From an uncultured Chloroflexia bacterium (lineage in GTDB: Bacteria > Chloroflexota > Anaerolineae > CG2-30-64-16), in assembly GCA_963774265.1 (NCBI GenBank), contig CAVZDU010000008.1, positions 128,001-192,000 of the forward strand: 64,000 nucleotides of DNA. Direction: 5' to 3'. This document shows, piece by piece, positions 1 through 64,000 of this stretch. A program made the translations under genes and the position numbers. Below the pieces are notes generated by a model. The model was not told the origin of the DNA, searched no databases, and saw only the letters and a program-made list of their open reading frames with translations. Position 1 is the first letter of the stretch. The number at the start of each line of letters is the position of its first letter.

Positions 1-164
1 ATCTTTCAGCAGGCCCACGGGCCATCAGATCCAACGCCGGGCATTACACCATTAATCGGCGCAACACTCAGTGATGAGGATGCCATTGGATCGTGCGGTC
101 AGGCGAAACGCCCCACCGCGAACGCACAAAGCAGAGCAAATGCCCGTGGTCGGTCTTTGGCGTC

Positions 165-1562
165 CTAGTCCTCCGGAGCAACCTCTGTGCTGCTTGCGAC
201 CTCAGTGGCGACCGCGGCTACGCTTTCCGCGCCCGCAATGCCTTCTGTAGGTGCAACCGTCGCCGCTCCTGCCAGGCCCGTTGCGATCGCGCGCAGCCGC
301 TCAAGCGTTTTCGACGTTCGCAGATCTTGTCGAATAATTGCGCGGCCCTGTTCGGTGCCGAACGCGTCGAGGATTGCCTTCTTGGTCTCCTCGCTTTCTG
401 TTTGGCTGCCCATGCGCTGCAGATCGGCCTCTACTTCTTCGTCCGCGACCTCGATCCCCTCACGCAGCGCCAACTCAGCCAACACTAACCGCGCTTTCAC
501 GCGTCTCTCTGCAACCGGCATCAGCTCCTGCTCGTACTGCTGAACGGTCTTCCCCTGCAGCCGCAGCGAGTCCTCGAGCGTGTAGCCGACGTTTTTCATC
601 CGCTGTTCCATGTCGTGCAGCATCTCGTGCACCGTTTCATGGACCGCGATCGGCGGGAAGGCAAGCTTCGCCTTCTCGATCAGCGCCTCGACGGCATCAT
701 CGTTCAGCTTGTTGATGGCCTCAGTCTCGCGCTGCTTGCGAAGCTCATCCAGCTTCTTCGCGCGATAATCGGCCAGGTCACTGTACTCGCCAAGCGACTG
801 TGCAAATGCGTCGTTCAACTCCGGCAGGATTTTTGCGCGCACTTCCTTAACCTGAACCTTGAAGTGCGCAGTCTGACCCTTGTACTTGGAAAGGGAATCT
901 TCAGGATAAGTGATCTCGAATTCCTTCTCATCACCCGCGGACAGGCCTACAAACGACTCATCAAAACCCGGCAGCCAGCCGCTCTCACCACGCAACGTCA
1001 ATTCCCAATCCTGGTTGTCCATGATGGAGTTCTCGCCGACCTTGCCGACAATGTCCACCTTAACGATGTCATCCAACGCCGCGGCGCGTTCCACGACCTC
1101 ATGGCTCATGCGCGATGAGCGCGCTTGTTCCAGAGTTGCGTCGACATCCACCTCACTGACCTCAGCGGCCGCAGCCTCGACGCGCAGATCGCTGTAATCT
1201 CCCAGGTCCACCGTAGGTCGCAAAGGAACAACCAACTGGAACTTGATCACCGGATCAACGTCGACGTTCTCGAGCGATGCCTGACCGTAAGGATCCAGAT
1301 TGTGGCTATCCAGAACTTCCGCGTAGACTTCTTGCCCCAGGTCATCCACGATCTCATTGAGCAATGATGGCTTGCCATACATACGAACGACGGTCGCGAA
1401 TGGGGCTTTGCCCGGTCGGAAGCCAGGGATACGGGCTTTCTTTGAAACGAGCCGGACCGCGCGTTGCAGCGCCTGCTCGGTGCGCTCGGGGCCCAGCTCG
1501 ATGGTCAGATCTAGCTGATGGTCGTTGCGCGGGGTTGTGGTGACGATCAATTCTTCGGCCAA
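165..1562 (-). CDS. tig: Trigger factor
   Basis: Ribosome-binding motif IPGFRPGKAP, FKBP-like middle domain and C-terminal chaperone domain. TTG start at 1562 follows a GGAGG RBS; the ORF track starts 13 codons earlier. Confidence 0.95.
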   Translation of the reverse strand: MAEELIVTTTPRNDHQLDLTIELGPERTEQALQRAVRLVSKKARIPGFRPGKAPFATVVRMYGKPSLLNEIVDDLGQEVYAEVLDSHNLDPYGQASLENVDVDPVIKFQLVVPLRPTVDLGDYSDLRVEAAAAEVSEVDVDATLEQARSSRMSHEVVERAAALDDIVKVDIVGKVGENSIMDNQDWELTLRGESGWLPGFDESFVGLSAGDEKEFEITYPEDSLSKYKGQTAHFKVQVKEVRAKILPELNDAFAQSLGEYSDLADYRAKKLDELRKQRETEAINKLNDDAVEALIEKAKLAFPPIAVHETVHEMLHDMEQRMKNVGYTLEDSLRLQGKTVQQYEQELMPVAERRVKARLVLAELALREGIEVADEEVEADLQRMGSQTESEETKKAILDAFGTEQGRAIIRQDLRTSKTLERLRAIATGLAGAATVAPTEGIAGAESVAAVATEVASSTEVAPED

Positions 1563-1585
1563 GGGAATACCTCCGCAAACATCTA

Positions 1586-1640
1586 AACGAGTAACCAGCA
1601 AAGAGCAGAACCCTGTTTCGCTCTTTGCTCGTTACTCGTT
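1586..1640. repeat. Long inverted repeat with 7-bp periodicity in the tig 5' leader
   Basis: AACGAGTAAC-C-AGCAAAGAGC (1586-1606) pairs with GCTCTTTGCT-C-GTTACTCGTT (1620-1640). A minus-strand TATAAT lies at 1647-1652. Confidence 0.85.
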
Positions 1641-1677
1641 ACCGCAATTATACGCGATTTCATCTGGAGCGAGAAAT

Positions 1678-3531
1678 TTACGGCCGACCGAACTGCTTCG
1701 CCAGGTCTGCCGCGCTCATATACACCATAGTCGGTCGGCCGTGAGGACACGTGCGCGGAGAACGACACGCCTCCAGCCGCCTCACCAACTCCTGCATTTC
1801 GGGCATGCTCATCGGCGTGTTGCCCTTAATCGCCGCGCGCTTGCAAATGAGGGTCACCAACCGCGCCTCGTGTGTCGTTTCGACGACATCATCCCGCTGC
1901 GCCAACCCATCCAGGATTTCGACCACCGCTCGCTCTGGCTGGCCGCCATCTCGCGCCAGTACCGCGGGCACGCTGCGCAGGAGATACGAAGCACCACCGA
2001 ATGGCTCCAGCGCCAGCCCCAACTGGGACAGTGTATCAAGCTCCTCCGCAATCACAGCAGCATGTTCGGGCGAAAGGTCAACGACTAATGGCTCCAGCAG
2101 AGGCTGCACCGCAAGCCTGTTGGCCGCGTGATCTGCCAGCATTTGCTCGTAGAGCACGCGCTCGTGCGCTGCATGCTGGTCGACCAAATACATGCCGTCC
2201 GGGCCTTCAGCCACAATGTAGGTCGCGGCCATCTGCCCCACGACGCGAAGGATGGGCATCAGTCGGGTTTGATCGAGTTGCGATGATGGAGGGATGCTCG
2301 TAGCAGCAACCACAGGGGCAACGTCTGAGCCCTTCCAACCCCCGCTTGCACCTCCCCACTCATCGTGGCGCAGGGGCATTGGGACCTGGCTCCCGCGACC
2401 GGCAGCCAGAAGGGCATCCCTCCGCCCGGTCCAACCTTCACCGCCAAAGGGAGTTGCCGCACCGACCTCGTGGGGCCATGCGCTGGGTGTGCCAGTAGCG
2501 TCTGCATCGGCGCGCGGGATCGGTGCATACTCGACCAACGCGCGACGCACTGTTTTCTGCACTGCGCTGAAGACCGCGTTCGGCTCACGGAAACGCACTT
2601 CTGCCTTGGTCGGGTGAACGTTAACGTCCACATCCTCCGTGTCGATCTCCAGGAAGATGACCGCGACAGGATAGCGGCCCACGGGCAGCAGCGTATGGTA
2701 CGCTTGAACCACAGCGTAGGCGATAGAGGTGTCTTGGAACCAGCGCCGGTTGACAAAGAGGGTGATGAGGCCGCGATTGCCGCGGTGAAGCGATGGCGCA
2801 CCGACATACCCCGAAACCCCTGGACCCATTCGGGTATTCGTCTCCCCATTGCCGCTAGCCCCTACCTCGATCATTTGCTTCGCCATTTCCAGACCGTACA
2901 CGCGCGCGAGCACATCAACCAGTTTGCCTGTTCCTGTGGACTGAAACAGCAGTTTGCCGTCGGAGAGCAGGGACAAGCGTCTCTCGGGATAGGCCAGGGC
3001 GTAGCGGGTGACGACCTGCTGGATGTGTGCAGCCTCAGTAGCCGGCTGTTTGAGGAACTTGAGTCTCGCCGGCACATTGGCGAAGAGATGCTCGACGGTG
3101 ATCGTTGTACCAGGGGGCGCGCCTGCCAGGCTATGCTCCACCTCGCGGCCTTCAGCGAGACGAATGAAGGTCCCCGCGTCGGCATCGACCGTGCGCGTCA
3201 GGACGGTGACCTGCGCGACCGATGCGATGCTTGCCAGCGCCTCTCCGCGGAAGCCGAGCGTAGTGATGTGGCTCAGATCATCGGTGCTGCTGATCTTGCT
3301 CGTGGCGTGACGGAGGAACGCGACACTCGCTTCGTCCGCCGGTATGCCGCAGCCGTCATCCTGCACGCGGATCAGCCGGCGCCCGCCCTCGCGCACCTCG
3401 ATACGGATATCGGTCGCGCCGGAATCCAGGCTATTCTCAATCAGCTCTTTAACCACAGATGCAGGTCGCTCGACAACCTCGCCAGCGGCGATTTGGTTAG
3501 CGACTTCAGGGGCAAGGACACGAATAGGCAT
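1678..3531 (-). CDS. mutL: DNA mismatch repair endonuclease MutL
   Basis: IAAGEVVERPASVVKELIENSLD, GFRGEAL, DVNVHPTK, DQHAAHER and CPHGRP motifs. Confidence 0.98.
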   Translation of the reverse strand: MPIRVLAPEVANQIAAGEVVERPASVVKELIENSLDSGATDIRIEVREGGRRLIRVQDDGCGIPADEASVAFLRHATSKISSTDDLSHITTLGFRGEALASIASVAQVTVLTRTVDADAGTFIRLAEGREVEHSLAGAPPGTTITVEHLFANVPARLKFLKQPATEAAHIQQVVTRYALAYPERRLSLLSDGKLLFQSTGTGKLVDVLARVYGLEMAKQMIEVGASGNGETNTRMGPGVSGYVGAPSLHRGNRGLITLFVNRRWFQDTSIAYAVVQAYHTLLPVGRYPVAVIFLEIDTEDVDVNVHPTKAEVRFREPNAVFSAVQKTVRRALVEYAPIPRADADATGTPSAWPHEVGAATPFGGEGWTGRRDALLAAGRGSQVPMPLRHDEWGGASGGWKGSDVAPVVAATSIPPSSQLDQTRLMPILRVVGQMAATYIVAEGPDGMYLVDQHAAHERVLYEQMLADHAANRLAVQPLLEPLVVDLSPEHAAVIAEELDTLSQLGLALEPFGGASYLLRSVPAVLARDGGQPERAVVEILDGLAQRDDVVETTHEARLVTLICKRAAIKGNTPMSMPEMQELVRRLEACRSPRTCPHGRPTMVYMSAADLAKQFGRP

Positions 3532-3627
3532 GGGGACATTTTACCATAGGCCGGCGGGACTATCTGAACCTTGATCCGCGCCTGTTGCCTCCCGTCTGAC
3601 AACTTTCGCACAATCATTGCACAATTA

Positions 3628-3656
3628 TTGACACCGAGAACATCGCGCGCTATACT
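3628..3656 (+). promoter_or_regulatory. sigma70-type promoter of the tetR/beta-oxidation cluster
   Basis: TTGACA (3628-3633) - 17 nt - TATACT (3651-3656). Confidence 0.85.
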
Positions 3657-3689
3657 GATACATAGTCAGTTACTGACCAGCGGTCAGTA
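3654..3689. promoter_or_regulatory. Two tandem palindromic operators ACTGA(C/T)-N5-GTCAGT, probable TetR sites
   Basis: ACTGAT-ACATA-GTCAGT (3654-3670) and TACTGACC-AGC-GGTCAGTA (3671-3689) overlap the -10 and the predicted start site, directly upstream of a TetR gene. Confidence 0.8.
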
Positions 3690-3812
3690 TTATCCTCATC
3701 TGCATAGGCCGCGTCCTCTTCTCATGCCGTGACACGGTCCCGCTCACGCTGCGTGGCCGTGCGTCGACGATGTTCGGTAACACGCGTAAGCGAACCAAGT
3801 GGAGTGAAGACG

Positions 3813-4487
3813 GTGGCAACGCAGGATCGCCGAGAGCAGGACCGGGCCCGTCGGAGAAAAGACATCCTTCTGTCCGCACGTGCAGTCTTCGCCCAGAATG
3901 GCTTCCATCGCGCCACAGTCGATCAAATTGCACAACATGCGGAAGTCGCCAAGGGCACGATCTACCTATACTTCGAAAACAAGGAAGCGATCCTCGCCGA
4001 TCTGGTGCTCCAGGCTCTGGCCGAGCTTCACGATCAGCTCAAGGCAGCCAGCGATGCGCGATCGCTGCTCCACCCCGACGGCCGGCTGCGTGCGATGGCC
4101 GATGCCTACCTCGCCTTCTCACAACGCTCACCAGACTATTTCCGTCTATTGACAGCATTCGACGGCGGTCACCTGGGCGTCGATCTCTCAGCCGTGCGCC
4201 GGGAGTTGATCCTGGGCGCCTCAAACCAGACCCTGGATCTCGTGACTCAGGCCATCGCGGATGGGATGGCACTGGGCATATGGGCCGCGGGCGACGCACG
4301 CCAGACGGCTGCGGTGCTCTGGGCGGGATTGAACGGCGCTCTTACGCTCCTGGCCCATCCTATCCGTCGCACCATGCTCACGCTTGACCAATCCAGTCTC
4401 TACCACGCGATGTTGGAGCTTCTGTTAAAGGGCTTAGCCTACCCTGACGAAACGCCGAACAGGTCAGAAAAGGAGATAATGGCATGA
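3813..4487 (+). CDS. TetR/AcrR-family transcriptional regulator
   Basis: N-terminal HTH ILLSARAVFAQNGFHRATVDQIAQHAEVAKGTIYLYFENKE. GTG start at 3813 after GGAG. Stop overlaps the thiolase ATG (ATGA). Confidence 0.93.
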   Translation: MATQDRREQDRARRRKDILLSARAVFAQNGFHRATVDQIAQHAEVAKGTIYLYFENKEAILADLVLQALAELHDQLKAASDARSLLHPDGRLRAMADAYLAFSQRSPDYFRLLTAFDGGHLGVDLSAVRRELILGASNQTLDLVTQAIADGMALGIWAAGDARQTAAVLWAGLNGALTLLAHPIRRTMLTLDQSSLYHAMLELLLKGLAYPDETPNRSEKEIMA

Positions 4488-5694
4488 AGGAAGTCGTCAT
4501 CGCCAACCCGTTGCGCACCGCCAACGGCAGCTTCGGCGGCGCGTTCAAGACCGTGCCTGCCTACGATCTGGCGAAGATCGTCATGCAGCGCGTCATCGCC
4601 GATGCCGGCATCGATCCCGGCCAACTGGATGAGGTGATCTTCGGCAACATCGGCCAGCCGTCCGAGGCGGCCAACATCGCCCGCGTCGCCGCGCTCTACG
4701 CCGGCATCCCCGAACACGTCCCGGCCTACACGGTGCAGCGCAACTGCGCCTCGTCCATGCAGGCCATCACGTCGCGCCTACCAGGCCATCCAGGTCGGCG
4801 ACGGCGAGCTGTTCCTGGTGGGCGGCACCGAGAACATGAGCCAGATCCCCTACGTGATCAAGGGCGCGCGCTGGGGCCTGAAGCTGCGCCACGCCGAGCT
4901 CACCGACGCGCTGTGGGAAGGCCTGACCGATCCCACCTGCAACCTGATCATGGGCGGCACGGCCGAGAACCTGGCCGAGCAGTACAGCGATCACCCGCGA
5001 GGAGCAGGACCAGTACGCCGTGCAAGAGCCACAAGAAGGCGTTCATGGCCACCCGCATGGGCAAGTTCAAGGACGAGATCGTGCCGGTCGAGGTGGTCAA
5101 GAAGGCGGCGGGCCAGGAGGTGGCCAAGGAGACCATCACCCAGGACGAGAGCATCAACCCCGGCCTGACCGTGCAGAAGGCGGCGCTCTACCCCACCGTC
5201 TTCAAGAAGGACGGCACCGTGACGCCGGCCAACGCCTGCCCCATGAACGACGGCGCGGCGGCCATGCTGGTGACGACCGCCGAACGGGCCGAGAAGCTCG
5301 GCCTGAAGCCGATGGCGCGCATCCTGGGCTACGGCTACACCGGCGTCAGCCCGGCCTATATGGGCATCGGCCCGGCCACCGCGCTGCCCAAGGCGCTGGC
5401 CCGCGCGGGCCTGAAATATGACCAGCTCGATCTGGTGGAGCTCAACGAGGCGTTCGCCGCGCAGTCGCTGGCCGTGGGCAAGCAAGATGACCGCAGGACG
5501 GCCACGGCTGGGACTGGGAGAAGACCAACGTCAACGGCGGCGCCATCGCGCTGGGCCACCCGGTCGGCCAGTCGGGCGCGCGCATCGTCGTCACCCTGCT
5601 GCACGAGATGAAGCGCCGCAACAGCCGCTACGGCGCGGCCACCCTCTGCGTCGGCGGCGGCCAGGGCGCGGCGTTGATCGTCGAACGGCTCTAG
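4484..5694 (+). CDS. Acetyl-CoA C-acyltransferase (thiolase), frameshifted in this sequence
   Basis: QRNCASS (catalytic Cys), [26 protein letters not shown] and TLCVGGGQG are spread over several frames. Shifts near 4775, 4990-5020 and 5480-5495; TAG at 5692-5694. Confidence 0.9.
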
Positions 5695-5706
5695 AATCGT
5701 GAGTAC

Positions 5707-5760
5707 AAGATTGAAGATTGTCTGAAGCGTCACGGTCTTCAGTCTGCAATCTTCAATCTT
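5707..5760. repeat. Intergenic hairpin built of (AAGATTG)2 heptamers
   Basis: AAGATTGAAGATTG (5707-5720) / CAATCTTCAATCTT (5747-5760) is a perfect 14-bp IR, with an inner CTGAAG/CTTCAG stem. Confidence 0.9.
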
Positions 5761-5785
5761 CGCATGCACCGCAAAGGAGGAGACC

Positions 5786-7001
5786 ATGTACATCTTCAAA
5801 GCCGGCGTCGTCGGCGCCGGGACGATGGGCGGGGAGATCGCCCAGGTCATCAGCTTCAGCGGCCTGCCGGTGGTGCTGAAGGACGTCGACCAGGAGATGC
5901 TCGACAAGGGCATGGAGACCATCCGGCACATCTACCAGAGCCGGGTGGACAAGGGCAAGATGAGCGCCGGCGAGATGGAGAGCAAGATGGCCCTGATCGA
6001 GCCGACCCTCACCTACGACAGCTTCGCCGACGTGGATATCGTCATCGAGGCCGTGCCGGAGAAGATGGCGATCAAGAAGCAGGTGCTGGCCGAGCTGGAC
6101 GCCGTGCTGCCCGAGACGGCGATCTTCGCCAGCAACACCTCGGCGCTTTCGATCAGCGAGATGGCCGCGGCCACGAAGCGGCCGGGCAAGGTGATCGGGA
6201 TGCACTTCTTCAACCCGGCCCACGTGATGAAGCTGGTGGAGATCATCCCCGGCCTGGAGACCGCGCAGGAGACGATCGACGATGTGGTCGATGTTCACCG
6301 AGTCGCTGCGCAAGCTGCCAGTCGTCGTGCAGGAGTGCCCCGGCTTCCTGGTCAACCGGCTGCTCATGCCCTACCTGAACGAGGCGACCTGGTGTCTTGC
6401 AGGAAGGCGCGGCCACGGCCACCGAGATCGACGCGGCCATCGATCGAATTCGGCATGCCGATGGGGCCGTTCACGCTGATGGACATGTTGGGCATCGACG
6501 TCTGCCAGTACGTCGGCGACTACATGGCTCAGCGAGTATGGCCCGCGGATGGACGCGCGGCGCCCTGTTCAAGAAGCTGGTCGAGGCCGGCCGCCTGGGC
6601 GAGAAGAACGGCAAGGGCTTCTACGGCTACGGCGACGAGACCGACGAGCCGGTCAAGGAGATGATCGCCTCGTTCGGCACGACTCCGAACAGCGTCTTCA
6701 GCGTCGAGCGGGTGATCTATCCGCTGATCAACGAGGCGATCCTGGCCTGCAGGAGCACATCGCCTCGGTCAACGATATCGACATGGCGATGATCGCCGGC
6801 ACCGGCATGACCTATCACGGCGAGCGCAAGGGGCCGTTGGCCATCGCCGACGAGATCGGCCTGGATGTCGTGCTGGCGGGGCTGGAGAAGTTCTTTGCCC
6901 AATACGGCGAGCGCTTCCGCCCGGCCCGCCTGCTGCGCACCAAAGTCCGCGCCGGCCACCTGGGGGTGAAGGTGGGGCGCGGATTCCACGAGTACGCGTA
7001 A
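5786..7001 (+). CDS. 3-hydroxyacyl-CoA dehydrogenase with duplicated C-terminal domain, frameshifted
   Basis: GVVGAGTMGGEIA, IEAVPE, ASNTS, GMHFFNPA, PGFLVNR, PMGPF, GRLGEKNGKGFY and GHLGVKVGRGFHEY. Several shifts between 6285 and 6750. Confidence 0.9.
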
Positions 7002-7019
7002 AGAAAGGAGTTCGTCACT

Positions 7020-7810
7020 ATGGCAGAGTACACCAACGTATCGCATGGCGCATCGAAGATCGCGTCGCCGTCCTGACGATCGACCACCCGCCGGCCAACG
7101 CATTCAACCGCGCCACCATCGCCGAACTGGACGCCGCGATGGACGAGCTGATCGCCAACGACCAGGTCAAGGTGATCATCATCACCGGCGCGGGCGAGTT
7201 CGCCTTCGTGGCCGGCGCCGACATCAACGAGATCAGCCAGGTGAAAGACGGCTGCCGAGGCGCTGGCGTTCATCAACCTGGGGCAGGGAGTCTTCAACAA
7301 GATCGAAGGCTCGCCCCAAGCCGGTCATCGCGGCCATCAACGCGGTGGCGCTGGGCGGCGGGCTGGAGCTGGCGATGGCCTGCCACATCCGCATCATTGG
7401 CCGATCGCGCCCGCGTGGGCCAGCCGGAAAGCAACCTGGGCATCATCCCCGGCTGGGGCGGCACGCAGCGCCTGCCGCGGCTGGTCGGGCCGGCCAAGGC
7501 CATCGAGCTGATCCTGACCGGCGATATGATCAACGCCCAGGAGGCATTCCGCCTGGGACTGGCCAACAAGGTCGTGCCGGCCGGCCAGGTGCTGGCCGAG
7601 GCAAAGGGACTGGCCAAGAAGATCGCCGCGAAGAGCAAGCTGACCAACGAGGCCACCCTCAAGGCGGTGATCGGCGGGCTGAAGGAGTCGCTGATCGACG
7701 GCCTTGCACTGGAAGCCGACCAGTTCACCAAGCTGATCGGCAGCCACGACACAACAGAGGGGGTTTCCGCGTTTCTGCAGAAGCGCCAGGCCAAGTTCAC
7801 GGATAGTTGA
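7020..7810 (+). CDS. Enoyl-CoA hydratase/crotonase, frameshifted
   Basis: AAGGAG RBS and ATG at 7020. FVAGADI, ALGGGLELAMAC, GQPESNLGIIPGWGGTQRLPRLVG and EGVSAFLQKR occur across frames. Confidence 0.9.
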
Positions 7811-7815
7811 CTAGC

Positions 7816-7877
7816 GTGTCAGGGATCAGGTGTCAGGGATCGGTCATGCGGCCTCGTCTGACCTGGCTCCTGTCCCT
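7816..7877. repeat. Heptamer-periodic direct repeat with imperfect inverted arm
   Basis: GTGTCAGGGATC at 7816-7827 and 7830-7841 (TGTCAGG/GATCAGG units), followed by the partly complementary CTGACCTGGCTCCTGTCCCT (7858-7877). Confidence 0.65.
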
Positions 7878-7913
7878 AAAGCCCGTAATCCTTACAAAAG
7901 GATCTCTTTCAAA

Positions 7914-9903
7914 ATGGAAATCGACTAAATGGGAGACTCGACTGAATGGACCGCAAATTGCGGTCTTCATCGACTTCGAGAACGTTGCAACCTCGGCAGA
8001 GGCCAATTCGGCGATTTCGACGTAACTGCGGTGATGGATCTGCTGCGCACGCGCGGCCGGCTGCTCATCAAGCGTGCATACGGCGATTGGGGACGTTTCC
8101 ACCGCTACCGCCGAGCCATGCTGGAGAACGGGATCGACCTGTTCCAGCTCTACTCGGTCGGCATTCAACAGAAGAATCGAGCCGATGTTCGCCTGGCGAT
8201 TGATGCCATGGAAACCGTCTTCACTCGGCCCAATATCGACGTCTATGCAATCGTCTCCGGTGATAGCGATTTCACCGAACTGATCCACAAGCTGCGCGAC
8301 TACGGCAAGTACACCATCGGCATCGGCCTGCACTCGGCGACCAGCGACCTGTTGCGCCGCGCGTGCGACGAGTTCATCTTCTACGAGACGCTGGTGGCCG
8401 AGGAGCTATCGACGACATCGCCGACGAGCTGCAGCTGCCCGACCCGCGCGATCTGCTGCGCCGCGCACTCGATGGCCGCCGAGCAGAAGGGCGAGACGCC
8501 GGTCTTCGCCGGCCGGCTGAAGCAGATCATGCTGAGTCTGGATTCATCGTTCAACGAGGCCAACTACGGCTACCAGCAGTTTCGTGCCTTCCTGGAGGGG
8601 CAGCTCAATCTGATTACCCTTCAAGAGATCGATTCTCAACTCTATGTGAAGCTTCGAAAAGCCGGCGATCCGCCGGCATCCCCTGCCTCGCTGGCTGAGT
8701 CGAGCGCGCCTTCGATCGCTAAGCCCATTAGCGAGGTCGATCCCAGTCAACGCTTTCGCAGCTTTCTTCGCGAAGCCGGCCTGCGGGTCATCGACTATGC
8801 AACCCGGCGCCAGGTGCTGGCTGACTTCCTGTCGGCCGTCCAGTCGTCACTCGAGTCGCTATCGCTGAACCAGGCCGCCGATCTGCTGAAGGATCGCTAC
8901 GACGCTGAAAACGCCTTGACCCAAAAAATCGCAGTTGGCGAAGTGATGCGGCTTCTGATCATGAGCGGCGCGCTTCGCTACCAGGGGAATCAACCCGCCA
9001 GCGACGCACAGCTACTCGAGACTCAACTGCTAACACTCGACAGCCTCAGTCCCGGTTGCGACTCAGTGTATGTCACGCGCTTGGTTGAGGGAGGAGTGCC
9101 CGTCGACGCCGAGGCCCTTGCACCACTATTATACGGTTCCGGAGCGTCGGCTGGCCAGGTCATGACCCTCTGTGAACGTCTGACTGCGTCAGGGTGCCTG
9201 GTGCTGACCGACGGGGGATGCACCATTGCGCCTGCGCGCGATCGACGGATTTCTTGCCCGAGAGGAGTTGTCGCTGGCAGCGGGCAGCCTGAAGCGTGTG
9301 ACGTTGCCCGCAGGCGAGCCGTCGGTCGCCATGGCCGAGAGCCTTTTCCGCGAGGCGTCGGACCTGCGACAGAAGGACTTCGCCGGCAGCGCGCAGCGTT
9401 ATCTGCAGGCGGCACGCATCCAACTCGATGCAGTACGCGCAGGCCAACCGCGCGCCGGCTTTGACGACCTGAAGTGGTACCTCGCCAGCTACTGCTCAGT
9501 CAAGGCCGGCCACGCCTTCGTCTCAGGCAACTACGGGGAGGCCGTGCCGTTCTACCTGGCCTTCTTTGGTCTGGCGCAGGAAGCCGATTGCGTCTGGCCG
9601 CGCATCCAGCGGTTGGTCAACCCCATGGCCAGCTACTATTTCGCCATCGCCGGGAAACGGCTGAACGAACCCGTGCCGCAGAACCTGGGCCGCTCCCCCG
9701 CCGCACAAGTCGCACTGCGCATACATAACCACGTCAATCCTCAGGTAGGGCTGGCGTGGGAGGATCTGATGCGCCTTCTTGCGCGGATCAACCTCGGCAT
9801 GGTTCGCATGACATTCCGCGAGCTCACCGGTTTAGCCGGGCCGATCACCCACATGGGCGATCCCGCGCGTGTCGAACGGACACGCGTTTTCTTGACGGCC
9901 TGA
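7914..9903 (+). CDS. NYN (LabA/DUF88 PIN-like) domain protein with OST-HTH/LOTUS domain and long helical C-terminus, frameshifted
   Basis: IAVFIDFENV, KRAYGDW, KNRADVRLAIDA, IVSGDSDF, LRRACDEFIFYE, then LKQIMLSLDSSFNEANYGYQQFRAFLE. Shifts near 7920, 8008, 8408, 8470 and 9235. Start approximate. Confidence 0.85.
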
Positions 9904-9975
9904 TCCATAATGGCCAGGACGCACCCATTCTGATCACAGTAGGGAATACAGTCGTTCCTTGAGAAAGGAGCCGCC

Positions 9976-11142
9976 ATGGACTTCACGTTGACCGAAGAAC
10001 AGCAGATGTTTCAAAAGCTATTTCGTGATTTTGCGGCCAAAGAGGTCGCCAAGGTGGCGGATCAGACGGACAAAAAAGAGGAGCATCCGGCCAAACTGAT
10101 CAAGCGTGCGGCTGGCCAGGGTTTCCTGGGCGCACTTGCTCCCGAGGAACCCTATGGCGGCGCAGGCCTGGACTTCATCAGCTGCACCCTGCTCATCGAA
10201 GCAATGGCAGCCGAATGCACCAGCACGGCGCTGATTCTCCACGTGCACAACGTTCTCGTGTTGCGCACGATCGTCAAGCATGGCAGCGCTCCGGTCAAGG
10301 AAGCTATCGTACCGGAGATGATCAGCGGTGACCGTCTCGGCGCGTTTGCTTTGACTGAGAGCGGCGCAGGCAGCGATCCGACGCGACTCCGTACCACGGC
10401 ATGTAAAGACGGCGAGAGTTACGTCATCACCGGAAATAAGGCGTGGGTGTCCAATGGCGGCATCGCGGGCGTCTTCATTGTCTTTGCAGCAACAGATACT
10501 TCGGCAGGCGCCAAGGGCCTCACCGCGTTCGTCGTCCCAGCCGAAGCCGAAGGCGTAATCATCGGAGGTCGCGAGAAGACCTTGGGCCTCCGCGGCGCCA
10601 CCATCAATCGCGTCTACCTGAAGGGTGTACGTGTGCCGACAGATCACCTGCTCGGTGGCGAAGGCAGCGGATATAAGGTTGCATTGGAAACGCTGGATTA
10701 CGGCCGTGTGGGCATTTCGGCGGCTGCCGTCGGCATGAGCCGCAAAGTCGTCGAGCTGGCGACCAGGTACGCGACTGAGCGCATCCAGTTCGGCGCGGCC
10801 ATCGCCAATAAACAGGCCATCCAGATGTACCTGGCCGACGCTGCGACAGAGGTACAGGCCAGCCAGTGGCTGGTGCTCCATGCGGCGTGGCTTGCTGATC
10901 GGGGCCTGCCCTTCTCACAGGAAGCGGCCATGGCTAAGCTCTTCTCGGCGCGCATGGCCAGTGAGGTGACGAACAAGATGGTTCAGGTGCATGGCGGCGC
11001 AGGCTTCAGCGCCGATTATCCCATCGAGCGATACTACCGCGACGCACGCGCCATGGAGCTTGTCGAAGGCACGTCACAGATGCAGCAAATCGTCATTGCC
11101 GGCGGTCTGCTGGGTCCTCTGGGCGTCAAAGTGAGGCCGTAG
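9976..11142 (+). CDS. Acyl-CoA dehydrogenase
   Basis: FALTESGAGSD, GNKAWVSNG, RIQFG, QVHGGAG and YRDARAMELVEGT. Confidence 0.95.
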   Translation: MDFTLTEEQQMFQKLFRDFAAKEVAKVADQTDKKEEHPAKLIKRAAGQGFLGALAPEEPYGGAGLDFISCTLLIEAMAAECTSTALILHVHNVLVLRTIVKHGSAPVKEAIVPEMISGDRLGAFALTESGAGSDPTRLRTTACKDGESYVITGNKAWVSNGGIAGVFIVFAATDTSAGAKGLTAFVVPAEAEGVIIGGREKTLGLRGATINRVYLKGVRVPTDHLLGGEGSGYKVALETLDYGRVGISAAAVGMSRKVVELATRYATERIQFGAAIANKQAIQMYLADAATEVQASQWLVLHAAWLADRGLPFSQEAAMAKLFSARMASEVTNKMVQVHGGAGFSADYPIERYYRDARAMELVEGTSQMQQIVIAGGLLGPLGVKVRP

Positions 11143-11152
11143 GAGGATACCT

Positions 11153-12319
11153 ATGGATTTTACGATTCCCAAGCACTTGCAGCTGTTCCGCCAAATGGTG
11201 CATGAATTCGCTGAACAAGAAGTGCGCCCCAAAGCCAAGCAAATCGACGTGCTGAGTCTGCCGGACATGGACCTCGTCCGCAAGCTCGGCGAGAATGGCC
11301 TTCTGGGGGTTCCCTTCCCGCTCAAATACGGCGGCGGGGGCCTGGGAGAGCTCGGCTACTGTCTGATGATGGAAGTCATGGGCGGTGTGTGCACCTCAAC
11401 CGCCACCACCATCGGCGCACATATCGGAATTGGCGTTATGTCGATCTACCTGGGCGGGAACGAGGAACAGAAGCAGAAGTACCTGCCCGACCTCTGCAAC
11501 GCCCGCAAGATTGCGGCGTTCTGCCTCACCGAACCCGGCGCCGGATCAGATGCCGCTGCGATCAAGACGCGCGCCATCAAGGATGGCAGCAACTGGATCA
11601 TCACCGGCAACAAGATCTATATCACCAACGGGCCGATTGCCGACGTCCTGACGGTCCTGGCCGTGACCGATCCCTCTCTCGGTGTACGTGGCGGTGTGAC
11701 CGCTTTCGTCGTCGAGAAGGCCATGGACGGCGTTTCGGTGGGCTCGATCGAACACAAGATGGGCATCCACGGCAGCGCCACGTCCGAAATGGTCTTCGAC
11801 GAGGTGGTCGTGCCGTCTGCCAACGTGCTCGGCCAGGTGGGCGCAGGCTTCGTGACGTTCATGGCCAGCCTGGACTGCGGCCGCCTGGGTCTCGGCGCTG
11901 CGTGCCTGGGTGGCGCCCAGGCCGCCTTGGACAGCATGTGCAAGTTTGCGGCGGCCCGCCGGCAGTTCGGCCGGCAGATCGGCGAAAAGCAGATGATCCA
12001 ATGGATTATTGCCGACACAGCAGCCGAGGTCGAAGCGCTGCGCTCGATGGTCTACCGCACCGCATGGTTGGTGGATACCCATCAGCCGTTCACCAAGGAA
12101 GCCGCGATCTGCAAGATGTACGGCTCCGAAGTGGCTTCGCGCGCGATCAACAAGGCCCTGCAGGTGCACGGCGCCTTGGGCTATAATCGTGACTTTCCGC
12201 TGGAGCGCAATTGGCGCGACGCTCGCATTGCCGAGATCTTCGAAGGCACCAACGAGATCCAGCGCATCGTCATCGCCGGGCAGGTGCTCCGGCCGTATGG
12301 CGTCAGGGTCGGGACCTAA
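11153..12319 (+). CDS. Acyl-CoA dehydrogenase
   Basis: FCLTEPGAGSD, GNKIYITNG, RRQFG, QVHGALGY and WRDARIAEIFEGTNEIQR. Confidence 0.95.
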   Translation: MDFTIPKHLQLFRQMVHEFAEQEVRPKAKQIDVLSLPDMDLVRKLGENGLLGVPFPLKYGGGGLGELGYCLMMEVMGGVCTSTATTIGAHIGIGVMSIYLGGNEEQKQKYLPDLCNARKIAAFCLTEPGAGSDAAAIKTRAIKDGSNWIITGNKIYITNGPIADVLTVLAVTDPSLGVRGGVTAFVVEKAMDGVSVGSIEHKMGIHGSATSEMVFDEVVVPSANVLGQVGAGFVTFMASLDCGRLGLGAACLGGAQAALDSMCKFAAARRQFGRQIGEKQMIQWIIADTAAEVEALRSMVYRTAWLVDTHQPFTKEAAICKMYGSEVASRAINKALQVHGALGYNRDFPLERNWRDARIAEIFEGTNEIQRIVIAGQVLRPYGVRVGT

Positions 12320-12329
12320 GGAGAGAGCT

Positions 12330-13100
12330 ATGCGAATCATCGTATGCGTAAATCAAGGGCTTGACCCAAAGACAGTGAAGGTCTCCCGGAGCCGCGAGGA
12401 ATTCGACCTGCGCGAGGCCGTGCCCATCACGCACCTCGAGGACAAAGTCGCTCTTGAGGCTGCCCTGCGCCTCCGTGAGACTGAAGGCGGAGAGGTGATT
12501 GCTTTAACGGTGGGCCAACCGATCGCCGAGGATGCAGCACACGAAGCGGTTGCGATGGGCGCCGACAAGGCCGTCTTCGTTCCTGCACCTGGCCAGCTCT
12601 CCGGCAAGAGTGCGACCACCCTCGTCCTGGCGGCCATCGCGCGGCTGGGTGGTGCAGACCTGATTCTGGCAGGCCGTGCCCCAGCGCTGGATCCGGTGGG
12701 TCCCCTGGCGCCGCGGCTGGCAGCCGCGCTCGGCATTCAACTGCTGATCGATGTGGTCTCGTTCGAGGCCGGCGCTGATAGCCTGACGGCATTGGTCTCC
12801 CGTGACGAAGCAGGTATACACATGCCGGTCACTTTGCCGGCCGTCGCTGAGGTGGTGCGGGGCGCCGACCGACCGCGCTACCCTCACCCATCGCGAATCG
12901 CCATTGCCTGGGATCCAGGCCTGGTTGAGACCTGGACCCTCGCAGATCTGGGAATCACTGAGGACGCGCTCATGGCCGATTCGGAGCCTGGAAACCTGGT
13001 CCTGGGCGCCGAACGACAACGGGGGCAGACCATCAGCGGCGGACCGGCGGCGGCCGCGGCAGAGTTGATGGGAATCCTGCGAGCCAGGCGGCTAATCTAA
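12330..13100 (+). CDS. Electron transfer flavoprotein beta-subunit-like protein (divergent)
   Basis: MRIIVCV start after AAGGAG, ALEAALRLRE, AVAMGADKA, DLILAG and PRYP. The nucleotide-binding loop is degenerate. Confidence 0.85.
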   Translation: MRIIVCVNQGLDPKTVKVSRSREEFDLREAVPITHLEDKVALEAALRLRETEGGEVIALTVGQPIAEDAAHEAVAMGADKAVFVPAPGQLSGKSATTLVLAAIARLGGADLILAGRAPALDPVGPLAPRLAAALGIQLLIDVVSFEAGADSLTALVSRDEAGIHMPVTLPAVAEVVRGADRPRYPHPSRIAIAWDPGLVETWTLADLGITEDALMADSEPGNLVLGAERQRGQTISGGPAAAAAELMGILRARRLI

Positions 13101-13111
13101 GGAGACGACAT

Positions 13112-14113
13112 ATGGGCATGGATCTTTCAGATCTGCAGGCCCTGATGGGCGGATCGTTTGATGAGCCAGTGGGCGACACCGGTGGCGTGTGGGTGGTGAC
13201 GCCTGATGGCACAATCGACGATGGGATATTGCGCCTGATCGGCAAGGCGCGCGTGGTGGCAGATGCTTTAGGGGGCTATGTATCCATACTGGCTGGCTGC
13301 GGCGCAGCGGGTGGCGACACTGAAACCGCCATTCGCGCGGGAGGGGACAAGATCTTCACCGCAGGAGGCATCCCTGCGCTGTCCGATCTGGCCGAGTTCT
13401 TGGGAGAACGTGCCCCACAAGTAGTGCTATTCCCGCGCACGCAACTTGGCCGATCGCTGGCGCCCGGACTCGCTCAAATGATGGGAGGCAGCCTATGCGG
13501 CTTCGCAGCCGACCTGGCCGTCGATCCGATCTACCAGCGCATCGTAGCGCACCAACCCGTTCTTGAGGATGCCGCGCGCATGACGCTGAACCTCCTCAGC
13601 ACCCCTGCGATCGTCGCGGTAGACACTTCCCTATTGCCAGCCGCATTCAACGAACCGTGGCGCCACGGTGAAGTATCAGATACCGGGCTGTCTTGGGCCG
13701 AGCCGCTCTTCTACGATATCGCAGACCTGCCCAGGCGGCCCAAAACGCTACAAAACGCCTCAGTGGTTGTAATAGCAGGAATGGGACTGGTCGAAGAAAC
13801 GGGATTTGAAGCAGCGAGGCAATTGGCCGAGAGATTAGGTGGGGTGATTGCTGGCGATGTGACGGCGCTGGATGCAGGCTGGATCGGTGAAGAGCAATTG
13901 GTGGGCGTTACCGGCTTCACCGTGGCGCCGAAGCTGTGCATTGCCCTGGGCGTCGAGGGTGACACGGGCTTCTTCATGGGCATCGCCGATGCGGGTTGCC
14001 TGGTGGCCGTCCAGTCAGATCCCACAGCGCCCATCGTACCGATGGCGGACTACAACGTCATCGGAGATCCGGCAGAATTTGCCCGTGCTTTTGCGAGCGA
14101 GCTACACAACTAG
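13112..14113 (+). CDS. Electron transfer flavoprotein alpha-subunit-like protein (divergent)
   Basis: EtfA layout (LQNASVVVIAG, LAERLGG, ALDAGWI, TVAPKL, APIVPMADYNVIGD) with FAD-binding motifs substituted. Confidence 0.85.
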   Translation: MGMDLSDLQALMGGSFDEPVGDTGGVWVVTPDGTIDDGILRLIGKARVVADALGGYVSILAGCGAAGGDTETAIRAGGDKIFTAGGIPALSDLAEFLGERAPQVVLFPRTQLGRSLAPGLAQMMGGSLCGFAADLAVDPIYQRIVAHQPVLEDAARMTLNLLSTPAIVAVDTSLLPAAFNEPWRHGEVSDTGLSWAEPLFYDIADLPRRPKTLQNASVVVIAGMGLVEETGFEAARQLAERLGGVIAGDVTALDAGWIGEEQLVGVTGFTVAPKLCIALGVEGDTGFFMGIADAGCLVAVQSDPTAPIVPMADYNVIGDPAEFARAFASELHN

Positions 14114-14131
14114 GTTCAGATTATCGTGGCG

Positions 14132-14171
14132 AGAAACCAGGTTTCACATCGATGGCGGAAACCTGGTTTCT
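14132..14171. repeat. REP-like inverted repeat / possible bidirectional terminator between convergent genes
   Basis: AGAAACCAGGTTTC (14132-14145) / GAAACCTGGTTTCT (14158-14171); each arm is itself near-palindromic. Confidence 0.75.
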
Positions 14172-14178
14172 TTCCATC

Positions 14179-14487
14179 CTACCATTGAAACCCCCCTTTG
14201 AAGCGCACGATACGACGGGTCATATCTCCCGTGTACCCCTCCAGGCGTCTCATCATGGTCTGCCACTCATCTGTCTCCATGGCACGATGGACGGTGGACA
14301 GGTCGTCGGCAACGAAGCCGATCAACCGCGCCGGATAGCTGCCATATGCAGTATGCCAGGCATCGGTAGGTGTCAGGCCCAATTCCTGCGCCTTTGGCAG
14401 GAACTCCTCCATCACGAAACGACGATAGGCGTTTTCGTGGCCTGACCGGATGTTGTAAGCTAGCAGGAGTTTGACTTGTTCGCTCAT
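14179..14487 (-). CDS. Small hypothetical protein (possibly NIPSNAP/dimeric alpha-beta-barrel-like)
   Basis: 102-aa ORF with natural composition, starting 1 nt after the stop of the upstream ORF. Fold is inferred from YNIR..YRRFVMEEFLP..LGL..DAWHTAYG. Confidence 0.7.
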   Translation of the reverse strand: MSEQVKLLLAYNIRSGHENAYRRFVMEEFLPKAQELGLTPTDAWHTAYGSYPARLIGFVADDLSTVHRAMETDEWQTMMRRLEGYTGDMTRRIVRFKGGFQW

Positions 14488-14488
14488 C

Positions 14489-14713
14489 TTATATCAGCGT
14501 CTTCATGCGCAGCATGTGGTCGGTCAGCCCGCGCAACGCGTTCGCTGCGCCGGCCTTGCCGTCCACTTCCAACTGTCGCACGGCTGCATCCGCCGTGCTG
14601 AAAAAGACCCCATCCAGAGAAGACAAGTGCAGGCTTACTAATTGCATCAACTCATCATCATCCTTCGCCTTCAATAGTCTCTTAATCAGGTCCAGCGCCT
14701 CTTGTTGTGTCAT
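14489..14713 (-). CDS. Small helical hypothetical protein
   Basis: 74-aa ORF with GGAG RBS and an upstream minus-strand TATAAT (~14737-14742). Confidence 0.7.
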   Translation of the reverse strand: MTQQEALDLIKRLLKAKDDDELMQLVSLHLSSLDGVFFSTADAAVRQLEVDGKAGAANALRGLTDHMLRMKTLI

Positions 14714-14858
14714 CTTCGTGCACTCCAGATATGCCCATTATAGCGGAGGCGATGACGCATGGCAAGCAAATTCCGAGATCCACATCGCAACGGACGAATG
14801 ACGCGGTAACGGGCAGAATCCTGAAGGGCGCCCGCACGTTTAAAGATGTTGATGTCTT

Positions 14859-14887
14859 TTGACACTCAGTTGCAAGCCTAGTATAAT
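14859..14887 (+). promoter_or_regulatory. Consensus sigma70 promoter
   Basis: TTGACA (14859-14864) - 17 nt - TATAAT (14882-14887). Confidence 0.9.
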
Positions 14888-14945
14888 AGCCACTTGGCGG
14901 CTGGCAGGCCGCGCAAGTTTTTATACTTCAAGGAGCAGGGACAAC

Positions 14946-15725
14946 GTGGGGCAGGAAGGAAGCGCCCTCAACATTCCGCCGCGCAAGGTCGTTAAGACGC
15001 TCGCAGTGGGCCAGGAAGTCGAGGGAGTCGTAAAACGCGTCACCGAATTCGGTGCGTTCATCGACATTGGCGTTGGCCGTGATGGTCTCGTCCATGTCTC
15101 AGAGATGGCTCAGGGCCGCGTCTCTAAGCCGTCCGACGTAGTCAAAGAAGGCGACAAGGTCCAGGTGTGGATCAAGGAGTTGGACCGGGAAAAAAACCGG
15201 ATCAGCTTGAGCATGATCCAGCCCGGCACCATGACGCTGCGTGACCTCGATGAAGGCGCCATAGTGCGGGGCCGAGTCACTCGCCTCGAACGGTACGGCG
15301 CATTCGTTGATGTTGGGGTCGGCCGCGATGGCATGCTCCACGTCAAAGAAATGGGCCGTGGCTACGTCGAGAAGCCGGAAGACGTCGTCACCGTCGGTGA
15401 TGAGATCGATGTGCAGGTGATTGGACTGGATCGCCGCCGGGGTCGCATCGACCTGAGCATCAAAGAGCTGCTCCCACCAGCCCCTGAGGCCGCACTCGTT
15501 GCGGCTCCACGGGGGATGGCTCGTGAGGAAGACGCCTTCCCCGTCATGGTCGAAGAGCAATTCCTCTCACCCTTTGAGGCCGCTCTCCAGGAGGCCAAAG
15601 GTGATACGGAGCGCCGGCGCGACCGCAAGAAGAAGGTTGCCCGCACCTGGGAGCTCGAGGACGACGAGGAAGAGGGCCTGATCCAGCGCACCATTGCGCA
15701 TCACCGCAAGAGCAAGGGCATGTAA
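14946..15725 (+). CDS. S1 RNA-binding protein with two S1 domains and charged tail
   Basis: Two repeats, GVVKRVTEFGAFIDIGVGRDGLVHVSEM and GRVTRLERYGAFVDVGVGRDGMLHVKEM. GTG start at 14946 after AGGAG. Confidence 0.9.
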   Translation: MGQEGSALNIPPRKVVKTLAVGQEVEGVVKRVTEFGAFIDIGVGRDGLVHVSEMAQGRVSKPSDVVKEGDKVQVWIKELDREKNRISLSMIQPGTMTLRDLDEGAIVRGRVTRLERYGAFVDVGVGRDGMLHVKEMGRGYVEKPEDVVTVGDEIDVQVIGLDRRRGRIDLSIKELLPPAPEAALVAAPRGMAREEDAFPVMVEEQFLSPFEAALQEAKGDTERRRDRKKKVARTWELEDDEEEGLIQRTIAHHRKSKGM

Positions 15726-15762
15726 CCCTCGCCCCAGATCATTCCGGGACTCTATAAGAAAT

Positions 15763-15798
15763 AAAGCCGGAGCCGACACCCTGCCGACTCCGGCTTTT
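15763..15798 (+). terminator. Intrinsic terminator (possibly bidirectional)
   Basis: AAAGCCGGAG...CTCCGGCTTTT between the convergent S1-domain gene and moeA. Confidence 0.75.
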
Positions 15799-15821
15799 CC
15801 GCGTTCTATAATGCCGTCTTC

Positions 15822-17096
15822 CTATGAATCCAAGACGACAGATACGATCTCGCCCGCCGGGATGCCGTTGCTGTTCAGCGCCACCTCAACCACTCCCTCT
15901 GACCGAACCAAAGTGAAGATCAGGTTCGATTTACCGAACACCGGCACAGCCCACAACTCCTCGTCCCGCTCCTCCAGCCGCACTCGCACGAAATCCGCTC
16001 GGCCGCTCCCCGCCGGGATGTTGCGCGCCAGTCGCGCGCTGATGATGTGCTGCCGCGGCGGCCGGGCGCCGAGCATCATGCGGATGGTGGGAATCACAAA
16101 CACCTTGAATATATTAATACACGATACCGGGTTGCCCGGCAGTCCGAACACCGGCTTGCCCTCGCAGAGCGCTAGGATCGTCGGCTTGCCTGGCCGGATC
16201 GCCACGCCATGCACCAGCACTCCCGGCGGCCCAAGCCTGTTGATGGCTCCCGCAGTCAGATCGCGATAGCTGACCGAACTGCCGGCCGTGATCACAACCA
16301 CGTCTGCCTCTGCAAACGCAGCGCCGACTATCGCGTCCAGCTCGGTTTCCGTGTCCGGCGCTATCGAGTAGTTCAACGGCACGCCCCCGACCTGGCGCAC
16401 CAAGCCCGCCAACGTGTAGCTGTTGACATCGCGCACCTGGCCCGGGCCTGGCTCCTGCTCGGGCGGCACCACTTCGTCCCCCTGGCTCACAATGCCCACC
16501 CGTGGGCGCCGCGCAACAACCACCTCGATGATGCCCACGGCTAAAAGTCCGCCGATATCCTGGGGTCGCAACGTGTGTCCCGCCTGGAGGACAACCTCCC
16601 CGGCCCGTACATCTTCGCCCGGGAAAATGCAGCTGTCTCCGCTTGCCACCGGCTTATGGACCTCAATCGCATGAGCGTCAAAGCCGGGCTGCAGAGCGAT
16701 CCCTCCGAACATGGGCGCGCCTGCGGGGTTGGTCTGCTCAATCATCACCACCGCATCCGCGCCGTCGGGGACCATACCCCCAGTATGCACCAACGCCGCC
16801 TGCCCTGGGCCAAGCCGGAATTGCACCAGCTGGCCCATCGGCGTCTCCGCGACCACATCCAGGTACGCCGGCATACCGCTCGACGCCCCGTGAGTATCAG
16901 CAGCCCACACAGCGTAACCGTCGACAGTGCTGCGGACAAACGTGGGCAGCTCGTGTGGTGCGATCGCAGCCTCTGCCAGCACACGGCCCTGTGCATCGGC
17001 CACCCGAATCCGTTCGATCAGAACAACAGGTTTGAACTGCGCCGCGAACACCGCCCACGCTTCTTCACCAGTCAACAGGTTGAGGAATTGCGCCAT
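15822..17096 (-). CDS. moeA: Molybdopterin molybdotransferase MoeA
   Basis: RSTVDGYAV, TGGMVPDGADAVVMIE, GEDV, SQGDE, RDVNS, AIRPGKPT and GLPGNPVS. Confidence 0.95.
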   Translation of the reverse strand: MAQFLNLLTGEEAWAVFAAQFKPVVLIERIRVADAQGRVLAEAAIAPHELPTFVRSTVDGYAVWAADTHGASSGMPAYLDVVAETPMGQLVQFRLGPGQAALVHTGGMVPDGADAVVMIEQTNPAGAPMFGGIALQPGFDAHAIEVHKPVASGDSCIFPGEDVRAGEVVLQAGHTLRPQDIGGLLAVGIIEVVVARRPRVGIVSQGDEVVPPEQEPGPGQVRDVNSYTLAGLVRQVGGVPLNYSIAPDTETELDAIVGAAFAEADVVVITAGSSVSYRDLTAGAINRLGPPGVLVHGVAIRPGKPTILALCEGKPVFGLPGNPVSCINIFKVFVIPTIRMMLGARPPRQHIISARLARNIPAGSGRADFVRVRLEERDEELWAVPVFGKSNLIFTLVRSEGVVEVALNSNGIPAGEIVSVVLDS

Positions 17097-17100
17097 CGGA

Positions 17101-17892
17101 CTAACGACTGCCCCCACTCAGGAGGGCCAACAAGCCTAAGGGGAGGAACAGGAATGCAAGCACGACGAGCAACGTCACGACAGGCAGGAACACCGCCAGC
17201 ACCGCTCTCCCCCGAGACAGCTGGTGGCTGGCAGCGGTCGCCACAACGTAGATCACGAGGCCCCAAAGCCAGGCGACGACGCCCAAGACGCTGCCCAAGG
17301 CCGGCACGCTCGAGAAGACAGTCAGGACATGCGGCGCTGCAAAGAAGGCGGTTGCCCCGAAGAACCCGTGCAACGTGCCGCGACCGCCGAGCAGTTTGGC
17401 AACCAGCATGACCCAGACACCGTAACCGAGCCACGTCGCCAACGTGGCGGTCGCCAATGGCCAGGGACTATTCGCAAAGGGACGCGAAAGCCATCCGCCC
17501 AGGGCCATAAACCCTTGCGCCAGTGGTCGCGGGAGGGCCGTGTCTGCCTGCTGCACCTGTGCCGCGATGCTCCCGGCCAGCAGCACGTTGTTCTCTATCT
17601 GGCTCAGGATCCGATCGAGCATGTCCGCAGGCACCCCTGCACTTTGCAGCCAAGGCCGGATCGTCGCGAGCGGTTCAGTCAGGCTATCCTGCAAATCGCT
17701 CGGTTCGACGACTGCAGGCGGGCCAAAACCGTCGATCACGTTGCCGACAGCAGCGGGGAGGCCGACCAACAACGCGGCGGCCAATATCACGAGGAGCCCT
17801 CGCAGGAATGCATCCGGACGGGCAGCCACACGCGTGAAGGCGGCTGAACGGAGCAGAAGGGCATCGAGAATGTCAAGCAACCAGGCCTTCAT
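17101..17892 (-). CDS. Yip1-family membrane protein
   Basis: Five-TM pattern with AKLLGGRG, GATAFFAAPH and ASHQLSRGRAVLAVFLP. Confidence 0.75.
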   Translation of the reverse strand: MKAWLLDILDALLLRSAAFTRVAARPDAFLRGLLVILAAALLVGLPAAVGNVIDGFGPPAVVEPSDLQDSLTEPLATIRPWLQSAGVPADMLDRILSQIENNVLLAGSIAAQVQQADTALPRPLAQGFMALGGWLSRPFANSPWPLATATLATWLGYGVWVMLVAKLLGGRGTLHGFFGATAFFAAPHVLTVFSSVPALGSVLGVVAWLWGLVIYVVATAASHQLSRGRAVLAVFLPVVTLLVVLAFLFLPLGLLALLSGGSR

Positions 17893-17895
17893 CGC

Positions 17896-18612
17896 TCACC
17901 TCCCAACCACGACGCCTAAGATCAAAGCCAGCGCGATGCTCACCACGAACCAGAAGACCAGGTAGACGGCGTACGGCAAAAGCGTTGCCACCAGTGCGCG
18001 TCCCCACGGCAATTCATGGGCCGAACGAACCGCCTTGTAGCGCAGAATGAGTTGCCAGGTGTTGAGCACCCCTCCCACCACGAGAAATGGGACAAGACCC
18101 AGGCCGCGCAGGAGGAACGGGATAAATGCCAGAGCGACCGTTCCCAGCGTCCCACGAAGCGAGCCGCGCCCCCCCAGCCGGGCTGCAAAGACAAACGCAA
18201 GCAGTCCATAGAGCAGCCAACTCAGAACTAGCCACACCGGCCAGGCCAGGAGATTCAGGGCAGCAGCCGCAGGATCGGGTGCGCCGAATAAACGAGGGAA
18301 GATACGCCACGCCGTATCCCAGACACGTTGAAAGCTCTCGAGCGATGCAGGGTTGCCTGCGAGCGAGGACCACCAGGGCTGTCCCTGCAGCGCATCAAGC
18401 ACAACCCCGCGAACCGCGTCAACGCTCGGCACACTGGCCCACGCCAAAAACTGACCGATCAGCGACAGTAACGCCGCTGAAAAACCGATGAGAACGATCA
18501 GGAATAGGCCTTCGACAAACGGATTATCGTCATCCCGCAGCTCGTCAAAGGCCTCACTGTCAAGGAAAAGCGCCCGGAAAACCAGGCCGAGCGAAAGGGT
18601 TCGGTGGCCCAT
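17896..18612 (-). CDS. Yip1-family membrane protein (paralog of the adjacent gene)
   Basis: RALFLDSEAF, AARLGGRG, TVALAFIP and AVRSAHELPWGRALVATLLP. Confidence 0.75.
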   Translation of the reverse strand: MGHRTLSLGLVFRALFLDSEAFDELRDDDNPFVEGLFLIVLIGFSAALLSLIGQFLAWASVPSVDAVRGVVLDALQGQPWWSSLAGNPASLESFQRVWDTAWRIFPRLFGAPDPAAAALNLLAWPVWLVLSWLLYGLLAFVFAARLGGRGSLRGTLGTVALAFIPFLLRGLGLVPFLVVGGVLNTWQLILRYKAVRSAHELPWGRALVATLLPYAVYLVFWFVVSIALALILGVVVGR

Positions 18613-18699
18613 GCACAGCTCCCCTCTTCGTGGTCATCTCCGCCGGCGCGGCACGAATCTGCCGCAAGCTCAACGTTAGTATACCACAAATAGAACCGC

Positions 18700-21342
18700 C
18701 TACGCGTTCAAGATGCGGCGTGCAAACACCTCTTCATCCTCGCGAGCTCACTTCTCCATCTAGTCGCGCCGCGCGCAGTTGCTCGAGGATCTGCCGATAG
18801 ATGCGACCTGGCGGCAACCCCATACGTCGCAGATCATCACCGTCCAGGAGAGGCTGCACGTGCTGCCAGCGCCGCTGGTAGGTGTCGAGGCGTTGACGCA
18901 CCAACCAATCGTCGCATGCCACCCGTAGCACAAGCCTCGCTTCGTCGCTGGATTCTGCGAGAACTACGGTTATGTCACTGGGCCGCGCGGTGTTGGATTT
19001 CAGCGCATCTAGCCGCGCCGCGAGATTGCGCACTTCCAGCGCCAAATCGCGATACGCCTTGCGCAGGTGCAGCCTGTTGAGCACCTCGGTGGTAGCGTCC
19101 GGCGTCAGATTGAACAAGAGCAACGCCAGGTAGAGCCGCGGTGTCGCCTCCGCAGCGATCGCCATGGGCGGTGGCGCCGCACTGAGAGCGCTACGCACGG
19201 CGTCAAGGGTCGTCCGCAGCTCGCCGGCCCTGGCCGAGAACCATGCATCGCAGATCAAACTCGGATGCAGCTTCCGCAAGACCCCTAACCCTTGCAGCCG
19301 GCACAGCGTCCGCTCGGGTTCGGCTTCGGCCAGGATCAGTTCCAGCTCGTGTCGGACACGCTCCGCGCTGACCCGGTCCAGCAAGTCCAGTGCATCTGCT
19401 ATCAACTCTTCGGTGCGCGGCTCAATGGCGAACCCGAAACGCTGCTCGAAACGCGCCGCACGCAGCATGCCGCGTAGGGTCCTCCACGAAGCTCAGGCTA
19501 TGCAACACCCGAATCAGCCCATCTTCAAGATCCTTGCGCCCACCATAGAAATCCAGCAGTTCGCCCCACCTGTCGGGCGTCAGCCGCGCCGCCAAGGTAT
19601 TGATGGTGAAGTCACGGCGATGGAGATCTTGTTTGATGCTACTGCGCTCCACCGTAGGGAGCGCCGTGGGATGCTCGTAAAACTCGGTGCGCGCTGTAAC
19701 AAAATCAAGGGAGTCGGGCAGTCCATTACCCTCCGGTTGAGCAGTCTTGAGCAGATCCCTCAGGCAAAATCCACTTAGCTGTGCCGAACCGTCGGTGGCT
19801 GCGCAACCGCCCACCAATCTGTCGCACCAGTTCCTGGGTGAGCCGAATCGCGTCGCCCTCCACCACCAGATCGACGTCAAAGTTGGGTTGTGACAACAAC
19901 AGATCGCGCACGAATCCGCCCACTACGTACAAAGGATACCCCAGCTCGTGCGCCACAGCGCCGGTGCGCCTGAGCAGTTCCAACTGCGCCTCCGGCAGCG
20001 CATCCCCCATCAGCCCAGCCAACGACTCGACGGGCTGCACCGACGTGGTCGCCCACTGTTTGATGAGGTCTGTGCGCGTGACGATCCCCAGCAGCTCGCC
20101 TGTGACTGGGTCCAACACCGGCACCTGCCCCCAATCGTGCTCGGTCATCACCTTGCGCAGCGCCGTCACCGGGTCGTCAGGCTTCACGAACACCTCTCCA
20201 GGTCGCATGTAGCGACTCACGGAGTGTTTCTCCAAGCCGTGATGCATTGCCCGGTCGATTTCGCGTCGCGTCAACATGCCGACGATCCGGCCGTCCTCAA
20301 CCACCGGAAAACCCTCAAAACCATACCGCTGCATTCTTTCGGCCGCCGCGCCAATTGTGTCGGTGGGCGCCAGGGTCTGCGGCGCGCCATAGGACATGAT
20401 CTGCTCGACCGTGACGCTGGGCCGGATGGCGTTCTGGAGATGATAGACCAGCGACTCATACACACTCGCCAGCGAACCGTCACGGATGAGCGCTGCTGCG
20501 GCTCGGCTGTGCCCGCCGCCGCCGAAGGCCGCCGCAATCTTTCCTACATGGATTGCATCGCTGGTGCTGCGGGCCACCAACTGAATGTAATCCCCCATCT
20601 CAACCAGCATGAACAACGCATCTGGCTCATAGAGATCACGCAGCTTGTGAGCCAACGTAGAGATTTCATCCACGGGGGTAACCACCCGCGCGCTGGCAAT
20701 AATAACCGCATGGTCATTGAACTGATACGGCTGGCTGTTATCGGCCAGCTGCTGATAGAGCTCGCGTTGCTCATCCGTGAGGGGGTGGTTGAGGTGTTTG
20801 TCCATCACCAGCAGATTAGCCCCGCGCTCCAACAGCCAACCGGCCGCACGAAGATCGCGTGCTGTCGTGGTCTGATAGCTCAACGCGCCAGTGTCCTCAT
20901 AGATGCCCAGCATCAACAGCGTGGCATCGACCGGCGTCAGCATCATCCCGACTTCGGCCAGCCGCTCGACCAGCAGCGTAGTCGTGGCGCCCACCTCGTC
21001 CCCGACAAACGACCATCCCTGGGGCAGTTCCCGCACCAGGGGATGATGATCAATGATCTGCACCGGTGTCTGCGTGCTCATCCCGCGAATCGGTTGGACC
21101 GTCTGCGTGTCAACCAGGATCACCTGCTCGATGCGCCGCTTCGGCAGGTCTTCCAGGAGCACAAATGGCAGCATCTCCGCATACTCAGCCAGGAAAGCTT
21201 CCAGGTTCCGGTTCATCTGGCGTGGCAGGACCGGTGTCGCGTTGGGATACAGCCGTGCGGCTGCCAACATGCTGGCCAACGCATCAAAGTCAGTATGCTC
21301 GTGCGTCAGTATGACGGTCACGGTTTGGGTCGGATTGGCCAT
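18700..21342 (-). CDS. cca: DHH-DHHA1-CBS-CBS-tRNA nucleotidyltransferase (CCA/A-adding enzyme), frameshifted
   Basis: [31 protein letters not shown], two CBS repeats, [30 protein letters not shown] and SFVEDPTR. Shifts near 19760, 19470 and 18745. Confidence 0.9.
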
Positions 21343-21377
21343 CGTCAAGCTCGAATTGTCTACTCAGCCGGATACAC

Positions 21378-21404
21378 AAACGCCCGGCGCGGGGCCGGGC
21401 GTTT
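21378..21404 (-). terminator. GC-rich hairpin after the DksA/TraR gene
   Basis: AAACGCCCGGC / GCCGGGCGTTT perfect 11-bp IR; the U-tract is short. Confidence 0.55.
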
Positions 21405-21428
21405 GGGCAAAAGTTCAGCAGGGAAGTC

Positions 21429-21767
21429 TCAACGCCGGCGTTGGGCGCATTGGCTGCATAGGGTCGTATGGCTGAGCACCGCCAGGCGCTCCGGTTCGAT
21501 GGGATTGCCACATCGCTCACACCGGCCATAAATGCCCATTTTAAGCTGCTCCAACGCCTCGTCGATCTCCGCCAGATGCTGTCGGGCGCGCTCTCTTAGC
21601 GCAAGGTTGAGTTCCCACTGATAGATCATGGGATCACCCTCACCCAGCTCATAGTCGCCTTTGGTCTCCAGGCGGCTATTGAGTTGATCGAGCTCTTGCA
21701 CCACTTTTGCGCGCTCAGCCTGCAGCCGCTCGCGCGCCTCAGCGATCTCATTCATTTTTTCTGTCAT
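21429..21767 (-). CDS. DksA/TraR C4-type zinc-finger protein
   Basis: Coiled coil followed by YGRCERCGNPIEPERL..TTLCSQC. Confidence 0.9.
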   Translation of the reverse strand: MTEKMNEIAEARERLQAERAKVVQELDQLNSRLETKGDYELGEGDPMIYQWELNLALRERARQHLAEIDEALEQLKMGIYGRCERCGNPIEPERLAVLSHTTLCSQCAQRRR

Positions 21768-21806
21768 GGTTGTATTGGCGCCACGTCGCGCTCAGCGACC
21801 CAGATC

Positions 21807-23606
21807 TCAGTCGTTCGGTTCGTCGGCCGAAGCAGCAACGGTCGGTTCCTCTTCCTTGTCACTGGTGATCTCCGTTTCTTCAACCTCCAGTGACTCGACC
21901 TCGGCCTCCACCACACCGCTTTCCTGTTCGGAAGATTCCTCGCCACTCAGCAACTCAGTCGTCACCGGCGCTTCCTCGACTTCGGGCGCTGACGATTCCT
22001 CGCTACTCAGCGATTCGGGCGTGACCGGCGCTTCCTCGACTTCGGGCGCTGAAGACTCCTCACCACTCAGCAACTCAGGCGTCACCGGCGCTTCCTCGAC
22101 TTCGGGCGCCGAAGACTCCTCACCACTCAGCAGCTCAGGCGTCACCAGCGCTTCCTCGACGTCGGGCGCCGAAGACTCCTCACCACTCAGCAACTCAGGC
22201 GTCGCCGGCGCTTCCTCGACTTCGGGCGTCGAAGACTCCTCGCCACTCAACGACTCAGAAGCCACCGGCTCCTGTTCGGCCAGTGACGCGATCAATTCAG
22301 GCTCCAACTCCTCGGTCAACGGCGCCTCGTCTACCGGCAGCTCATCTGCTGCCGTCGCGAACTCGTCGATCTCGGCCGGTGCAACGCCCTCAACATCGCC
22401 CTCTGCCTGAACCTCGGCCTCTTCGGGTGCGCTCTCGACCTCGGCCGCGGCATGCTTCTCGCGGTAGGTGGCCGCCCACTCGGACCATTCAGTCTCAGAC
22501 ACCTGGCGGAGGCTCAAACCGATACGCCGGCGGTCCGGCTCGATGCGTAACACGCGCAGCAGGAGCAGGTCGCCCGGCGCTACAAGGCTCTGGGGATGAT
22601 CTGGTCGGATATCCGCCATTTCAGAGACATGGAGCAAACCCTCGACGCCACTGCGCAGCCGCACAAACGCGCCAAAGTCTGTTACCCGCGTGACTACTGC
22701 CTCGACCAGTTGGTTTGGCGTGTACAGCTCGTCGATATGACTCCACGGATCCGGCTGAACGCGCTTCAGGCTCAATCCCACGCGCTCGCGCTGCTTGTCA
22801 ATCCGCAGCACTTTGACATCCACCACCTGCCCGACCTTCAGCACCTCACTTGGATGCGCGACCGGGAACCAGGCCAACTCCGAGATATGCACCAGACCAT
22901 CGGCCCCACCCAGATCCACGAACGCGCCGAACTCCGACAGGCTGCGCACCGCGCCCTGCCGCACCTCACCCACCTGGATGTCATCCAGCAGTTGCTTGCG
23001 GTGTTCGCGCTGCCAGCGGCGCCGCGCGGCGCGCTCGGACATGATCAGACGGCGGCGCTTGCGGTCCACTTCGACGACCTTCACCGGGATTGTCTTCCCG
23101 ACATAAGTCGCCAATTGCGCCTTGCGCTCCTCGGGTGACATTTCGCGCGGGAGCGAAGACAGATGGGAGGCAGGTACGAAGCCGCGCAGCTTGCCAAAGA
23201 TCACTTCGAGGCCGCCAGCGTTATGACCGCTGACCATTGCCTCGAACATCTCGTTGTTCTCCATCTTCTCCTGCGCTACCAGCCAATCCTTCTCCTGGAG
23301 CGCGCGCGACAAGGAGACAATGAGGTTCCCTTCCCGATCCGACGGCTGCAGGATATAGACCGGCCAGGTCGAGCCTTCCTGAAGCTCCGCAAGGGTGGAC
23401 TTATCCAGCCGCGACAGGTCATTGGCTGGAACAATCGCCTCTCGTTTCAGCCCCAGGTCGATCACGACCTCCTGCGGGGTGACCGAGATAATCGTGCCCT
23501 CGCGAATGTCGCCTCGCTGAGGCATATCGTACCCGCCCTGATCGAGCAGGGCCTGCATCGGGTGCACCTCAGCCGGTGGCTTGGTCGGTGGTAAAGATGT
23601 GGACAT
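21807..23606 (-). CDS. rpsA: 30S ribosomal protein S1 (four S1 domains) with long acidic repeat tail
   Basis: Four S1 domains (VIDLGLKREAIVP, LRGFVPASHL, FGAFVDLGGADGLVHISEL, FGAFVRLRSGVEGLLHVSEM); GGAGG RBS. Confidence 0.92.
   Translation of the reverse strand: MSTSLPPTKPPAEVHPMQALLDQGGYDMPQRGDIREGTIISVTPQEVVIDLGLKREAIVPANDLSRLDKSTLAELQEGSTWPVYILQPSDREGNLIVSLSRALQEKDWLVAQEKMENNEMFEAMVSGHNAGGLEVIFGKLRGFVPASHLSSLPREMSPEERKAQLATYVGKTIPVKVVEVDRKRRRLIMSERAARRRWQREHRKQLLDDIQVGEVRQGAVRSLSEFGAFVDLGGADGLVHISELAWFPVAHPSEVLKVGQVVDVKVLRIDKQRERVGLSLKRVQPDPWSHIDELYTPNQLVEAVVTRVTDFGAFVRLRSGVEGLLHVSEMADIRPDHPQSLVAPGDLLLLRVLRIEPDRRRIGLSLRQVSETEWSEWAATYREKHAAAEVESAPEEAEVQAEGDVEGVAPAEIDEFATAADELPVDEAPLTEELEPELIASLAEQEPVASESLSGEESSTPEVEEAPATPELLSGEESSAPDVEEALVTPELLSGEESSAPEVEEAPVTPELLSGEESSAPEVEEAPVTPESLSSEESSAPEVEEAPVTTELLSGEESSEQESGVVEAEVESLEVEETEITSDKEEEPTVAASADEPND
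21931..22270. repeat. 60-bp coding tandem repeat, about 5.5 copies
   Basis: Successive 60-nt lines align almost exactly (GTCACCGGCGCTTCCTCGACTTCGGGCGC.GAAGACTCCTCACCACTCAGCAACTCAGGC), encoding PELLSGEESSAPEVEEAPVT. Confidence 0.97.
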
Positions 23607-23845
23607 AGGAAGGAACCTCCGAAACGCTGGATTGATTATGCAAACTCTTGAGCGTAACGCACTTGCTCACAGGTACGGCGCCCAAGCCGACAAAAAACAG
23701 GCCCGGCTGGCCTACACCGCTCATCTTCTAGTGCGCCAGCGGACTCCGATCTTCATTAGTGACCTTCTGGGTCTAGCGCGATGAAAAGCGCGAGATGACA
23801 AGTGCCACTCGCGCCACAACAAATCGACTGCGCCTGTGAAACGTT

Positions 23846-23875
23846 ATTATATACGATAGGCTGCAAGACTGTCAA
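23846..23875 (-). promoter_or_regulatory. sigma70 promoter upstream of rpsA
   Basis: Minus-strand TTGACA (23875-23870) - 18 nt - TATAAT (23851-23846). Confidence 0.8.
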
Positions 23876-23905
23876 CGCGCTGCCCAAATGCATTTACATC
23901 CGCAG

Positions 23906-24895
23906 CTACTTGCCGAGTTTTTCTTTGAAGGCCCGCTCCAATGCCGGTAGCACGTCAAACAGATCACCGACGATTCCGTACCTGGCCACGCTGAATATCG
24001 GCGCGTCCTTGTCCTTGTTGATCGCTACGATGGTCTTCGAACCGCTAATGCCCGCGATATGCTGGATCGCGCCCGAAATGCCGGCCGCGATATAGAGATC
24101 AGGTCGCACCGTCTTGCCCGTCTGGCCGATCTGATGTACGTAAGGGATCCAGTCTGCGTCCACGGCCGCGCGTGTCGCTCCGACGGCGCCACCCAACACC
24201 TTCGCCAGCCGCCTCACCGGTTCGAAACCCTCAGGTCCCTTGACGCCACGACCACCAGCCACGATGACGTTGGCGTTCTGTACGTCGAGCTCGCCGACTT
24301 CCATTCCCTCGAAGCCGATAATTTCCTCGCCGGCCGCAGCGCCTGCCATATCAACCTTAAAGGGAATCAGCTCTCCGCTGCGACCCGGATCCGGCGCCGG
24401 CATCGGGAAGCTGCGCACGCGCACGGTCGCCATCTGCGCATCACCTGCAAAAGTAACCGTCGCCGTGATGGCACCTGCGAATACCGGACGTTCGGCCACC
24501 ATCTTGCCGTCGGTATCGATGGCCACGGAGGTCACCTCCGCGGCCAGGCCAATGTTGCGTTCTGCCGCTGCCAGTGCAGCTACATCACGCGCACCTGTCG
24601 TCGCAGGCGCCAGGATAAGGCTCGGCTTGATCGCATCAATAGCCGTCCGCAAAGCCGACGCGAAGGCGCCGCTGCGGTAGCGGCTGAACTCCGGACCGTC
24701 AGCCAACAGCACCTTGTCCGCACCGTAAGTGATGGCCTCGCGGCCGACTGACTCGATGTTGTGACCGATGACCAACGCCGCGACGGTCGTGCCCGCCCCT
24801 AGCTTGCCTGCCAGCTCGCGGGCCTTGCCCAACATCTCCCAGGAAACAGGCTTCGCCACACCCTGATATTGATCGACGTAAACGAGAATGCTCAT
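23906..24895 (-). CDS. etfA: Electron transfer flavoprotein alpha subunit (canonical)
   Basis: [36 protein letters not shown] and [11 protein letters not shown]. Confidence 0.95.
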
Positions 24896-24915
24896 GGGTC
24901 AGTCCTCTCCTCGCC

Positions 24916-25712
24916 TCAAATCGCTTTCTCAGCGACCAGCTTGTCGACCAGGATCACGGCCTGTTCCGCAGTCGAACCGCCCTGGATGAGTTCCACCTTG
25001 CCAGCGCGCGCGGCGGCCGGCGCAGGTCGTTCCATTTCACCAGTGCAGCGCCCGCGCCGAGGCGGCTTCGATCCAGCCCGGGGAGATCTCCTGCGCCCAA
25101 CGGGGCAAACTTCATACGCGAGGCTTTGCGGATACCCATAAAGTTGGGGTACCGGGGTTCATTGATTTCAGTGCTCATCGCCAGGACCGCGGGCACGGTG
25201 ACCTTAACCGTCTGGATGCCCTCATCAAGGTTGCGCAGTACGGTCGCTCCATCTTCGGATACGTCGATGATCTTGCCCACATTTGACACGAACGGAACGC
25301 CCAACTGTACCGCCACCCCGGGACCCACCAGCCCGCCGTTGCCGTCCACCGATTGCTTGCCGACCAACACCAGGGTGTAGTCATCGAGATTTTTGATGGC
25401 CTGTGCCAGGATATGTGCGGTGCCCCAGGCATCACTGCCCTGGAAGAGATCGTCCGAAAGCAGGATGGCTTCTTCGATCCCCATCGCCACGGCCCGCTTC
25501 AGTGCTTCGATCGACTCCTCCCCGCCCATGGTGATGACTGCAGCCTCGCCGTCGTAGCGCTCCTGGAGTTGCAGGGCTTCTTCGACCGCGAACTCATCCC
25601 AAGGGTTCAAGACCATGGTGACACCTAGATCCCCGGTGCCGACATCCTCAACCTTCACGTCGGACAACTGCTCCGAGTCAGGCGTCAGTTTCGCGCAAAC
25701 AACGAACTTCAT
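24916..25712 (-). CDS. etfB: Electron transfer flavoprotein beta subunit (canonical), one frameshift near 25020
   Basis: NPWDEFAVEEAL, GSDAWGTA, GKQSVDGNGGLVGP and NEPRYP. The alternative frame gives a natural C-terminus, ..AEQAVILVDKLVAEKAI*. Confidence 0.93.
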
Positions 25713-25861
25713 CCCGTAGCCTCCTTAACGCAACGTCACTGAGTTTTCGCACAGGCAAAAGCGGGGCTGCGTGCCCGCCCTTGGGCTTTGACACGTAGCG
25801 TCACGAGTATAGCACAGCGCATAAATGCCGCGGAAGAGACTACGCGCTGAGGAAAAATGGT

Positions 25862-27883
25862 CTATCTCGCTGCACCGATCTCGCCAATCGTCTGCGGCTC
25901 ACCCAAGTGACGCAGCGGCTCGCTTGGATAGATGTAGAGGCCGGCCACTAGACGATATGGGCCAGGTCCCAGCTCCGCCGGAAGCGAGATAATGTGCCTA
26001 TCAGCCAGGCCTTCTCCGGGCGCCCACAGGCTGCTGGGGTAAAAATCACCCCCGGGACGATGGTCGCTTTGGCCCAGCTTGGCGTCTTCGGAGTTGAGGA
26101 CCTGCACGAAGGTCGTCCAATCCGCACCCATGAGCTGCAACGGCTCCCAGTAAAGAACCACCTGAAGCGGTTGACCGGGCGCCAGCGTCGCTGGTATCAA
26201 ATCATAGCCGGCGAGACGCACCGTGTCTCCATAGGTCAAATCGACGTCGTGATCGGGCTTAACCTTGGCTGGAAGGTTTACTGCGACTGGCGGTCCCAAT
26301 GGCCCCACCTGCTTATCGCCGAGGGGCGCCAGATCGAATTTGATGGCCAGCCCCGGCATGGGCTTGACCAGGTAGACGGGCCTCCCAGTCGCTAACGCCA
26401 GTTCTGTTACACGCGCCACTGTCGCCCACGCTGCACCTTGCTGAAGCTGCGGGAACAGCCCAGTCAGGTCTTGACGCGTCGCCTGGACATACTGGACATA
26501 CCACAATGGCGCCATCTCGTCTCGGTCATTGCTGACCAAAATCGCGTTCTGAGGCAGATCAGCGGCTAGCAGCGCGCCCCACGCCCGCTGCGCTGAGTCA
26601 TCGTTCGCGCGCTGCACTCTCGGCCAATGCACAACGGCCGATCGATAGGTGATCGCCAACAACAGGATGAAAGCAACGCTGGAGCCAGCCATAAGAGCAA
26701 CGCGACGCCTACCCTCATCTGAACTCCCGATCAGGGAGGCCACGGCTTGCCCAAGCGCCCACGCGCCCACACCCATCCACAGCACCCATACCAGGTACGC
26801 CGGAATGTAAAATACATGGATGTCACCGATGGCATAGAACAAGTTGAACGTGATTTGTGCGAGAAAGAATGTCCCTGTCAGACCGAGCAGCTGCCAGGCC
26901 CGATGATCCCTGCCGAAAACACCGCGGAGCAGCAGCCAGCCAAAGCCCAAAGCCCCCAAAATCAAGCCGCTTGTGCCCAATTCATCGACGAAGCGTCCCA
27001 CCAGTCCGCCGAGGTCAAGCGATCGGGCCTGTGGGGCAACCAAAGACGTACTGAAAACGCTCCCGCTGACATGTGCAAGAAAGCCGGCAACGGTCGATTC
27101 GTAAAGCGGTTGGGACTGGCCTGGCGCCAACTCAATACGATAGTACGGGACGTGCGGCGCTCGCAGTGGAATCACGAGGTAAAGCATGAGCGGCGCCAAC
27201 ACAACCATGCCGAGCGATAGAACCTGGTGCAGCGTGGGTCGCGGGTGACTGACTCTGTGACGAAGAACTCCGAATATGAAGAGGATGATCGCGGGAATCA
27301 GTAGGATCGTTGAACGGTGGTGGGTCAGGCTCAGGCCAAAGAATAGAGCTGTGAGGTACAGTTGCTGCGATGCGCCTGAGCTATCGCCACGGAGCACGCG
27401 TTCCGCCCACACGAGGAGCGCGAGCAGGATCGCCGCTACGAAGAAGGCGTGCAGCGTGTAAACTTCCGCGACGACCGCCTGCGACCAGAACGTTGGTGTG
27501 AAGTTGAACGCCAGCGCCGCACCCAGCGCAACCAACCGGGCCGGCCAGCCATCCGCTCTTGCATCGACAAATCTGAGCAGACGCATCACAACGAGGGAGA
27601 GAAGCGCGACAGCTACGCCGCCCCACAGCGCCGAGAAGAGGTTCATCCGATAGGCCGGCTCGCCGAACGGCACGATATGCGACCACAGCCAGCCGAGCAT
27701 GAGGTAGAGGGGATACCCTGTGGGGTGTGCGAAGCCGCCGAGCCACGCGGCAAACTGAAACTCCGCGCTGTCGCCCCACAGGAGTCCCGGCGCGAGGGAA
27801 CGGACGTACATGGCCAGGGCGAGAAAGCCGGCAAGCATGGCGACAGCGATGTCGGTAACGACCGCCCGCCGCGTTGAGCTCAC
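25862..27883 (-). CDS. DUF2723 (TMEM260-like) GT-C membrane glycosyltransferase with one C-terminal repeat domain
   Basis: GDSAEFQ, AHPTGYPLY, YRMNLFSA, FWSQAVVAEVYTL and GLSLTHHR; multiple TMs. GTG start overlaps the upstream stop (GTGA). Confidence 0.85.
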   Translation of the reverse strand: MSSTRRAVVTDIAVAMLAGFLALAMYVRSLAPGLLWGDSAEFQFAAWLGGFAHPTGYPLYLMLGWLWSHIVPFGEPAYRMNLFSALWGGVAVALLSLVVMRLLRFVDARADGWPARLVALGAALAFNFTPTFWSQAVVAEVYTLHAFFVAAILLALLVWAERVLRGDSSGASQQLYLTALFFGLSLTHHRSTILLIPAIILFIFGVLRHRVSHPRPTLHQVLSLGMVVLAPLMLYLVIPLRAPHVPYYRIELAPGQSQPLYESTVAGFLAHVSGSVFSTSLVAPQARSLDLGGLVGRFVDELGTSGLILGALGFGWLLLRGVFGRDHRAWQLLGLTGTFFLAQITFNLFYAIGDIHVFYIPAYLVWVLWMGVGAWALGQAVASLIGSSDEGRRRVALMAGSSVAFILLLAITYRSAVVHWPRVQRANDDSAQRAWGALLAADLPQNAILVSNDRDEMAPLWYVQYVQATRQDLTGLFPQLQQGAAWATVARVTELALATGRPVYLVKPMPGLAIKFDLAPLGDKQVGPLGPPVAVNLPAKVKPDHDVDLTYGDTVRLAGYDLIPATLAPGQPLQVVLYWEPLQLMGADWTTFVQVLNSEDAKLGQSDHRPGGDFYPSSLWAPGEGLADRHIISLPAELGPGPYRLVAGLYIYPSEPLRHLGEPQTIGEIGAAR

Positions 27884-30696
27884 TTGTCCAGCTCCACCCA
27901 ATCTACCGCTGCCGCAAGCGTGCGAAAATCGCCGGCCACGCGTAAATATGCGTCCGGCGCAATGACCTCAGCGGCCGTTCCCGGCGCGGCCCCCTGAATG
28001 CCCACCAGCGCGTGGGCTTGGCCCTTGAGATTCGCCGCACCAGTGGCCTTTGAACCCAGCCGCGCGATCGCCGCCAGTGCTTTGGGAGTCAGATTGGCTG
28101 TCGCATCACCTTTAGTCACCAGCACGACAATGCGTCCTACGGGCACCGTGTCGAGATAGGCGGCGAGCGCATCAGCCTCATATGTATTGGCTGCCGTGTC
28201 GAAGCCGCGCTTGTCCAGCAGTTCGCCGGTCTGCTCGTCGAATACCGCGACGTTGTAGCCCTGCCGCCCGGCCGACGCATCCGTCGTTGTACCGTCTGCT
28301 CCCATTGCTGTCGCGAACGCTTCACTGAAACCGTGCACTTCAAGGTTGACCGGGCTCTGCTCGCCGGTGCTCCCGATCAGCGCGCGGCTCGCCTCATCAG
28401 GGAAAACCTGACGCGGGCTGGCTGACCAGGCAAAGACGAGCCGTATGAGATTCGCCCCTTGCCGCGTGGCCGCCGCGGGCACACGGACTTCGATGGTCTG
28501 CCATCCTGGAGCCAAGTTGTGTCCGCGCAATACCGGCCCGTCGTTGAACGCGACGGACATCGTTTGCCTTGCATCGTCATATGTCAGCGGCGCCACCGCA
28601 AGCCGCAGCGTTATGTCTTGTGGCGCGTCAAGTGGAAGATACAGCTCCGCGATCTTATCAATGGCCCAATTCGCCGTGGCACTGTAAGGCTGCTCGCCAG
28701 TGCGCGCATCCCACCCTTCCCCAAGGTAAGGCTCATTGCCCGGCGTGCCCAGATCCAGATGGAAAGGGAGAGCCACAGACGGCTGCACCACGCGATACAC
28801 CCGGTATCCGTCCGCTTCCCAGACCGGTTGCTCTTCAAGCGGCAGCACGTCCAACGCGTACCGTTCGGTGCGCTGCCAGGTGTCCTGGTAGGGATACCGG
28901 CCCGGTATCGGCGGCGTAGACACAACATAGCGCACGTTGTAGAGGGTCATCAGGTCGCCCGCCTGGGCCCGCGCCGCCGCATCCACCTCCGGCAGCACAT
29001 CCCGATACATCTCCAGGTCCGTGATCGCCTTGAAAAGGGGAATACGACGGAAGTATTCCATTTTCAAAGCAGGAGCGCGGCTGATGTTGCCGCCGATCAT
29101 GCGCTTGCCGTGTGCGGTCTGGAAGTACTGGAGGTTCGTCTGCTCGCTGCCCAACACTCCGAAGCTATTTCGCCATCCCAGCGGCAACTGCATGATCGCA
29201 AAATCGCCTTCTTCCTCGCGCGATATTGCGATACACGAGGGGAATGCGCGCATCGGTCATTGGCAGCGGCACGGCCAGGTGCTCCAGGATGATCAGACCG
29301 ACCAAGAAGACCGAAATTGCCACAGAAGGCACAGAGATCGCAGAGGTGAGATTTTCTCGTCCTCCTCCGGGTTCTCGGTGGCTAGTGGTCATTCTCGCCA
29401 GAAGCCACGCGACACTGTAGGCGGCGAGCATCGCCAGCGCCAGCATCAGGAGCACACTAAAGCGGTTGGGGGCTCGGTTGGCGCTCACGAACGGGATGAA
29501 GTGCAGAAGGGTGAACGGCAGCGGGAAGGTCACGCCCTCCGGAAGCAAACGGTCAGCGCTAAAGCGGTAGCGCCCGTTGATCTGGAGGAGTGGACCAAGA
29601 ACAAGGAGGCCAAAAACCAGGGCCGACCAGGATCCATGGGACCATCCGTCTCCGGGCCAGGAATGCACCGACCAGGGCGAGCGCCAACGTGGCCCAGCCA
29701 ACGAACACGGTATTGATGTCGCTGAAGCGGCCTTCGCCTTTTTCCACGGCACGCAGTGCAGCCTGCCAGCCCTGACCGCTGGCCTCGTTGCCCCCCAGCA
29801 GCGGGTTCAAATTTGTCGGGGTGACAAGACCAACTGCGTCCGCGCTCGAGCTTGATGCTCTCGCCCCAGCCTTCCAAGGCGTAATCACCGCCTATGAACT
29901 CACGAGCGATGGGGACCAAAACCGGCGACCAGATCGTGACGGCGATCAATGCCGCCAATCCCACCATCGCCAATGCTCGCCTTCGATGGCGCAGCCCGCG
30001 CCAGGACGCGAGCAGCAAGACCAGCGATAGCAGCGCGAGGAACGAAGCGAGGCTCATCTCCGCGAGCGCGGCGAAGGCGAAGAAAAGCCCGGCAAGCACC
30101 GCGTGCTTTAGCTTCGGCCGGTGAACGGCCCGCAAGAAATAAAGCGCATAGAATGGCAGCCATTGGGTCGAAACCAGATCGTAATGACCGAGCGCCGCAT
30201 AGATGGCCCTGTTGGACGCAAACGCGTAGATCAAACCCGCTATCAGTGCGGCCAACTGCAGGTGATTCGTGCCAGTGCCAGCGTGCGCACGGCGCAGCAC
30301 ATCCAGCGCCAGAAGATATGCACCCAGCCCACTCAACGCGGTCGCCAGAAGCACTGTGATATTGCTGGCCACAACCGCGTTGAAGGCCAGCAACAGCGGC
30401 ATACCCGCCAGCGCGTTGAAGAGGTTGTAGGTGTGGAGGACCAGGTCGATCCCGAGGGGATGCCAGATCAGATCACTATGAAGGGGGCTGCTGTGCAAAT
30501 CGAGCAGCGCGTGCTTGAAGTACCAGATGTTCCAGACAAACGTCGATTCATCGAACGCCCACGTGGCTGTGCCCGGTAGCATCGTACTAAGATGGGCTAC
30601 CACGGGCCAGGTCAGGGCCAGGGTCAGCACGACAAAAAGCACAAGCACGCGCCACGTGACGCGCATCGAGGGGGTGCGCTTTGTCTGCGCTATCAT
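27880..30696 (-). CDS. Multi-TM GT-C-like protein with C-terminal ILEI (FAM3/PANDER, GG-type lectin) domain, frameshifted
   Basis: [22 protein letters not shown] and [15 protein letters not shown]; C-terminus [40 protein letters not shown]. Shifts near 29845, 29625 and 29235. ATGA overlap with the epimerase stop. Confidence 0.75.
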
Positions 30697-31673
30697 ACCG
30701 CGAGAAGGGCCTGCCATTGGCGTTCCAACCCTGCCGTCAGGTTGATCTCCGGATGGAAACCTAGCGTTGAGGCGGCGAGCCGGGTGTCAGCCCACGTATC
30801 ACGCACATCGCCGGGCTGCGCCGGCAAGCGCCGCACGGAAAGATTTCCACCGGCGAGAGCCGCAATGCCGGCGATGACCTCATTAACCGAGGCGCGCGTG
30901 CCGCCGGCAACGTTAACCACCTGAACGGCCGTGTCGCGCGCCAGACATCTCTCGCCCGCCAGCAGGAAAGCCCGAACGACATCCGCAACGTAGGTAAAAT
31001 CCCGGGTTTGTGCACCGTCACCGTAGAGGTCGATCTCTTGCCCGGCGGCAGCCGCCTTCAAAAAACGCCGAAACGCCATATCCGGGCGTTGTCGCGGGCC
31101 ATAAACCGTGAACAGCCGCAGGGACAGCGTCGGGAGGCCGTAAACATCATTGTAGAGCCGGCAAAGATACTCTGCAGCCAGCTTGGTGACGCCATAGGGA
31201 CTGATCGGCGCCGGCGCCGCGGACTCTTTCAGCGGCATCTCTGGCCGATTGCCGTAAACCGACGATGACGAAGCGTACACGACCGGAATCTTGCCTGCGG
31301 CACCACTTGCCTCTAGAAGCCGCTGAGTCGCCAGGATATTGTTGCGCACGTATACTTCGAACTGGCTCCCCCAGCTACCGCGGACGCCCGGCTGCCCGGC
31401 CATGTGATAGATCAGATCCACCCCATCCAATAGTCGCGAAAGATCCACATCAACGAGGTCAGCTTCAACCAGCCGGAAACCCGGGTGTGCCAGCGACACG
31501 CTCAGGTTGCTCTCCTTGACAGCGCGTCCGTAATAGTCGGTAAAGCAATCGACCCCAATCACTTGACGCCCGCGTGCCAGCAGCGCTTCACTCAGGTGTG
31601 AGCCGATAAAACCCGCAGCCCCGGTCACGACGACAGGACGCTCAGCGCTGTTAGCGACAGCCGGTTGATTCAT
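30693..31673 (-). CDS. NAD-dependent NDP-sugar epimerase/dehydratase (UDP-glucuronate/UDP-glucose 4-epimerase-like)
   Basis: VTGAAGFIGSH, AGQPGVR, ASSSSVYG, SPYGVTK, FTVYGPRQRPDMA, RDFTYV and QPGDV. Confidence 0.93.
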   Translation of the reverse strand: MNQPAVANSAERPVVVTGAAGFIGSHLSEALLARGRQVIGVDCFTDYYGRAVKESNLSVSLAHPGFRLVEADLVDVDLSRLLDGVDLIYHMAGQPGVRGSWGSQFEVYVRNNILATQRLLEASGAAGKIPVVYASSSSVYGNRPEMPLKESAAPAPISPYGVTKLAAEYLCRLYNDVYGLPTLSLRLFTVYGPRQRPDMAFRRFLKAAAAGQEIDLYGDGAQTRDFTYVADVVRAFLLAGERCLARDTAVQVVNVAGGTRASVNEVIAGIAALAGGNLSVRRLPAQPGDVRDTWADTRLAASTLGFHPEINLTAGLERQWQALLAV

Positions 31674-32693
31674 TACGCCCCCACTCGTCTTGCAGACTCC
31701 GCCACCATGTTCGCCGCCTCGACCACCACCCCAGACGCAGGCGCCGGCGCATCGAGCTGCTCACGGATCACGTAAATCGGCTTGTCCTGCGCTTCATGAT
31801 AGGTTCGGCGTGATCATCTCCGCCAGCAGGCCCATGCTCATCAATTGTACGCCGAGGACCACCAGCAGGACCGCCAAGAATAACAGAGGCCGCGTGCCGA
31901 TGTCCTGGCCAAACGCGAATTTGACGACGGTGAGATAAAGGCCGATCAGAAATCCGGCGCCGGCGGAAGCCAGTCCCAACCCACCGAAAACGTGGAGCGG
32001 CCGCGTCGAATAGCTCAGCATAAAGCGCACAGTGATCAGATCAAGGAACACTCGGAAAGTGCGGCTGATGCCGTATTTGCTCCTGCCGAACCGGCGCTTG
32101 CGATCGTTGACCGGCACCTCGGCAACCTTGACGCCCATCCAACTGGCAAGGGCGGGAATGAAGCGATGCAATTCGCCGTACAGCCGGATGTTCTTAACGA
32201 CCTCGCTCCGGTAAGCCTTGAGCGAGCAGCCATAGTCGTGTAAAACTACGCCCGTTGTGTCCGAGATCATCCGGTTCGCCATCATCGACGGAAGGCGGCG
32301 GCTGAGGAATGGCTCTTTGCGATTCGTCCGCCAACCGCTGACAATATCGTACCCTTCATCCAGCCTGACCAGCAAGCGTCCGATATCGCCAGGATCGTTT
32401 TGCAAGTCAGCATCCGAAGTGACTACAACCTCCCCGCGTGCGGCCGCAAAACCGGCTGCAAAGCCAGCCGCCTGGCCAAAGTTGCGCCGAAACCGAATGA
32501 TACGCCAGCGGGAATCACGCTGATGAATCTCGCGCAATCGGGCGAAGCTATCGTCTGTGCTGCCATCATCCACGACGATAACCTCGTACGACCGACCAAC
32601 CTGATCGAGCGCGGCGGAGAGCTCGCTATACAGCGGCTCAACATTCTCGGCTTCATTGTAGAGTGGGATGACAACAGAGAGGAGTGGTGTCAT
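31673..32693 (-). CDS. GT2 polyprenol-phosphate glycosyltransferase (DPM/ArnC/GtrB-like), frameshift near 31808
   Basis: SVVIPLYNE, VDDGSTD, RNFGQ, DADLQNDP, DYGCSLKAYR, GELHRFIP and two C-terminal TMs. The alternative frame YHEAQDKPIYVIRE ends in a TAATG overlap. Confidence 0.92.
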
Positions 32694-32694
32694 G

Positions 32695-33705
32695 TTATGT
32701 CTTTCGACGGGCCCGGCGCAGCCCTTGGCCAAGGTATAGCACCCCGCCGAGCAGCCCCGTGGCCACCGTGATTGCATAAATGCTCAGCGAAAACGCCAGC
32801 GCGGTCGCCTGCGGTACGCCGGCGCTTCCCAGGAGCGCGACATACGACAGCTCACGCACTCCCAGGCCGCCGAATGCGGGCAGCAGCAACGCGGCTGACG
32901 TTAATGGCACGATCACAAAGTAGAGCGCAATCGGCAGCCGCAGGCCCAGGCCAACGCCAATCATCACGTTCCAGAAGATCTGCAACAGGTTGAAGACGAT
33001 GGACACGAGGAATGCCCGCACAATCGCCCCCAGGCTATAGCTGGATAGGCCGGCTGCCACATCTGGCAGCCGCGCTAATTGCAGCAGCCGTGTCGCGAAA
33101 CCGCCGCGTTGCGCCCAATTGCGCCACCAGGGACGGGTCAATAACCAGGCAACAAAGATGCCGCCGGCCAGTAGCAAACCAATCAGCCCGAGTATGGGAC
33201 CTGGCGCCAGGTCCGGTCGGAACGCGCCAGCAACGAGGCCCATCGCCAACAACGCCATCAAACCCAGATAACGGTCGACGACGACGCTGTTCAGGATAAC
33301 GCCGATTCGCTGCGTATCCTGTGACAGTTCCACCACGCGCACCGCATCACCGCCGAAACCAGTCGGCAGCAAGACGTTGAAGAAACCGCCCACGAAATAC
33401 CACAGCACCAAGTCACGAAGCGGCCGGTGCACATTGAGCGACAGCAACAACACTTGCCACCGTATGGCTCGGACAATGACACCTATCAGGAATAGAGCCC
33501 ACGCCGCGACCAACCAGGGCAGACTGATCTGAGCCAGCGAGGTCCGCAGGTCGCCCCACTCCACTTGACGGAATGCAACGACCAGCAGGATGATGCTGAT
33601 GCCCACCTGCAGAATGCCGCGTAGGTGCCTGGTCGAAGATCGTTTCTGCTTCAAGTGTGGCGGAACTCCGGACCCGAGTATACCGTATTTGGCGACGTTT
33701 GCCAA
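32695..33705 (-). CDS. Flippase-like protein (lysylphosphatidylglycerol-synthase TM/UPF0104/AglD2-like)
   Basis: RAIRWQVLL, FFNVLLPTGFGGDAVR, SVVVDRYLG and GGLGVRE; ~8 TMs; start uncertain. Confidence 0.88.
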   Translation of the reverse strand: MANVAKYGILGSGVPPHLKQKRSSTRHLRGILQVGISIILLVVAFRQVEWGDLRTSLAQISLPWLVAAWALFLIGVIVRAIRWQVLLLSLNVHRPLRDLVLWYFVGGFFNVLLPTGFGGDAVRVVELSQDTQRIGVILNSVVVDRYLGLMALLAMGLVAGAFRPDLAPGPILGLIGLLLAGGIFVAWLLTRPWWRNWAQRGGFATRLLQLARLPDVAAGLSSYSLGAIVRAFLVSIVFNLLQIFWNVMIGVGLGLRLPIALYFVIVPLTSAALLLPAFGGLGVRELSYVALLGSAGVPQATALAFSLSIYAITVATGLLGGVLYLGQGLRRARRKT

Positions 33706-33845
33706 TTAACCGCCCGCACCGACCGCGCCGGATGTGGCGCCTGCTGATCTCTGAACCTCTTATGTTATAATCGGTCCCTGCTGATCTGTTTCACGTCGAT
33801 CCTCTGTACGATGCTCACAAACCACTCATCATTGATGGAGGTGCG

Positions 33846-36695
33846 GTGAGTGCTTCTTCTGACCCGTCGCGGCCACCCACAGATCGCTGGGCGCGCCAAG
33901 ACTGGATCATCCTGCTGGTCCTGGTGCTGCTGGCTGCCGGCCTGCGCTTCTATGGGCTCGGCGTTGTTCCGCCAGGCTTTCAGTTTGACGAGGCTTACAA
34001 CGCCTCAGATGCAGCCAACGTGTTGGCTGGTGATAGACCATTATTCCTGCCTCGCAATGGCGGTCGTGAAGTCGTTTACACCTACCTACAGGCCGCCGTA
34101 GCGTCGGTGCTGGGACTGAGCCTGTACAACCTACGCATGGTTTCTGCGCTCGCCGGGATCGCCGCTGTGGCCGCGACCTATGTGCTGTTGCGCAGCCTGC
34201 TGCGAAATACTGCCCAGCAAAACAGCCGCCGTGTCGCGGCGTTCACCAGCCTGGCCTTGGCGATCAGCTTCTGGCACCTCCACTTCAGCCATTACGGCAT
34301 CCGAGTCATCTTGATGCCGGTCCTCTTCAGCGGCGTCTGCGGTTTCTTCTGGCTTGGGTGGCGCAAGGGAAGCCTTTGGGCCTTCGCGCTCAGCGGCGTC
34401 CTGGCCGGCCTCAGCGTCTGGGCCAATCCCACGGGGCGGCTGATTCCTTTCGTCCTCATCGGATACAGCCTGTGGCAACTATGGGTTGCCGGCCGGCGGG
34501 CTGTTGTGAGGCGACTGCCCGGTCTCGTCTTGACGGCTCTCGCAGCGTTCCTGGTTTTCCTCCCACTGGGTCTGGAGTTTCTTCGCCACCCGGACTTCTT
34601 CCTGGGTCATGCCAGTGAGGTGTCTGTCTTTGCGGATCGCGTGGGCGCCGACGCGCCAATCCTGGCACTGCTCCAGCATGGGATGGCGGTGCTGGGCATG
34701 TTCAGTATCCAGGGAGATCGCGCGTGGATTCACAACCTGTCTGGCCGCCCGGTCTTCGATCCACTGCTTTCGATCCCATTCTGGCTGGGTGTCGTCATTT
34801 GGGTTCGGCGGCTGTTTCGTCGCGATGATGGCGATCGCGACGCGCTCGCGCTGCTGGCCATGTGGGCGCTTGTGATGCTGACGCCATCGGTGTTCAGCGA
34901 CGACCCTCCCAACTTCTCGCGAACTCTGCCCGCCCTGCCCGCGCTTTTCCTGGCCGTTGGACTGGGACTGACATGGATCGCGGATAGCGTGTCGAACGTT
35001 GTGGGCGGTCGACTGCCCGCGCTGCCAAAGGCGCTCCGCGATCGACATGCCGCAATCGGCCACGGATTGGTTGCAGTAATCTTGCTGGTTAGCGGGGGAC
35101 TCGCGTTTTACGACTACTTTGTGCGCTTTGCGAATGAGCCAGAAGTGTACTATGCCTATGATGCGGACAAACTGGATGCCTGGGATCAGTTGCAGGACCT
35201 TGCCGAGACAGGACAAGTCTATCTTTCAAAGCTGTGGGCCGATCACGCCACTGTGGAGTTCCTCCGGCCTGGCAGCAACATCAAGCCGCTGGACACGAGC
35301 AACACGGTCGTGCTGCCGGCGCCCGGCAGCGATGCGATCTATGCCTTGCCACCCGAGCAAGGCCAGCGTGCGGCCGGACTGGCCAGCCTGTGGTCCGATG
35401 CCTCGCGGCAGCAGATCCTTGACCGATTTGGCAAACCGCTTTTAGAAGTTGTCCGCGTGGATGCTGCCTCACTGCGTGAGCTGCCCCCAACTCTTTCACC
35501 CCAGCGTAAACTGGAGGTGGCATTTACGGACGGACCCACCCTGCTCGGCATGCAGGATGTCAACGGGCAACTCACGTTGTTCTGGCGCGCCGACTCCCCG
35601 ATGCCCCGGAGCCTGACGACTCTCCTGCACTTGGTAGATTCCGGTGGACGGCGTGTGGGCCAGGCTGACCGGATTCCTGGGGATGGCAGCTACCCGACCA
35701 CATCCTGGAACGTTGGCGAGCGAGTCATCGAGCGTTTCTTCCCGGATGTCGAGCCTTGCCTGGACGACCAACCCGTGCGAGTCCTCGTAGGCTGGTATGA
35801 CCTGGCGGCAGGCGGTGCTCGCCTCCCCCGCGTGGATGGCGGGGGCGATACGGCCCTCGCGGGCGAGGTTCACATCCCGCTGAACTCGCGCCCGATGACC
35901 GAAACACGATCCATGGAGGCCCTCAACCGTCCCCTGGCGAGTGATTTGACTTTGGCCGGTTTTCAATACGACGGGAAGCACCTCCAATCGGGAGCGCCTC
36001 TGGCGCTCGATCTGTATTGGACCGGCGATCCCGCGGCCGGCACCCGCCCGCTTGTGATCAGCCTGCATAACGAAAGCTCAGGGACTGCCGCGGATCTCTG
36101 GCAGGGATCACTGCTTCCTGCCGACGCGCGTTGGCGGCAGGATGAGATCATCTGTCGCCGACTGCGGCTGCGCCTGCCTGCCGACGCGCCGGCAGGGCGC
36201 TACTCGCTTTCCGCCAGCGTTGCCGGGCAGAGCATCGGACTGGGCGAATTGACCCTGAGCCCGTCGACGCGCCGGTTCGACGTCCCGCCTGTCGACAGCC
36301 ACTTGTCGGTCCTCCTGGGTGAGCAGGTGCGTCTGCTCGGTGCGAGTCGCCCGGTACAGACAGCGCCGGGCGAGCCGCTCACGGTGACGCTGGTCTGGCA
36401 AGCCGCTGTGGCGCCACAAGGCGCCTACACAGTTTTCGTGCACCTGGTGGACGACGCCGGAAAGATCGTCGCGCAGTCCGACGCGCCACCGGCCGCAGGA
36501 TACGCCACCGATCGCTGGCTGCCGGGCGAAGTGGTGATCGACAGTCACACGCTCCAATCCCCAGCTTCCGGCCGATACCAGCTATTAGTGGGCATGTATG
36601 ATCCCATTACTGGCCAGCGTCTGCCCGCGCAAGACGAGGCGGGACGATCGATGCCGGAGCAAGCGATCTTGTTGGGAGAGATTGACGTGCGATAG
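33846..36695 (+). CDS. ArnT/PMT-like (GT-C) glycosyltransferase with three C-terminal repeat domains
   Basis: LRFYGLGVVPPGFQFDEAYN, NGGRE, SFWHLHFSHYGIR and HNLSGRPVFDP; C-terminus YTVFVHLVD..AQSD..WLPGE..VGMYDP. Confidence 0.85.
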   Translation: MSASSDPSRPPTDRWARQDWIILLVLVLLAAGLRFYGLGVVPPGFQFDEAYNASDAANVLAGDRPLFLPRNGGREVVYTYLQAAVASVLGLSLYNLRMVSALAGIAAVAATYVLLRSLLRNTAQQNSRRVAAFTSLALAISFWHLHFSHYGIRVILMPVLFSGVCGFFWLGWRKGSLWAFALSGVLAGLSVWANPTGRLIPFVLIGYSLWQLWVAGRRAVVRRLPGLVLTALAAFLVFLPLGLEFLRHPDFFLGHASEVSVFADRVGADAPILALLQHGMAVLGMFSIQGDRAWIHNLSGRPVFDPLLSIPFWLGVVIWVRRLFRRDDGDRDALALLAMWALVMLTPSVFSDDPPNFSRTLPALPALFLAVGLGLTWIADSVSNVVGGRLPALPKALRDRHAAIGHGLVAVILLVSGGLAFYDYFVRFANEPEVYYAYDADKLDAWDQLQDLAETGQVYLSKLWADHATVEFLRPGSNIKPLDTSNTVVLPAPGSDAIYALPPEQGQRAAGLASLWSDASRQQILDRFGKPLLEVVRVDAASLRELPPTLSPQRKLEVAFTDGPTLLGMQDVNGQLTLFWRADSPMPRSLTTLLHLVDSGGRRVGQADRIPGDGSYPTTSWNVGERVIERFFPDVEPCLDDQPVRVLVGWYDLAAGGARLPRVDGGGDTALAGEVHIPLNSRPMTETRSMEALNRPLASDLTLAGFQYDGKHLQSGAPLALDLYWTGDPAAGTRPLVISLHNESSGTAADLWQGSLLPADARWRQDEIICRRLRLRLPADAPAGRYSLSASVAGQSIGLGELTLSPSTRRFDVPPVDSHLSVLLGEQVRLLGASRPVQTAPGEPLTVTLVWQAAVAPQGAYTVFVHLVDDAGKIVAQSDAPPAAGYATDRWLPGEVVIDSHTLQSPASGRYQLLVGMYDPITGQRLPAQDEAGRSMPEQAILLGEIDVR

Positions 36696-36737
36696 TGCGG
36701 CGTTCCGTCATCTATCGAAGCGCACACGTTGCCGATG

Positions 36738-39700
36738 CTAGTCCGATTGGATTGTAATCTCGGTGAGCATCACTCGTGCATCGGGAATTGGATCGCCGTG
36801 GGCATCCTGGGCGGGCAAACGCTGACCACCGGCTGCGGCGTCGTATAGGCCTGTGTACAACCCATAGACACCAGGAGGCGCATCTGCTTTCACCTGCAAC
36901 TGCACCCGGTCAACGACTATCTCTCCAGGCACCCATGACCATGTCGGGTTATTGCCCCCTTGCGGCAGACCGTCGTTTTGCGCTGCCATGCCAGCCGAAG
37001 GACTGTGAAGATGAATGAAGCGGGTATAGTCAATCGGAGTGGGCGTCCGGCTCTGATACGAGAGCGTCAACGTGAAGACGTCGCCAGCCTGCAGCCCTGA
37101 AGCGGGTAATTGCAGACTATATCCATTGAGAGAAACCACATCGCCAAACGTGATAGCTGTCCGGTGCTCAGGCGGAGCAGGTTCTGGACCGATCACCTTC
37201 ACCGGTGGCAGGCGGAAGTGGTCGTTTGATATCTGAGTGGTGGCGTCCTTCGTGGTCAAACGTTCCATGCTGCGAAAGTCATACAGGCCAACGGAAGGCC
37301 AGTATACGCCACTGGTTGCACCGGCAGGAATGCGCAGGAGGTAGGTGTCCGTTTGCAGGTAATACAGATCCCACAGCGCGGGCGGCTTGAACCCAGACCC
37401 TGGAAGATGGTCTTCCCCGACCAGCGGCTGTCCCAGCGAGTCTGATAGATGGATGAAGCCGTGATAGTTTTCATCGATCGGCTCGAGCGCCTGCCAGTAA
37501 AGTTGGTAGACCAGGTGATCGCGCGGTCGCACGACGACCGGTCTCTCGCCCGCCAACGGGACTTGCCGTCCGTTGCGCAGCTGGTCGAAGCCCGCCAGGC
37601 GGATCGTGTCGTCGAAACGAATATCAAGGGAGTTGGCGGGGCCCGCCTGTAGCGGGATGTCTTCCGGCACGGCTATGCTTCCGGCCAAAAGCAGCGGCTT
37701 ATCGAGCTCGGCCTGCGAATCTCCGCCGCGGAACAAGAGCTGGTAGGTGCCTGCGGACAATCCCGGCGGCAGCGGAAGTTGGTAAGCATCCCGGACAAGG
37801 GAGCCAGGCGACCAGTTGCTCGCGAGAGAAGTGTTGAAGTACGGACGTGCCGTCATGTCGGCCCTAACTTGTCCTGAGACATCCACGAGCTGCCAACGCA
37901 CGTGGAAGGTAGGAGATGGACTGGTCGTCACATGCCAGTAAGGGTAGAGATAGAGATGCGTGGGACGCTCCTGCTCTAGCCGATACCCCAACAGGCGAAC
38001 TCCGCCCATCTGCGCGCTCGTGACAACCTGCTGGACTGATTGTACGGGGCGCTGCCACAACGTACCGATGATGCCGATCATTACTAAAGCTAGCGGCAGA
38101 AGTGCAAGCCACCTCCAAACACGCTGGCGCCAGCAGAACCACGCCAGCAGCGCCAGGGCAAGAAGGCTAATCGCATCCGCTCCGCGCTGTAGAGCCGTAC
38201 CTGTCCAGCTCACACGCACTTGGTGGGTTCCCGCCGGCACATCCACGGTGAGAAGCCCCAGGTTGGTGCTTGGATATGGACTCAGCGCCCCTTCTTCGTC
38301 CACGGTGACGCGCCAGCCTGGGAAGTAGAAATCGCCGAAACGAAGAGGGCCGCCCGCTTTGCTCCCCACCGTCATAGTCAGCTCATAGGAGTTGGCGGTT
38401 TCCACGGTCAGCGTCAAATCCGGCGTCGCCTCGATGGCCGCAGGGTCTAGCATTAGAGAACGATCCGCCCAACGCGGCCGAAATTCCTGAACAGCGCTGT
38501 CCCCCTGACCGCCTTCCTCGGCGCCTTTCTCTCGTTCGGCCTGGGCGGCTACTGGCAGTGTAACCTCTGTGTCGGTTGGGCTAAATACGTCCATCCAACT
38601 CAGGTGAGGCGAATTGCCAACCAACACGAGCGTGATGAGAAGTGCGGCAGCACAAGTCTGCCGCCAATCCTGGGGAACCCGCAGCAGACACCCCCCCGCG
38701 AAGAGAGCAAGGGGCAGAGACAGAACCGAGAGCAGTCGCCATGGAAACTGGGCTACCTGTAGCACGCTGCTGCCTAGCCAAATTGGCAAGGCCCACGCGC
38801 CGATCAGCAAGCCGCTGATCAGGGCCACACCGGCGAAGAACAACCATTCTGCGTCCCTTCTACGAGCCAGAAAACAGCCGGCACCGGCGAGGCCTAGCTG
38901 TGTCAACCCCAGCCGGACCGGGCGATCGAAGGAATGGCCGAAAACCAGCCTCCTATCGAGGAAATTGTGCCAGGTCCAAACGGCATTCGGCAGCCAGATT
39001 TCCCGTGAAATTTCGTAAGCGGCTGAAGAGAGATAGCGTCGCTCCCCGATCAGGGGCAGCCAGAAGAAGGCGCTAATGCCCATCGCGAAGAAAATACCCA
39101 GCCCGACCCATCTCAAAGAAACCGGGCTGCGCTGACCCTGCCACCAGTGGAGCACCAGATAACCCACCAGAACGGGAGGCGCAAATAGCAAGGTGATATT
39201 ATGAGTGACTGCCAATCCGCCCAGGGTCAACACAAAGGGTAGGAAGTAGCGGACCGGTTGCCGGCTGTGGAGGAGGCGCCGGGCGCTCCACAAGAGCCAG
39301 GGCAGGATCGCCTGAGCACCCGCCTCCGCGATGGCTCCGCGGATGTAGATGTTGGTAAGCAAGTATGGAGCGTAGGCATAGGCCGTGGCTGCCGTCAAAC
39401 GGGCCCACGGATGATTCTCTCCGAAAACATCAGATGCGAGGAAATACATCCCGTATCCTGCCAGGAGAACCAGTGACGCCATACCGACGATGAATGCCGT
39501 ATAGTAGCTGAGGCCGAGGAGGTGCAATGCCTCGACGAGGTAGTAGGTAAGGGGGGCGTAGAAATTGAAGACCGGATAGCCATGGCCAAGCATTAGCTCG
39601 GGCGCCCAGCGAGGGAAAAGGGTGCCATCCCGCAAATGATAATCCAGCACGCCGATCCGTAACAGGTGCAACTGCCCATCGAAGGATCTGGGCAGACCCT

Positions 39701-39845
39701 CGGAAATGAAGGGCCACAGCGCGGGCAGGATCAGGATCGGGAGAAGCAGCCACATGCGATGCGATGTCCAGGCAATCGCTGCCCTGATGATCCGTGCGAT
39801 GGGGTCAACGAATCTGCGGCCGTTTCTGAAGCTCACGAAAATCAC
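36738..39845 (-). CDS. PTPS-related/YfhO-like GT-C membrane protein with three C-terminal repeat domains
   Basis: DGQLHLLR, PRWAPELMLGHGYPVFNFYAPL, YAPYLLTNIYIRGAIAE, THNIT, QFPWR and FYFPGWRV; start uncertain. Confidence 0.82.
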   Translation of the reverse strand: MIFVSFRNGRRFVDPIARIIRAAIAWTSHRMWLLLPILILPALWPFISEGLPRSFDGQLHLLRIGVLDYHLRDGTLFPRWAPELMLGHGYPVFNFYAPLTYYLVEALHLLGLSYYTAFIVGMASLVLLAGYGMYFLASDVFGENHPWARLTAATAYAYAPYLLTNIYIRGAIAEAGAQAILPWLLWSARRLLHSRQPVRYFLPFVLTLGGLAVTHNITLLFAPPVLVGYLVLHWWQGQRSPVSLRWVGLGIFFAMGISAFFWLPLIGERRYLSSAAYEISREIWLPNAVWTWHNFLDRRLVFGHSFDRPVRLGLTQLGLAGAGCFLARRRDAEWLFFAGVALISGLLIGAWALPIWLGSSVLQVAQFPWRLLSVLSLPLALFAGGCLLRVPQDWRQTCAAALLITLVLVGNSPHLSWMDVFSPTDTEVTLPVAAQAEREKGAEEGGQGDSAVQEFRPRWADRSLMLDPAAIEATPDLTLTVETANSYELTMTVGSKAGGPLRFGDFYFPGWRVTVDEEGALSPYPSTNLGLLTVDVPAGTHQVRVSWTGTALQRGADAISLLALALLAWFCWRQRVWRWLALLPLALVMIGIIGTLWQRPVQSVQQVVTSAQMGGVRLLGYRLEQERPTHLYLYPYWHVTTSPSPTFHVRWQLVDVSGQVRADMTARPYFNTSLASNWSPGSLVRDAYQLPLPPGLSAGTYQLLFRGGDSQAELDKPLLLAGSIAVPEDIPLQAGPANSLDIRFDDTIRLAGFDQLRNGRQVPLAGERPVVVRPRDHLVYQLYWQALEPIDENYHGFIHLSDSLGQPLVGEDHLPGSGFKPPALWDLYYLQTDTYLLRIPAGATSGVYWPSVGLYDFRSMERLTTKDATTQISNDHFRLPPVKVIGPEPAPPEHRTAITFGDVVSLNGYSLQLPASGLQAGDVFTLTLSYQSRTPTPIDYTRFIHLHSPSAGMAAQNDGLPQGGNNPTWSWVPGEIVVDRVQLQVKADAPPGVYGLYTGLYDAAAGGQRLPAQDAHGDPIPDARVMLTEITIQSD

Positions 39846-39928
39846 GCATTTCCCAACAATCGGGATAGCCGTAGCGACTGTACGATTCTATCACAGGGAC
39901 AAGGCGCGCCCAAACACATACGATCAAG

Positions 39929-41106
39929 GATAGTGTACCGCTTTCGGTAGAAAATCCGTATCATGGTTGTGCCGGCAGTCGTGGGATGGGATAGCGGTAA
40001 TCGGCTTCTTGAGTGATCACCACGAGGATACCGTTATCGGAGTGATAGGCGCCAGCCGTGCGGATGTGGCGGCGCAGGGTGCGATTGAAGTGTTCCAGGC
40101 GACTGGTGGTGCGCAAGTGGCGCCGGTGCCAGGTGGGATGGGCTTGTTCCGGGGCAAAGTAGGCCAGGGTGGCCCGGATGTCCCGCCGGAGTGTGGCGAC
40201 GGCAGCGGGCTGGCTGGTATGGCACTTGCGCCACACAGCCAGATAACGGCGCAGGACAGTGGCGTATTCCTTTGCGGCCCAGATGACCTGAAAGTCTTTG
40301 AGGATGGTTCGCCGGCCGCGGGTGCGCTCAGGGCGAGTCAAGCCCTCGGGGAGTTGCAGGGCGTTGGCGATGTTGCGCAGTTTGTGCACCCAGCAGCGTT
40401 GGTAGGCGGCGTCAAAATTGACCATCTGGAGTGCGGCGCAGAGCCTATCGCCGCCATCATGAATGATTCAGTTGGAGGCCCTGCTCGCCGCGCACGCCCT
40501 GTGCTTCCAAGCGGGTCAGGAAGGCCAGCCACGCCTGGGTGTCTTCGCTCAATGGCGCAATTCGGCCTGCATATCCCGTAGGGAGTGGCCCATCTTGCCC
40601 CAGCGCTGTAGTTGCTCATCGACTTCATCGCTCAGGCGCTGATAGGGCCGCAGCAGCCCGCTGAAGTCCAGCTGGACGCTGCGGCCGCATTGGCACACGA
40701 CCCGCGGCAGCTCTAAACGCAGTTGATAGTCCAGACAGCTGAGGATGCGTGGACGATAGCCATTGCGGCTGAAGTAGTCGCAGTGCCGGTTCTGGCAGTT
40801 GCAGCAGCGCCCGCTTTGTTCCCAGTCCGCCGGCACGCTGACGCGCCACTCGTAGGCGGTGCGCCCCAGTAGGTGATCGACGCCCTGCGTCAAGAGCTAA
40901 TTCAACCGCTCACTCATCTGGCGCTGCACAGTCGCTTGCGCCTCATTGAAGGCTGTCGTGAGCATCGCACGTCCGTTGACTTTCCGACGTTCTGGCTGTA
41001 GGCTCAGCATGGTGGAGTGTCCTCCCGGTAGGCAGTGGTTTGTACGACCCTTACCTTACCAGGTCTGCGCTCCACCGCACATTCCCACCGAAAGGGATAC
41101 ACTACC
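39929..41106 (-). mobile_element. Defective IS256-family insertion sequence
   Basis: Imperfect terminal IRs: GATAGTGTACCGCTTTCGGTAG at 39929 and GGTAGTGTATCCCTTTCGGTGG (reverse complement) ending at 41106. They enclose transposase fragments; no matching target-site duplication. Confidence 0.85.
39961..41010 (-). pseudogene. IS256/Mutator-type transposase pseudogene
   Basis: ATG at 41010 after GGGAGG, in-frame TAG at 40897-40899, then SRNGYRPR..LPR, YQRCWVHKLRN and LRTTSRLEHFNRTLRR. The central catalytic segment appears deleted near 40440-40550. Confidence 0.85.
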
Positions 41107-41512
41107 GCCGATGCGGCTGGGTGAACAGATCCACTTTCTGGGGTACAATATCTCTTCGGAAGATGGCATCTTCTTCCTGGCGTTGTTTTGGCGGCCGTCT
41201 GCACCCGTGGTGGAGAAGTATAAGGTGTTCGTACACCTGCTCGATAGGGTGAACAACATTGTGGCACAAAATAACAGCATACCGGTGGGAGGCTTACGGC
41301 CTACAGACAGCTAGGGCAAGAATGGCGAAGAGGAGGTCATTGTCGATAATTATGCAATCACTACCCCGGATGGCTCCGGCTCGGCGCCGCTCAAATTCGC
41401 CCTGGGCATGTACAGTACCGTCACGGGCGTGTGAATACCGATCTACCATTCTCACGGACAGCGCCAACCTAACGATGCAATCTCGGTGGAAGACATCCCG
41501 TTCGGACCATAG
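41107..41512 (+). pseudogene. 3' remnant of a GT-C paralog (single C-terminal repeat domain)
   Basis: LGEQIHFLGY..LALFWR..YKVFVHLLD..IVAQNNSIP..RPTDS*..EVIVD..LGMYSTVTGV*IP, with stops at 41312 (Trp site) and 41432 (Arg site). It begins exactly at the IS end. Confidence 0.85.
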
Positions 41513-41549
41513 AGAGTGGAGTAAACACCCTGGCTGAAGTGGACATGCA

Positions 41550-44252
41550 GTGAGCGGATATCGAAGGACCCACCGATGGATTCGTGCGGCGCTGCTGGCA
41601 GTCATCCTGTTGGCATCTGCGTTGCGACTCTGGCAATTGCCTGTGTTGCCGCCCGGTCTTTCGTGGGATGAGGCCATCAACGGCATAGACGCACGTATGG
41701 TGCTGAGTGGCGCGGGTCTGCCTCTGTATTTCACCGCCAACAACGGGCGTGAACCGCTCTTTATTTACCTCCAAACGCTATCAGTGGCGATCTTCGGGTC
41801 GACGCCGTACGCGCTGCGGCTCGTCTCGGCCTTCTTAGGTATTTTGACGATACCAGCCCTCTATTTCTGTGCTACCACGCTCCTACGACCTGTAAAGACC
41901 GATTCGCCGGAGGACGGCGCGGAACATCACCCCGGAATGTCCTCTCCAGAGGATTACAGGGATGAGGCCAGGCTTGCCGGATGGACTGCCTTGTTGACGG
42001 CAACAGGTCTCGCCATCTCCTACTGGCATCTGAGCCTGAGCCGGCTGGGGCTGCGGGCAGTGATGTTGCCATTGGTGAGCGCACTGGCCATTGCCTGGTT
42101 CTGGCGTGGCTGGACAAAGAACAGACGCCGGGACTATGCCCTGTCAGGCGCCTGGTTTGGGATAGCGCTGTACACGTACACCGCCGCGCGGTTTCTGCCA
42201 GTTGTCGCCCTTCTCTTTGTCCTGTGCGAGGCGATCCTGGATGCCTGGCGCGCCCGTCACCAGGCCACCGGAACCCGATCGGGATGGTGCCAGGTCTGGC
42301 AGCAGCGCCTGGTTGGGCTGGGATTGCAGGTCGGAATCTGCGTCGTCGTGGCCGCGCCGCTGGGGTTCGCAGCCTGGCGCGATCCTTATACCGTACTGGG
42401 GCGAGCCGCCCAGGTCTCTGTGTCTGGTGTGTCACAGGGCCAGGCGGAAGTCGCGCCTTCGTCACTAATTGAGAACCTGGTGCGCGTAGCCCGGAGTTTC
42501 TATGACCGAGGAGATCAGAACCTCCGGCACAACCTGCCGGGCCGCCCGGTCAACGACCCGTTGCTGGCGCTGCTTTTCACGTTGGGCTGGCTGACCGCTC
42601 TCCTTAAACTGAGGCAGGCGCCTCATCGCCTGCTTCTCATCTGGCTCGTTGTCATGCTCCTGCCTACCATTCTTGCCACCCCGGCGCCTCATAGTCTCCG
42701 GAGCGCTGGAGCTCTTCCTCCGCTGGCCCTGCTTTGTGCGGTCGGGGCACGCTCACTGCTCCGGTTGGTTTCTCAGGTATGGAATCGCTCAGGCAAGCGA
42801 CCTGGGGCCCTCCGGCGCCAGGGGGCGCCAATCCTGATCTTAGCCGTGGTCCTGATCAGCGGCTCTCTGACGGTGCGCGACTACTTCCTGCGCTGGGCCA
42901 GGTCGCCTGACCTTGGCCAGGCGTTTGACCTGCAAAGGCAGCTTGCCGCCGAGACAGCAAGCAAGCATCTGATGGAGGCCTCGGTCGGTGAGCCGCTCCT
43001 GTTGTCGGATGAGCTCTACACCCAGCCGCAGATGGTCTTCGTCCTTGGCGTGCCACCGGAGGTGGCGCTTCCCACATCTTGGGTGCCCGCCGGCCATCCC
43101 GCAGGAAGTCGTTTCCTGTTGGAGGATGGTTTCGATCCACGCCAGCCGATGTCCCTTCTTTGGCAGGAACTGTCGGGACCCGTTTTCGCGGCGCTTGAGC
43201 CATTGTCCGCGGAGGATGCGCAACAGCTGGGCCAGGCGACTGAGGCGCCCAGGTCCGAGATGATCCGAGCGCCGCTCCACCAGGACGGCTGGCCGAGACT
43301 CCTCGCCGGAGCGCTGCCCGAGAGTGTTCTCTTGCAGCCGCGCCGGATTCAGACATCGCTGAATGTACGGTTCGCCAACGGCATTCGCCTCGTGGGGTAT
43401 GAGGTGCAACCCGACTGGCAGGCTCCCGCCGCCGCGAAACACGATGTCCGGCTTACGCTGTTCTGGCGGTTGGACGAGGATGCGGATCGCCCGGCAGCCC
43501 AGGCGAGCTCGGCATTCGTCCATCTGGCAAACCAGGACGGAGTTTGGGCGGATGCGAACGGGGCAGTAAGAGGCAGGTATTTCTATTCCTGGCCTCGGCT
43601 ACAGCGAACGATAGAGGATTCACGTATCCTGCATCCCCCAGAAGACATGCCGAACGGCAAAGCGTTCTTTGAGGTAGGGCTATTTCGTACCGATCTCACA
43701 GGGTCTGATCTGAAGGTGCGCACGGATATTCTCGACGATCAGAGCCGAGTTGTTGGAGATCGCGTTGAGCTCGGTGCGATCATGATCGGCCAGCCACCGC
43801 CGAAGGCCGATCTGTCAGACCTGCAGCCAGCTTCGGCCCGATTCGACGACCGAATTGAGCTCGTGGGTTGGCGCGTGGACCGCGATCCTGCGCAACCGGA
43901 TGGGCAGATCGTGCGAGTAGATCTGGGTTGGCGGGCGCTAGCACGATCAACGACCGACTACACCGCGTTCGTTCACCTGGTGAGGGAGGATAATAACGAC
44001 CAGATCGTCGCGCAGCATGATGAGGCCCCAGGTGGCGTCGCAAATCCAACGACGCGGTGGGTACCCGGGGAAACCGTGCGCTTAACATTCGTGCTCCAGT
44101 TGCCGTCCGGAGTACCGCCGGATGCGCTGAGGCTGCGCGTTGGGATCTACGAGCCCGTTTCCGGGAAACGACTGATGGTGGCCTCCCCCGAGGAGGATGC
44201 TGCCGGCACGTCCGGCGGTACGTTCCTGGACCTGCCTCTCCATGGATCCTAG
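41550..44252 (+). CDS. ArnT/PMT-like (GT-C) glycosyltransferase with two C-terminal repeat domains
   Basis: LRLWQLPVLPPGLSWDEAIN, NNGREPLF, SYWHLSLSRLGLR, YTYTAAR and RHNLPGRP; C-terminus DYTAFVHLV..WVPGE..VGIYEP. Confidence 0.85.
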   Translation: MSGYRRTHRWIRAALLAVILLASALRLWQLPVLPPGLSWDEAINGIDARMVLSGAGLPLYFTANNGREPLFIYLQTLSVAIFGSTPYALRLVSAFLGILTIPALYFCATTLLRPVKTDSPEDGAEHHPGMSSPEDYRDEARLAGWTALLTATGLAISYWHLSLSRLGLRAVMLPLVSALAIAWFWRGWTKNRRRDYALSGAWFGIALYTYTAARFLPVVALLFVLCEAILDAWRARHQATGTRSGWCQVWQQRLVGLGLQVGICVVVAAPLGFAAWRDPYTVLGRAAQVSVSGVSQGQAEVAPSSLIENLVRVARSFYDRGDQNLRHNLPGRPVNDPLLALLFTLGWLTALLKLRQAPHRLLLIWLVVMLLPTILATPAPHSLRSAGALPPLALLCAVGARSLLRLVSQVWNRSGKRPGALRRQGAPILILAVVLISGSLTVRDYFLRWARSPDLGQAFDLQRQLAAETASKHLMEASVGEPLLLSDELYTQPQMVFVLGVPPEVALPTSWVPAGHPAGSRFLLEDGFDPRQPMSLLWQELSGPVFAALEPLSAEDAQQLGQATEAPRSEMIRAPLHQDGWPRLLAGALPESVLLQPRRIQTSLNVRFANGIRLVGYEVQPDWQAPAAAKHDVRLTLFWRLDEDADRPAAQASSAFVHLANQDGVWADANGAVRGRYFYSWPRLQRTIEDSRILHPPEDMPNGKAFFEVGLFRTDLTGSDLKVRTDILDDQSRVVGDRVELGAIMIGQPPPKADLSDLQPASARFDDRIELVGWRVDRDPAQPDGQIVRVDLGWRALARSTTDYTAFVHLVREDNNDQIVAQHDEAPGGVANPTTRWVPGETVRLTFVLQLPSGVPPDALRLRVGIYEPVSGKRLMVASPEEDAAGTSGGTFLDLPLHGS

Positions 44253-47200
44253 CGCGATCCGAAAGGATTCCGACAATGATTTGTCACGTAGCGCAAGGTG
44301 GCATCTTGCGCTACGTAAGTCCCTGCCGGCTTTGCTGACCCTTCCTGCGCTCTGGCCTCTGATCAGCGAAGGGTTACCGCGCGCACAGGATACCGTGATG
44401 CATCTGATGCGCCTGGGCGCTCTCGACTATCAGATACGACATGGCACGCTCTACCCTCGCTGGTTGCCGGGACTGATGCTCGGTCACGGCTATCCGCTGC
44501 TTAACTTCTACGGTCCGCTACCTTACTTCCTCGCAGAAGTGTTTCGACTGGCGGGATTCAGCTACACCCTGGCGTTTACTCTGACGCACACCATCTGGAT
44601 TCTTCTCGCTATCTACGGCATGTTCACCCTGGCCTCTGACGTGTTCGGTAAGTCACAATGGTATGCCGCTCTGGTGGCTGCGGTAGCATATGCCTATGCG
44701 CCATACTTGCTCACCAATATTTACATTCGGGGGGCGATCTCTGAGGCCGGCGCGCAAGCGGTCCTGCCTTGGGTCCTCTGGAGCGCCAGGCGACTGATGC
44801 GCGGTGAACAGACGACCCGCTATGTCATGCTCTTAGCGTTCAGCCTGGGCGCACTGGCCATAACTCACAACATCACCCTGCTGTTTGCGGCGCCCGCGGT
44901 GCTTGCGTACATGATCGTGCTTTGGTGGCAGGGCGGCTGCAGCCGTCAGAGGCTGCTTTGGGGCGCCATGGGGCTGTTGGCTGCCATGGGTGTCAGTGCA
45001 TTCTTCTGGCTTCCTGTTGTGGTCGAGCAAGCCTACCTTGACCAAAGCGCATATCGAGTTTCAACAGAGGTCTCGCTGCTCCGCAGCGCTTGGACCTGGG
45101 ATAGCTTCCTCGATACAGTCCCTGGCCTTCAAGTACAGCTCTACCACGCCATTTCGTCTTGGACTAATCCAGATTGCCCTGGCAACAACAGGCTTTATCC
45201 TGACGCCGGCTATGCCGTCTAGAGCCGGCATGGCCCGTCGCCAGAGTGCTGAGTGGTGGTTTTTCCTCATCGTGGCTCTGCTTGCAGGGCTGACCGCCAG
45301 CGCCTGGACCTTACCCGTTTGGCTGAACAGCAATCTGTTGCAGGTCGCCCAATTCCAGTGGCGGTTGTTGTCCGTCATGTCACTGCCGCTCGCGCTCTTC
45401 ACCGGCGGCATTGCCCTCCGCATCCCGTCTGCCCGCTGGCGTCTTGCGGAGAAACCACTTCACTTTGCCGTCGCTGCTGGACTGCTTGCGCTGATCATGT
45501 GCGCCAACCGGCCTGCATTCGATCAACTTCGTGTATTTTCGCCGGCCAACACCGAGCCTACCCAGTCCGTAATCGCACAACTGGAAGTGGAGAACAAGGT
45601 GTTCGGCGCCAGCGGCATTCAGGAGTTCAAGCCACGGTGGGCCGGAGATGTCACCAAGTTGGCGCCAATGCCAGAGGCGCCGGCCAGTGAAGCAGAACGC
45701 CTCCCTCAGGAAGTTGACCTGGTATTGTCCAGAGGGAATGCCTACGATCTCGAGGCCAGAGTCTCGGTCGCTGCCGGCGGTCCTTTGAGATTCAGCCAGT
45801 TCTACTTCCCCGGCTGGCGGGTAATTCTCGATCGCCGGACGGTGCTCCAAGCCTATCCCAGTACGAGCCTGGGCCTGCTCACCGTGGATCTCCCGCCCGG
45901 CGCCCACGAGCTGTCACTTTCGTGGAGCGGAACGGCGCTTCAACATGTGGCAGCGGGGACCACGCTGGTGACGCTGGCTGCCCTGGTCTGGGTATGGCGC
46001 CCTTGCAGGCGGCGTCGATGGTTCCTCCTGCCTCTGGGGCTATTTGGCCTGAGCGTCATACTGGGGGTGTGGCAACGCCCCCTGGCCCCGATCCAGGCGC
46101 CTCCCTCCGGGCAAGTCATAGAAGCAGATGGTGCAAGATTGTTAGGTTACCGGTGGGAGCGGGATGATCGTGACCATCTGTTCCTGTATCCGTACTGGTA
46201 TGTGTCGGCCGGCCCACCTGCATCGTTGCGCGCTCGCTGGCAACTTCAGGACGACACCGGCCGTGTTCTGGCTGATGTTACTTCCCAACCGTACTACAAT
46301 GCCGACACCGCCAGCAACTGGCCTCCACGTACGGTAGTGAGCGACGCCTACCAACTTCCCCTGCCACCGGGCCTGCCCGCCGGCACGTACCAGCTCGCCA
46401 TCGGGCTAGGGAGTTCCGAAGCTGTTGCCGGGGAGCAGACCGAGGAGGCGTTGGCCGCTCCGCTGACGCCGGTGGGCACACTCACGCTTGCTGTGCCCGT
46501 GCCTGACGAGGCGACTCCGGATCACCCGCTAGACGTTTATGTGGGCGACGCTGTCCGCCTGGCCGGATTTGATGTCTCCCCGGCCGGGACGACAGTGAAG
46601 GCCGGCCAGGATCTGGACTTCACCCTGTACTGGCAGGCTTTGCAGCCGGTTGCCACGAACTACCACGGTTTCGTCCATCTTGTGGATGCCCGCGGTCGCC
46701 CCTTGACGCAACTTGACCAACTTCCCGGGCCATCCTTCCGGCCGCCGATGCTCTGGGCGGGTGATCGCCTGGAACCAGATGCGTACCACTTGCGCATACC
46801 CGAGGACGCCCCCAGTGGATTGTACTGGCCGATGGCCGGCCTGTATGATTATGCAACGTCGAAGCGACTTCTGGTGCGTGACTCGGGCGGACAAAACCTG
46901 GGCGATGCCGTGCGTCTGCCGCCCACCAAAGTCCTTGGTCGCGCGCACGGCGCTCCCAAGTATCGAGTCCAGGCGCGGTTTGATGATCTGGCAGCGCTTC
47001 TGGGCTACGATTTGAATATCGCCTCACCGGGACTGCGAGCAGGCCAGTCTTTCACTCTGACCCTATACTACAAGTGCCAAACGACCACATCGGCGGATCT
47101 GACACGTTTTGTCCACCTTTACGGTCCTGCGGGTAGCATGGCCGCCCAGAATGACAGTATGCCCGCAGATGGTGCGAATCCGACTTGGAGTTGGGTGCCG

Positions 47201-47389
47201 GGCGAAGTGATCGTAGAGGAAATATCCTTGACGACAGCCAGTGACGCACGTCCAGGTGTCTACTCGCTGAGCATCGGTTTCTACAATGCCCAGGCTGGAG
47301 GACAGGCGCCACGCCTGCCCGTCTTCGATGCGCATGGGCAGCCGTTGCCAGACAGCCAGGTGATCCTGACTGAGGTTGAAATAAAGTAA
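44242..47389 (+). CDS. PTPS-related/YfhO-like GT-C membrane protein with three repeat domains, frameshift near 45120
   Basis: Close paralog of 36738-39845 (LPALWP.ISEGLPR, YAYAPYLLTNIYIRGAI.EAGAQA, NPTWSWVPGE); two ORFs join across one indel. Confidence 0.82.
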
Positions 47390-47409
47390 GGCGCGGTCGG
47401 GCCTTACAT

Positions 47410-47438
47410 TTGACCCACCTTCGCGCCAGTGGTATCCT
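47410..47438 (+). promoter_or_regulatory. Possible internal sigma70 promoter
   Basis: TTGACC (47410-47415) - 17 nt - TATCCT (47433-47438), preceded by an extended -10 TG. Confidence 0.5.
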
Positions 47439-47460
47439 GCTGACCCATCGATAGAAGCCC

Positions 47461-50316
47461 TTGCCCGGCCACATCACGAGCCACTGCATAGAGGAGACGG
47501 CCGAAATCGTCAGTGATTACCATCGGCCCCGTCAATTTCTAAGCCACCGGGGCCGGCAGGACTTGGTCATCCTGTTGGGCCTGGTGCTGCTGGCCACCTC
47601 GCTGCGCGTCTATCACCTGGACTTCCAGAGCCTCTGGAGCGACGAGGGGATCAGCCTGCTTCGCGCCAGTTTGCCGCTGGGGGAAATGCTGCAGACGATG
47701 CCGGTGGAGCACGCGCCGGGTTACTTCCTCCTTCTGGGATTCTGGCTCCGGCTGACCGGCACGAGTGACTTCGCCCTGCGTCTTCTCTCCCTTTGGCCGA
47801 GCGTGTTGGCAGTCGCTATGGTCTATCGATTGGCAGCGGACATGGGTTCCAGGCGCGCGGGTCTCGTGGCCGCTCTCCTGCTCGCAATTAATCCCTTCCA
47901 GGTCTGGTATGCGCAAGAAGCGCGTATGTATAGCTGGCTGCTGGCCACTGCCCTGGGATCCACATGCCTGTTGTGGAGGCTTCTCGCAGATCGGCGTTCT
48001 GGCTTAGCCGAAGAAGTCGGGCGGAGGGGCTCTCGTTGGTGGCCGATCGGGTTGGGCTACACCGTCCTCACCTCGGCAGCTATTTACCTCCACTACTACG
48101 GCTTCCTCGTGCCCCTGGCACAGACGATCTACGCCCTGGTCTGGCTGTGGTGGACCCGCGATCGGCGCCGATTTATGCGCTGGGTCATGGCAGGGGCCGG
48201 TGTTATCTTGCTGTACCTCCCCTGGCTGCCGCGCCTTCTCGGCATATTCGGCTTCAGCGGCTGGCGGCCACCGGTGGATCCCTGGCAGCTCCCCTGGCGT
48301 TATCTGACGGCCTACACAGTCGGTGATGCCATGCCTGCCCCCTGGCGCGAGTGGCTGCCGTGGCTCTACCTGGCGCTTGCGCTCATCGGGCTCTGGGGCT
48401 GGTGGCGACACGATCGCGGGGCTGCCTTGTTGCTGGCGCTGAGCACCGCTGTCCCGATGGCGGCGGCTCTGGCCCTGGCCCTGCGTCAGCCCGACTTTCA
48501 TGAGCGCTATACCATTTTCGTGAGCGCCCCGTTGCTCGTTCTCGTCGCCGGCAGTACACTGATCGGACGCCCCAGCCTGTCTTCTCGTCGCCCCGTCCCG
48601 GCATCCCTCCTGGTCCGCAGTCTGGTGCTGGCTGGCCTGGTGGCTGCCAACGGGCTGGCACTATATCGCCACTATACAGACACCTCGTTACACAAGCCGG
48701 ACTTTCGCTCTGCGGCAGTGCGTATCCAGCAATGGGAGCAGCCGGGAGACGTTATCCTGGTCGATGGGCCAGATCCACAGAAGGTATTCCTTCACTATTA
48801 TCACGGTTCGGCGCCGGTGCATGATCTGCGGACGTTGGAAGGCGCCGACGAGCACCAGGTGGATGTGGCCCTGACCGAGGCTACGGCTGGTCGTGAACGC
48901 GCCTGGGGTCTACGCTATTTCCACGATCCGGGTCCTGTGCAGGCCTGGCTGGCTCGTCACGCCTGGCCGACTCGCGCCTCTGGACACAATGGCATCGTTG
49001 TGACCCTTTACGACCTGCTGGACGGGCAGGGGTCTACGCAGCCAGCTAACGTGGCTTTCGGCGCTGAATTGACGTTGTCCGAGGCAACGATCACCGGGGG
49101 CGCCAAGGCCGGGGATACAATCTCAGCGCGCGCTGGCGATCTCTTGGGAGTAACCAGTGTGTGGCAGGTGCATTCAGCCCCGCCCCCGCACAAGTTCAGC
49201 TTGCGGCTTCAGGACGACGCGGGCCGCATCTGGCTGGCCGACGACTACATACCCCAGGACGGCTTCGCGCCGACAGAGCGCTGGCTGCCAGACCAATCGG
49301 CGGTCGACCAGCGCGGTGTGCCGCTTCCGCCTGACTTGCCTCCCGGCAGATACCGACTCACCCTGCGTCTGTACGACGCGGCGACGGGCGTCCCTGTTGA
49401 GACCGCTGCTGGCCCCGATGTGACGCTGGCGGCCCTCGACATAGGGCCCGCCCCAGTTGCACCTGACCCCCTCTTGCTGCCGATGAGTGTCAGGATTGAT
49501 GCGCCCTTGGGGGATGAACTGCGTCTTCTCGGTCTGGACGTGACACCGCAACCTTTACGGGTCGGACATGAGAGTGCGTTGTCGTTGTGGTGGCGCGTCG
49601 AGGACAAGCCCGCAGGACCGAAGCAGCTTCGGATACGGCTGCTAGATCGTCGCGGTGATCCTGTATTCAAGGGGTTGCAGCCTCTTAGCCTCCTGTCGCC
49701 GGACGGCCCGAACTGGGAACCGGGTCAGATCGTTCGCGAACGCTACCGGCTGGAAGTGGCTCCAACCGCGGCCAGCGGGCGCTATCGCCTGGAGCTGGCC
49801 CTGTCCGACTTGACCGGTGACGCACTCTTCGGTGAGCCGCAAATCGTGGCGATCATGCCGGTCGAGGCACGCCCGCGCAATTATCGCCTGCCTCAAATAG
49901 CTCACGACCTGGACGTGCGGCTCGGCGACGCAGTGATGCTCCGAGGTTATGATTTGACCCCATCCGAAGGATCAGGACGGACCCTGCGTCTCACCCTCTA
50001 CTGGCAGGCGATAGGACGAGTGGGCGGGCACTACAAGGCGTTTGTCCACGTGCTGGATGAGGAAGGGCGCATCGTGGCCCAATCTGACGCGGTTCCGGCA
50101 GGCGGTGAGGCCCCGACCGAGACTTGGCTGCAGAATGAGGTCGTAATCGATCAGCACCTGCTACAAGTGGCCAGGGACGGGCGCTGCCGGCTGTTCGTCG
50201 GCATGTATGATCCTGTAAGCGGTCAACGCCTGCCCGCTACCGACGGAGATGGTCATCCGATCCCCGACAACGCCGCCCTGATCGAGGAAGTGCTGATACC
50301 GCTGATGGGGTCTTGA
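47461..50316 (+). CDS. ArnT/PMT-like (GT-C) glycosyltransferase with three C-terminal repeat domains
   Basis: LRVYHLDFQSLWSDEGIS, HAPGYF, FALRLLS, WYAQEARMYS, YLHYYG and KPDFR; start uncertain. Confidence 0.87.
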   Translation: MPGHITSHCIEETAEIVSDYHRPRQFLSHRGRQDLVILLGLVLLATSLRVYHLDFQSLWSDEGISLLRASLPLGEMLQTMPVEHAPGYFLLLGFWLRLTGTSDFALRLLSLWPSVLAVAMVYRLAADMGSRRAGLVAALLLAINPFQVWYAQEARMYSWLLATALGSTCLLWRLLADRRSGLAEEVGRRGSRWWPIGLGYTVLTSAAIYLHYYGFLVPLAQTIYALVWLWWTRDRRRFMRWVMAGAGVILLYLPWLPRLLGIFGFSGWRPPVDPWQLPWRYLTAYTVGDAMPAPWREWLPWLYLALALIGLWGWWRHDRGAALLLALSTAVPMAAALALALRQPDFHERYTIFVSAPLLVLVAGSTLIGRPSLSSRRPVPASLLVRSLVLAGLVAANGLALYRHYTDTSLHKPDFRSAAVRIQQWEQPGDVILVDGPDPQKVFLHYYHGSAPVHDLRTLEGADEHQVDVALTEATAGRERAWGLRYFHDPGPVQAWLARHAWPTRASGHNGIVVTLYDLLDGQGSTQPANVAFGAELTLSEATITGGAKAGDTISARAGDLLGVTSVWQVHSAPPPHKFSLRLQDDAGRIWLADDYIPQDGFAPTERWLPDQSAVDQRGVPLPPDLPPGRYRLTLRLYDAATGVPVETAAGPDVTLAALDIGPAPVAPDPLLLPMSVRIDAPLGDELRLLGLDVTPQPLRVGHESALSLWWRVEDKPAGPKQLRIRLLDRRGDPVFKGLQPLSLLSPDGPNWEPGQIVRERYRLEVAPTAASGRYRLELALSDLTGDALFGEPQIVAIMPVEARPRNYRLPQIAHDLDVRLGDAVMLRGYDLTPSEGSGRTLRLTLYWQAIGRVGGHYKAFVHVLDEEGRIVAQSDAVPAGGEAPTETWLQNEVVIDQHLLQVARDGRCRLFVGMYDPVSGQRLPATDGDGHPIPDNAALIEEVLIPLMGS

Positions 50317-50326
50317 CCTACCTGCT

Positions 50327-52399
50327 ATGAAAACATTGCGTTTCTGGTGCTCGAAGCCGTGGCTGCATGTTGTCGTCATTCTGCTGGTTGCCGGCTTGTT
50401 CCGGCTCTGGCAGATCGGCAGCATCCCGCCCGGCCTGTTCGGGGATGAAGCGACGGACGGCCTGGATGCCCTCGACGTGCTGGCTGGTCGCGGGGCGGTC
50501 TTCTTCCCGGCGAATTTCGGCCGCGAAGGTCTGCACATGTGGATCATCGCCTGCATGTTCCGCCTTCTGGGGGTTGTGCCGCTCGCCCTGCGCCTCCCGT
50601 CGGCGGTCGCCGGAATCCTGACCGCCCTGGCCACCTATTGGTTGGGCCGGGAGTTGCTCGCTGCATGGTCGCATGGCACCCGAGAGCGCGACGGGTCCAC
50701 GCCGCCGTGGCCCTGGTCGTTCCTGCCGCTCTTCGCGGCCCTTTACATCGCCACCTCCTACTGGCATGTTCACTTCTCCCGCTTCGGCATCCGCGGAGTT
50801 TTCACGCCGTTCCTGAGTGCGCTGGCATTCGCCGCCTTCTGGCGTGCGGTCAACCGCCATTCGTACGCCTGGTTTGCCGTGAGCGGCGCCTGCTTGGGTC
50901 TCGCGTTGCACTTCTACACAGCAAGCCGCTTCTTTCCTCTTTTCCTCGGCGGGTTCCTCCTGCTGCAAGGATTGGTCGCGCTGATTTCGAGACGGGGGAA
51001 GCAGGCCATCCTGGCCCAGCATTTTCGTGGAGTCGCGCTGCTGTTCGCCGTTGCGGTAGTGATGTTTGCGCCGTTGGGCATCTACTTCCTGCAGCATCCA
51101 GGTGCGTTTACCCAGCGTGCAGGCGTCGTAACGGCCTTCGGCGAGGAGAGCCCACTGCTTCTCATGGGGCGCGCGGCCGTGGCGAATGTGCTCCAGTTTT
51201 TCGTGCCGGGACACGGGGATGTGGAGCAATTCTACAACCTGCCGGGACGCGTGGTCTTCGATCCCCTGACAGCCGTCCTGGCGCTCCTCGGACTGGGACT
51301 ATTGGCGTGGCGCTGGCGCCAAGACAGCGCTCTGTTTCTGTTGTTGTGGTTTCCGGCCCTGCTGCTGCCCTCGTTCCTGGCCACAGACCGCTGGCCCACC
51401 CTGCCGCGCGTGCTCGGGACCATCCCCGGCATTTACTTCTTTCCGGCAATCGGCCTGATCGCAGTCGCGGTGCTCCTGCAGCGATTGGGTCGATGCACCA
51501 GAGCGCAACTCGGGCCCGCGGCCGAGATCGTTGCCGTGGCCATGCTCATCCTTGCGCCCGGCATCCACGCTGTATGCACCTATCGCGACTATTTTCTGAT
51601 CTGGGGACCGTCAGTGCAGACTTTCGATGCCTTCGAAGGTGACATGACTGCCGCCTGGCGCTGGCTCGAAGATCACCCGCCTGCCGGGCACGTCTTTCTC
51701 TCCTCCGACATTTACCGGCATCCGACGTTCATGCTGCTCCACGAACGGGCGAGCGTACAAACTTTCTGGCAACACGCGAACCCGGATCTGAGTTGGTTTG
51801 ATGCCCGGCAGGTGTTGCCCTTGCCTGCGCCCGGCGAACAGGCCACTTATCTCATCGCCGCTTCTTCGCCTCCGTCGGCTGAAAGCTCGGCGCTCCTCCG
51901 ACGATACGGTCAGGAAGTGGATCAGGTGTCCGCACCCGACGGCAGCCCGGCCCTGACGGTCTTCAAGGTGAGCGACACATCCGACATGGCGCTGCTGCCC
52001 GAGAACGCGGTCCCGTCGATACGATTCACCGATAACCTGACGCTGGCGGACGCGACCATCGTCAGGACAGACACAGGGGCTTATGATCTCTGGCTGAGCT
52101 GGCAAACGCTGGGGCCAGACTCTTCGGGCTGGCCCGCCTATCGGTTAGAGATCAGGTCGGGAAGCCCCGAGGGCGAAGCCACCAGTGGTTGGCAGGAAAC
52201 AGTCCCCTTTGACGCGTTCCGGCCACCCGAGTGGGTGGCCGGCGGGATGTTTCTATCTTGGCATCAATTGAAGGGGTTGACCGGAACGCCGCCCAGCAGT
52301 CTCAGCCTGCGCCTGATCAACCTGCAGGATGGTGAGCCTGTGGCCAGCACGAACACATCTGACGGCTGGCAGACGATCCAGCTCACCGAGACGCCTTAA
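50327..52399 (+). CDS. ArnT/PMT-like (GT-C) glycosyltransferase
   Basis: FRLWQIGSIPPGLFGDEATDG, NFGREG, SYWHVHFSRFGIR and YNLPGRVVFDP; one degenerate repeat domain. Confidence 0.85.
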   Translation: MKTLRFWCSKPWLHVVVILLVAGLFRLWQIGSIPPGLFGDEATDGLDALDVLAGRGAVFFPANFGREGLHMWIIACMFRLLGVVPLALRLPSAVAGILTALATYWLGRELLAAWSHGTRERDGSTPPWPWSFLPLFAALYIATSYWHVHFSRFGIRGVFTPFLSALAFAAFWRAVNRHSYAWFAVSGACLGLALHFYTASRFFPLFLGGFLLLQGLVALISRRGKQAILAQHFRGVALLFAVAVVMFAPLGIYFLQHPGAFTQRAGVVTAFGEESPLLLMGRAAVANVLQFFVPGHGDVEQFYNLPGRVVFDPLTAVLALLGLGLLAWRWRQDSALFLLLWFPALLLPSFLATDRWPTLPRVLGTIPGIYFFPAIGLIAVAVLLQRLGRCTRAQLGPAAEIVAVAMLILAPGIHAVCTYRDYFLIWGPSVQTFDAFEGDMTAAWRWLEDHPPAGHVFLSSDIYRHPTFMLLHERASVQTFWQHANPDLSWFDARQVLPLPAPGEQATYLIAASSPPSAESSALLRRYGQEVDQVSAPDGSPALTVFKVSDTSDMALLPENAVPSIRFTDNLTLADATIVRTDTGAYDLWLSWQTLGPDSSGWPAYRLEIRSGSPEGEATSGWQETVPFDAFRPPEWVAGGMFLSWHQLKGLTGTPPSSLSLRLINLQDGEPVASTNTSDGWQTIQLTETP

Positions 52400-52404
52400 G
52401 GTGT

Positions 52405-53244
52405 CTAAACGCGCTTCTGACCTAGCAGCCAGCGATGGTGCGACCAGATTTGCTTGATCTTCCACGGCAGCCGCCACCGCTCCAGCCAGGCATATTTCAT
52501 CACGCGCCTGTAGAGGTCGTAGTCCTTGCCGAGATAGTAATCCATCGTCGACCAGCGCCACCCCTCGCCCGTAAACCGCCCTTCGAGCTTCTTCGAACGG
52601 ATGCCGATCTTGCGCAGCAGTTGGGCAGCGGGCATAACCGTGTCCGGCCACGGCGGGGTGTCCAACACGCCTTGCTCCAGGATCGCGACCCCCATGCCTT
52701 CCAGCGTCCGCCGGATCATGCCAATGTCGGTCCAGCGCTCGTCGACCTCATTCACAAACTCCGGTTCGACGATGTGCTTACGCACCTGGTAACCGACCTG
52801 CACCGGATTGGGCACGGCCACAAAGACGAGCTTATTGCTGACGCGCACCAACTCAGACAGGAGCGCAGCGGGCTCCTTCAGCCGCCAGATCGCCGCCCAG
52901 TTCCAGGCAAGCTCGAACTGGTTGTCAGGAAAGGGTAGCCTGGACCAGTCGTTCACCTGCGCGAAGCGTGCGGATAGCCCCAGCTCGCGCCAAATGCGCT
53001 GCACGCCTGCGAGGCGCTCCGCATCGTCGTCAACCAGGGTGACAGGTGTCTTGATGCGCGACAAGGCCACACTGTTGATCCCACTGACGCCAGCCATGCC
53101 GAACAAAGGCGCCTCAATCACATTGGCAAAGCCATAGCGGCCCTTAAGACTCAGTAGGAAGTCGTTAAGGACAAATCGCTCGTAGACCAGACCGAGGCCT
53201 TCGTTGTAGTCGGTGAGATATCTTTTCCAGGTGGGTTCAGTCAC
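52405..53244 (-). CDS. Class I SAM-dependent methyltransferase-like protein
   Basis: TLVDDD, LPFPDNQFELAWN and LLSELVRVSNKLVFVAVPN; motif I is atypical (EAPLFGMAG). Confidence 0.7.
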   Translation of the reverse strand: MTEPTWKRYLTDYNEGLGLVYERFVLNDFLLSLKGRYGFANVIEAPLFGMAGVSGINSVALSRIKTPVTLVDDDAERLAGVQRIWRELGLSARFAQVNDWSRLPFPDNQFELAWNWAAIWRLKEPAALLSELVRVSNKLVFVAVPNPVQVGYQVRKHIVEPEFVNEVDERWTDIGMIRRTLEGMGVAILEQGVLDTPPWPDTVMPAAQLLRKIGIRSKKLEGRFTGEGWRWSTMDYYLGKDYDLYRRVMKYAWLERWRLPWKIKQIWSHHRWLLGQKRV

Positions 53245-53356
53245 AGTGAAACGCTCCGAGAGGCAAGTCTATCATAGGCATGGCAGGATATGCTAAAGGT
53301 CGCTTTACGACTTACCCCGGACAGATTAGAATGACACAACAAGGAGCTGATAATAA

Positions 53357-54340
53357 GTGGCCGGACAAGACATTCTCATCACCGGGATCAATGGATTCAT
53401 TGCCAGCCATCTCGCCGAGCGCCTCCTGCAACACGGCGTAGGTGTACGCGGCTCCGCACGGCGGCCTGCCGCAGCAAACTGGCTTGCAGAGCGTGGCATT
53501 GACATCGCATGGGCGGATCTGTCAGATCGGCAAGCGCTTGGCCGTGCAATGACCGGCTGCCGCTCTGTCGTTCACGCTGCGGCCTGGACCGGAGGGCCGG
53601 AGCTGCCGCCGGAGACCGGTTACCAGGTCAACGTCGACGGAACCGCCAACGTCCTCGCTGCAGCCCAAGCGGCCGGCGTCGGGCGTTTCATCTACATCAG
53701 TAGCGTAGCAGTATACGGGCCGAACCGTGCGCCGCTGATTGACGAGATTGCGCCCACGCCACGCGTTGGCCAGGCCTACCCGGACAGCAAGATCGTTGCC
53801 GAGGCGCTGGTGCGCAGGTCTGGTCTGCCTTTCGTCATCGTCCGCCCGGCCTCCACCTACGGCCCGCGCGGCACAGCGTGGACGCTCGGACCGGTCGAGA
53901 AGATCAAAGCGGGCCGATTGGTCCTGGTCGGGCAAGATCGGGGTCTGGTGACTCCAGGTTACATCGACAACGTGGTCGACGGATTGATTCTCGCGTTAGG
54001 CCACAACGCTGCGCTCGGTGAAGCCTTCAATCTGTGCGATGACCTGGCAGTCAGCTATCGCCAATTCTATCTCTCGTACGCGCACATGCTCGGCCTCTCT
54101 ACTCTCCCTACGTTGCCCGGCATCGTGGCGCACCTCGCTCGCCTGGGCCCAGCGCAACTGATGCGCCGTGTAACCGGCCGGCCCTCCGCCGGCCCCTGGT
54201 CACTGCACTTCCGGTTTAATCCATCGCAGTTCAGCGTCGCCAAGGCGAAGCTCCGGCTTGGTTACGAGCCCACGATTGGCTTCGAAGAAGGTATGCGCCG
54301 GACGGAGGCATGGCTGCGCGCATCAGGCATCATTCCGTAA
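53357..54340 (+). CDS. Extended SDR: NAD-dependent epimerase/dehydratase
   Basis: ITGINGFIASH, VHAAA, NVDGT, ISSVAVYG, YPDSK and RPASTYGP. Confidence 0.9.
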   Translation: MAGQDILITGINGFIASHLAERLLQHGVGVRGSARRPAAANWLAERGIDIAWADLSDRQALGRAMTGCRSVVHAAAWTGGPELPPETGYQVNVDGTANVLAAAQAAGVGRFIYISSVAVYGPNRAPLIDEIAPTPRVGQAYPDSKIVAEALVRRSGLPFVIVRPASTYGPRGTAWTLGPVEKIKAGRLVLVGQDRGLVTPGYIDNVVDGLILALGHNAALGEAFNLCDDLAVSYRQFYLSYAHMLGLSTLPTLPGIVAHLARLGPAQLMRRVTGRPSAGPWSLHFRFNPSQFSVAKAKLRLGYEPTIGFEEGMRRTEAWLRASGIIP

Positions 54341-54389
54341 AGCGCGCAGTTTATTGCCCCATGCTGTGCTTTGGGCTATACTCATTAAA

Positions 54390-55712
54390 ATGCGTGTTTA
54401 CTTAGAAACCCTGGGCTGCCGGCTCAATTACGCCGAAATGGCCACCCTGGGGCGCCAGTTGGCTGCAGCCGGCCACCATTTGGCCTCATCCGCCGCTGAG
54501 GCGGATCTCTGTGTGCTTAATAGTTGTGCGGTCACCGGCCAGGCCGCCCGCCAGAGTCGCCAGATAGCCCGCCAGATGGCGCGCATCAATCCGGCGACGA
54601 AGCTGATTATCACCGGCTGCTATGCAACACTGGCGGAAGAAGCCGTCGCGCTCTTGCCCAACGTGACCCTGGTGGTGAGCAACTCGGGCAAAGACGAACT
54701 ATTATCGGTGATCCAGGCTGTGGCGGGCGATGTCGCTCCTCCGGATCACTTAACTGTTGGGGTAGGCGCCCCTGCTGTTGACCCCAGCCCGGGCCGCACA
54801 CGTGCATTCATAAAGGTGCAAGACGGTTGCCGCAATCATTGCACATTCTGTATTGTGACGGTGGCCCGAGGAGACGAGCGAAGCCGATCGATACCCGATC
54901 TTGTAGCAGAGGTTCAGGACCTCCACTCCGAGGGTTACCAGGAGGCGGTGTTGACCGGCGTGCACTTGGGCGGCTATGGGTCTGATCTGGCTGCCGGTCT
55001 ATCCGATCTCATCTCGGCGCTCCTGCAGGACACAGATATTCCGCGGCTGCGCCTATCGTCGCTCGAGCCGTTCGACCTGAATCCGAACTTCTTCGACTTG
55101 TGGTCGCAGGCCGGTGGCCGTCTGATGCCGCACCTGCACCTGCCCGCCCAGTCCGGCAGCGACACGGTACTGAGGCGCATGGCGCGACGCAATCGTGTCG
55201 CCGATTTCGAGAGACTGGTCGATGCCGCCCGATCGAGAATTCCGGATCTGACGATCACGACTGACCTGATCGTTGGCTTCCCCGGGGAGACCGAGTCAGA
55301 TTTCGAGCATACCGTCGCCTTTGCGCAGCGTATTGGCTTTGCACACATGCACGTGTTCCCATACTCGGCCCGAGAGGGAACTGCGGCAGCCCAATTTGCA
55401 GGTCAAGTGCCTGAGGTTGTGCGCAAGCACCGCGTCCACATCCTGACGGACCTCGATGAAAGCTGCGGCGCCTCGGTGCGTGCATCCTTCGTCGGCCAAA
55501 CGCGGCCCGTCCTGTGGGAGTACGAAACCGAACAAGACCACCCGACGCTTGGCATGGGACGCGCGTGGTCCGGCCTCACGGACAACTACCTGCGCGTGCG
55601 CGCGGGCGCGCCAATGGACAGAGACCTGCACAACCGGATTACCGAAGTCCACCTGACAGGTCTCATCGGAGATGATCTGGCGGGAGAGATCTCAAGGAGA
55701 AAACATCTATGA
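54390..55712 (+). CDS. mtaB: tRNA t6A37 methylthiotransferase MtaB
   Basis: TLGCRLN, NSCAVT, TGCYA, KVQDGCRNHCTFCIV, LTGVHLG, RLRLSSLEP, HLHLPAQSGSD and DLIVGFPGET. Confidence 0.93.
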   Translation: MRVYLETLGCRLNYAEMATLGRQLAAAGHHLASSAAEADLCVLNSCAVTGQAARQSRQIARQMARINPATKLIITGCYATLAEEAVALLPNVTLVVSNSGKDELLSVIQAVAGDVAPPDHLTVGVGAPAVDPSPGRTRAFIKVQDGCRNHCTFCIVTVARGDERSRSIPDLVAEVQDLHSEGYQEAVLTGVHLGGYGSDLAAGLSDLISALLQDTDIPRLRLSSLEPFDLNPNFFDLWSQAGGRLMPHLHLPAQSGSDTVLRRMARRNRVADFERLVDAARSRIPDLTITTDLIVGFPGETESDFEHTVAFAQRIGFAHMHVFPYSAREGTAAAQFAGQVPEVVRKHRVHILTDLDESCGASVRASFVGQTRPVLWEYETEQDHPTLGMGRAWSGLTDNYLRVRAGAPMDRDLHNRITEVHLTGLIGDDLAGEISRRKHL

Positions 55713-56164
55713 CTCTTGAAGAACACCTAGACGCGGACCTGAAGGAGGCCATGCGCAGCGGCGACTCTGTGCGAAAGCTCGCAATCCGAGCTGTGAAGAC
55801 GGCAGTAACCGAAGCCAAAGTCGCCGGCGCTGAGCAGCGCGCGCTGACCGACGAGGACGTATTGCGCCTCATCCAGCGGCAAGTAAAGCAGCGCCGCGAC
55901 AGCATTGCCGAGTTCGCCAAGGGCGGCCGCACTGACCTGATCGGCAAAGAGGAGGCGGAGATCGCGATCTTGGAGCAATACCTGCCTGCGCAGCTCGGCG
56001 AGGCTGAGATTCGTGCGCGAGCGCAGGCGGTCATTGAAGAACTGGGTGCAGCGGACCAAAAAGCCATGGGGCCGGTGATGAAACGATTGACAGCAGACCT
56101 GCGGGGCCAGGCTGACGGCACGTTGGTCAGCCGCGTGGTGCGCGAATTACTGTCTCCGCGGTAA
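55709..56164 (+). CDS. yqeY: GatB/YqeY domain protein
   Basis: DLKEAMRS, KQRRDSIAEF..GGRTDL..E.EIAILEQYLP and MGPVMK..GQADG. Confidence 0.93.
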   Translation: MTLEEHLDADLKEAMRSGDSVRKLAIRAVKTAVTEAKVAGAEQRALTDEDVLRLIQRQVKQRRDSIAEFAKGGRTDLIGKEEAEIAILEQYLPAQLGEAEIRARAQAVIEELGAADQKAMGPVMKRLTADLRGQADGTLVSRVVRELLSPR

Positions 56165-56182
56165 GGGATTCTGGCAACGGTT

Positions 56183-58435
56183 ATGGCGGACACCACGCCT
56201 GATACCGGTCCTGTGCGCCGGTCCTATCCACTGCGGGGGGAGGACATTCCCTGGGCAGCGCGAGTGCGCGTCCTCATCATCTGGCTGGTTCTGGTCGCCC
56301 TCATCACTCTCATCCTGGTCATTCGCCTGCCGTTGAGCGGCCAGGTTACCCTCGACGTGGGCGACGTCTCGCCACGCGATATTATTGCCCCTCGACAAGC
56401 CACCTACGTTAGTGATGTCCAAACGAATCAGCGCCGCGACATGGCTGCTAATAGCGTCGGTGAAGTCTATGATCTGCCACAGGCGCGCATCGGCCGCCAG
56501 CAACTCACGTTGTCCGGACAGATCCTTGAATACATCAACTCGGTTCGGGCCGATAGTTTTGCAGATTTGACTGCGAAGGTGGCGTCCATCCAGGCAGTGG
56601 ACGCCCTCGACCTGCCAGACACTGTGGTGAATCGGATTGTGACGCTGCCCGGCCCCGCGTGGGAACGCATCACCGCCGAAATTCAGGTCGTTCTCGAACG
56701 CGCGATGCGTGAGGAAATACGGGAGAACACCTTGGCCGATGAGCGGCGCAAGGTCGCGGCCCGGGTCCGCCTGGACTTCGCCGACGAGGATGCTGCAGTC
56801 GTGAGCGAGCTGGTGCAAGACCTCCTCGTTCCCAACAGTTTCTACAATGCGGAGCGGACCGAACAACGCCGGGCAGAGGCCCGGGAGGCTGTTGAGCCGA
56901 TCACGGAAACACTTGAGCGCAATGAAGTCATCCTGCGCACAGGCGATATTGTCACGGACCTCGATGTGGAGGCGCTGAAGGCATTAGGCCTCCAACAGCC
57001 GACGTGGTCATGGCAAGACCTGGTCGAAGCTGCCGGCTTCGTCTTGCTTCTCGGCCTGGTCTTTTTGTACTACCTGTGGCGCAAGCACCCGGGACTCTGG
57101 CTGGAACACAGCCAGGTGTTGCTGCTGGGCCTGGTCATTGTGGTGTACATGTTGGCCGCAAAGATGACGATCCCAGTGCGCACAGTCGCGCCATACATTT
57201 TCCCATACGCTGCACTTACAATCATCCTGGGCATCGCGCTGAATCCGCACATTGCTGTTATCACCTGTGCATTGACGACGCTCGCGGTCGGCTTCCTGAC
57301 AGGCGGCAGCGTTGAGTTGATGACTTACGCCTTCGCAGGCTCGATCGTCGGCATGCTTAAGGTTCGCCGGGGCGAGCGACTGGCTTCCTTTGCCTGGGGG
57401 GTGCTCTACATCGCGTTGATCAATCTGGCGGCCATCGCTGCGTTTCGCCTGGCCGGCGGACAGTGGGACTGGCGGGGCCTTTTGGAGTTGAGCAGCGCGG
57501 CGATCGGCAACGCGCTGATCTCCATGACCGTCAGCCTTGTCGGTCTGTATATACTCGGCGCACTCTTCGGGATCACCACTTCGCTGCAACTCTTCGAAAT
57601 CTCACGACCCACGCATCCCTTGTTGCGTCAGTTGTTACTCAAAGCGCCCGGCACCTACCACCACACGCTGATCGTCAGCAACATGGCTGAACGTGCAGCC
57701 GAGGCGATCGGTGCGGATGCGCTGCTCACCCGCGTCGGCGCCTACTATCACGATGTCGGCAAAACGATTCGCCCGTATTTCTTCGTCGAGAATCGCACCG
57801 AGGGGATGGACCCGCACGCGCGGCTGGATCCATACACCAGCGCACAAATCATCGTCACGCACGTGAAGGATGGCATCGATCTGGCGCGCAAGTACCGGCT
57901 CCCCCAGCGCATCATCAGCTTCATCCCTGAGCACCAGGGCACGCTGCTGGTGTCGTTTTTCTATCACCAGGCCGTGCAGCAGGCCGGCTCAGCGGATAAG
58001 GTCGACAAGAGCCAGTTCCAGTACCCTGGCCCCAAACCTCGCAGTCGTGAGACAGCACTTACGATGTTGGCCGACGGTGCAGAAGCTACCGTACGCGCTC
58101 GGCGGCCGGCGTCGATTGAGGAGCTCGATCATATAGTCGGCGAGAGCATCCAAAGCCGGGTGCTATCCGGCCAACTGGATGAGTGTCCACTCACCCTCGC
58201 CGATCTCGCCACGGTCCGCCGCGCGTTTGTGGACGTACTCCGCGGCCTGCATCACCCGCGCGTGGCCTATCCCGGCGAGACGCCCGCGCCTGCACAGGAG
58301 GGAGCGAGCAGTGACGCCCCGGCTACAGTCCAGTTAAGCCCAACAGCAAGCGCCAATGGCGCCGACAACGACGACGAGGAGGTGTCAAGTGGGTCCGTCT
58401 CATACCCCGCCAACGGCGCCCAATCCGCCTTTTGA
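56183..58435 (+). CDS. pgpH: 7TM-HD (HDIG) phosphohydrolase, PgpH-like cyclic-di-AMP phosphodiesterase
   Basis: Extracellular domain, 7-8 TMs, then HPLLRQL..APGTYHH, GAYYHDVGK, FFVEN, HVKDG, EHQGT, YPGPKP and MLAD..EA. Confidence 0.85.
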   Translation: MADTTPDTGPVRRSYPLRGEDIPWAARVRVLIIWLVLVALITLILVIRLPLSGQVTLDVGDVSPRDIIAPRQATYVSDVQTNQRRDMAANSVGEVYDLPQARIGRQQLTLSGQILEYINSVRADSFADLTAKVASIQAVDALDLPDTVVNRIVTLPGPAWERITAEIQVVLERAMREEIRENTLADERRKVAARVRLDFADEDAAVVSELVQDLLVPNSFYNAERTEQRRAEAREAVEPITETLERNEVILRTGDIVTDLDVEALKALGLQQPTWSWQDLVEAAGFVLLLGLVFLYYLWRKHPGLWLEHSQVLLLGLVIVVYMLAAKMTIPVRTVAPYIFPYAALTIILGIALNPHIAVITCALTTLAVGFLTGGSVELMTYAFAGSIVGMLKVRRGERLASFAWGVLYIALINLAAIAAFRLAGGQWDWRGLLELSSAAIGNALISMTVSLVGLYILGALFGITTSLQLFEISRPTHPLLRQLLLKAPGTYHHTLIVSNMAERAAEAIGADALLTRVGAYYHDVGKTIRPYFFVENRTEGMDPHARLDPYTSAQIIVTHVKDGIDLARKYRLPQRIISFIPEHQGTLLVSFFYHQAVQQAGSADKVDKSQFQYPGPKPRSRETALTMLADGAEATVRARRPASIEELDHIVGESIQSRVLSGQLDECPLTLADLATVRRAFVDVLRGLHHPRVAYPGETPAPAQEGASSDAPATVQLSPTASANGADNDDEEVSSGSVSYPANGAQSAF

Positions 58436-58889
58436 GGAAGACGAGCGACCGATCGTGATCCAGGTCGATGACGAATTCCTCGCCGAGGTAGAGGTGCAGG
58501 ACCTCACCAAGGCTGTTGAGGCAACTCTGGCGTTCGAGGCTCGCGTGGGAGAAGTCACCGTGGTTATCACAACGGACGAGGCGGTGGCGGAGCTCAACCA
58601 ACAGTATCGCGACACGGAAGGTCCAACCGATGTTCTCTCCTTTCCGGCGCAGGATCCGACTCCGGGTTTCGTCACCGCACCTGAGATGGCGGCCTACCTG
58701 GGCGACATTATCATCGCACTCCCCTACACGCGGAGCCAGGCCGCCAACCTGAACCACCCACTGCGCGATGAACTGCGTTTGCTGGCCGTCCACGGCGTGC
58801 TTCACCTGCTCGGCTATGATCACGCTGATCAGGCAGAGGAGGCCAGCATGTGGTCCAGGCAAGAGGCGATTCTTGCGCGCCTTCCTTAG
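58389..58889 (+). CDS. ybeY: rRNA maturation endoribonuclease YbeY
   Basis: LNQQYR, PTDVLSF, LGDIII and HGVLHLLGYDH. GTG start at 58389 after GAGGAGG. Confidence 0.95.
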   Translation: MGPSHTPPTAPNPPFEEDERPIVIQVDDEFLAEVEVQDLTKAVEATLAFEARVGEVTVVITTDEAVAELNQQYRDTEGPTDVLSFPAQDPTPGFVTAPEMAAYLGDIIIALPYTRSQAANLNHPLRDELRLLAVHGVLHLLGYDHADQAEEASMWSRQEAILARLP

Positions 58890-59241
58890 AAGCTTCAAAT
58901 ACGCGGCCGAGGGCATCGCCCATGGCCTGCGTACGCAGCGAAACATGCGTGTGGAACTGGGCGTCGCCCTGATCGTGGTGCTCGCCGGTGCTCTGTTCCG
59001 ACTCGCCGCGGTTGAGTGGGCGGTGATCTTCGTCTGCATCGGCCTTGTGCTGAGCGCCGAGCTGATCAACACCGTGATTGAGCTGGCGGTGGATCTCTTG
59101 ACTCAGCACTATCATCCAATGGCAAAGGTGGCCAAAGATGCCGGCGCCGGCGCGGTGCTGATTGCGGCGCTGACCTCTGTTGCGGTTGGCATCGCAGTCT
59201 TCGGCCCGCGTTTGTGGCGCATACTGTTCGGAGAAGGATAA
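58873..59241 (+). CDS. dgkA: Diacylglycerol/undecaprenol kinase family protein
   Basis: SFKYAAEG, QRNMR, ELINTVIELAVD and AKVAKDAGAGAV; start approximate. Confidence 0.9.
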   Translation: MRAFLRSFKYAAEGIAHGLRTQRNMRVELGVALIVVLAGALFRLAAVEWAVIFVCIGLVLSAELINTVIELAVDLLTQHYHPMAKVAKDAGAGAVLIAALTSVAVGIAVFGPRLWRILFGEG

Positions 59242-60240
59242 ATGAGGACCTCAATGACACGGCACGAGCGCCTGCAGGCCACCTTCATGGGTGCACCTGT
59301 GGACCGCACTGCAGTTGCACTCTGGCGGCACTTCCCCGGCGACGATCAACGCCCTGCCGATCTCGCGGCCGCCACACTGATGTGGCAGGCGACATGGGAC
59401 TGGGACTTCATAAAAGTGTCTCCGGCCAGCAGTTTTTGCCTGGTGGACTGGGGTGTGGAAGATCGTTGGGTGGGCGGCGACGAGGGCAACCGCCAGTACG
59501 GTAGCCGCGTGGTGACTTCAGCACAAGATTGGGCGCGATTATCCTTGCTCAACCCAACCCAGGGCGCGCTAGGAGGCCAGATCGATTGTCTGCGCCGCAT
59601 TCATGAAAGTGCAGGCAAAGAACTCCCCTTCATTCAAACAATCTTCAGCCCGCTGGCCCAGGCAAAAAACCTGGCCGGTGCAGAGCGGCTGATCGTCCAT
59701 CTTCGCCAGACGCCTGACCTCGTCCACGCCGCGCTCGAAGTCATCACTCAGACCACCCTGCGTTTCATCGAAGTGGCGAAGACCACCGGCATTGCGGGCA
59801 TCTATTACGCGGTGCAGCTGGCCAACTTCGGCCTGTTGAGCGAGGCGGAGTACCGTGCCTTCGGTGAACCGTATGACCGGCGTATTCTCGAAGCCGTAAG
59901 TGACTGCTGGTTCAACATGGTGCACCTGCACGGCCTCGAGGGCATGTTCGACCTTGTCGCTGCATACCCCGCGCACGCTTTGAATTGGCACGATCGCGAA
60001 TCTGGCCCGGCCTTAGGCGAAGGGGCACAGCGTTTCGGCGGTGCGGTGTGCGGCGGCCTGGAGCACTGGGATCATCTTTTGCGCGGGGAACCGGATCAGA
60101 TTAATGCCCTCATCCGGGAAGCGATAGATCAGACCGGAGGCAGCCGGCTCATCGTCTCATCTGGCTGCGTTGCGCCCGTTAACGCGCCGTTCTCGAATCT
60201 GCGCGCGGTGCGTCAATCAGTTGAGGGCCACATCGCGTGA
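59242..60240 (+). CDS. Uroporphyrinogen-decarboxylase (URO-D/CIMS) family protein
   Basis: ERLQATFMGAPVDR, WRHFP, QTIFSP, HLHG, LNWHD and LIVSSGC; lacks the HemE WxMRQAGR motif. Confidence 0.8.
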   Translation: MRTSMTRHERLQATFMGAPVDRTAVALWRHFPGDDQRPADLAAATLMWQATWDWDFIKVSPASSFCLVDWGVEDRWVGGDEGNRQYGSRVVTSAQDWARLSLLNPTQGALGGQIDCLRRIHESAGKELPFIQTIFSPLAQAKNLAGAERLIVHLRQTPDLVHAALEVITQTTLRFIEVAKTTGIAGIYYAVQLANFGLLSEAEYRAFGEPYDRRILEAVSDCWFNMVHLHGLEGMFDLVAAYPAHALNWHDRESGPALGEGAQRFGGAVCGGLEHWDHLLRGEPDQINALIREAIDQTGGSRLIVSSGCVAPVNAPFSNLRAVRQSVEGHIA

Positions 60241-60770
60241 GCGGCCAGCCCTCCCTCAACGCTCCATATTCCTACTGTCCACGCTGCGGTGCACCGCTGG
60301 CCGAAGGCGAGAAGTTCGGTCGGCTCCGGCGTTTCTGTCGCTACTGCGGCTTTATCCATTTCACCGATCCAAAGGTCGCGGTTGCGGCGCTCGTAACCAA
60401 TGGCCGACGCGTGCTTCTGGTGCGCCGCCTGGCGATCCCTCGCATCGGCTATTGGGCCCTGCCCGCGGGCTATATGGACGCAGACGAGGATCCCGAGGAA
60501 GCGCTTGTGCGCGAGGTGCTCGAGGAGACCGGCATTCGAGTTCGCGTGAGCACGTTCGATCGCGTTGCACCCCTCGCCGGCTGGGACGAGCGCCGCGGCA
60601 TCCTGCTGCTCTACCGGGCAGAGGCGATCGAAGGTGAAGCCACGGGTGGCGACGATGTCAGCGAAGCCCGCTGGTTTGGGGCCGAAGAGATCCCCTGGCA
60701 CGCGTTGGCGTTTGACTCGACCAAGGAGCTGGTACGCGCCTGGGTCAGCGAACTCAGTCAGGATCCCTAG
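60237..60770 (+). CDS. NUDIX hydrolase with N-terminal zinc ribbon
   Basis: YCPRCG..CRYCG and the Nudix box GYMDADEDPEEALVREVLEETG. Confidence 0.92.
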   Translation: MSGQPSLNAPYSYCPRCGAPLAEGEKFGRLRRFCRYCGFIHFTDPKVAVAALVTNGRRVLLVRRLAIPRIGYWALPAGYMDADEDPEEALVREVLEETGIRVRVSTFDRVAPLAGWDERRGILLLYRAEAIEGEATGGDDVSEARWFGAEEIPWHALAFDSTKELVRAWVSELSQDP

Positions 60771-62664
60771 AGTATCCCCACCAGACTAGTGGCGCAAAGA
60801 TCCTGACGCCACGCACGCAGAACTGGACGCTATCCAACCAAATGTCGGTTTTCAAATTGTCATCGTCATTCTGCGCCGTGAACACCATCGCCACCGGGTC
60901 GTGTGCGCTCAAGGCTGAAAAGTCAGCCACCTCGATGCGGTACAAGTAACGGTCCCACTCCAGTCCCGCATTAACCGTGTCGGCTGTGTTGCCGGTTCGC
61001 AACAGTTCATCCACCACCTGACCGTCGGGCGTGCGCCACTCCACGGTAAACCAGTCGTCAAACGGCCAATCATACGTGGTCCCCTTGCCCGTGTCGTCCG
61101 GATCGATACGATACGCGAACTTGACAACCCCCATGGTGGCGGTGGCAGGGATCGTCAACGTCTGCGTTACGACGCCGCATGAGCCGGCCCCACCCAGGAA
61201 GTGCAGTGAAGACTGGCCCGAATGAGAGAGTGCCCCATCCACCTCGATCGCGCCCTCTGTCAGCCAGGCGGACACTCCGTCCTCAAATCCGCCATTGATC
61301 ACCAATTCCTGGCAGCCCGGGAGATCGATATCGAGACCTGGCCCAGGCGGGGGCACAGGGGGGGGCGCGTCGTCAGGTGGAGTCGCTCCCACCGCACGTC
61401 CCGCATGAATACGCCCCGCGCCAAAGTAGATGTCTCGGCCAGTCGGACCCAGGTCGTCCGCCTGTGCCTCGATGAGGTCCTGCACCTGGGTTGGGGTCAA
61501 GGTGCTGTTTCGGCTCAGGATGAGTGCGGCCAACCCTGCCACGTGCGGCGTCGCCATACTCGTACCGCTCATCGTACTATAGCTGTTACCGCGAAAGGTC
61601 GAGTAAATACTGGATCCCGGCGCCGCGACGTCCACCCAGACACCGCGCGTAGAGTACGATGAAAGAACATCCTCTGCGGTCGTCGATGCCACAGCGATCA
61701 CATTCGCGTGTGCGGCAGGGTAATGCGGCATCTCATTGCCCGTGTTGCCTGCAGCCGCGACAACCACCACGCCATGAGAGAACGCATAGTTGACCGCCAT
61801 CTCCTCACCGAGACTGTAGCTGCTGGCGCCCAGACTCATGTTGATGACATGCGCGCCATTGTCCGTCGCGTAGATGATCGCCCGAATCAAGTCCTCGTAT
61901 GTTCCGATGGCATAGTTGAACACGTCGACTGGCATGATCGTTGCCTCGCCCGCGATCCCGGCGATCCCTATTCCGTTATCGACTCGCGCAGCCGCGATGC
62001 CTGCCACGTGCGTGCCGTGCCCGTAGTCGTCCTCAGGCACGTTGTCGTTGCCAGCGAAATCCCACCCATGCACGTCATCGATGAACCCGTTTCCCTCGTC
62101 ATCAACGCCGTTGTCGGGAATTTCGCCGGAGTTGGTCCAAATGGCGCCAGCCAGGTCTTCATGGGTCATGTCCACGCCAGTATCGAGCACCGCAATAATG
62201 ATCTCAGGCCGACCCGTTGTGAAATCCCAGGCGCCGGCAGCGTCGATTCTGCTTAAGTACGGCGTCTGCTTAGGTGCAACGGTATCGTAGTGGGGATCAT
62301 TTGGGACAAAGTCGAGCTGTAACGTGTAGTTTGGCTCCGCCCACTCCACGCCAGATATGCCCCCCAGGTCAGAGGCAGCATCAGCCAGCAGGTTGTCCGT
62401 CTTCACCCGCACGACCACCAATCCGAGCTCAGGAATTTCACGCAAGACACTCACGCCAGCGAGTTCAAGCCGCGCTCCACCACCATCGGAAAGCTTGACG
62501 AGCAACTCGTCGGAGACATGCGGTGCATCCCACGCCCGCAGCGGAAGCGACGGCTGACCAACTGGGACGGCCGGATCGGCATCGACCGACCCTACCAGGG
62601 GAGCAACAAGGAGCACGAAGATCAGAAAGGGTACGAGGGACATCTTCTTGGAGCTGACAAACAT
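60754..62664 (-). CDS. Secreted S8 subtilisin-like protease with C-terminal carbohydrate-binding-like domain
   Basis: Signal peptide; catalytic motifs VLDTG, HGTHVAG, AAAGN and GTSMATPHVAG; Pro linker followed by NGGFE. Confidence 0.93.
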   Translation of the reverse strand: MFVSSKKMSLVPFLIFVLLVAPLVGSVDADPAVPVGQPSLPLRAWDAPHVSDELLVKLSDGGGARLELAGVSVLREIPELGLVVVRVKTDNLLADAASDLGGISGVEWAEPNYTLQLDFVPNDPHYDTVAPKQTPYLSRIDAAGAWDFTTGRPEIIIAVLDTGVDMTHEDLAGAIWTNSGEIPDNGVDDEGNGFIDDVHGWDFAGNDNVPEDDYGHGTHVAGIAAARVDNGIGIAGIAGEATIMPVDVFNYAIGTYEDLIRAIIYATDNGAHVINMSLGASSYSLGEEMAVNYAFSHGVVVVAAAGNTGNEMPHYPAAHANVIAVASTTAEDVLSSYSTRGVWVDVAAPGSSIYSTFRGNSYSTMSGTSMATPHVAGLAALILSRNSTLTPTQVQDLIEAQADDLGPTGRDIYFGAGRIHAGRAVGATPPDDAPPPVPPPGPGLDIDLPGCQELVINGGFEDGVSAWLTEGAIEVDGALSHSGQSSLHFLGGAGSCGVVTQTLTIPATATMGVVKFAYRIDPDDTGKGTTYDWPFDDWFTVEWRTPDGQVVDELLRTGNTADTVNAGLEWDRYLYRIEVADFSALSAHDPVAMVFTAQNDDDNLKTDIWLDSVQFCVRGVRIFAPLVWWGYSRDPD

Positions 62665-62676
62665 ATAGCCTCTTTC

Positions 62677-63969
62677 TCAGCGCATGGGCACAGCACGCGG
62701 ACCAACACCGCTGGATAGACGGCCCAAGGCCTCCGCCAGGTCGTCGCCGTTCTTCACCACATAGGCGGGCAACCCGCTGGCCTGCAGGTCGGCCAGCACC
62801 GGCGCCCAATCGGGTGCGGGGCCAAACGTTCGTCCCGCCAGAAGCACAGCAACACCGTGAACGCCTCGAGCACGTAATCCGCGCAGCACCGTAACCCAGC
62901 GTTCGTCAGTTGATGGCGTGATGACGATCAGCGTTGTATGTCGCGCCAGGGTTGCGCCGTCCATCGCCAGCGCCTCCGCAATGGGTAGCCGTCCGTTCGC
63001 TTTGATCACAGCAAGGATTTCAAGCAGACGGGTGAGTTGCCGCTCGCCACGGTCGGGCTGTACCGCCTCGCGGGTCTCTGCATAACTGAGGAAGCCGACC
63101 TCACGATCCGCCTGCAGAAAGTGCTGGGCCAGCGACGCAGCTATTGTAACCCCGTACTCGACAGTACTGGGCGGCAGTTCCATGCGCTCGACGCGGCGCG
63201 TGAGCCACGGCATCACCGTGTCCTCGTCAGCTTCGCTCCAAGGCGCCTCTGCTTGCGCGTCCTCGTACATGTCGAGAAAGATCCACACATCGGCCAGAGG
63301 ATCCAGCTCGAATTCCTTTGAAATCAACCGTCCCGTGCGCGCGGTGGAAGCCCAGTGGATGCGGTTGAGGCTGTCGCCCGGCGCGTAGTCGCGGACCCCT
63401 GATACGCTCGACGTAATATAGGGCGTGCGCCGATGGACAGATTCGCCACCTGGCAAGTAGCCCGTAGGCGGACTGAACCCGGGAAGGTCCACCGTGGGTG
63501 GCGTGACCACCAGCGATGCGGTCTCCGGCACCTCGCGGGTGAATCGAAAGATGCCGAGCGGATCACCGCTGCTAAGCGTAATCGGCCCCAGCACGAACCG
63601 CCCGCGCCGTCGTGCGAGGGTGCGCACCTGCCAGCGCGAGGTGGCGTGGCGGCCGAGGGAATTGACCACCCGGCTTACCTGGTGTCCCGGCAGGTCCGAG
63701 AAGTCATGCACCTCCACCCACAGTTTGGGCCAGCGCGAGTGATTGACAAGTTCCAGCGTCTCCTCGAAGTATTTGCCGACCTGCGACCGGTGGCTGCGCG
63801 TCGTGCGGCGCAGCATCAACCCGCGCTGATTCAGCCACGCCCAGAACAACGAGACCAAGATCACACCGGTAATAAAATAGAGCAGGTTGAAGGCCAGCTC
63901 TCGCCCGGACGCGAACGCAAAGACTGCGGCAGCCAACCAAAGCAAGAAGATCGCCCAGGAACGTCGCAA
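62677..63969 (-). CDS. DUF58 (vWA-like, MoxR-associated) protein
   Basis: N-terminal TMs, RRGRF, DPLGIF, VRDYAPGDSLNRIHWASTAR and LISKEFE. Confidence 0.92.
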   Translation of the reverse strand: MRRSWAIFLLWLAAAVFAFASGRELAFNLLYFITGVILVSLFWAWLNQRGLMLRRTTRSHRSQVGKYFEETLELVNHSRWPKLWVEVHDFSDLPGHQVSRVVNSLGRHATSRWQVRTLARRRGRFVLGPITLSSGDPLGIFRFTREVPETASLVVTPPTVDLPGFSPPTGYLPGGESVHRRTPYITSSVSGVRDYAPGDSLNRIHWASTARTGRLISKEFELDPLADVWIFLDMYEDAQAEAPWSEADEDTVMPWLTRRVERMELPPSTVEYGVTIAASLAQHFLQADREVGFLSYAETREAVQPDRGERQLTRLLEILAVIKANGRLPIAEALAMDGATLARHTTLIVITPSTDERWVTVLRGLRARGVHGVAVLLAGRTFGPAPDWAPVLADLQASGLPAYVVKNGDDLAEALGRLSSGVGPRAVPMR

Positions 63970-64000
63970 AAGCGGAGCTCCCTTTCTTTAGCGCGCACGA

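Follow-up and report, generated by a model that had tools for sequence, protein, structure and literature searches.

A GT-C gene array of an uncultured Anaerolineae bacterium as the probable meeting point of two separately inherited glycosylation modules

GtrABC, CsbB/GtcA/YfhO and Citrobacter ORF15/14/12 are systems in which a GT-A synthase and a flippase candidate are combined with acidic-loop GT-C enzymes, as at the locus described here. In the excerpts of PMC8035078 and PMC11127046 on which we draw, the first helix of known GT-Cs is followed by an acidic residue, and some of these enzymes carry extracellular carbohydrate-binding domains. With a synthase-type GT-A enzyme and acidic-loop GT-Cs (the fold of the latter taken from the model of GT-C A only), our locus is, judged by its sequence, of this multi-component transmembrane glycosylation type, in a new form. 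In the same excerpts the three-component systems use GtrA, Wzx or a MATE/SMR protein as flippase and have one to three GT-Cs, whereas here the candidate flippase is a PF03706 protein, GT-Cs number in the tens per genome and, unlike in GtrABC-type systems, an uncatalogued tail domain is present in one to three copies. ArnC and ArnT are also close, ArnC being the best PDB match of the GT2 and ArnT the best Foldseek match of the model of A. However, the GT2 scores 214 against an NCBIfam ArnC cut-off of 529, ArnT has no such tails, and arnA/B/D/E/F have no match among the genes of the window (the whole stretch of 64,000 nucleotides that was analysed).

In Rhizobium, RgtA-C use the product of RgtE. 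According to excerpts of PMC7663294, RgtE is a GT2 that makes polyprenyl-P-GalA, used by RgtD/RgtF. By this description Rgt is the nearest precedent for a uronate donor serving many enzymes. To our knowledge, Chloroflexota lack LPS. The Rgt acceptors are lipid A and the LPS core, whereas Chloroflexota are described as monoderm-like (PMC12488501, in excerpt). The Pgf operon of Streptococcus mutans (PgfS, PgfE, PgfM1, PgfM2) resembles our five-gene operon in having a GT2, an epimerase and a pair of GT-Cs, but excerpts of PMC12041528 describe GalNAc transfer, YfhO-type GT-Cs and a position beside its own adhesin genes. At our locus the epimerase is uronate-type, and of the two GT-Cs, both inherited separately from the GT2, one carries an ILEI tail and the other is TMEM260-like; the GT2 scores 161 against a PgfS cut-off of 500, and YfhO gives a sub-threshold match on GT-C B only. 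In the mycobacterial pathway, sketched in PMC11127046, few lipid-linked donors serve many GT-Cs. These Emb/Aft and polyprenol-P-mannose-dependent batteries, whose GT-Cs have beta-sandwich appendages, are structure matches to which we found no sequence-level relation; donors and polymers differ, and about 59 GT-C-type genes are present here. The sequence-only reading had likened the locus to an archaeal/ER-like assembly line. Bacterial cases of one donor serving many GT-Cs are on record, namely Rgt of Rhizobium and Pgf of streptococci, so the comparison is not needed.

The features of the locus are listed in Table 1. The coupled five-gene operon noted earlier is real, and all five Pfam matches exceed their cut-offs (PF03706, 128 bits; GT2, 114; epimerase, 189; ILEI, 66; TMEM260-like/DUF2723, 125). 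Its 1-nt gap and its ATGA and GTGA overlaps stand, while the TAATG overlap requires reading the GT2 through an indel near 31808. Similarly, the gene array is present but the count of eight GT-Cs depends on read-through, because the ILEI-GT-C (indels near 29200, 29630 and 29800) and GT-C D (one, near 45115) are broken. The indels that split these three genes are probably read errors: the same kind of break is found in window housekeeping genes (ETF beta, CCA enzyme), a same-genus genome has the ILEI orthologue as a single 955-aa frame, and the extra base at 29630 is absent from a related strain's short-read contig (one contig, depth 3). All three observations disfavour true pseudogenes.

Table 1. 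Features of the glycosylation locus (positions in the window)
Feature	Position	Strand	Remarks
TMEM260-like (DUF2723/GT117-like) GT-C, one Ig-like tail	25862..27883	-	PF11028 125 bits (cut-off 24.2)
GT-C-like protein, C-terminal ILEI (POMGnT1-stem-like) domain	27880..30696	-	ILEI 66 bits; three indels
UDP-glucuronate 4-epimerase-like SDR	30693..31673	-	PDB: 6ZL6 E 7e-77, MoeE5 E 1e-64
ArnC/GtrB-like GT2, two C-terminal helices	31673..32693	-	indel near 31808
PF03706 (MprF-flippase-like) membrane protein, candidate flippase	32695..33705	-	PF03706 128 bits
GT-C A, three Ig-like tails	33846..36695	+	AlphaFold2 pLDDT 93.5; D48/E49 conserved
GT-C B (PTPS_related/YfhO-like), three Ig-like tails	36738..39845	-	D56 conserved
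IS256/Mutator transposase remnant	39961..41010 (about)	-	PF00872 E 8e-11; stops, frame breaks
Ig-tail-only GT-C remnant	41087..41500	+	in-frame stops; next after IS256 remnant
GT-C C (A/C/F subfamily), two Ig-like tails	41550..44252	+	PMT_2 27.1 bits; D40/E41
GT-C D (PTPS_related), three Ig-like tails	44197..47389	+	indel near 45115
GT-C E, three Ig-like tails	47461..50316	+	PMT_2 30.6 bits; D61/E62
GT-C F (A/C/F subfamily), one degenerate tail	50327..52399	+	tail 12.9 bits only
Class I SAM-methyltransferase-like, single-copy, unusual motif I	52405..53244	-	PF08241 26 bits; Atlas clusters 0.99
Extended SDR (HpnA/OleD-like)	53357..54340	+	

The extended SDR adjoins mtaB in same-family loci and was not seen at distant methyltransferase loci; it probably goes with the flanking mtaB-yqeY-HD-ybeY run and not with the GT-C modules. 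As had been reported, Wzx, Wzy, Wzz, Wzm/Wzt and GT4 are absent from the 48 window ORFs scanned; outside the window, the genome has Wzy_C and GT4 genes beside other arrays and a Wzt_C gene. No tRNA, tmRNA or Rfam match was found in the window. A search of sequencing runs returned small-share DNA runs only and none of RNA, which has no bearing on expression. A Chloroflexota origin of the locus is supported. The GC content of the stretch (0.59-0.64) is like that of the rest of the contig, and the genome's approximately 59 GT-C-type genes include three arrays, this one among them, the other two of similar or larger size; this rules out a unique or foreign island. Clustering nevertheless exceeds chance: eight GT-C genes lie within 23 kb, and when 59 genes were placed at random 5000 times, no 30-kb window held more than six.

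Three genes form the first module, the epimerase as an optional accessory. The nearest solved relatives of the epimerase are UDP-glucuronate 4-epimerase-like, and 6ZL6 is presumably the B. cereus enzyme (the PDB label is generic, and the residue numbering agrees with PMC12338863). By a manual count on the printed alignment, our protein keeps P85, R185, Q211 and T280, the residues named for the B. cereus enzyme in PMC12338863, together with the YxxxK pair. The donor would therefore probably be polyprenol-P-galacturonate, and from these sequence markers we slightly favour galacturonate as the lipid-linked sugar at this locus. This is no class-wide rule, because among 201 class genomes the GT2 is found in 115 and the epimerase in 38, with both in 31; the two lie within 15 kb in 13 of the 30 other genomes holding both. 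The GT2 aligns over its full length, C-terminal helices included, to ArnC (E 2e-59) and GtrB (E 2e-34), with DPM synthase next (E 2e-18). These matches bear out its assignment to the polyprenol-P-sugar synthase type, and it very likely makes such a lipid-linked sugar. The same triad of PF03706, GT2 (47% identity) and GT39 occurs in Sinorhizobium meliloti; no named GT2 orthologue came out of a search of plasmids. The PF03706 protein reaches 36 bits with TIGR00374, below the cut-off of 43. Its gene probably starts at a TTG at 33654, behind a sigma-70-like site (33705-33677), promoter-like sites being at chance level in this DNA (five found, five expected). A PF03706 gene lies within 3.5 kb of the GT2 orthologue at 27 of 38 loci (13/13 in the same family and 14/25 in other families, absent nearby in the remaining 11), and the sole GtrA gene of the genome is elsewhere. 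With fair probability the PF03706 protein is the flippase for the lipid-linked sugar of this module.

All eight GT-Cs have a conserved Asp in the first loop, as anticipated, although for B, D and E conservation was judged from only six to eight comparators (six others for D56 of B). The expected GT-C fold was found in A, the sole one of the eight that was modelled, with structural matches to AglB (Z 29.1), STT3B (24.8), ArnT (24.7) and Pmt2 (23.8). AglB leads this list despite the absence of an STT3 profile match and of the WWDYG motif, and an oligosaccharyltransferase (STT3/AglB/PglB) was rejected: PF02516 has no match in the genome, which is 84% complete, and no WWD motif is present in the eight. 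The six further GT-Cs match GT-C-type families weakly. With PMT_2 (cut-off 26.1 bits), E and C score above and F (18.6) and A (16.6) below, and with PTPS_related (cut-off 26.4), B scores above (33.9) and D below (22.4). PF02366 matches none of the eight; homologues are labelled GT39 or ArnT-like in source annotations. B and D are paralogues (47-58% identity), C is 33% identical to A over the membrane domain, and F often lies beside a methyltransferase or flippase gene in relatives. The GT-Cs are very probably active transferases.

The Ig-like tail is present in 195 of the 201 class genomes, mostly in at least 20 copies each. This genome has 56 copies spread over 32 ORFs; they follow multi-pass membrane domains or sit in pieces of genes of that kind. 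The last tail of E was modelled with a pLDDT of 94.7. The tail fold appears to be shared with the Wzt carbohydrate-binding domain (Z 8.2 and 10.3, the latter with an rmsd of 2.5 across 110 residues); GH2 Ig-like domains score equally well, and Z 8-10 is near background for Ig-like folds. Foldseek gave no match for the tail at E 0.001 or better, the Wzt_C profile (PF14524) found one gene in the genome (C1:80635) and none of the tails, and a PDB sequence search with A-family and tail profiles gave nothing significant (best, RbmA, E 0.17). The Atlas returned unnamed clusters only; DUF4832 (0.77) is a weak hint. Approximately 35,000 clusters at 50% identity carry the tail, for which Pfam has no family. 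The chances that the tails bind the acceptor appear about even.

One alternative is that the array has no pathway meaning and arose by duplication and IS-aided insertion, with many GT-Cs redundant, decaying or serving as non-catalytic tail anchors. The IS remnant and the tail-only remnant within the array, the B/D paralogues and the differing number of GT-C genes at this site among relatives would fit such an origin. On the other hand, the tails are divergent (median identity 24%) and so are not recent copies, the acidic residues at the catalytic position are conserved, A-type proteins are kept full-length at 46-60% identity in many homologues, including those of Caldilineaceae, and linkage to the GT2 is repeated across families. 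We consider this explanation highly improbable. A GT-C or Ig-tailed gene lies within 10 kb of the GT2 at 19 of 25 other-family loci (17/23 families), compared with 12% of genome positions, so that the linkage described in the sequence-only reading recurs; nine of these 25 loci were chosen for holding the epimerase, not randomly. In the family to which this genome belongs, a GT-C is near the GT2 at no more than 6 of 13 loci.

The methyltransferase, the ILEI-GT-C, the TMEM260-like GT-C and a SPASM-like radical-SAM enzyme encoded elsewhere in this genome form the second module. They co-occur with phi values of 0.74-0.91 in the 201 Anaerolineae genomes, nearly all-or-none by family, so shared ancestry accounts for part of the signal. 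The methyltransferase is found in 90 genomes, 87 of which also have the ILEI-GT-C (methyltransferase alone, 3; ILEI alone, 6; neither, 105). The TMEM260-like gene is found in 64, all with the ILEI-GT-C, the two genes being no more than 6 kb apart in 36 of 63. In distant families operons run methyltransferase - GalE-like - radical SAM - GT87-like - GT-C - ILEI (- TMEM260-like), without any GT2. PDB matches of the methyltransferase are weak and name no substrate, and the radical-SAM partner has no NCBIfam equivalogue. The TMEM260-like protein matches PF11028 well above the cut-off and has the first-loop Asp, as does human TMEM260 (GT117; excerpts of PMC10214176); the bacterial protein adds an Ig-like tail. 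Its D44 and E47 (numbering of the listed ORF) are conserved in at least 90% of 30 homologues, and D44 would be the equivalent of human D52. POMGnT1 catalyses through a GT-A domain. It is the best PDB sequence match of the ILEI protein (E 4e-15), the matched region being, we assume, its sugar-binding stem, while at our locus the ILEI domain forms the end of a GT-C-like protein. The latter may be a GT-C enzyme, as weak profile matches suggest: PMT_2 matches 6 of 16 orthologues (best E 5e-5), the DE motif is invariant in all 16, and it aligns with that of the gene A family profile (E 1e-4, probability 54%).

Do the two modules form one system? The sequence-only reading had one donor module feeding all eight GT-Cs, a claim that proved weak, as the ILEI and TMEM260-like genes do not track the GT2. 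The idea of a single flippase-GT2-epimerase module supplying the adjacent GT-Cs as a dedicated assembly line draws on the translational coupling of the trio to the ILEI and TMEM260-like genes, divergent from A, and on the identical five-gene operon in 5 of 16 informative related loci. In the other 11, though, the trio is not found directly upstream of the ILEI gene. Across module 2 genes phi with the GT2 is 0.01-0.17 (ILEI-GT-C, 0.06; TMEM260-like, 0.01), 37 of 93 ILEI-GT-C genomes and 27 of 64 TMEM260-like genomes lack any counterpart of this GT2 at E 1e-80, and the ILEI-GT-C lies within 15 kb of the GT2 in none of 55 other genomes. In a same-genus genome A and E are adjacent, while here B, the IS remnant, C and D lie between them, and the genome has eight PF03706 matches and several other GT2 donor-synthase candidates. 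A single dedicated line is therefore very unlikely. The locus is best read as two glycosylation modules that lie next to each other but are inherited separately.

Another possibility is that the arrays serve mainly protein O-glycosylation (Pgf/PMT/TMEM260-like), the GT-Cs starting or extending glycans on secreted proteins such as S-layer proteins, pili or archaellins. Human TMEM260, which acts on Ig-like (IPT) protein domains, is a protein O-mannosyltransferase (excerpts of PMC10214176) and a gene of its family is at the locus, the ILEI domain is nearest to POMGnT1, and streptococcal YfhO-type GT-Cs glycosylate proteins (PMC12041528, in excerpt). Probable O-glycans are described on T66 and T145 of the Litorilinea archaellin (part of PMC12488501), and Litorilinea carries a 51% homologue of A. 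Yet no acceptor gene is present in the locus, a crude test found just ten Pro/Thr-rich membrane-type ORFs, neither STT3 (genome 84% complete) nor a WWD motif in the eight was found, the dozens of enzymes in each genome would suit glycan building equally well, and a Wzy_C gene closes the second array. We regard this possibility as unlikely. Four LCP genes and the Wzt_C gene indicate that a wall-linked glycan can exist. For the main acceptor of A-F, a wall/sheath polysaccharide or glycolipid has roughly an even chance; proteins are a lesser prospect, and both together are doubtful.

We moderately favour the explanation that this stretch, an expandable site, has brought together two modules of Anaerolineae-wide extracytoplasmic glycosylation; gene content, motifs, linkage, co-occurrence and two folds (A and the tail) are what was computed here. 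In the first module the epimerase would convert UDP-glucuronate to UDP-galacturonate, the GT2 would load the uronic acid onto polyprenol phosphate, and the PF03706 protein would flip the lipid-linked uronate outward. The Ig-tailed GT-Cs (A-F and about two dozen elsewhere in the genome) may draw on a common pool of lipid-linked sugars and pass the module-1 product and other sugars on to surface acceptors, which the tails would help to recognise. In the second module the methyltransferase, with the radical-SAM enzyme, may make or modify a sugar, while the TMEM260-like and ILEI-tailed GT-Cs would transfer sugars from a donor that is not necessarily the module-1 product. We also speculate, with little confidence, that the surface glycans of Anaerolineae are built almost wholly outside the membrane and that module 2 is an animal-like protein O-glycosylation system. 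Tens of GT-Cs would then be addressed by a lineage-typical Ig-like reader domain. As in the animal O-mannose route, the TMEM260-like enzyme would start the glycan, here on surface proteins with a beta-sandwich fold (S-layer, archaellin, pilins), the GT-C with the POMGnT1-stem-like lectin would extend it, and the radical-SAM enzyme and methyltransferase would supply an unusual methylated sugar.

Surveys have found GT83-type genes abundant in Anaerolineae and Caldilineae and interpreted them as carbohydrate metabolism. In line with the earlier claim of novelty, we found no description of the function in Chloroflexota in the open-access literature, searched in its main texts (supplements could hold CAZyme counts). 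The window is one ordinary instance of a class-wide trait: the near-universal Ig-like tail. The analysis predicts a uronate donor, puts PF03706 forward as a candidate for lipid-sugar flipping and defines a four-gene module containing a bacterial TMEM260 homologue. The cultured relative Litorilinea has both a homologue of A and probable archaellin O-glycans (PMC12488501, in excerpt). The Chloroflexota envelope is poorly understood, and the parts identified here are testable.

Our results suggest, with fair probability, that the array rests on two modules, with a common pool of sugars on lipid carriers that would supply many extracytoplasmic GT-Cs. The first module comprises a PF03706 flippase candidate, a GT2 and an optional epimerase, and the second the methyltransferase, the ILEI-GT-C, the TMEM260-like GT-C and a radical-SAM enzyme. 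A domain scan and junction check of the window confirmed the genes, domains and junctions described for the array by the sequence-only reading. The eight GT-C candidates form five groups (A/C/F, B/D, E, ILEI-tailed and TMEM260-like), with identities of 30-33% over the membrane part for A/C/F and 47-58% for B/D. In all eight the predicted first-loop acidic motif is kept: the first helix is followed by an Asp, mostly as part of DE (30-59 comparators for TMEM, ILEI, A, C and F; only 6-8 for B, D and E). The GT-C fold likewise proposed was upheld by predicted structure for A, which alone of the eight was modelled (pLDDT 93.5); its residues 15-540 match AglB (Z 29.1), STT3B (24.8), ArnT (24.7) and Pmt2 (23.8), with Foldseek concordant. 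Named homologues of gene A come from Caldilineaceae and Litorilinea aerophila. The GT-C case is weakest for the ILEI protein: PMT_2 is matched by 6 of its 16 orthologues, and a profile comparison with A gives E 1e-4, DE motifs aligned. The ILEI gene is broken by three indels, D by one and the GT2 tail by one, and these are likely read errors: the orthologues are intact in relatives, and an extra base at 29630 is absent from one related short-read contig. ETF beta and the CCA enzyme of the same window are broken likewise, and these confirmed breaks, together with partial domain matches in the beta-oxidation/ETF cluster, point to frequent indel errors in the assembly (5.5 Mb, 10 contigs, 84% complete).

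Locations of features in the window (G000:C8:128001-192000), elsewhere in the source genome and in one fetched locus (G000, source genome; C, contig; L, fetched locus)
Feature	Location	Remark
TMEM260-like GT-C	window 25862..27883
ILEI-GT-C	window 27880..30696
GT-Cs A-F	window 33846..52399
Methyltransferase	window 52405..53244
Beta-oxidation/ETF cluster; broken ETF beta and CCA enzyme	window 3729-14113, 18734-21348, 24954-25712	partial domain matches
Ribosomal protein S1	window 21807-23606	long acidic repeated C-terminal tail
Second S1-domain gene	window 14859-15725	near the first
Yip1-domain membrane proteins	window 17101-18612	tandem pair
C3 array (L001-L002)	G000:C3:129-165 kb	~12 GT-C-type genes; own small GT2, DegT aminotransferase, DUF2079; Wzy_C gene at one end, GT4/GT2 at the other
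C2 array (L003-L004)	G000:C2:62-89 kb	no Ig tail; PMT_2, DUF2298 and PMT_2-NHL genes behind PF03706, epimerase, GT4, methyltransferase
Wzt_C gene (one in genome)	G000:C1:80635	region C1:72-99 kb with several GT2s
LCP genes (four in genome)	C1:176748, C2:170116, C3:224620, C7:325033
Radical-SAM orthologue	G000:C1:162498-163642	solitary, frameshifted; in other families it adjoins the methyltransferase
GT2 inside a GT-C array	L175:5326-9720	flanked by two type I phosphodiesterase/nucleotide pyrophosphatase genes

The first-module GT2 has ArnC and GtrB as its closest matches. For the epimerase these are 6ZL6 and MoeE5, the latter a UDP-glucuronate 4-epimerase (PMC12338863), and by our own count on the alignment the epimerase keeps all four residues named there for the B. 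cereus enzyme (P85, R185, Q211 and T280). By analogy with Rhizobium RgtE, a polyprenol-P-galacturonate precedent (PMC7663294), the product here is likely polyprenol-P-galacturonate; in genomes that lack the epimerase, glucuronate is a possible product. Among the 201 Anaerolineae genomes of the class sample the GT2 occurs in 115, the epimerase in 38 and both in 31, the two lying within 15 kb in 13 of the 30 besides G000. In the neighbourhoods of 38 GT2 orthologues (13 same-family and 25 other-family loci, many on short contigs, nine chosen for holding the epimerase), a PF03706 gene is found no further than 3.5 kb away in 13/13 and 14/25, and a GT-C or tailed gene within 10 kb in 6/13 and 19/25 (17 of 23 families), against a background of 12% of positions in G000. 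The same triad is found in S. meliloti, with a GT2 47% identical. Loci L159 and L160, from Sinorhizobium meliloti and Azospirillum, hold PF03706, this GT2 type and GT39 in the former, and two methyltransferases, PF03706, GT2 and a nine-helix hypothetical protein in the latter. A general role for PF03706 in flipping lipid-linked sugars is possible.

The second module is probably inherited separately. A single copy of the methyltransferase, 51-77% identical, is present in 89 of the 201 genomes; a further genome has one at 35%. It occurs with the ILEI-GT-C in 87 genomes, each alone in 3 and 6, and neither in 105 (phi 0.91), and with the SPASM-like radical-SAM enzyme, for which NCBIfam gives no equivalogue, at phi 0.81. 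These values overstate the association, since related genomes do not count as separate cases and a family nearly always either has the genes throughout or lacks them. Linkage, seen in several families, carries more weight: the methyltransferase lies within 15 kb of the ILEI-GT-C in 19/86 and of the radical-SAM gene in 15/87. The ILEI-GT-C is present in all 64 genomes with a TMEM260-like orthologue and lies no more than 6 kb from it in 36/63. In distant families whole operons join the methyltransferase with a GalE-like epimerase, radical SAM, GT87-like and other GT-Cs, ILEI and, in some, the TMEM260-like gene; the stretches fetched contain no GT2. In several families an ATPase of the ArsA/Get3 type that carries an HSP20-like domain is encoded ahead of the methyltransferase (directly upstream in loci L137, L138, L141, L165 and L166, nearby in L132 and L143); either an ancient arrangement or a functional tie may account for this. 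In L096, an Aenigmatarchaeota contig, a distant ILEI-GT-C-like gene (26-39% identity) adjoins a GT2. In relatives the methyltransferase, ILEI-GT-C and TMEM260-like gene usually stand between etfAB-rpsA-cca and mtaB-yqeY-HD-ybeY. Of 20 Chloroflexota loci compared, 4 lacked upstream sequence; among the 16 informative ones flippase-GT2-epimerase is directly upstream of the ILEI gene in 5 and absent there in 11. No module-2 gene tracks the GT2 (phi 0.01-0.17), neither ILEI nor methyltransferase lies within 15 kb of it in any of 55 genomes, and at least three other GT2s among the 26 matches in the genome weakly match polyprenol-P-sugar synthase models (three scanned). A single-donor assembly line, for which the gene coupling in the window and the order in the five loci with that trio would speak, is therefore improbable.

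The array grew by insertion: A, E and F follow one another directly in a genome of the same genus, and in G000 A and E are separated by B, a remnant of IS256, a tail-only remnant, C and D. Nor is it a unique island, since two further arrays, larger in gene number, lie in the same genome (12 GT-C genes in 28 kb on C3 and 9 in 19 kb on C2, against 8 in the window). The genome has ~59 GT-C-type genes, family and homology matches pooled, with split genes joined by hand and with DUF2298 and DUF2079, which we take to be GT-C type, included. Random placement gave at most 6 per 30 kb over 5000 trials. That the clustering lacks any pathway meaning is very unlikely. PF03706 has 8 matches in the genome and GtrA one.

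The sequence-only reading overlooked an Ig-like tail, a 135-aa domain in one to three copies that ends six of the eight proteins (TMEM260-like and A-E; 15 copies in all), with a degenerate copy in F. Genome-wide there are 56 copies in 32 ORFs, 28 with at least two hydrophobic segments ahead of the first copy; the other four look like fragments of genes of this kind. The domain is modelled with an Ig-like beta-sandwich fold (pLDDT 94.7). Its best structural matches are a GH2 Ig-like domain at Z 10.1 and, at Z 8.2 (10.3 with the full-length model), the Wzt carbohydrate-binding domain; at that level all of them lie close to background and indicate no function. No Pfam family covers the domain, which 34,872 clusters at 50% identity bear. 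At E 1e-10 it is matched in 195 of the 201 class genomes (10 or more matches in 187, at least 20 in 160). In the phylum sample 61 of 151 genomes have it, and 19 genomes of other classes have 21 or more matches each. The six class genomes without it (five of family f18, one of f20) are a natural comparison group; the f18 genome examined (L180, G082) keeps the GT2, PF03706 and an untailed PMT_2 gene.

That the arrays serve mainly protein O-glycosylation seems unlikely to us. Animal TMEM260 is described as a protein O-mannosyltransferase with distant homologues in bacteria (PMC10214176), Litorilinea archaellin as bearing probable O-glycans (PMC12488501), and the best solved relative of the ILEI domain is POMGnT1. 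The Wzt_C and four LCP genes make a wall-linked acceptor polymer possible. Membership of Arn and of Pgf failed, the GT2 scoring under the ArnC and PgfS cut-offs, as did that of the oligosaccharyltransferases, STT3 being absent by profile search from the genome (84% complete). The array would work like the multi-component systems for transmembrane glycosylation that are outlined in PMC8035078 and PMC11127046, and it fits them in the sequence tests, the flippase family excepted. No functional description of the array was found in the main texts of the open-access literature; two open-access surveys each give one sentence to the abundance of GT83 in Anaerolineae and Caldilineae, and one has PMT_2 genes listed in its appendix. 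The array is a class-wide trait, not peculiar to the window, and a variant on known glycosylation systems.
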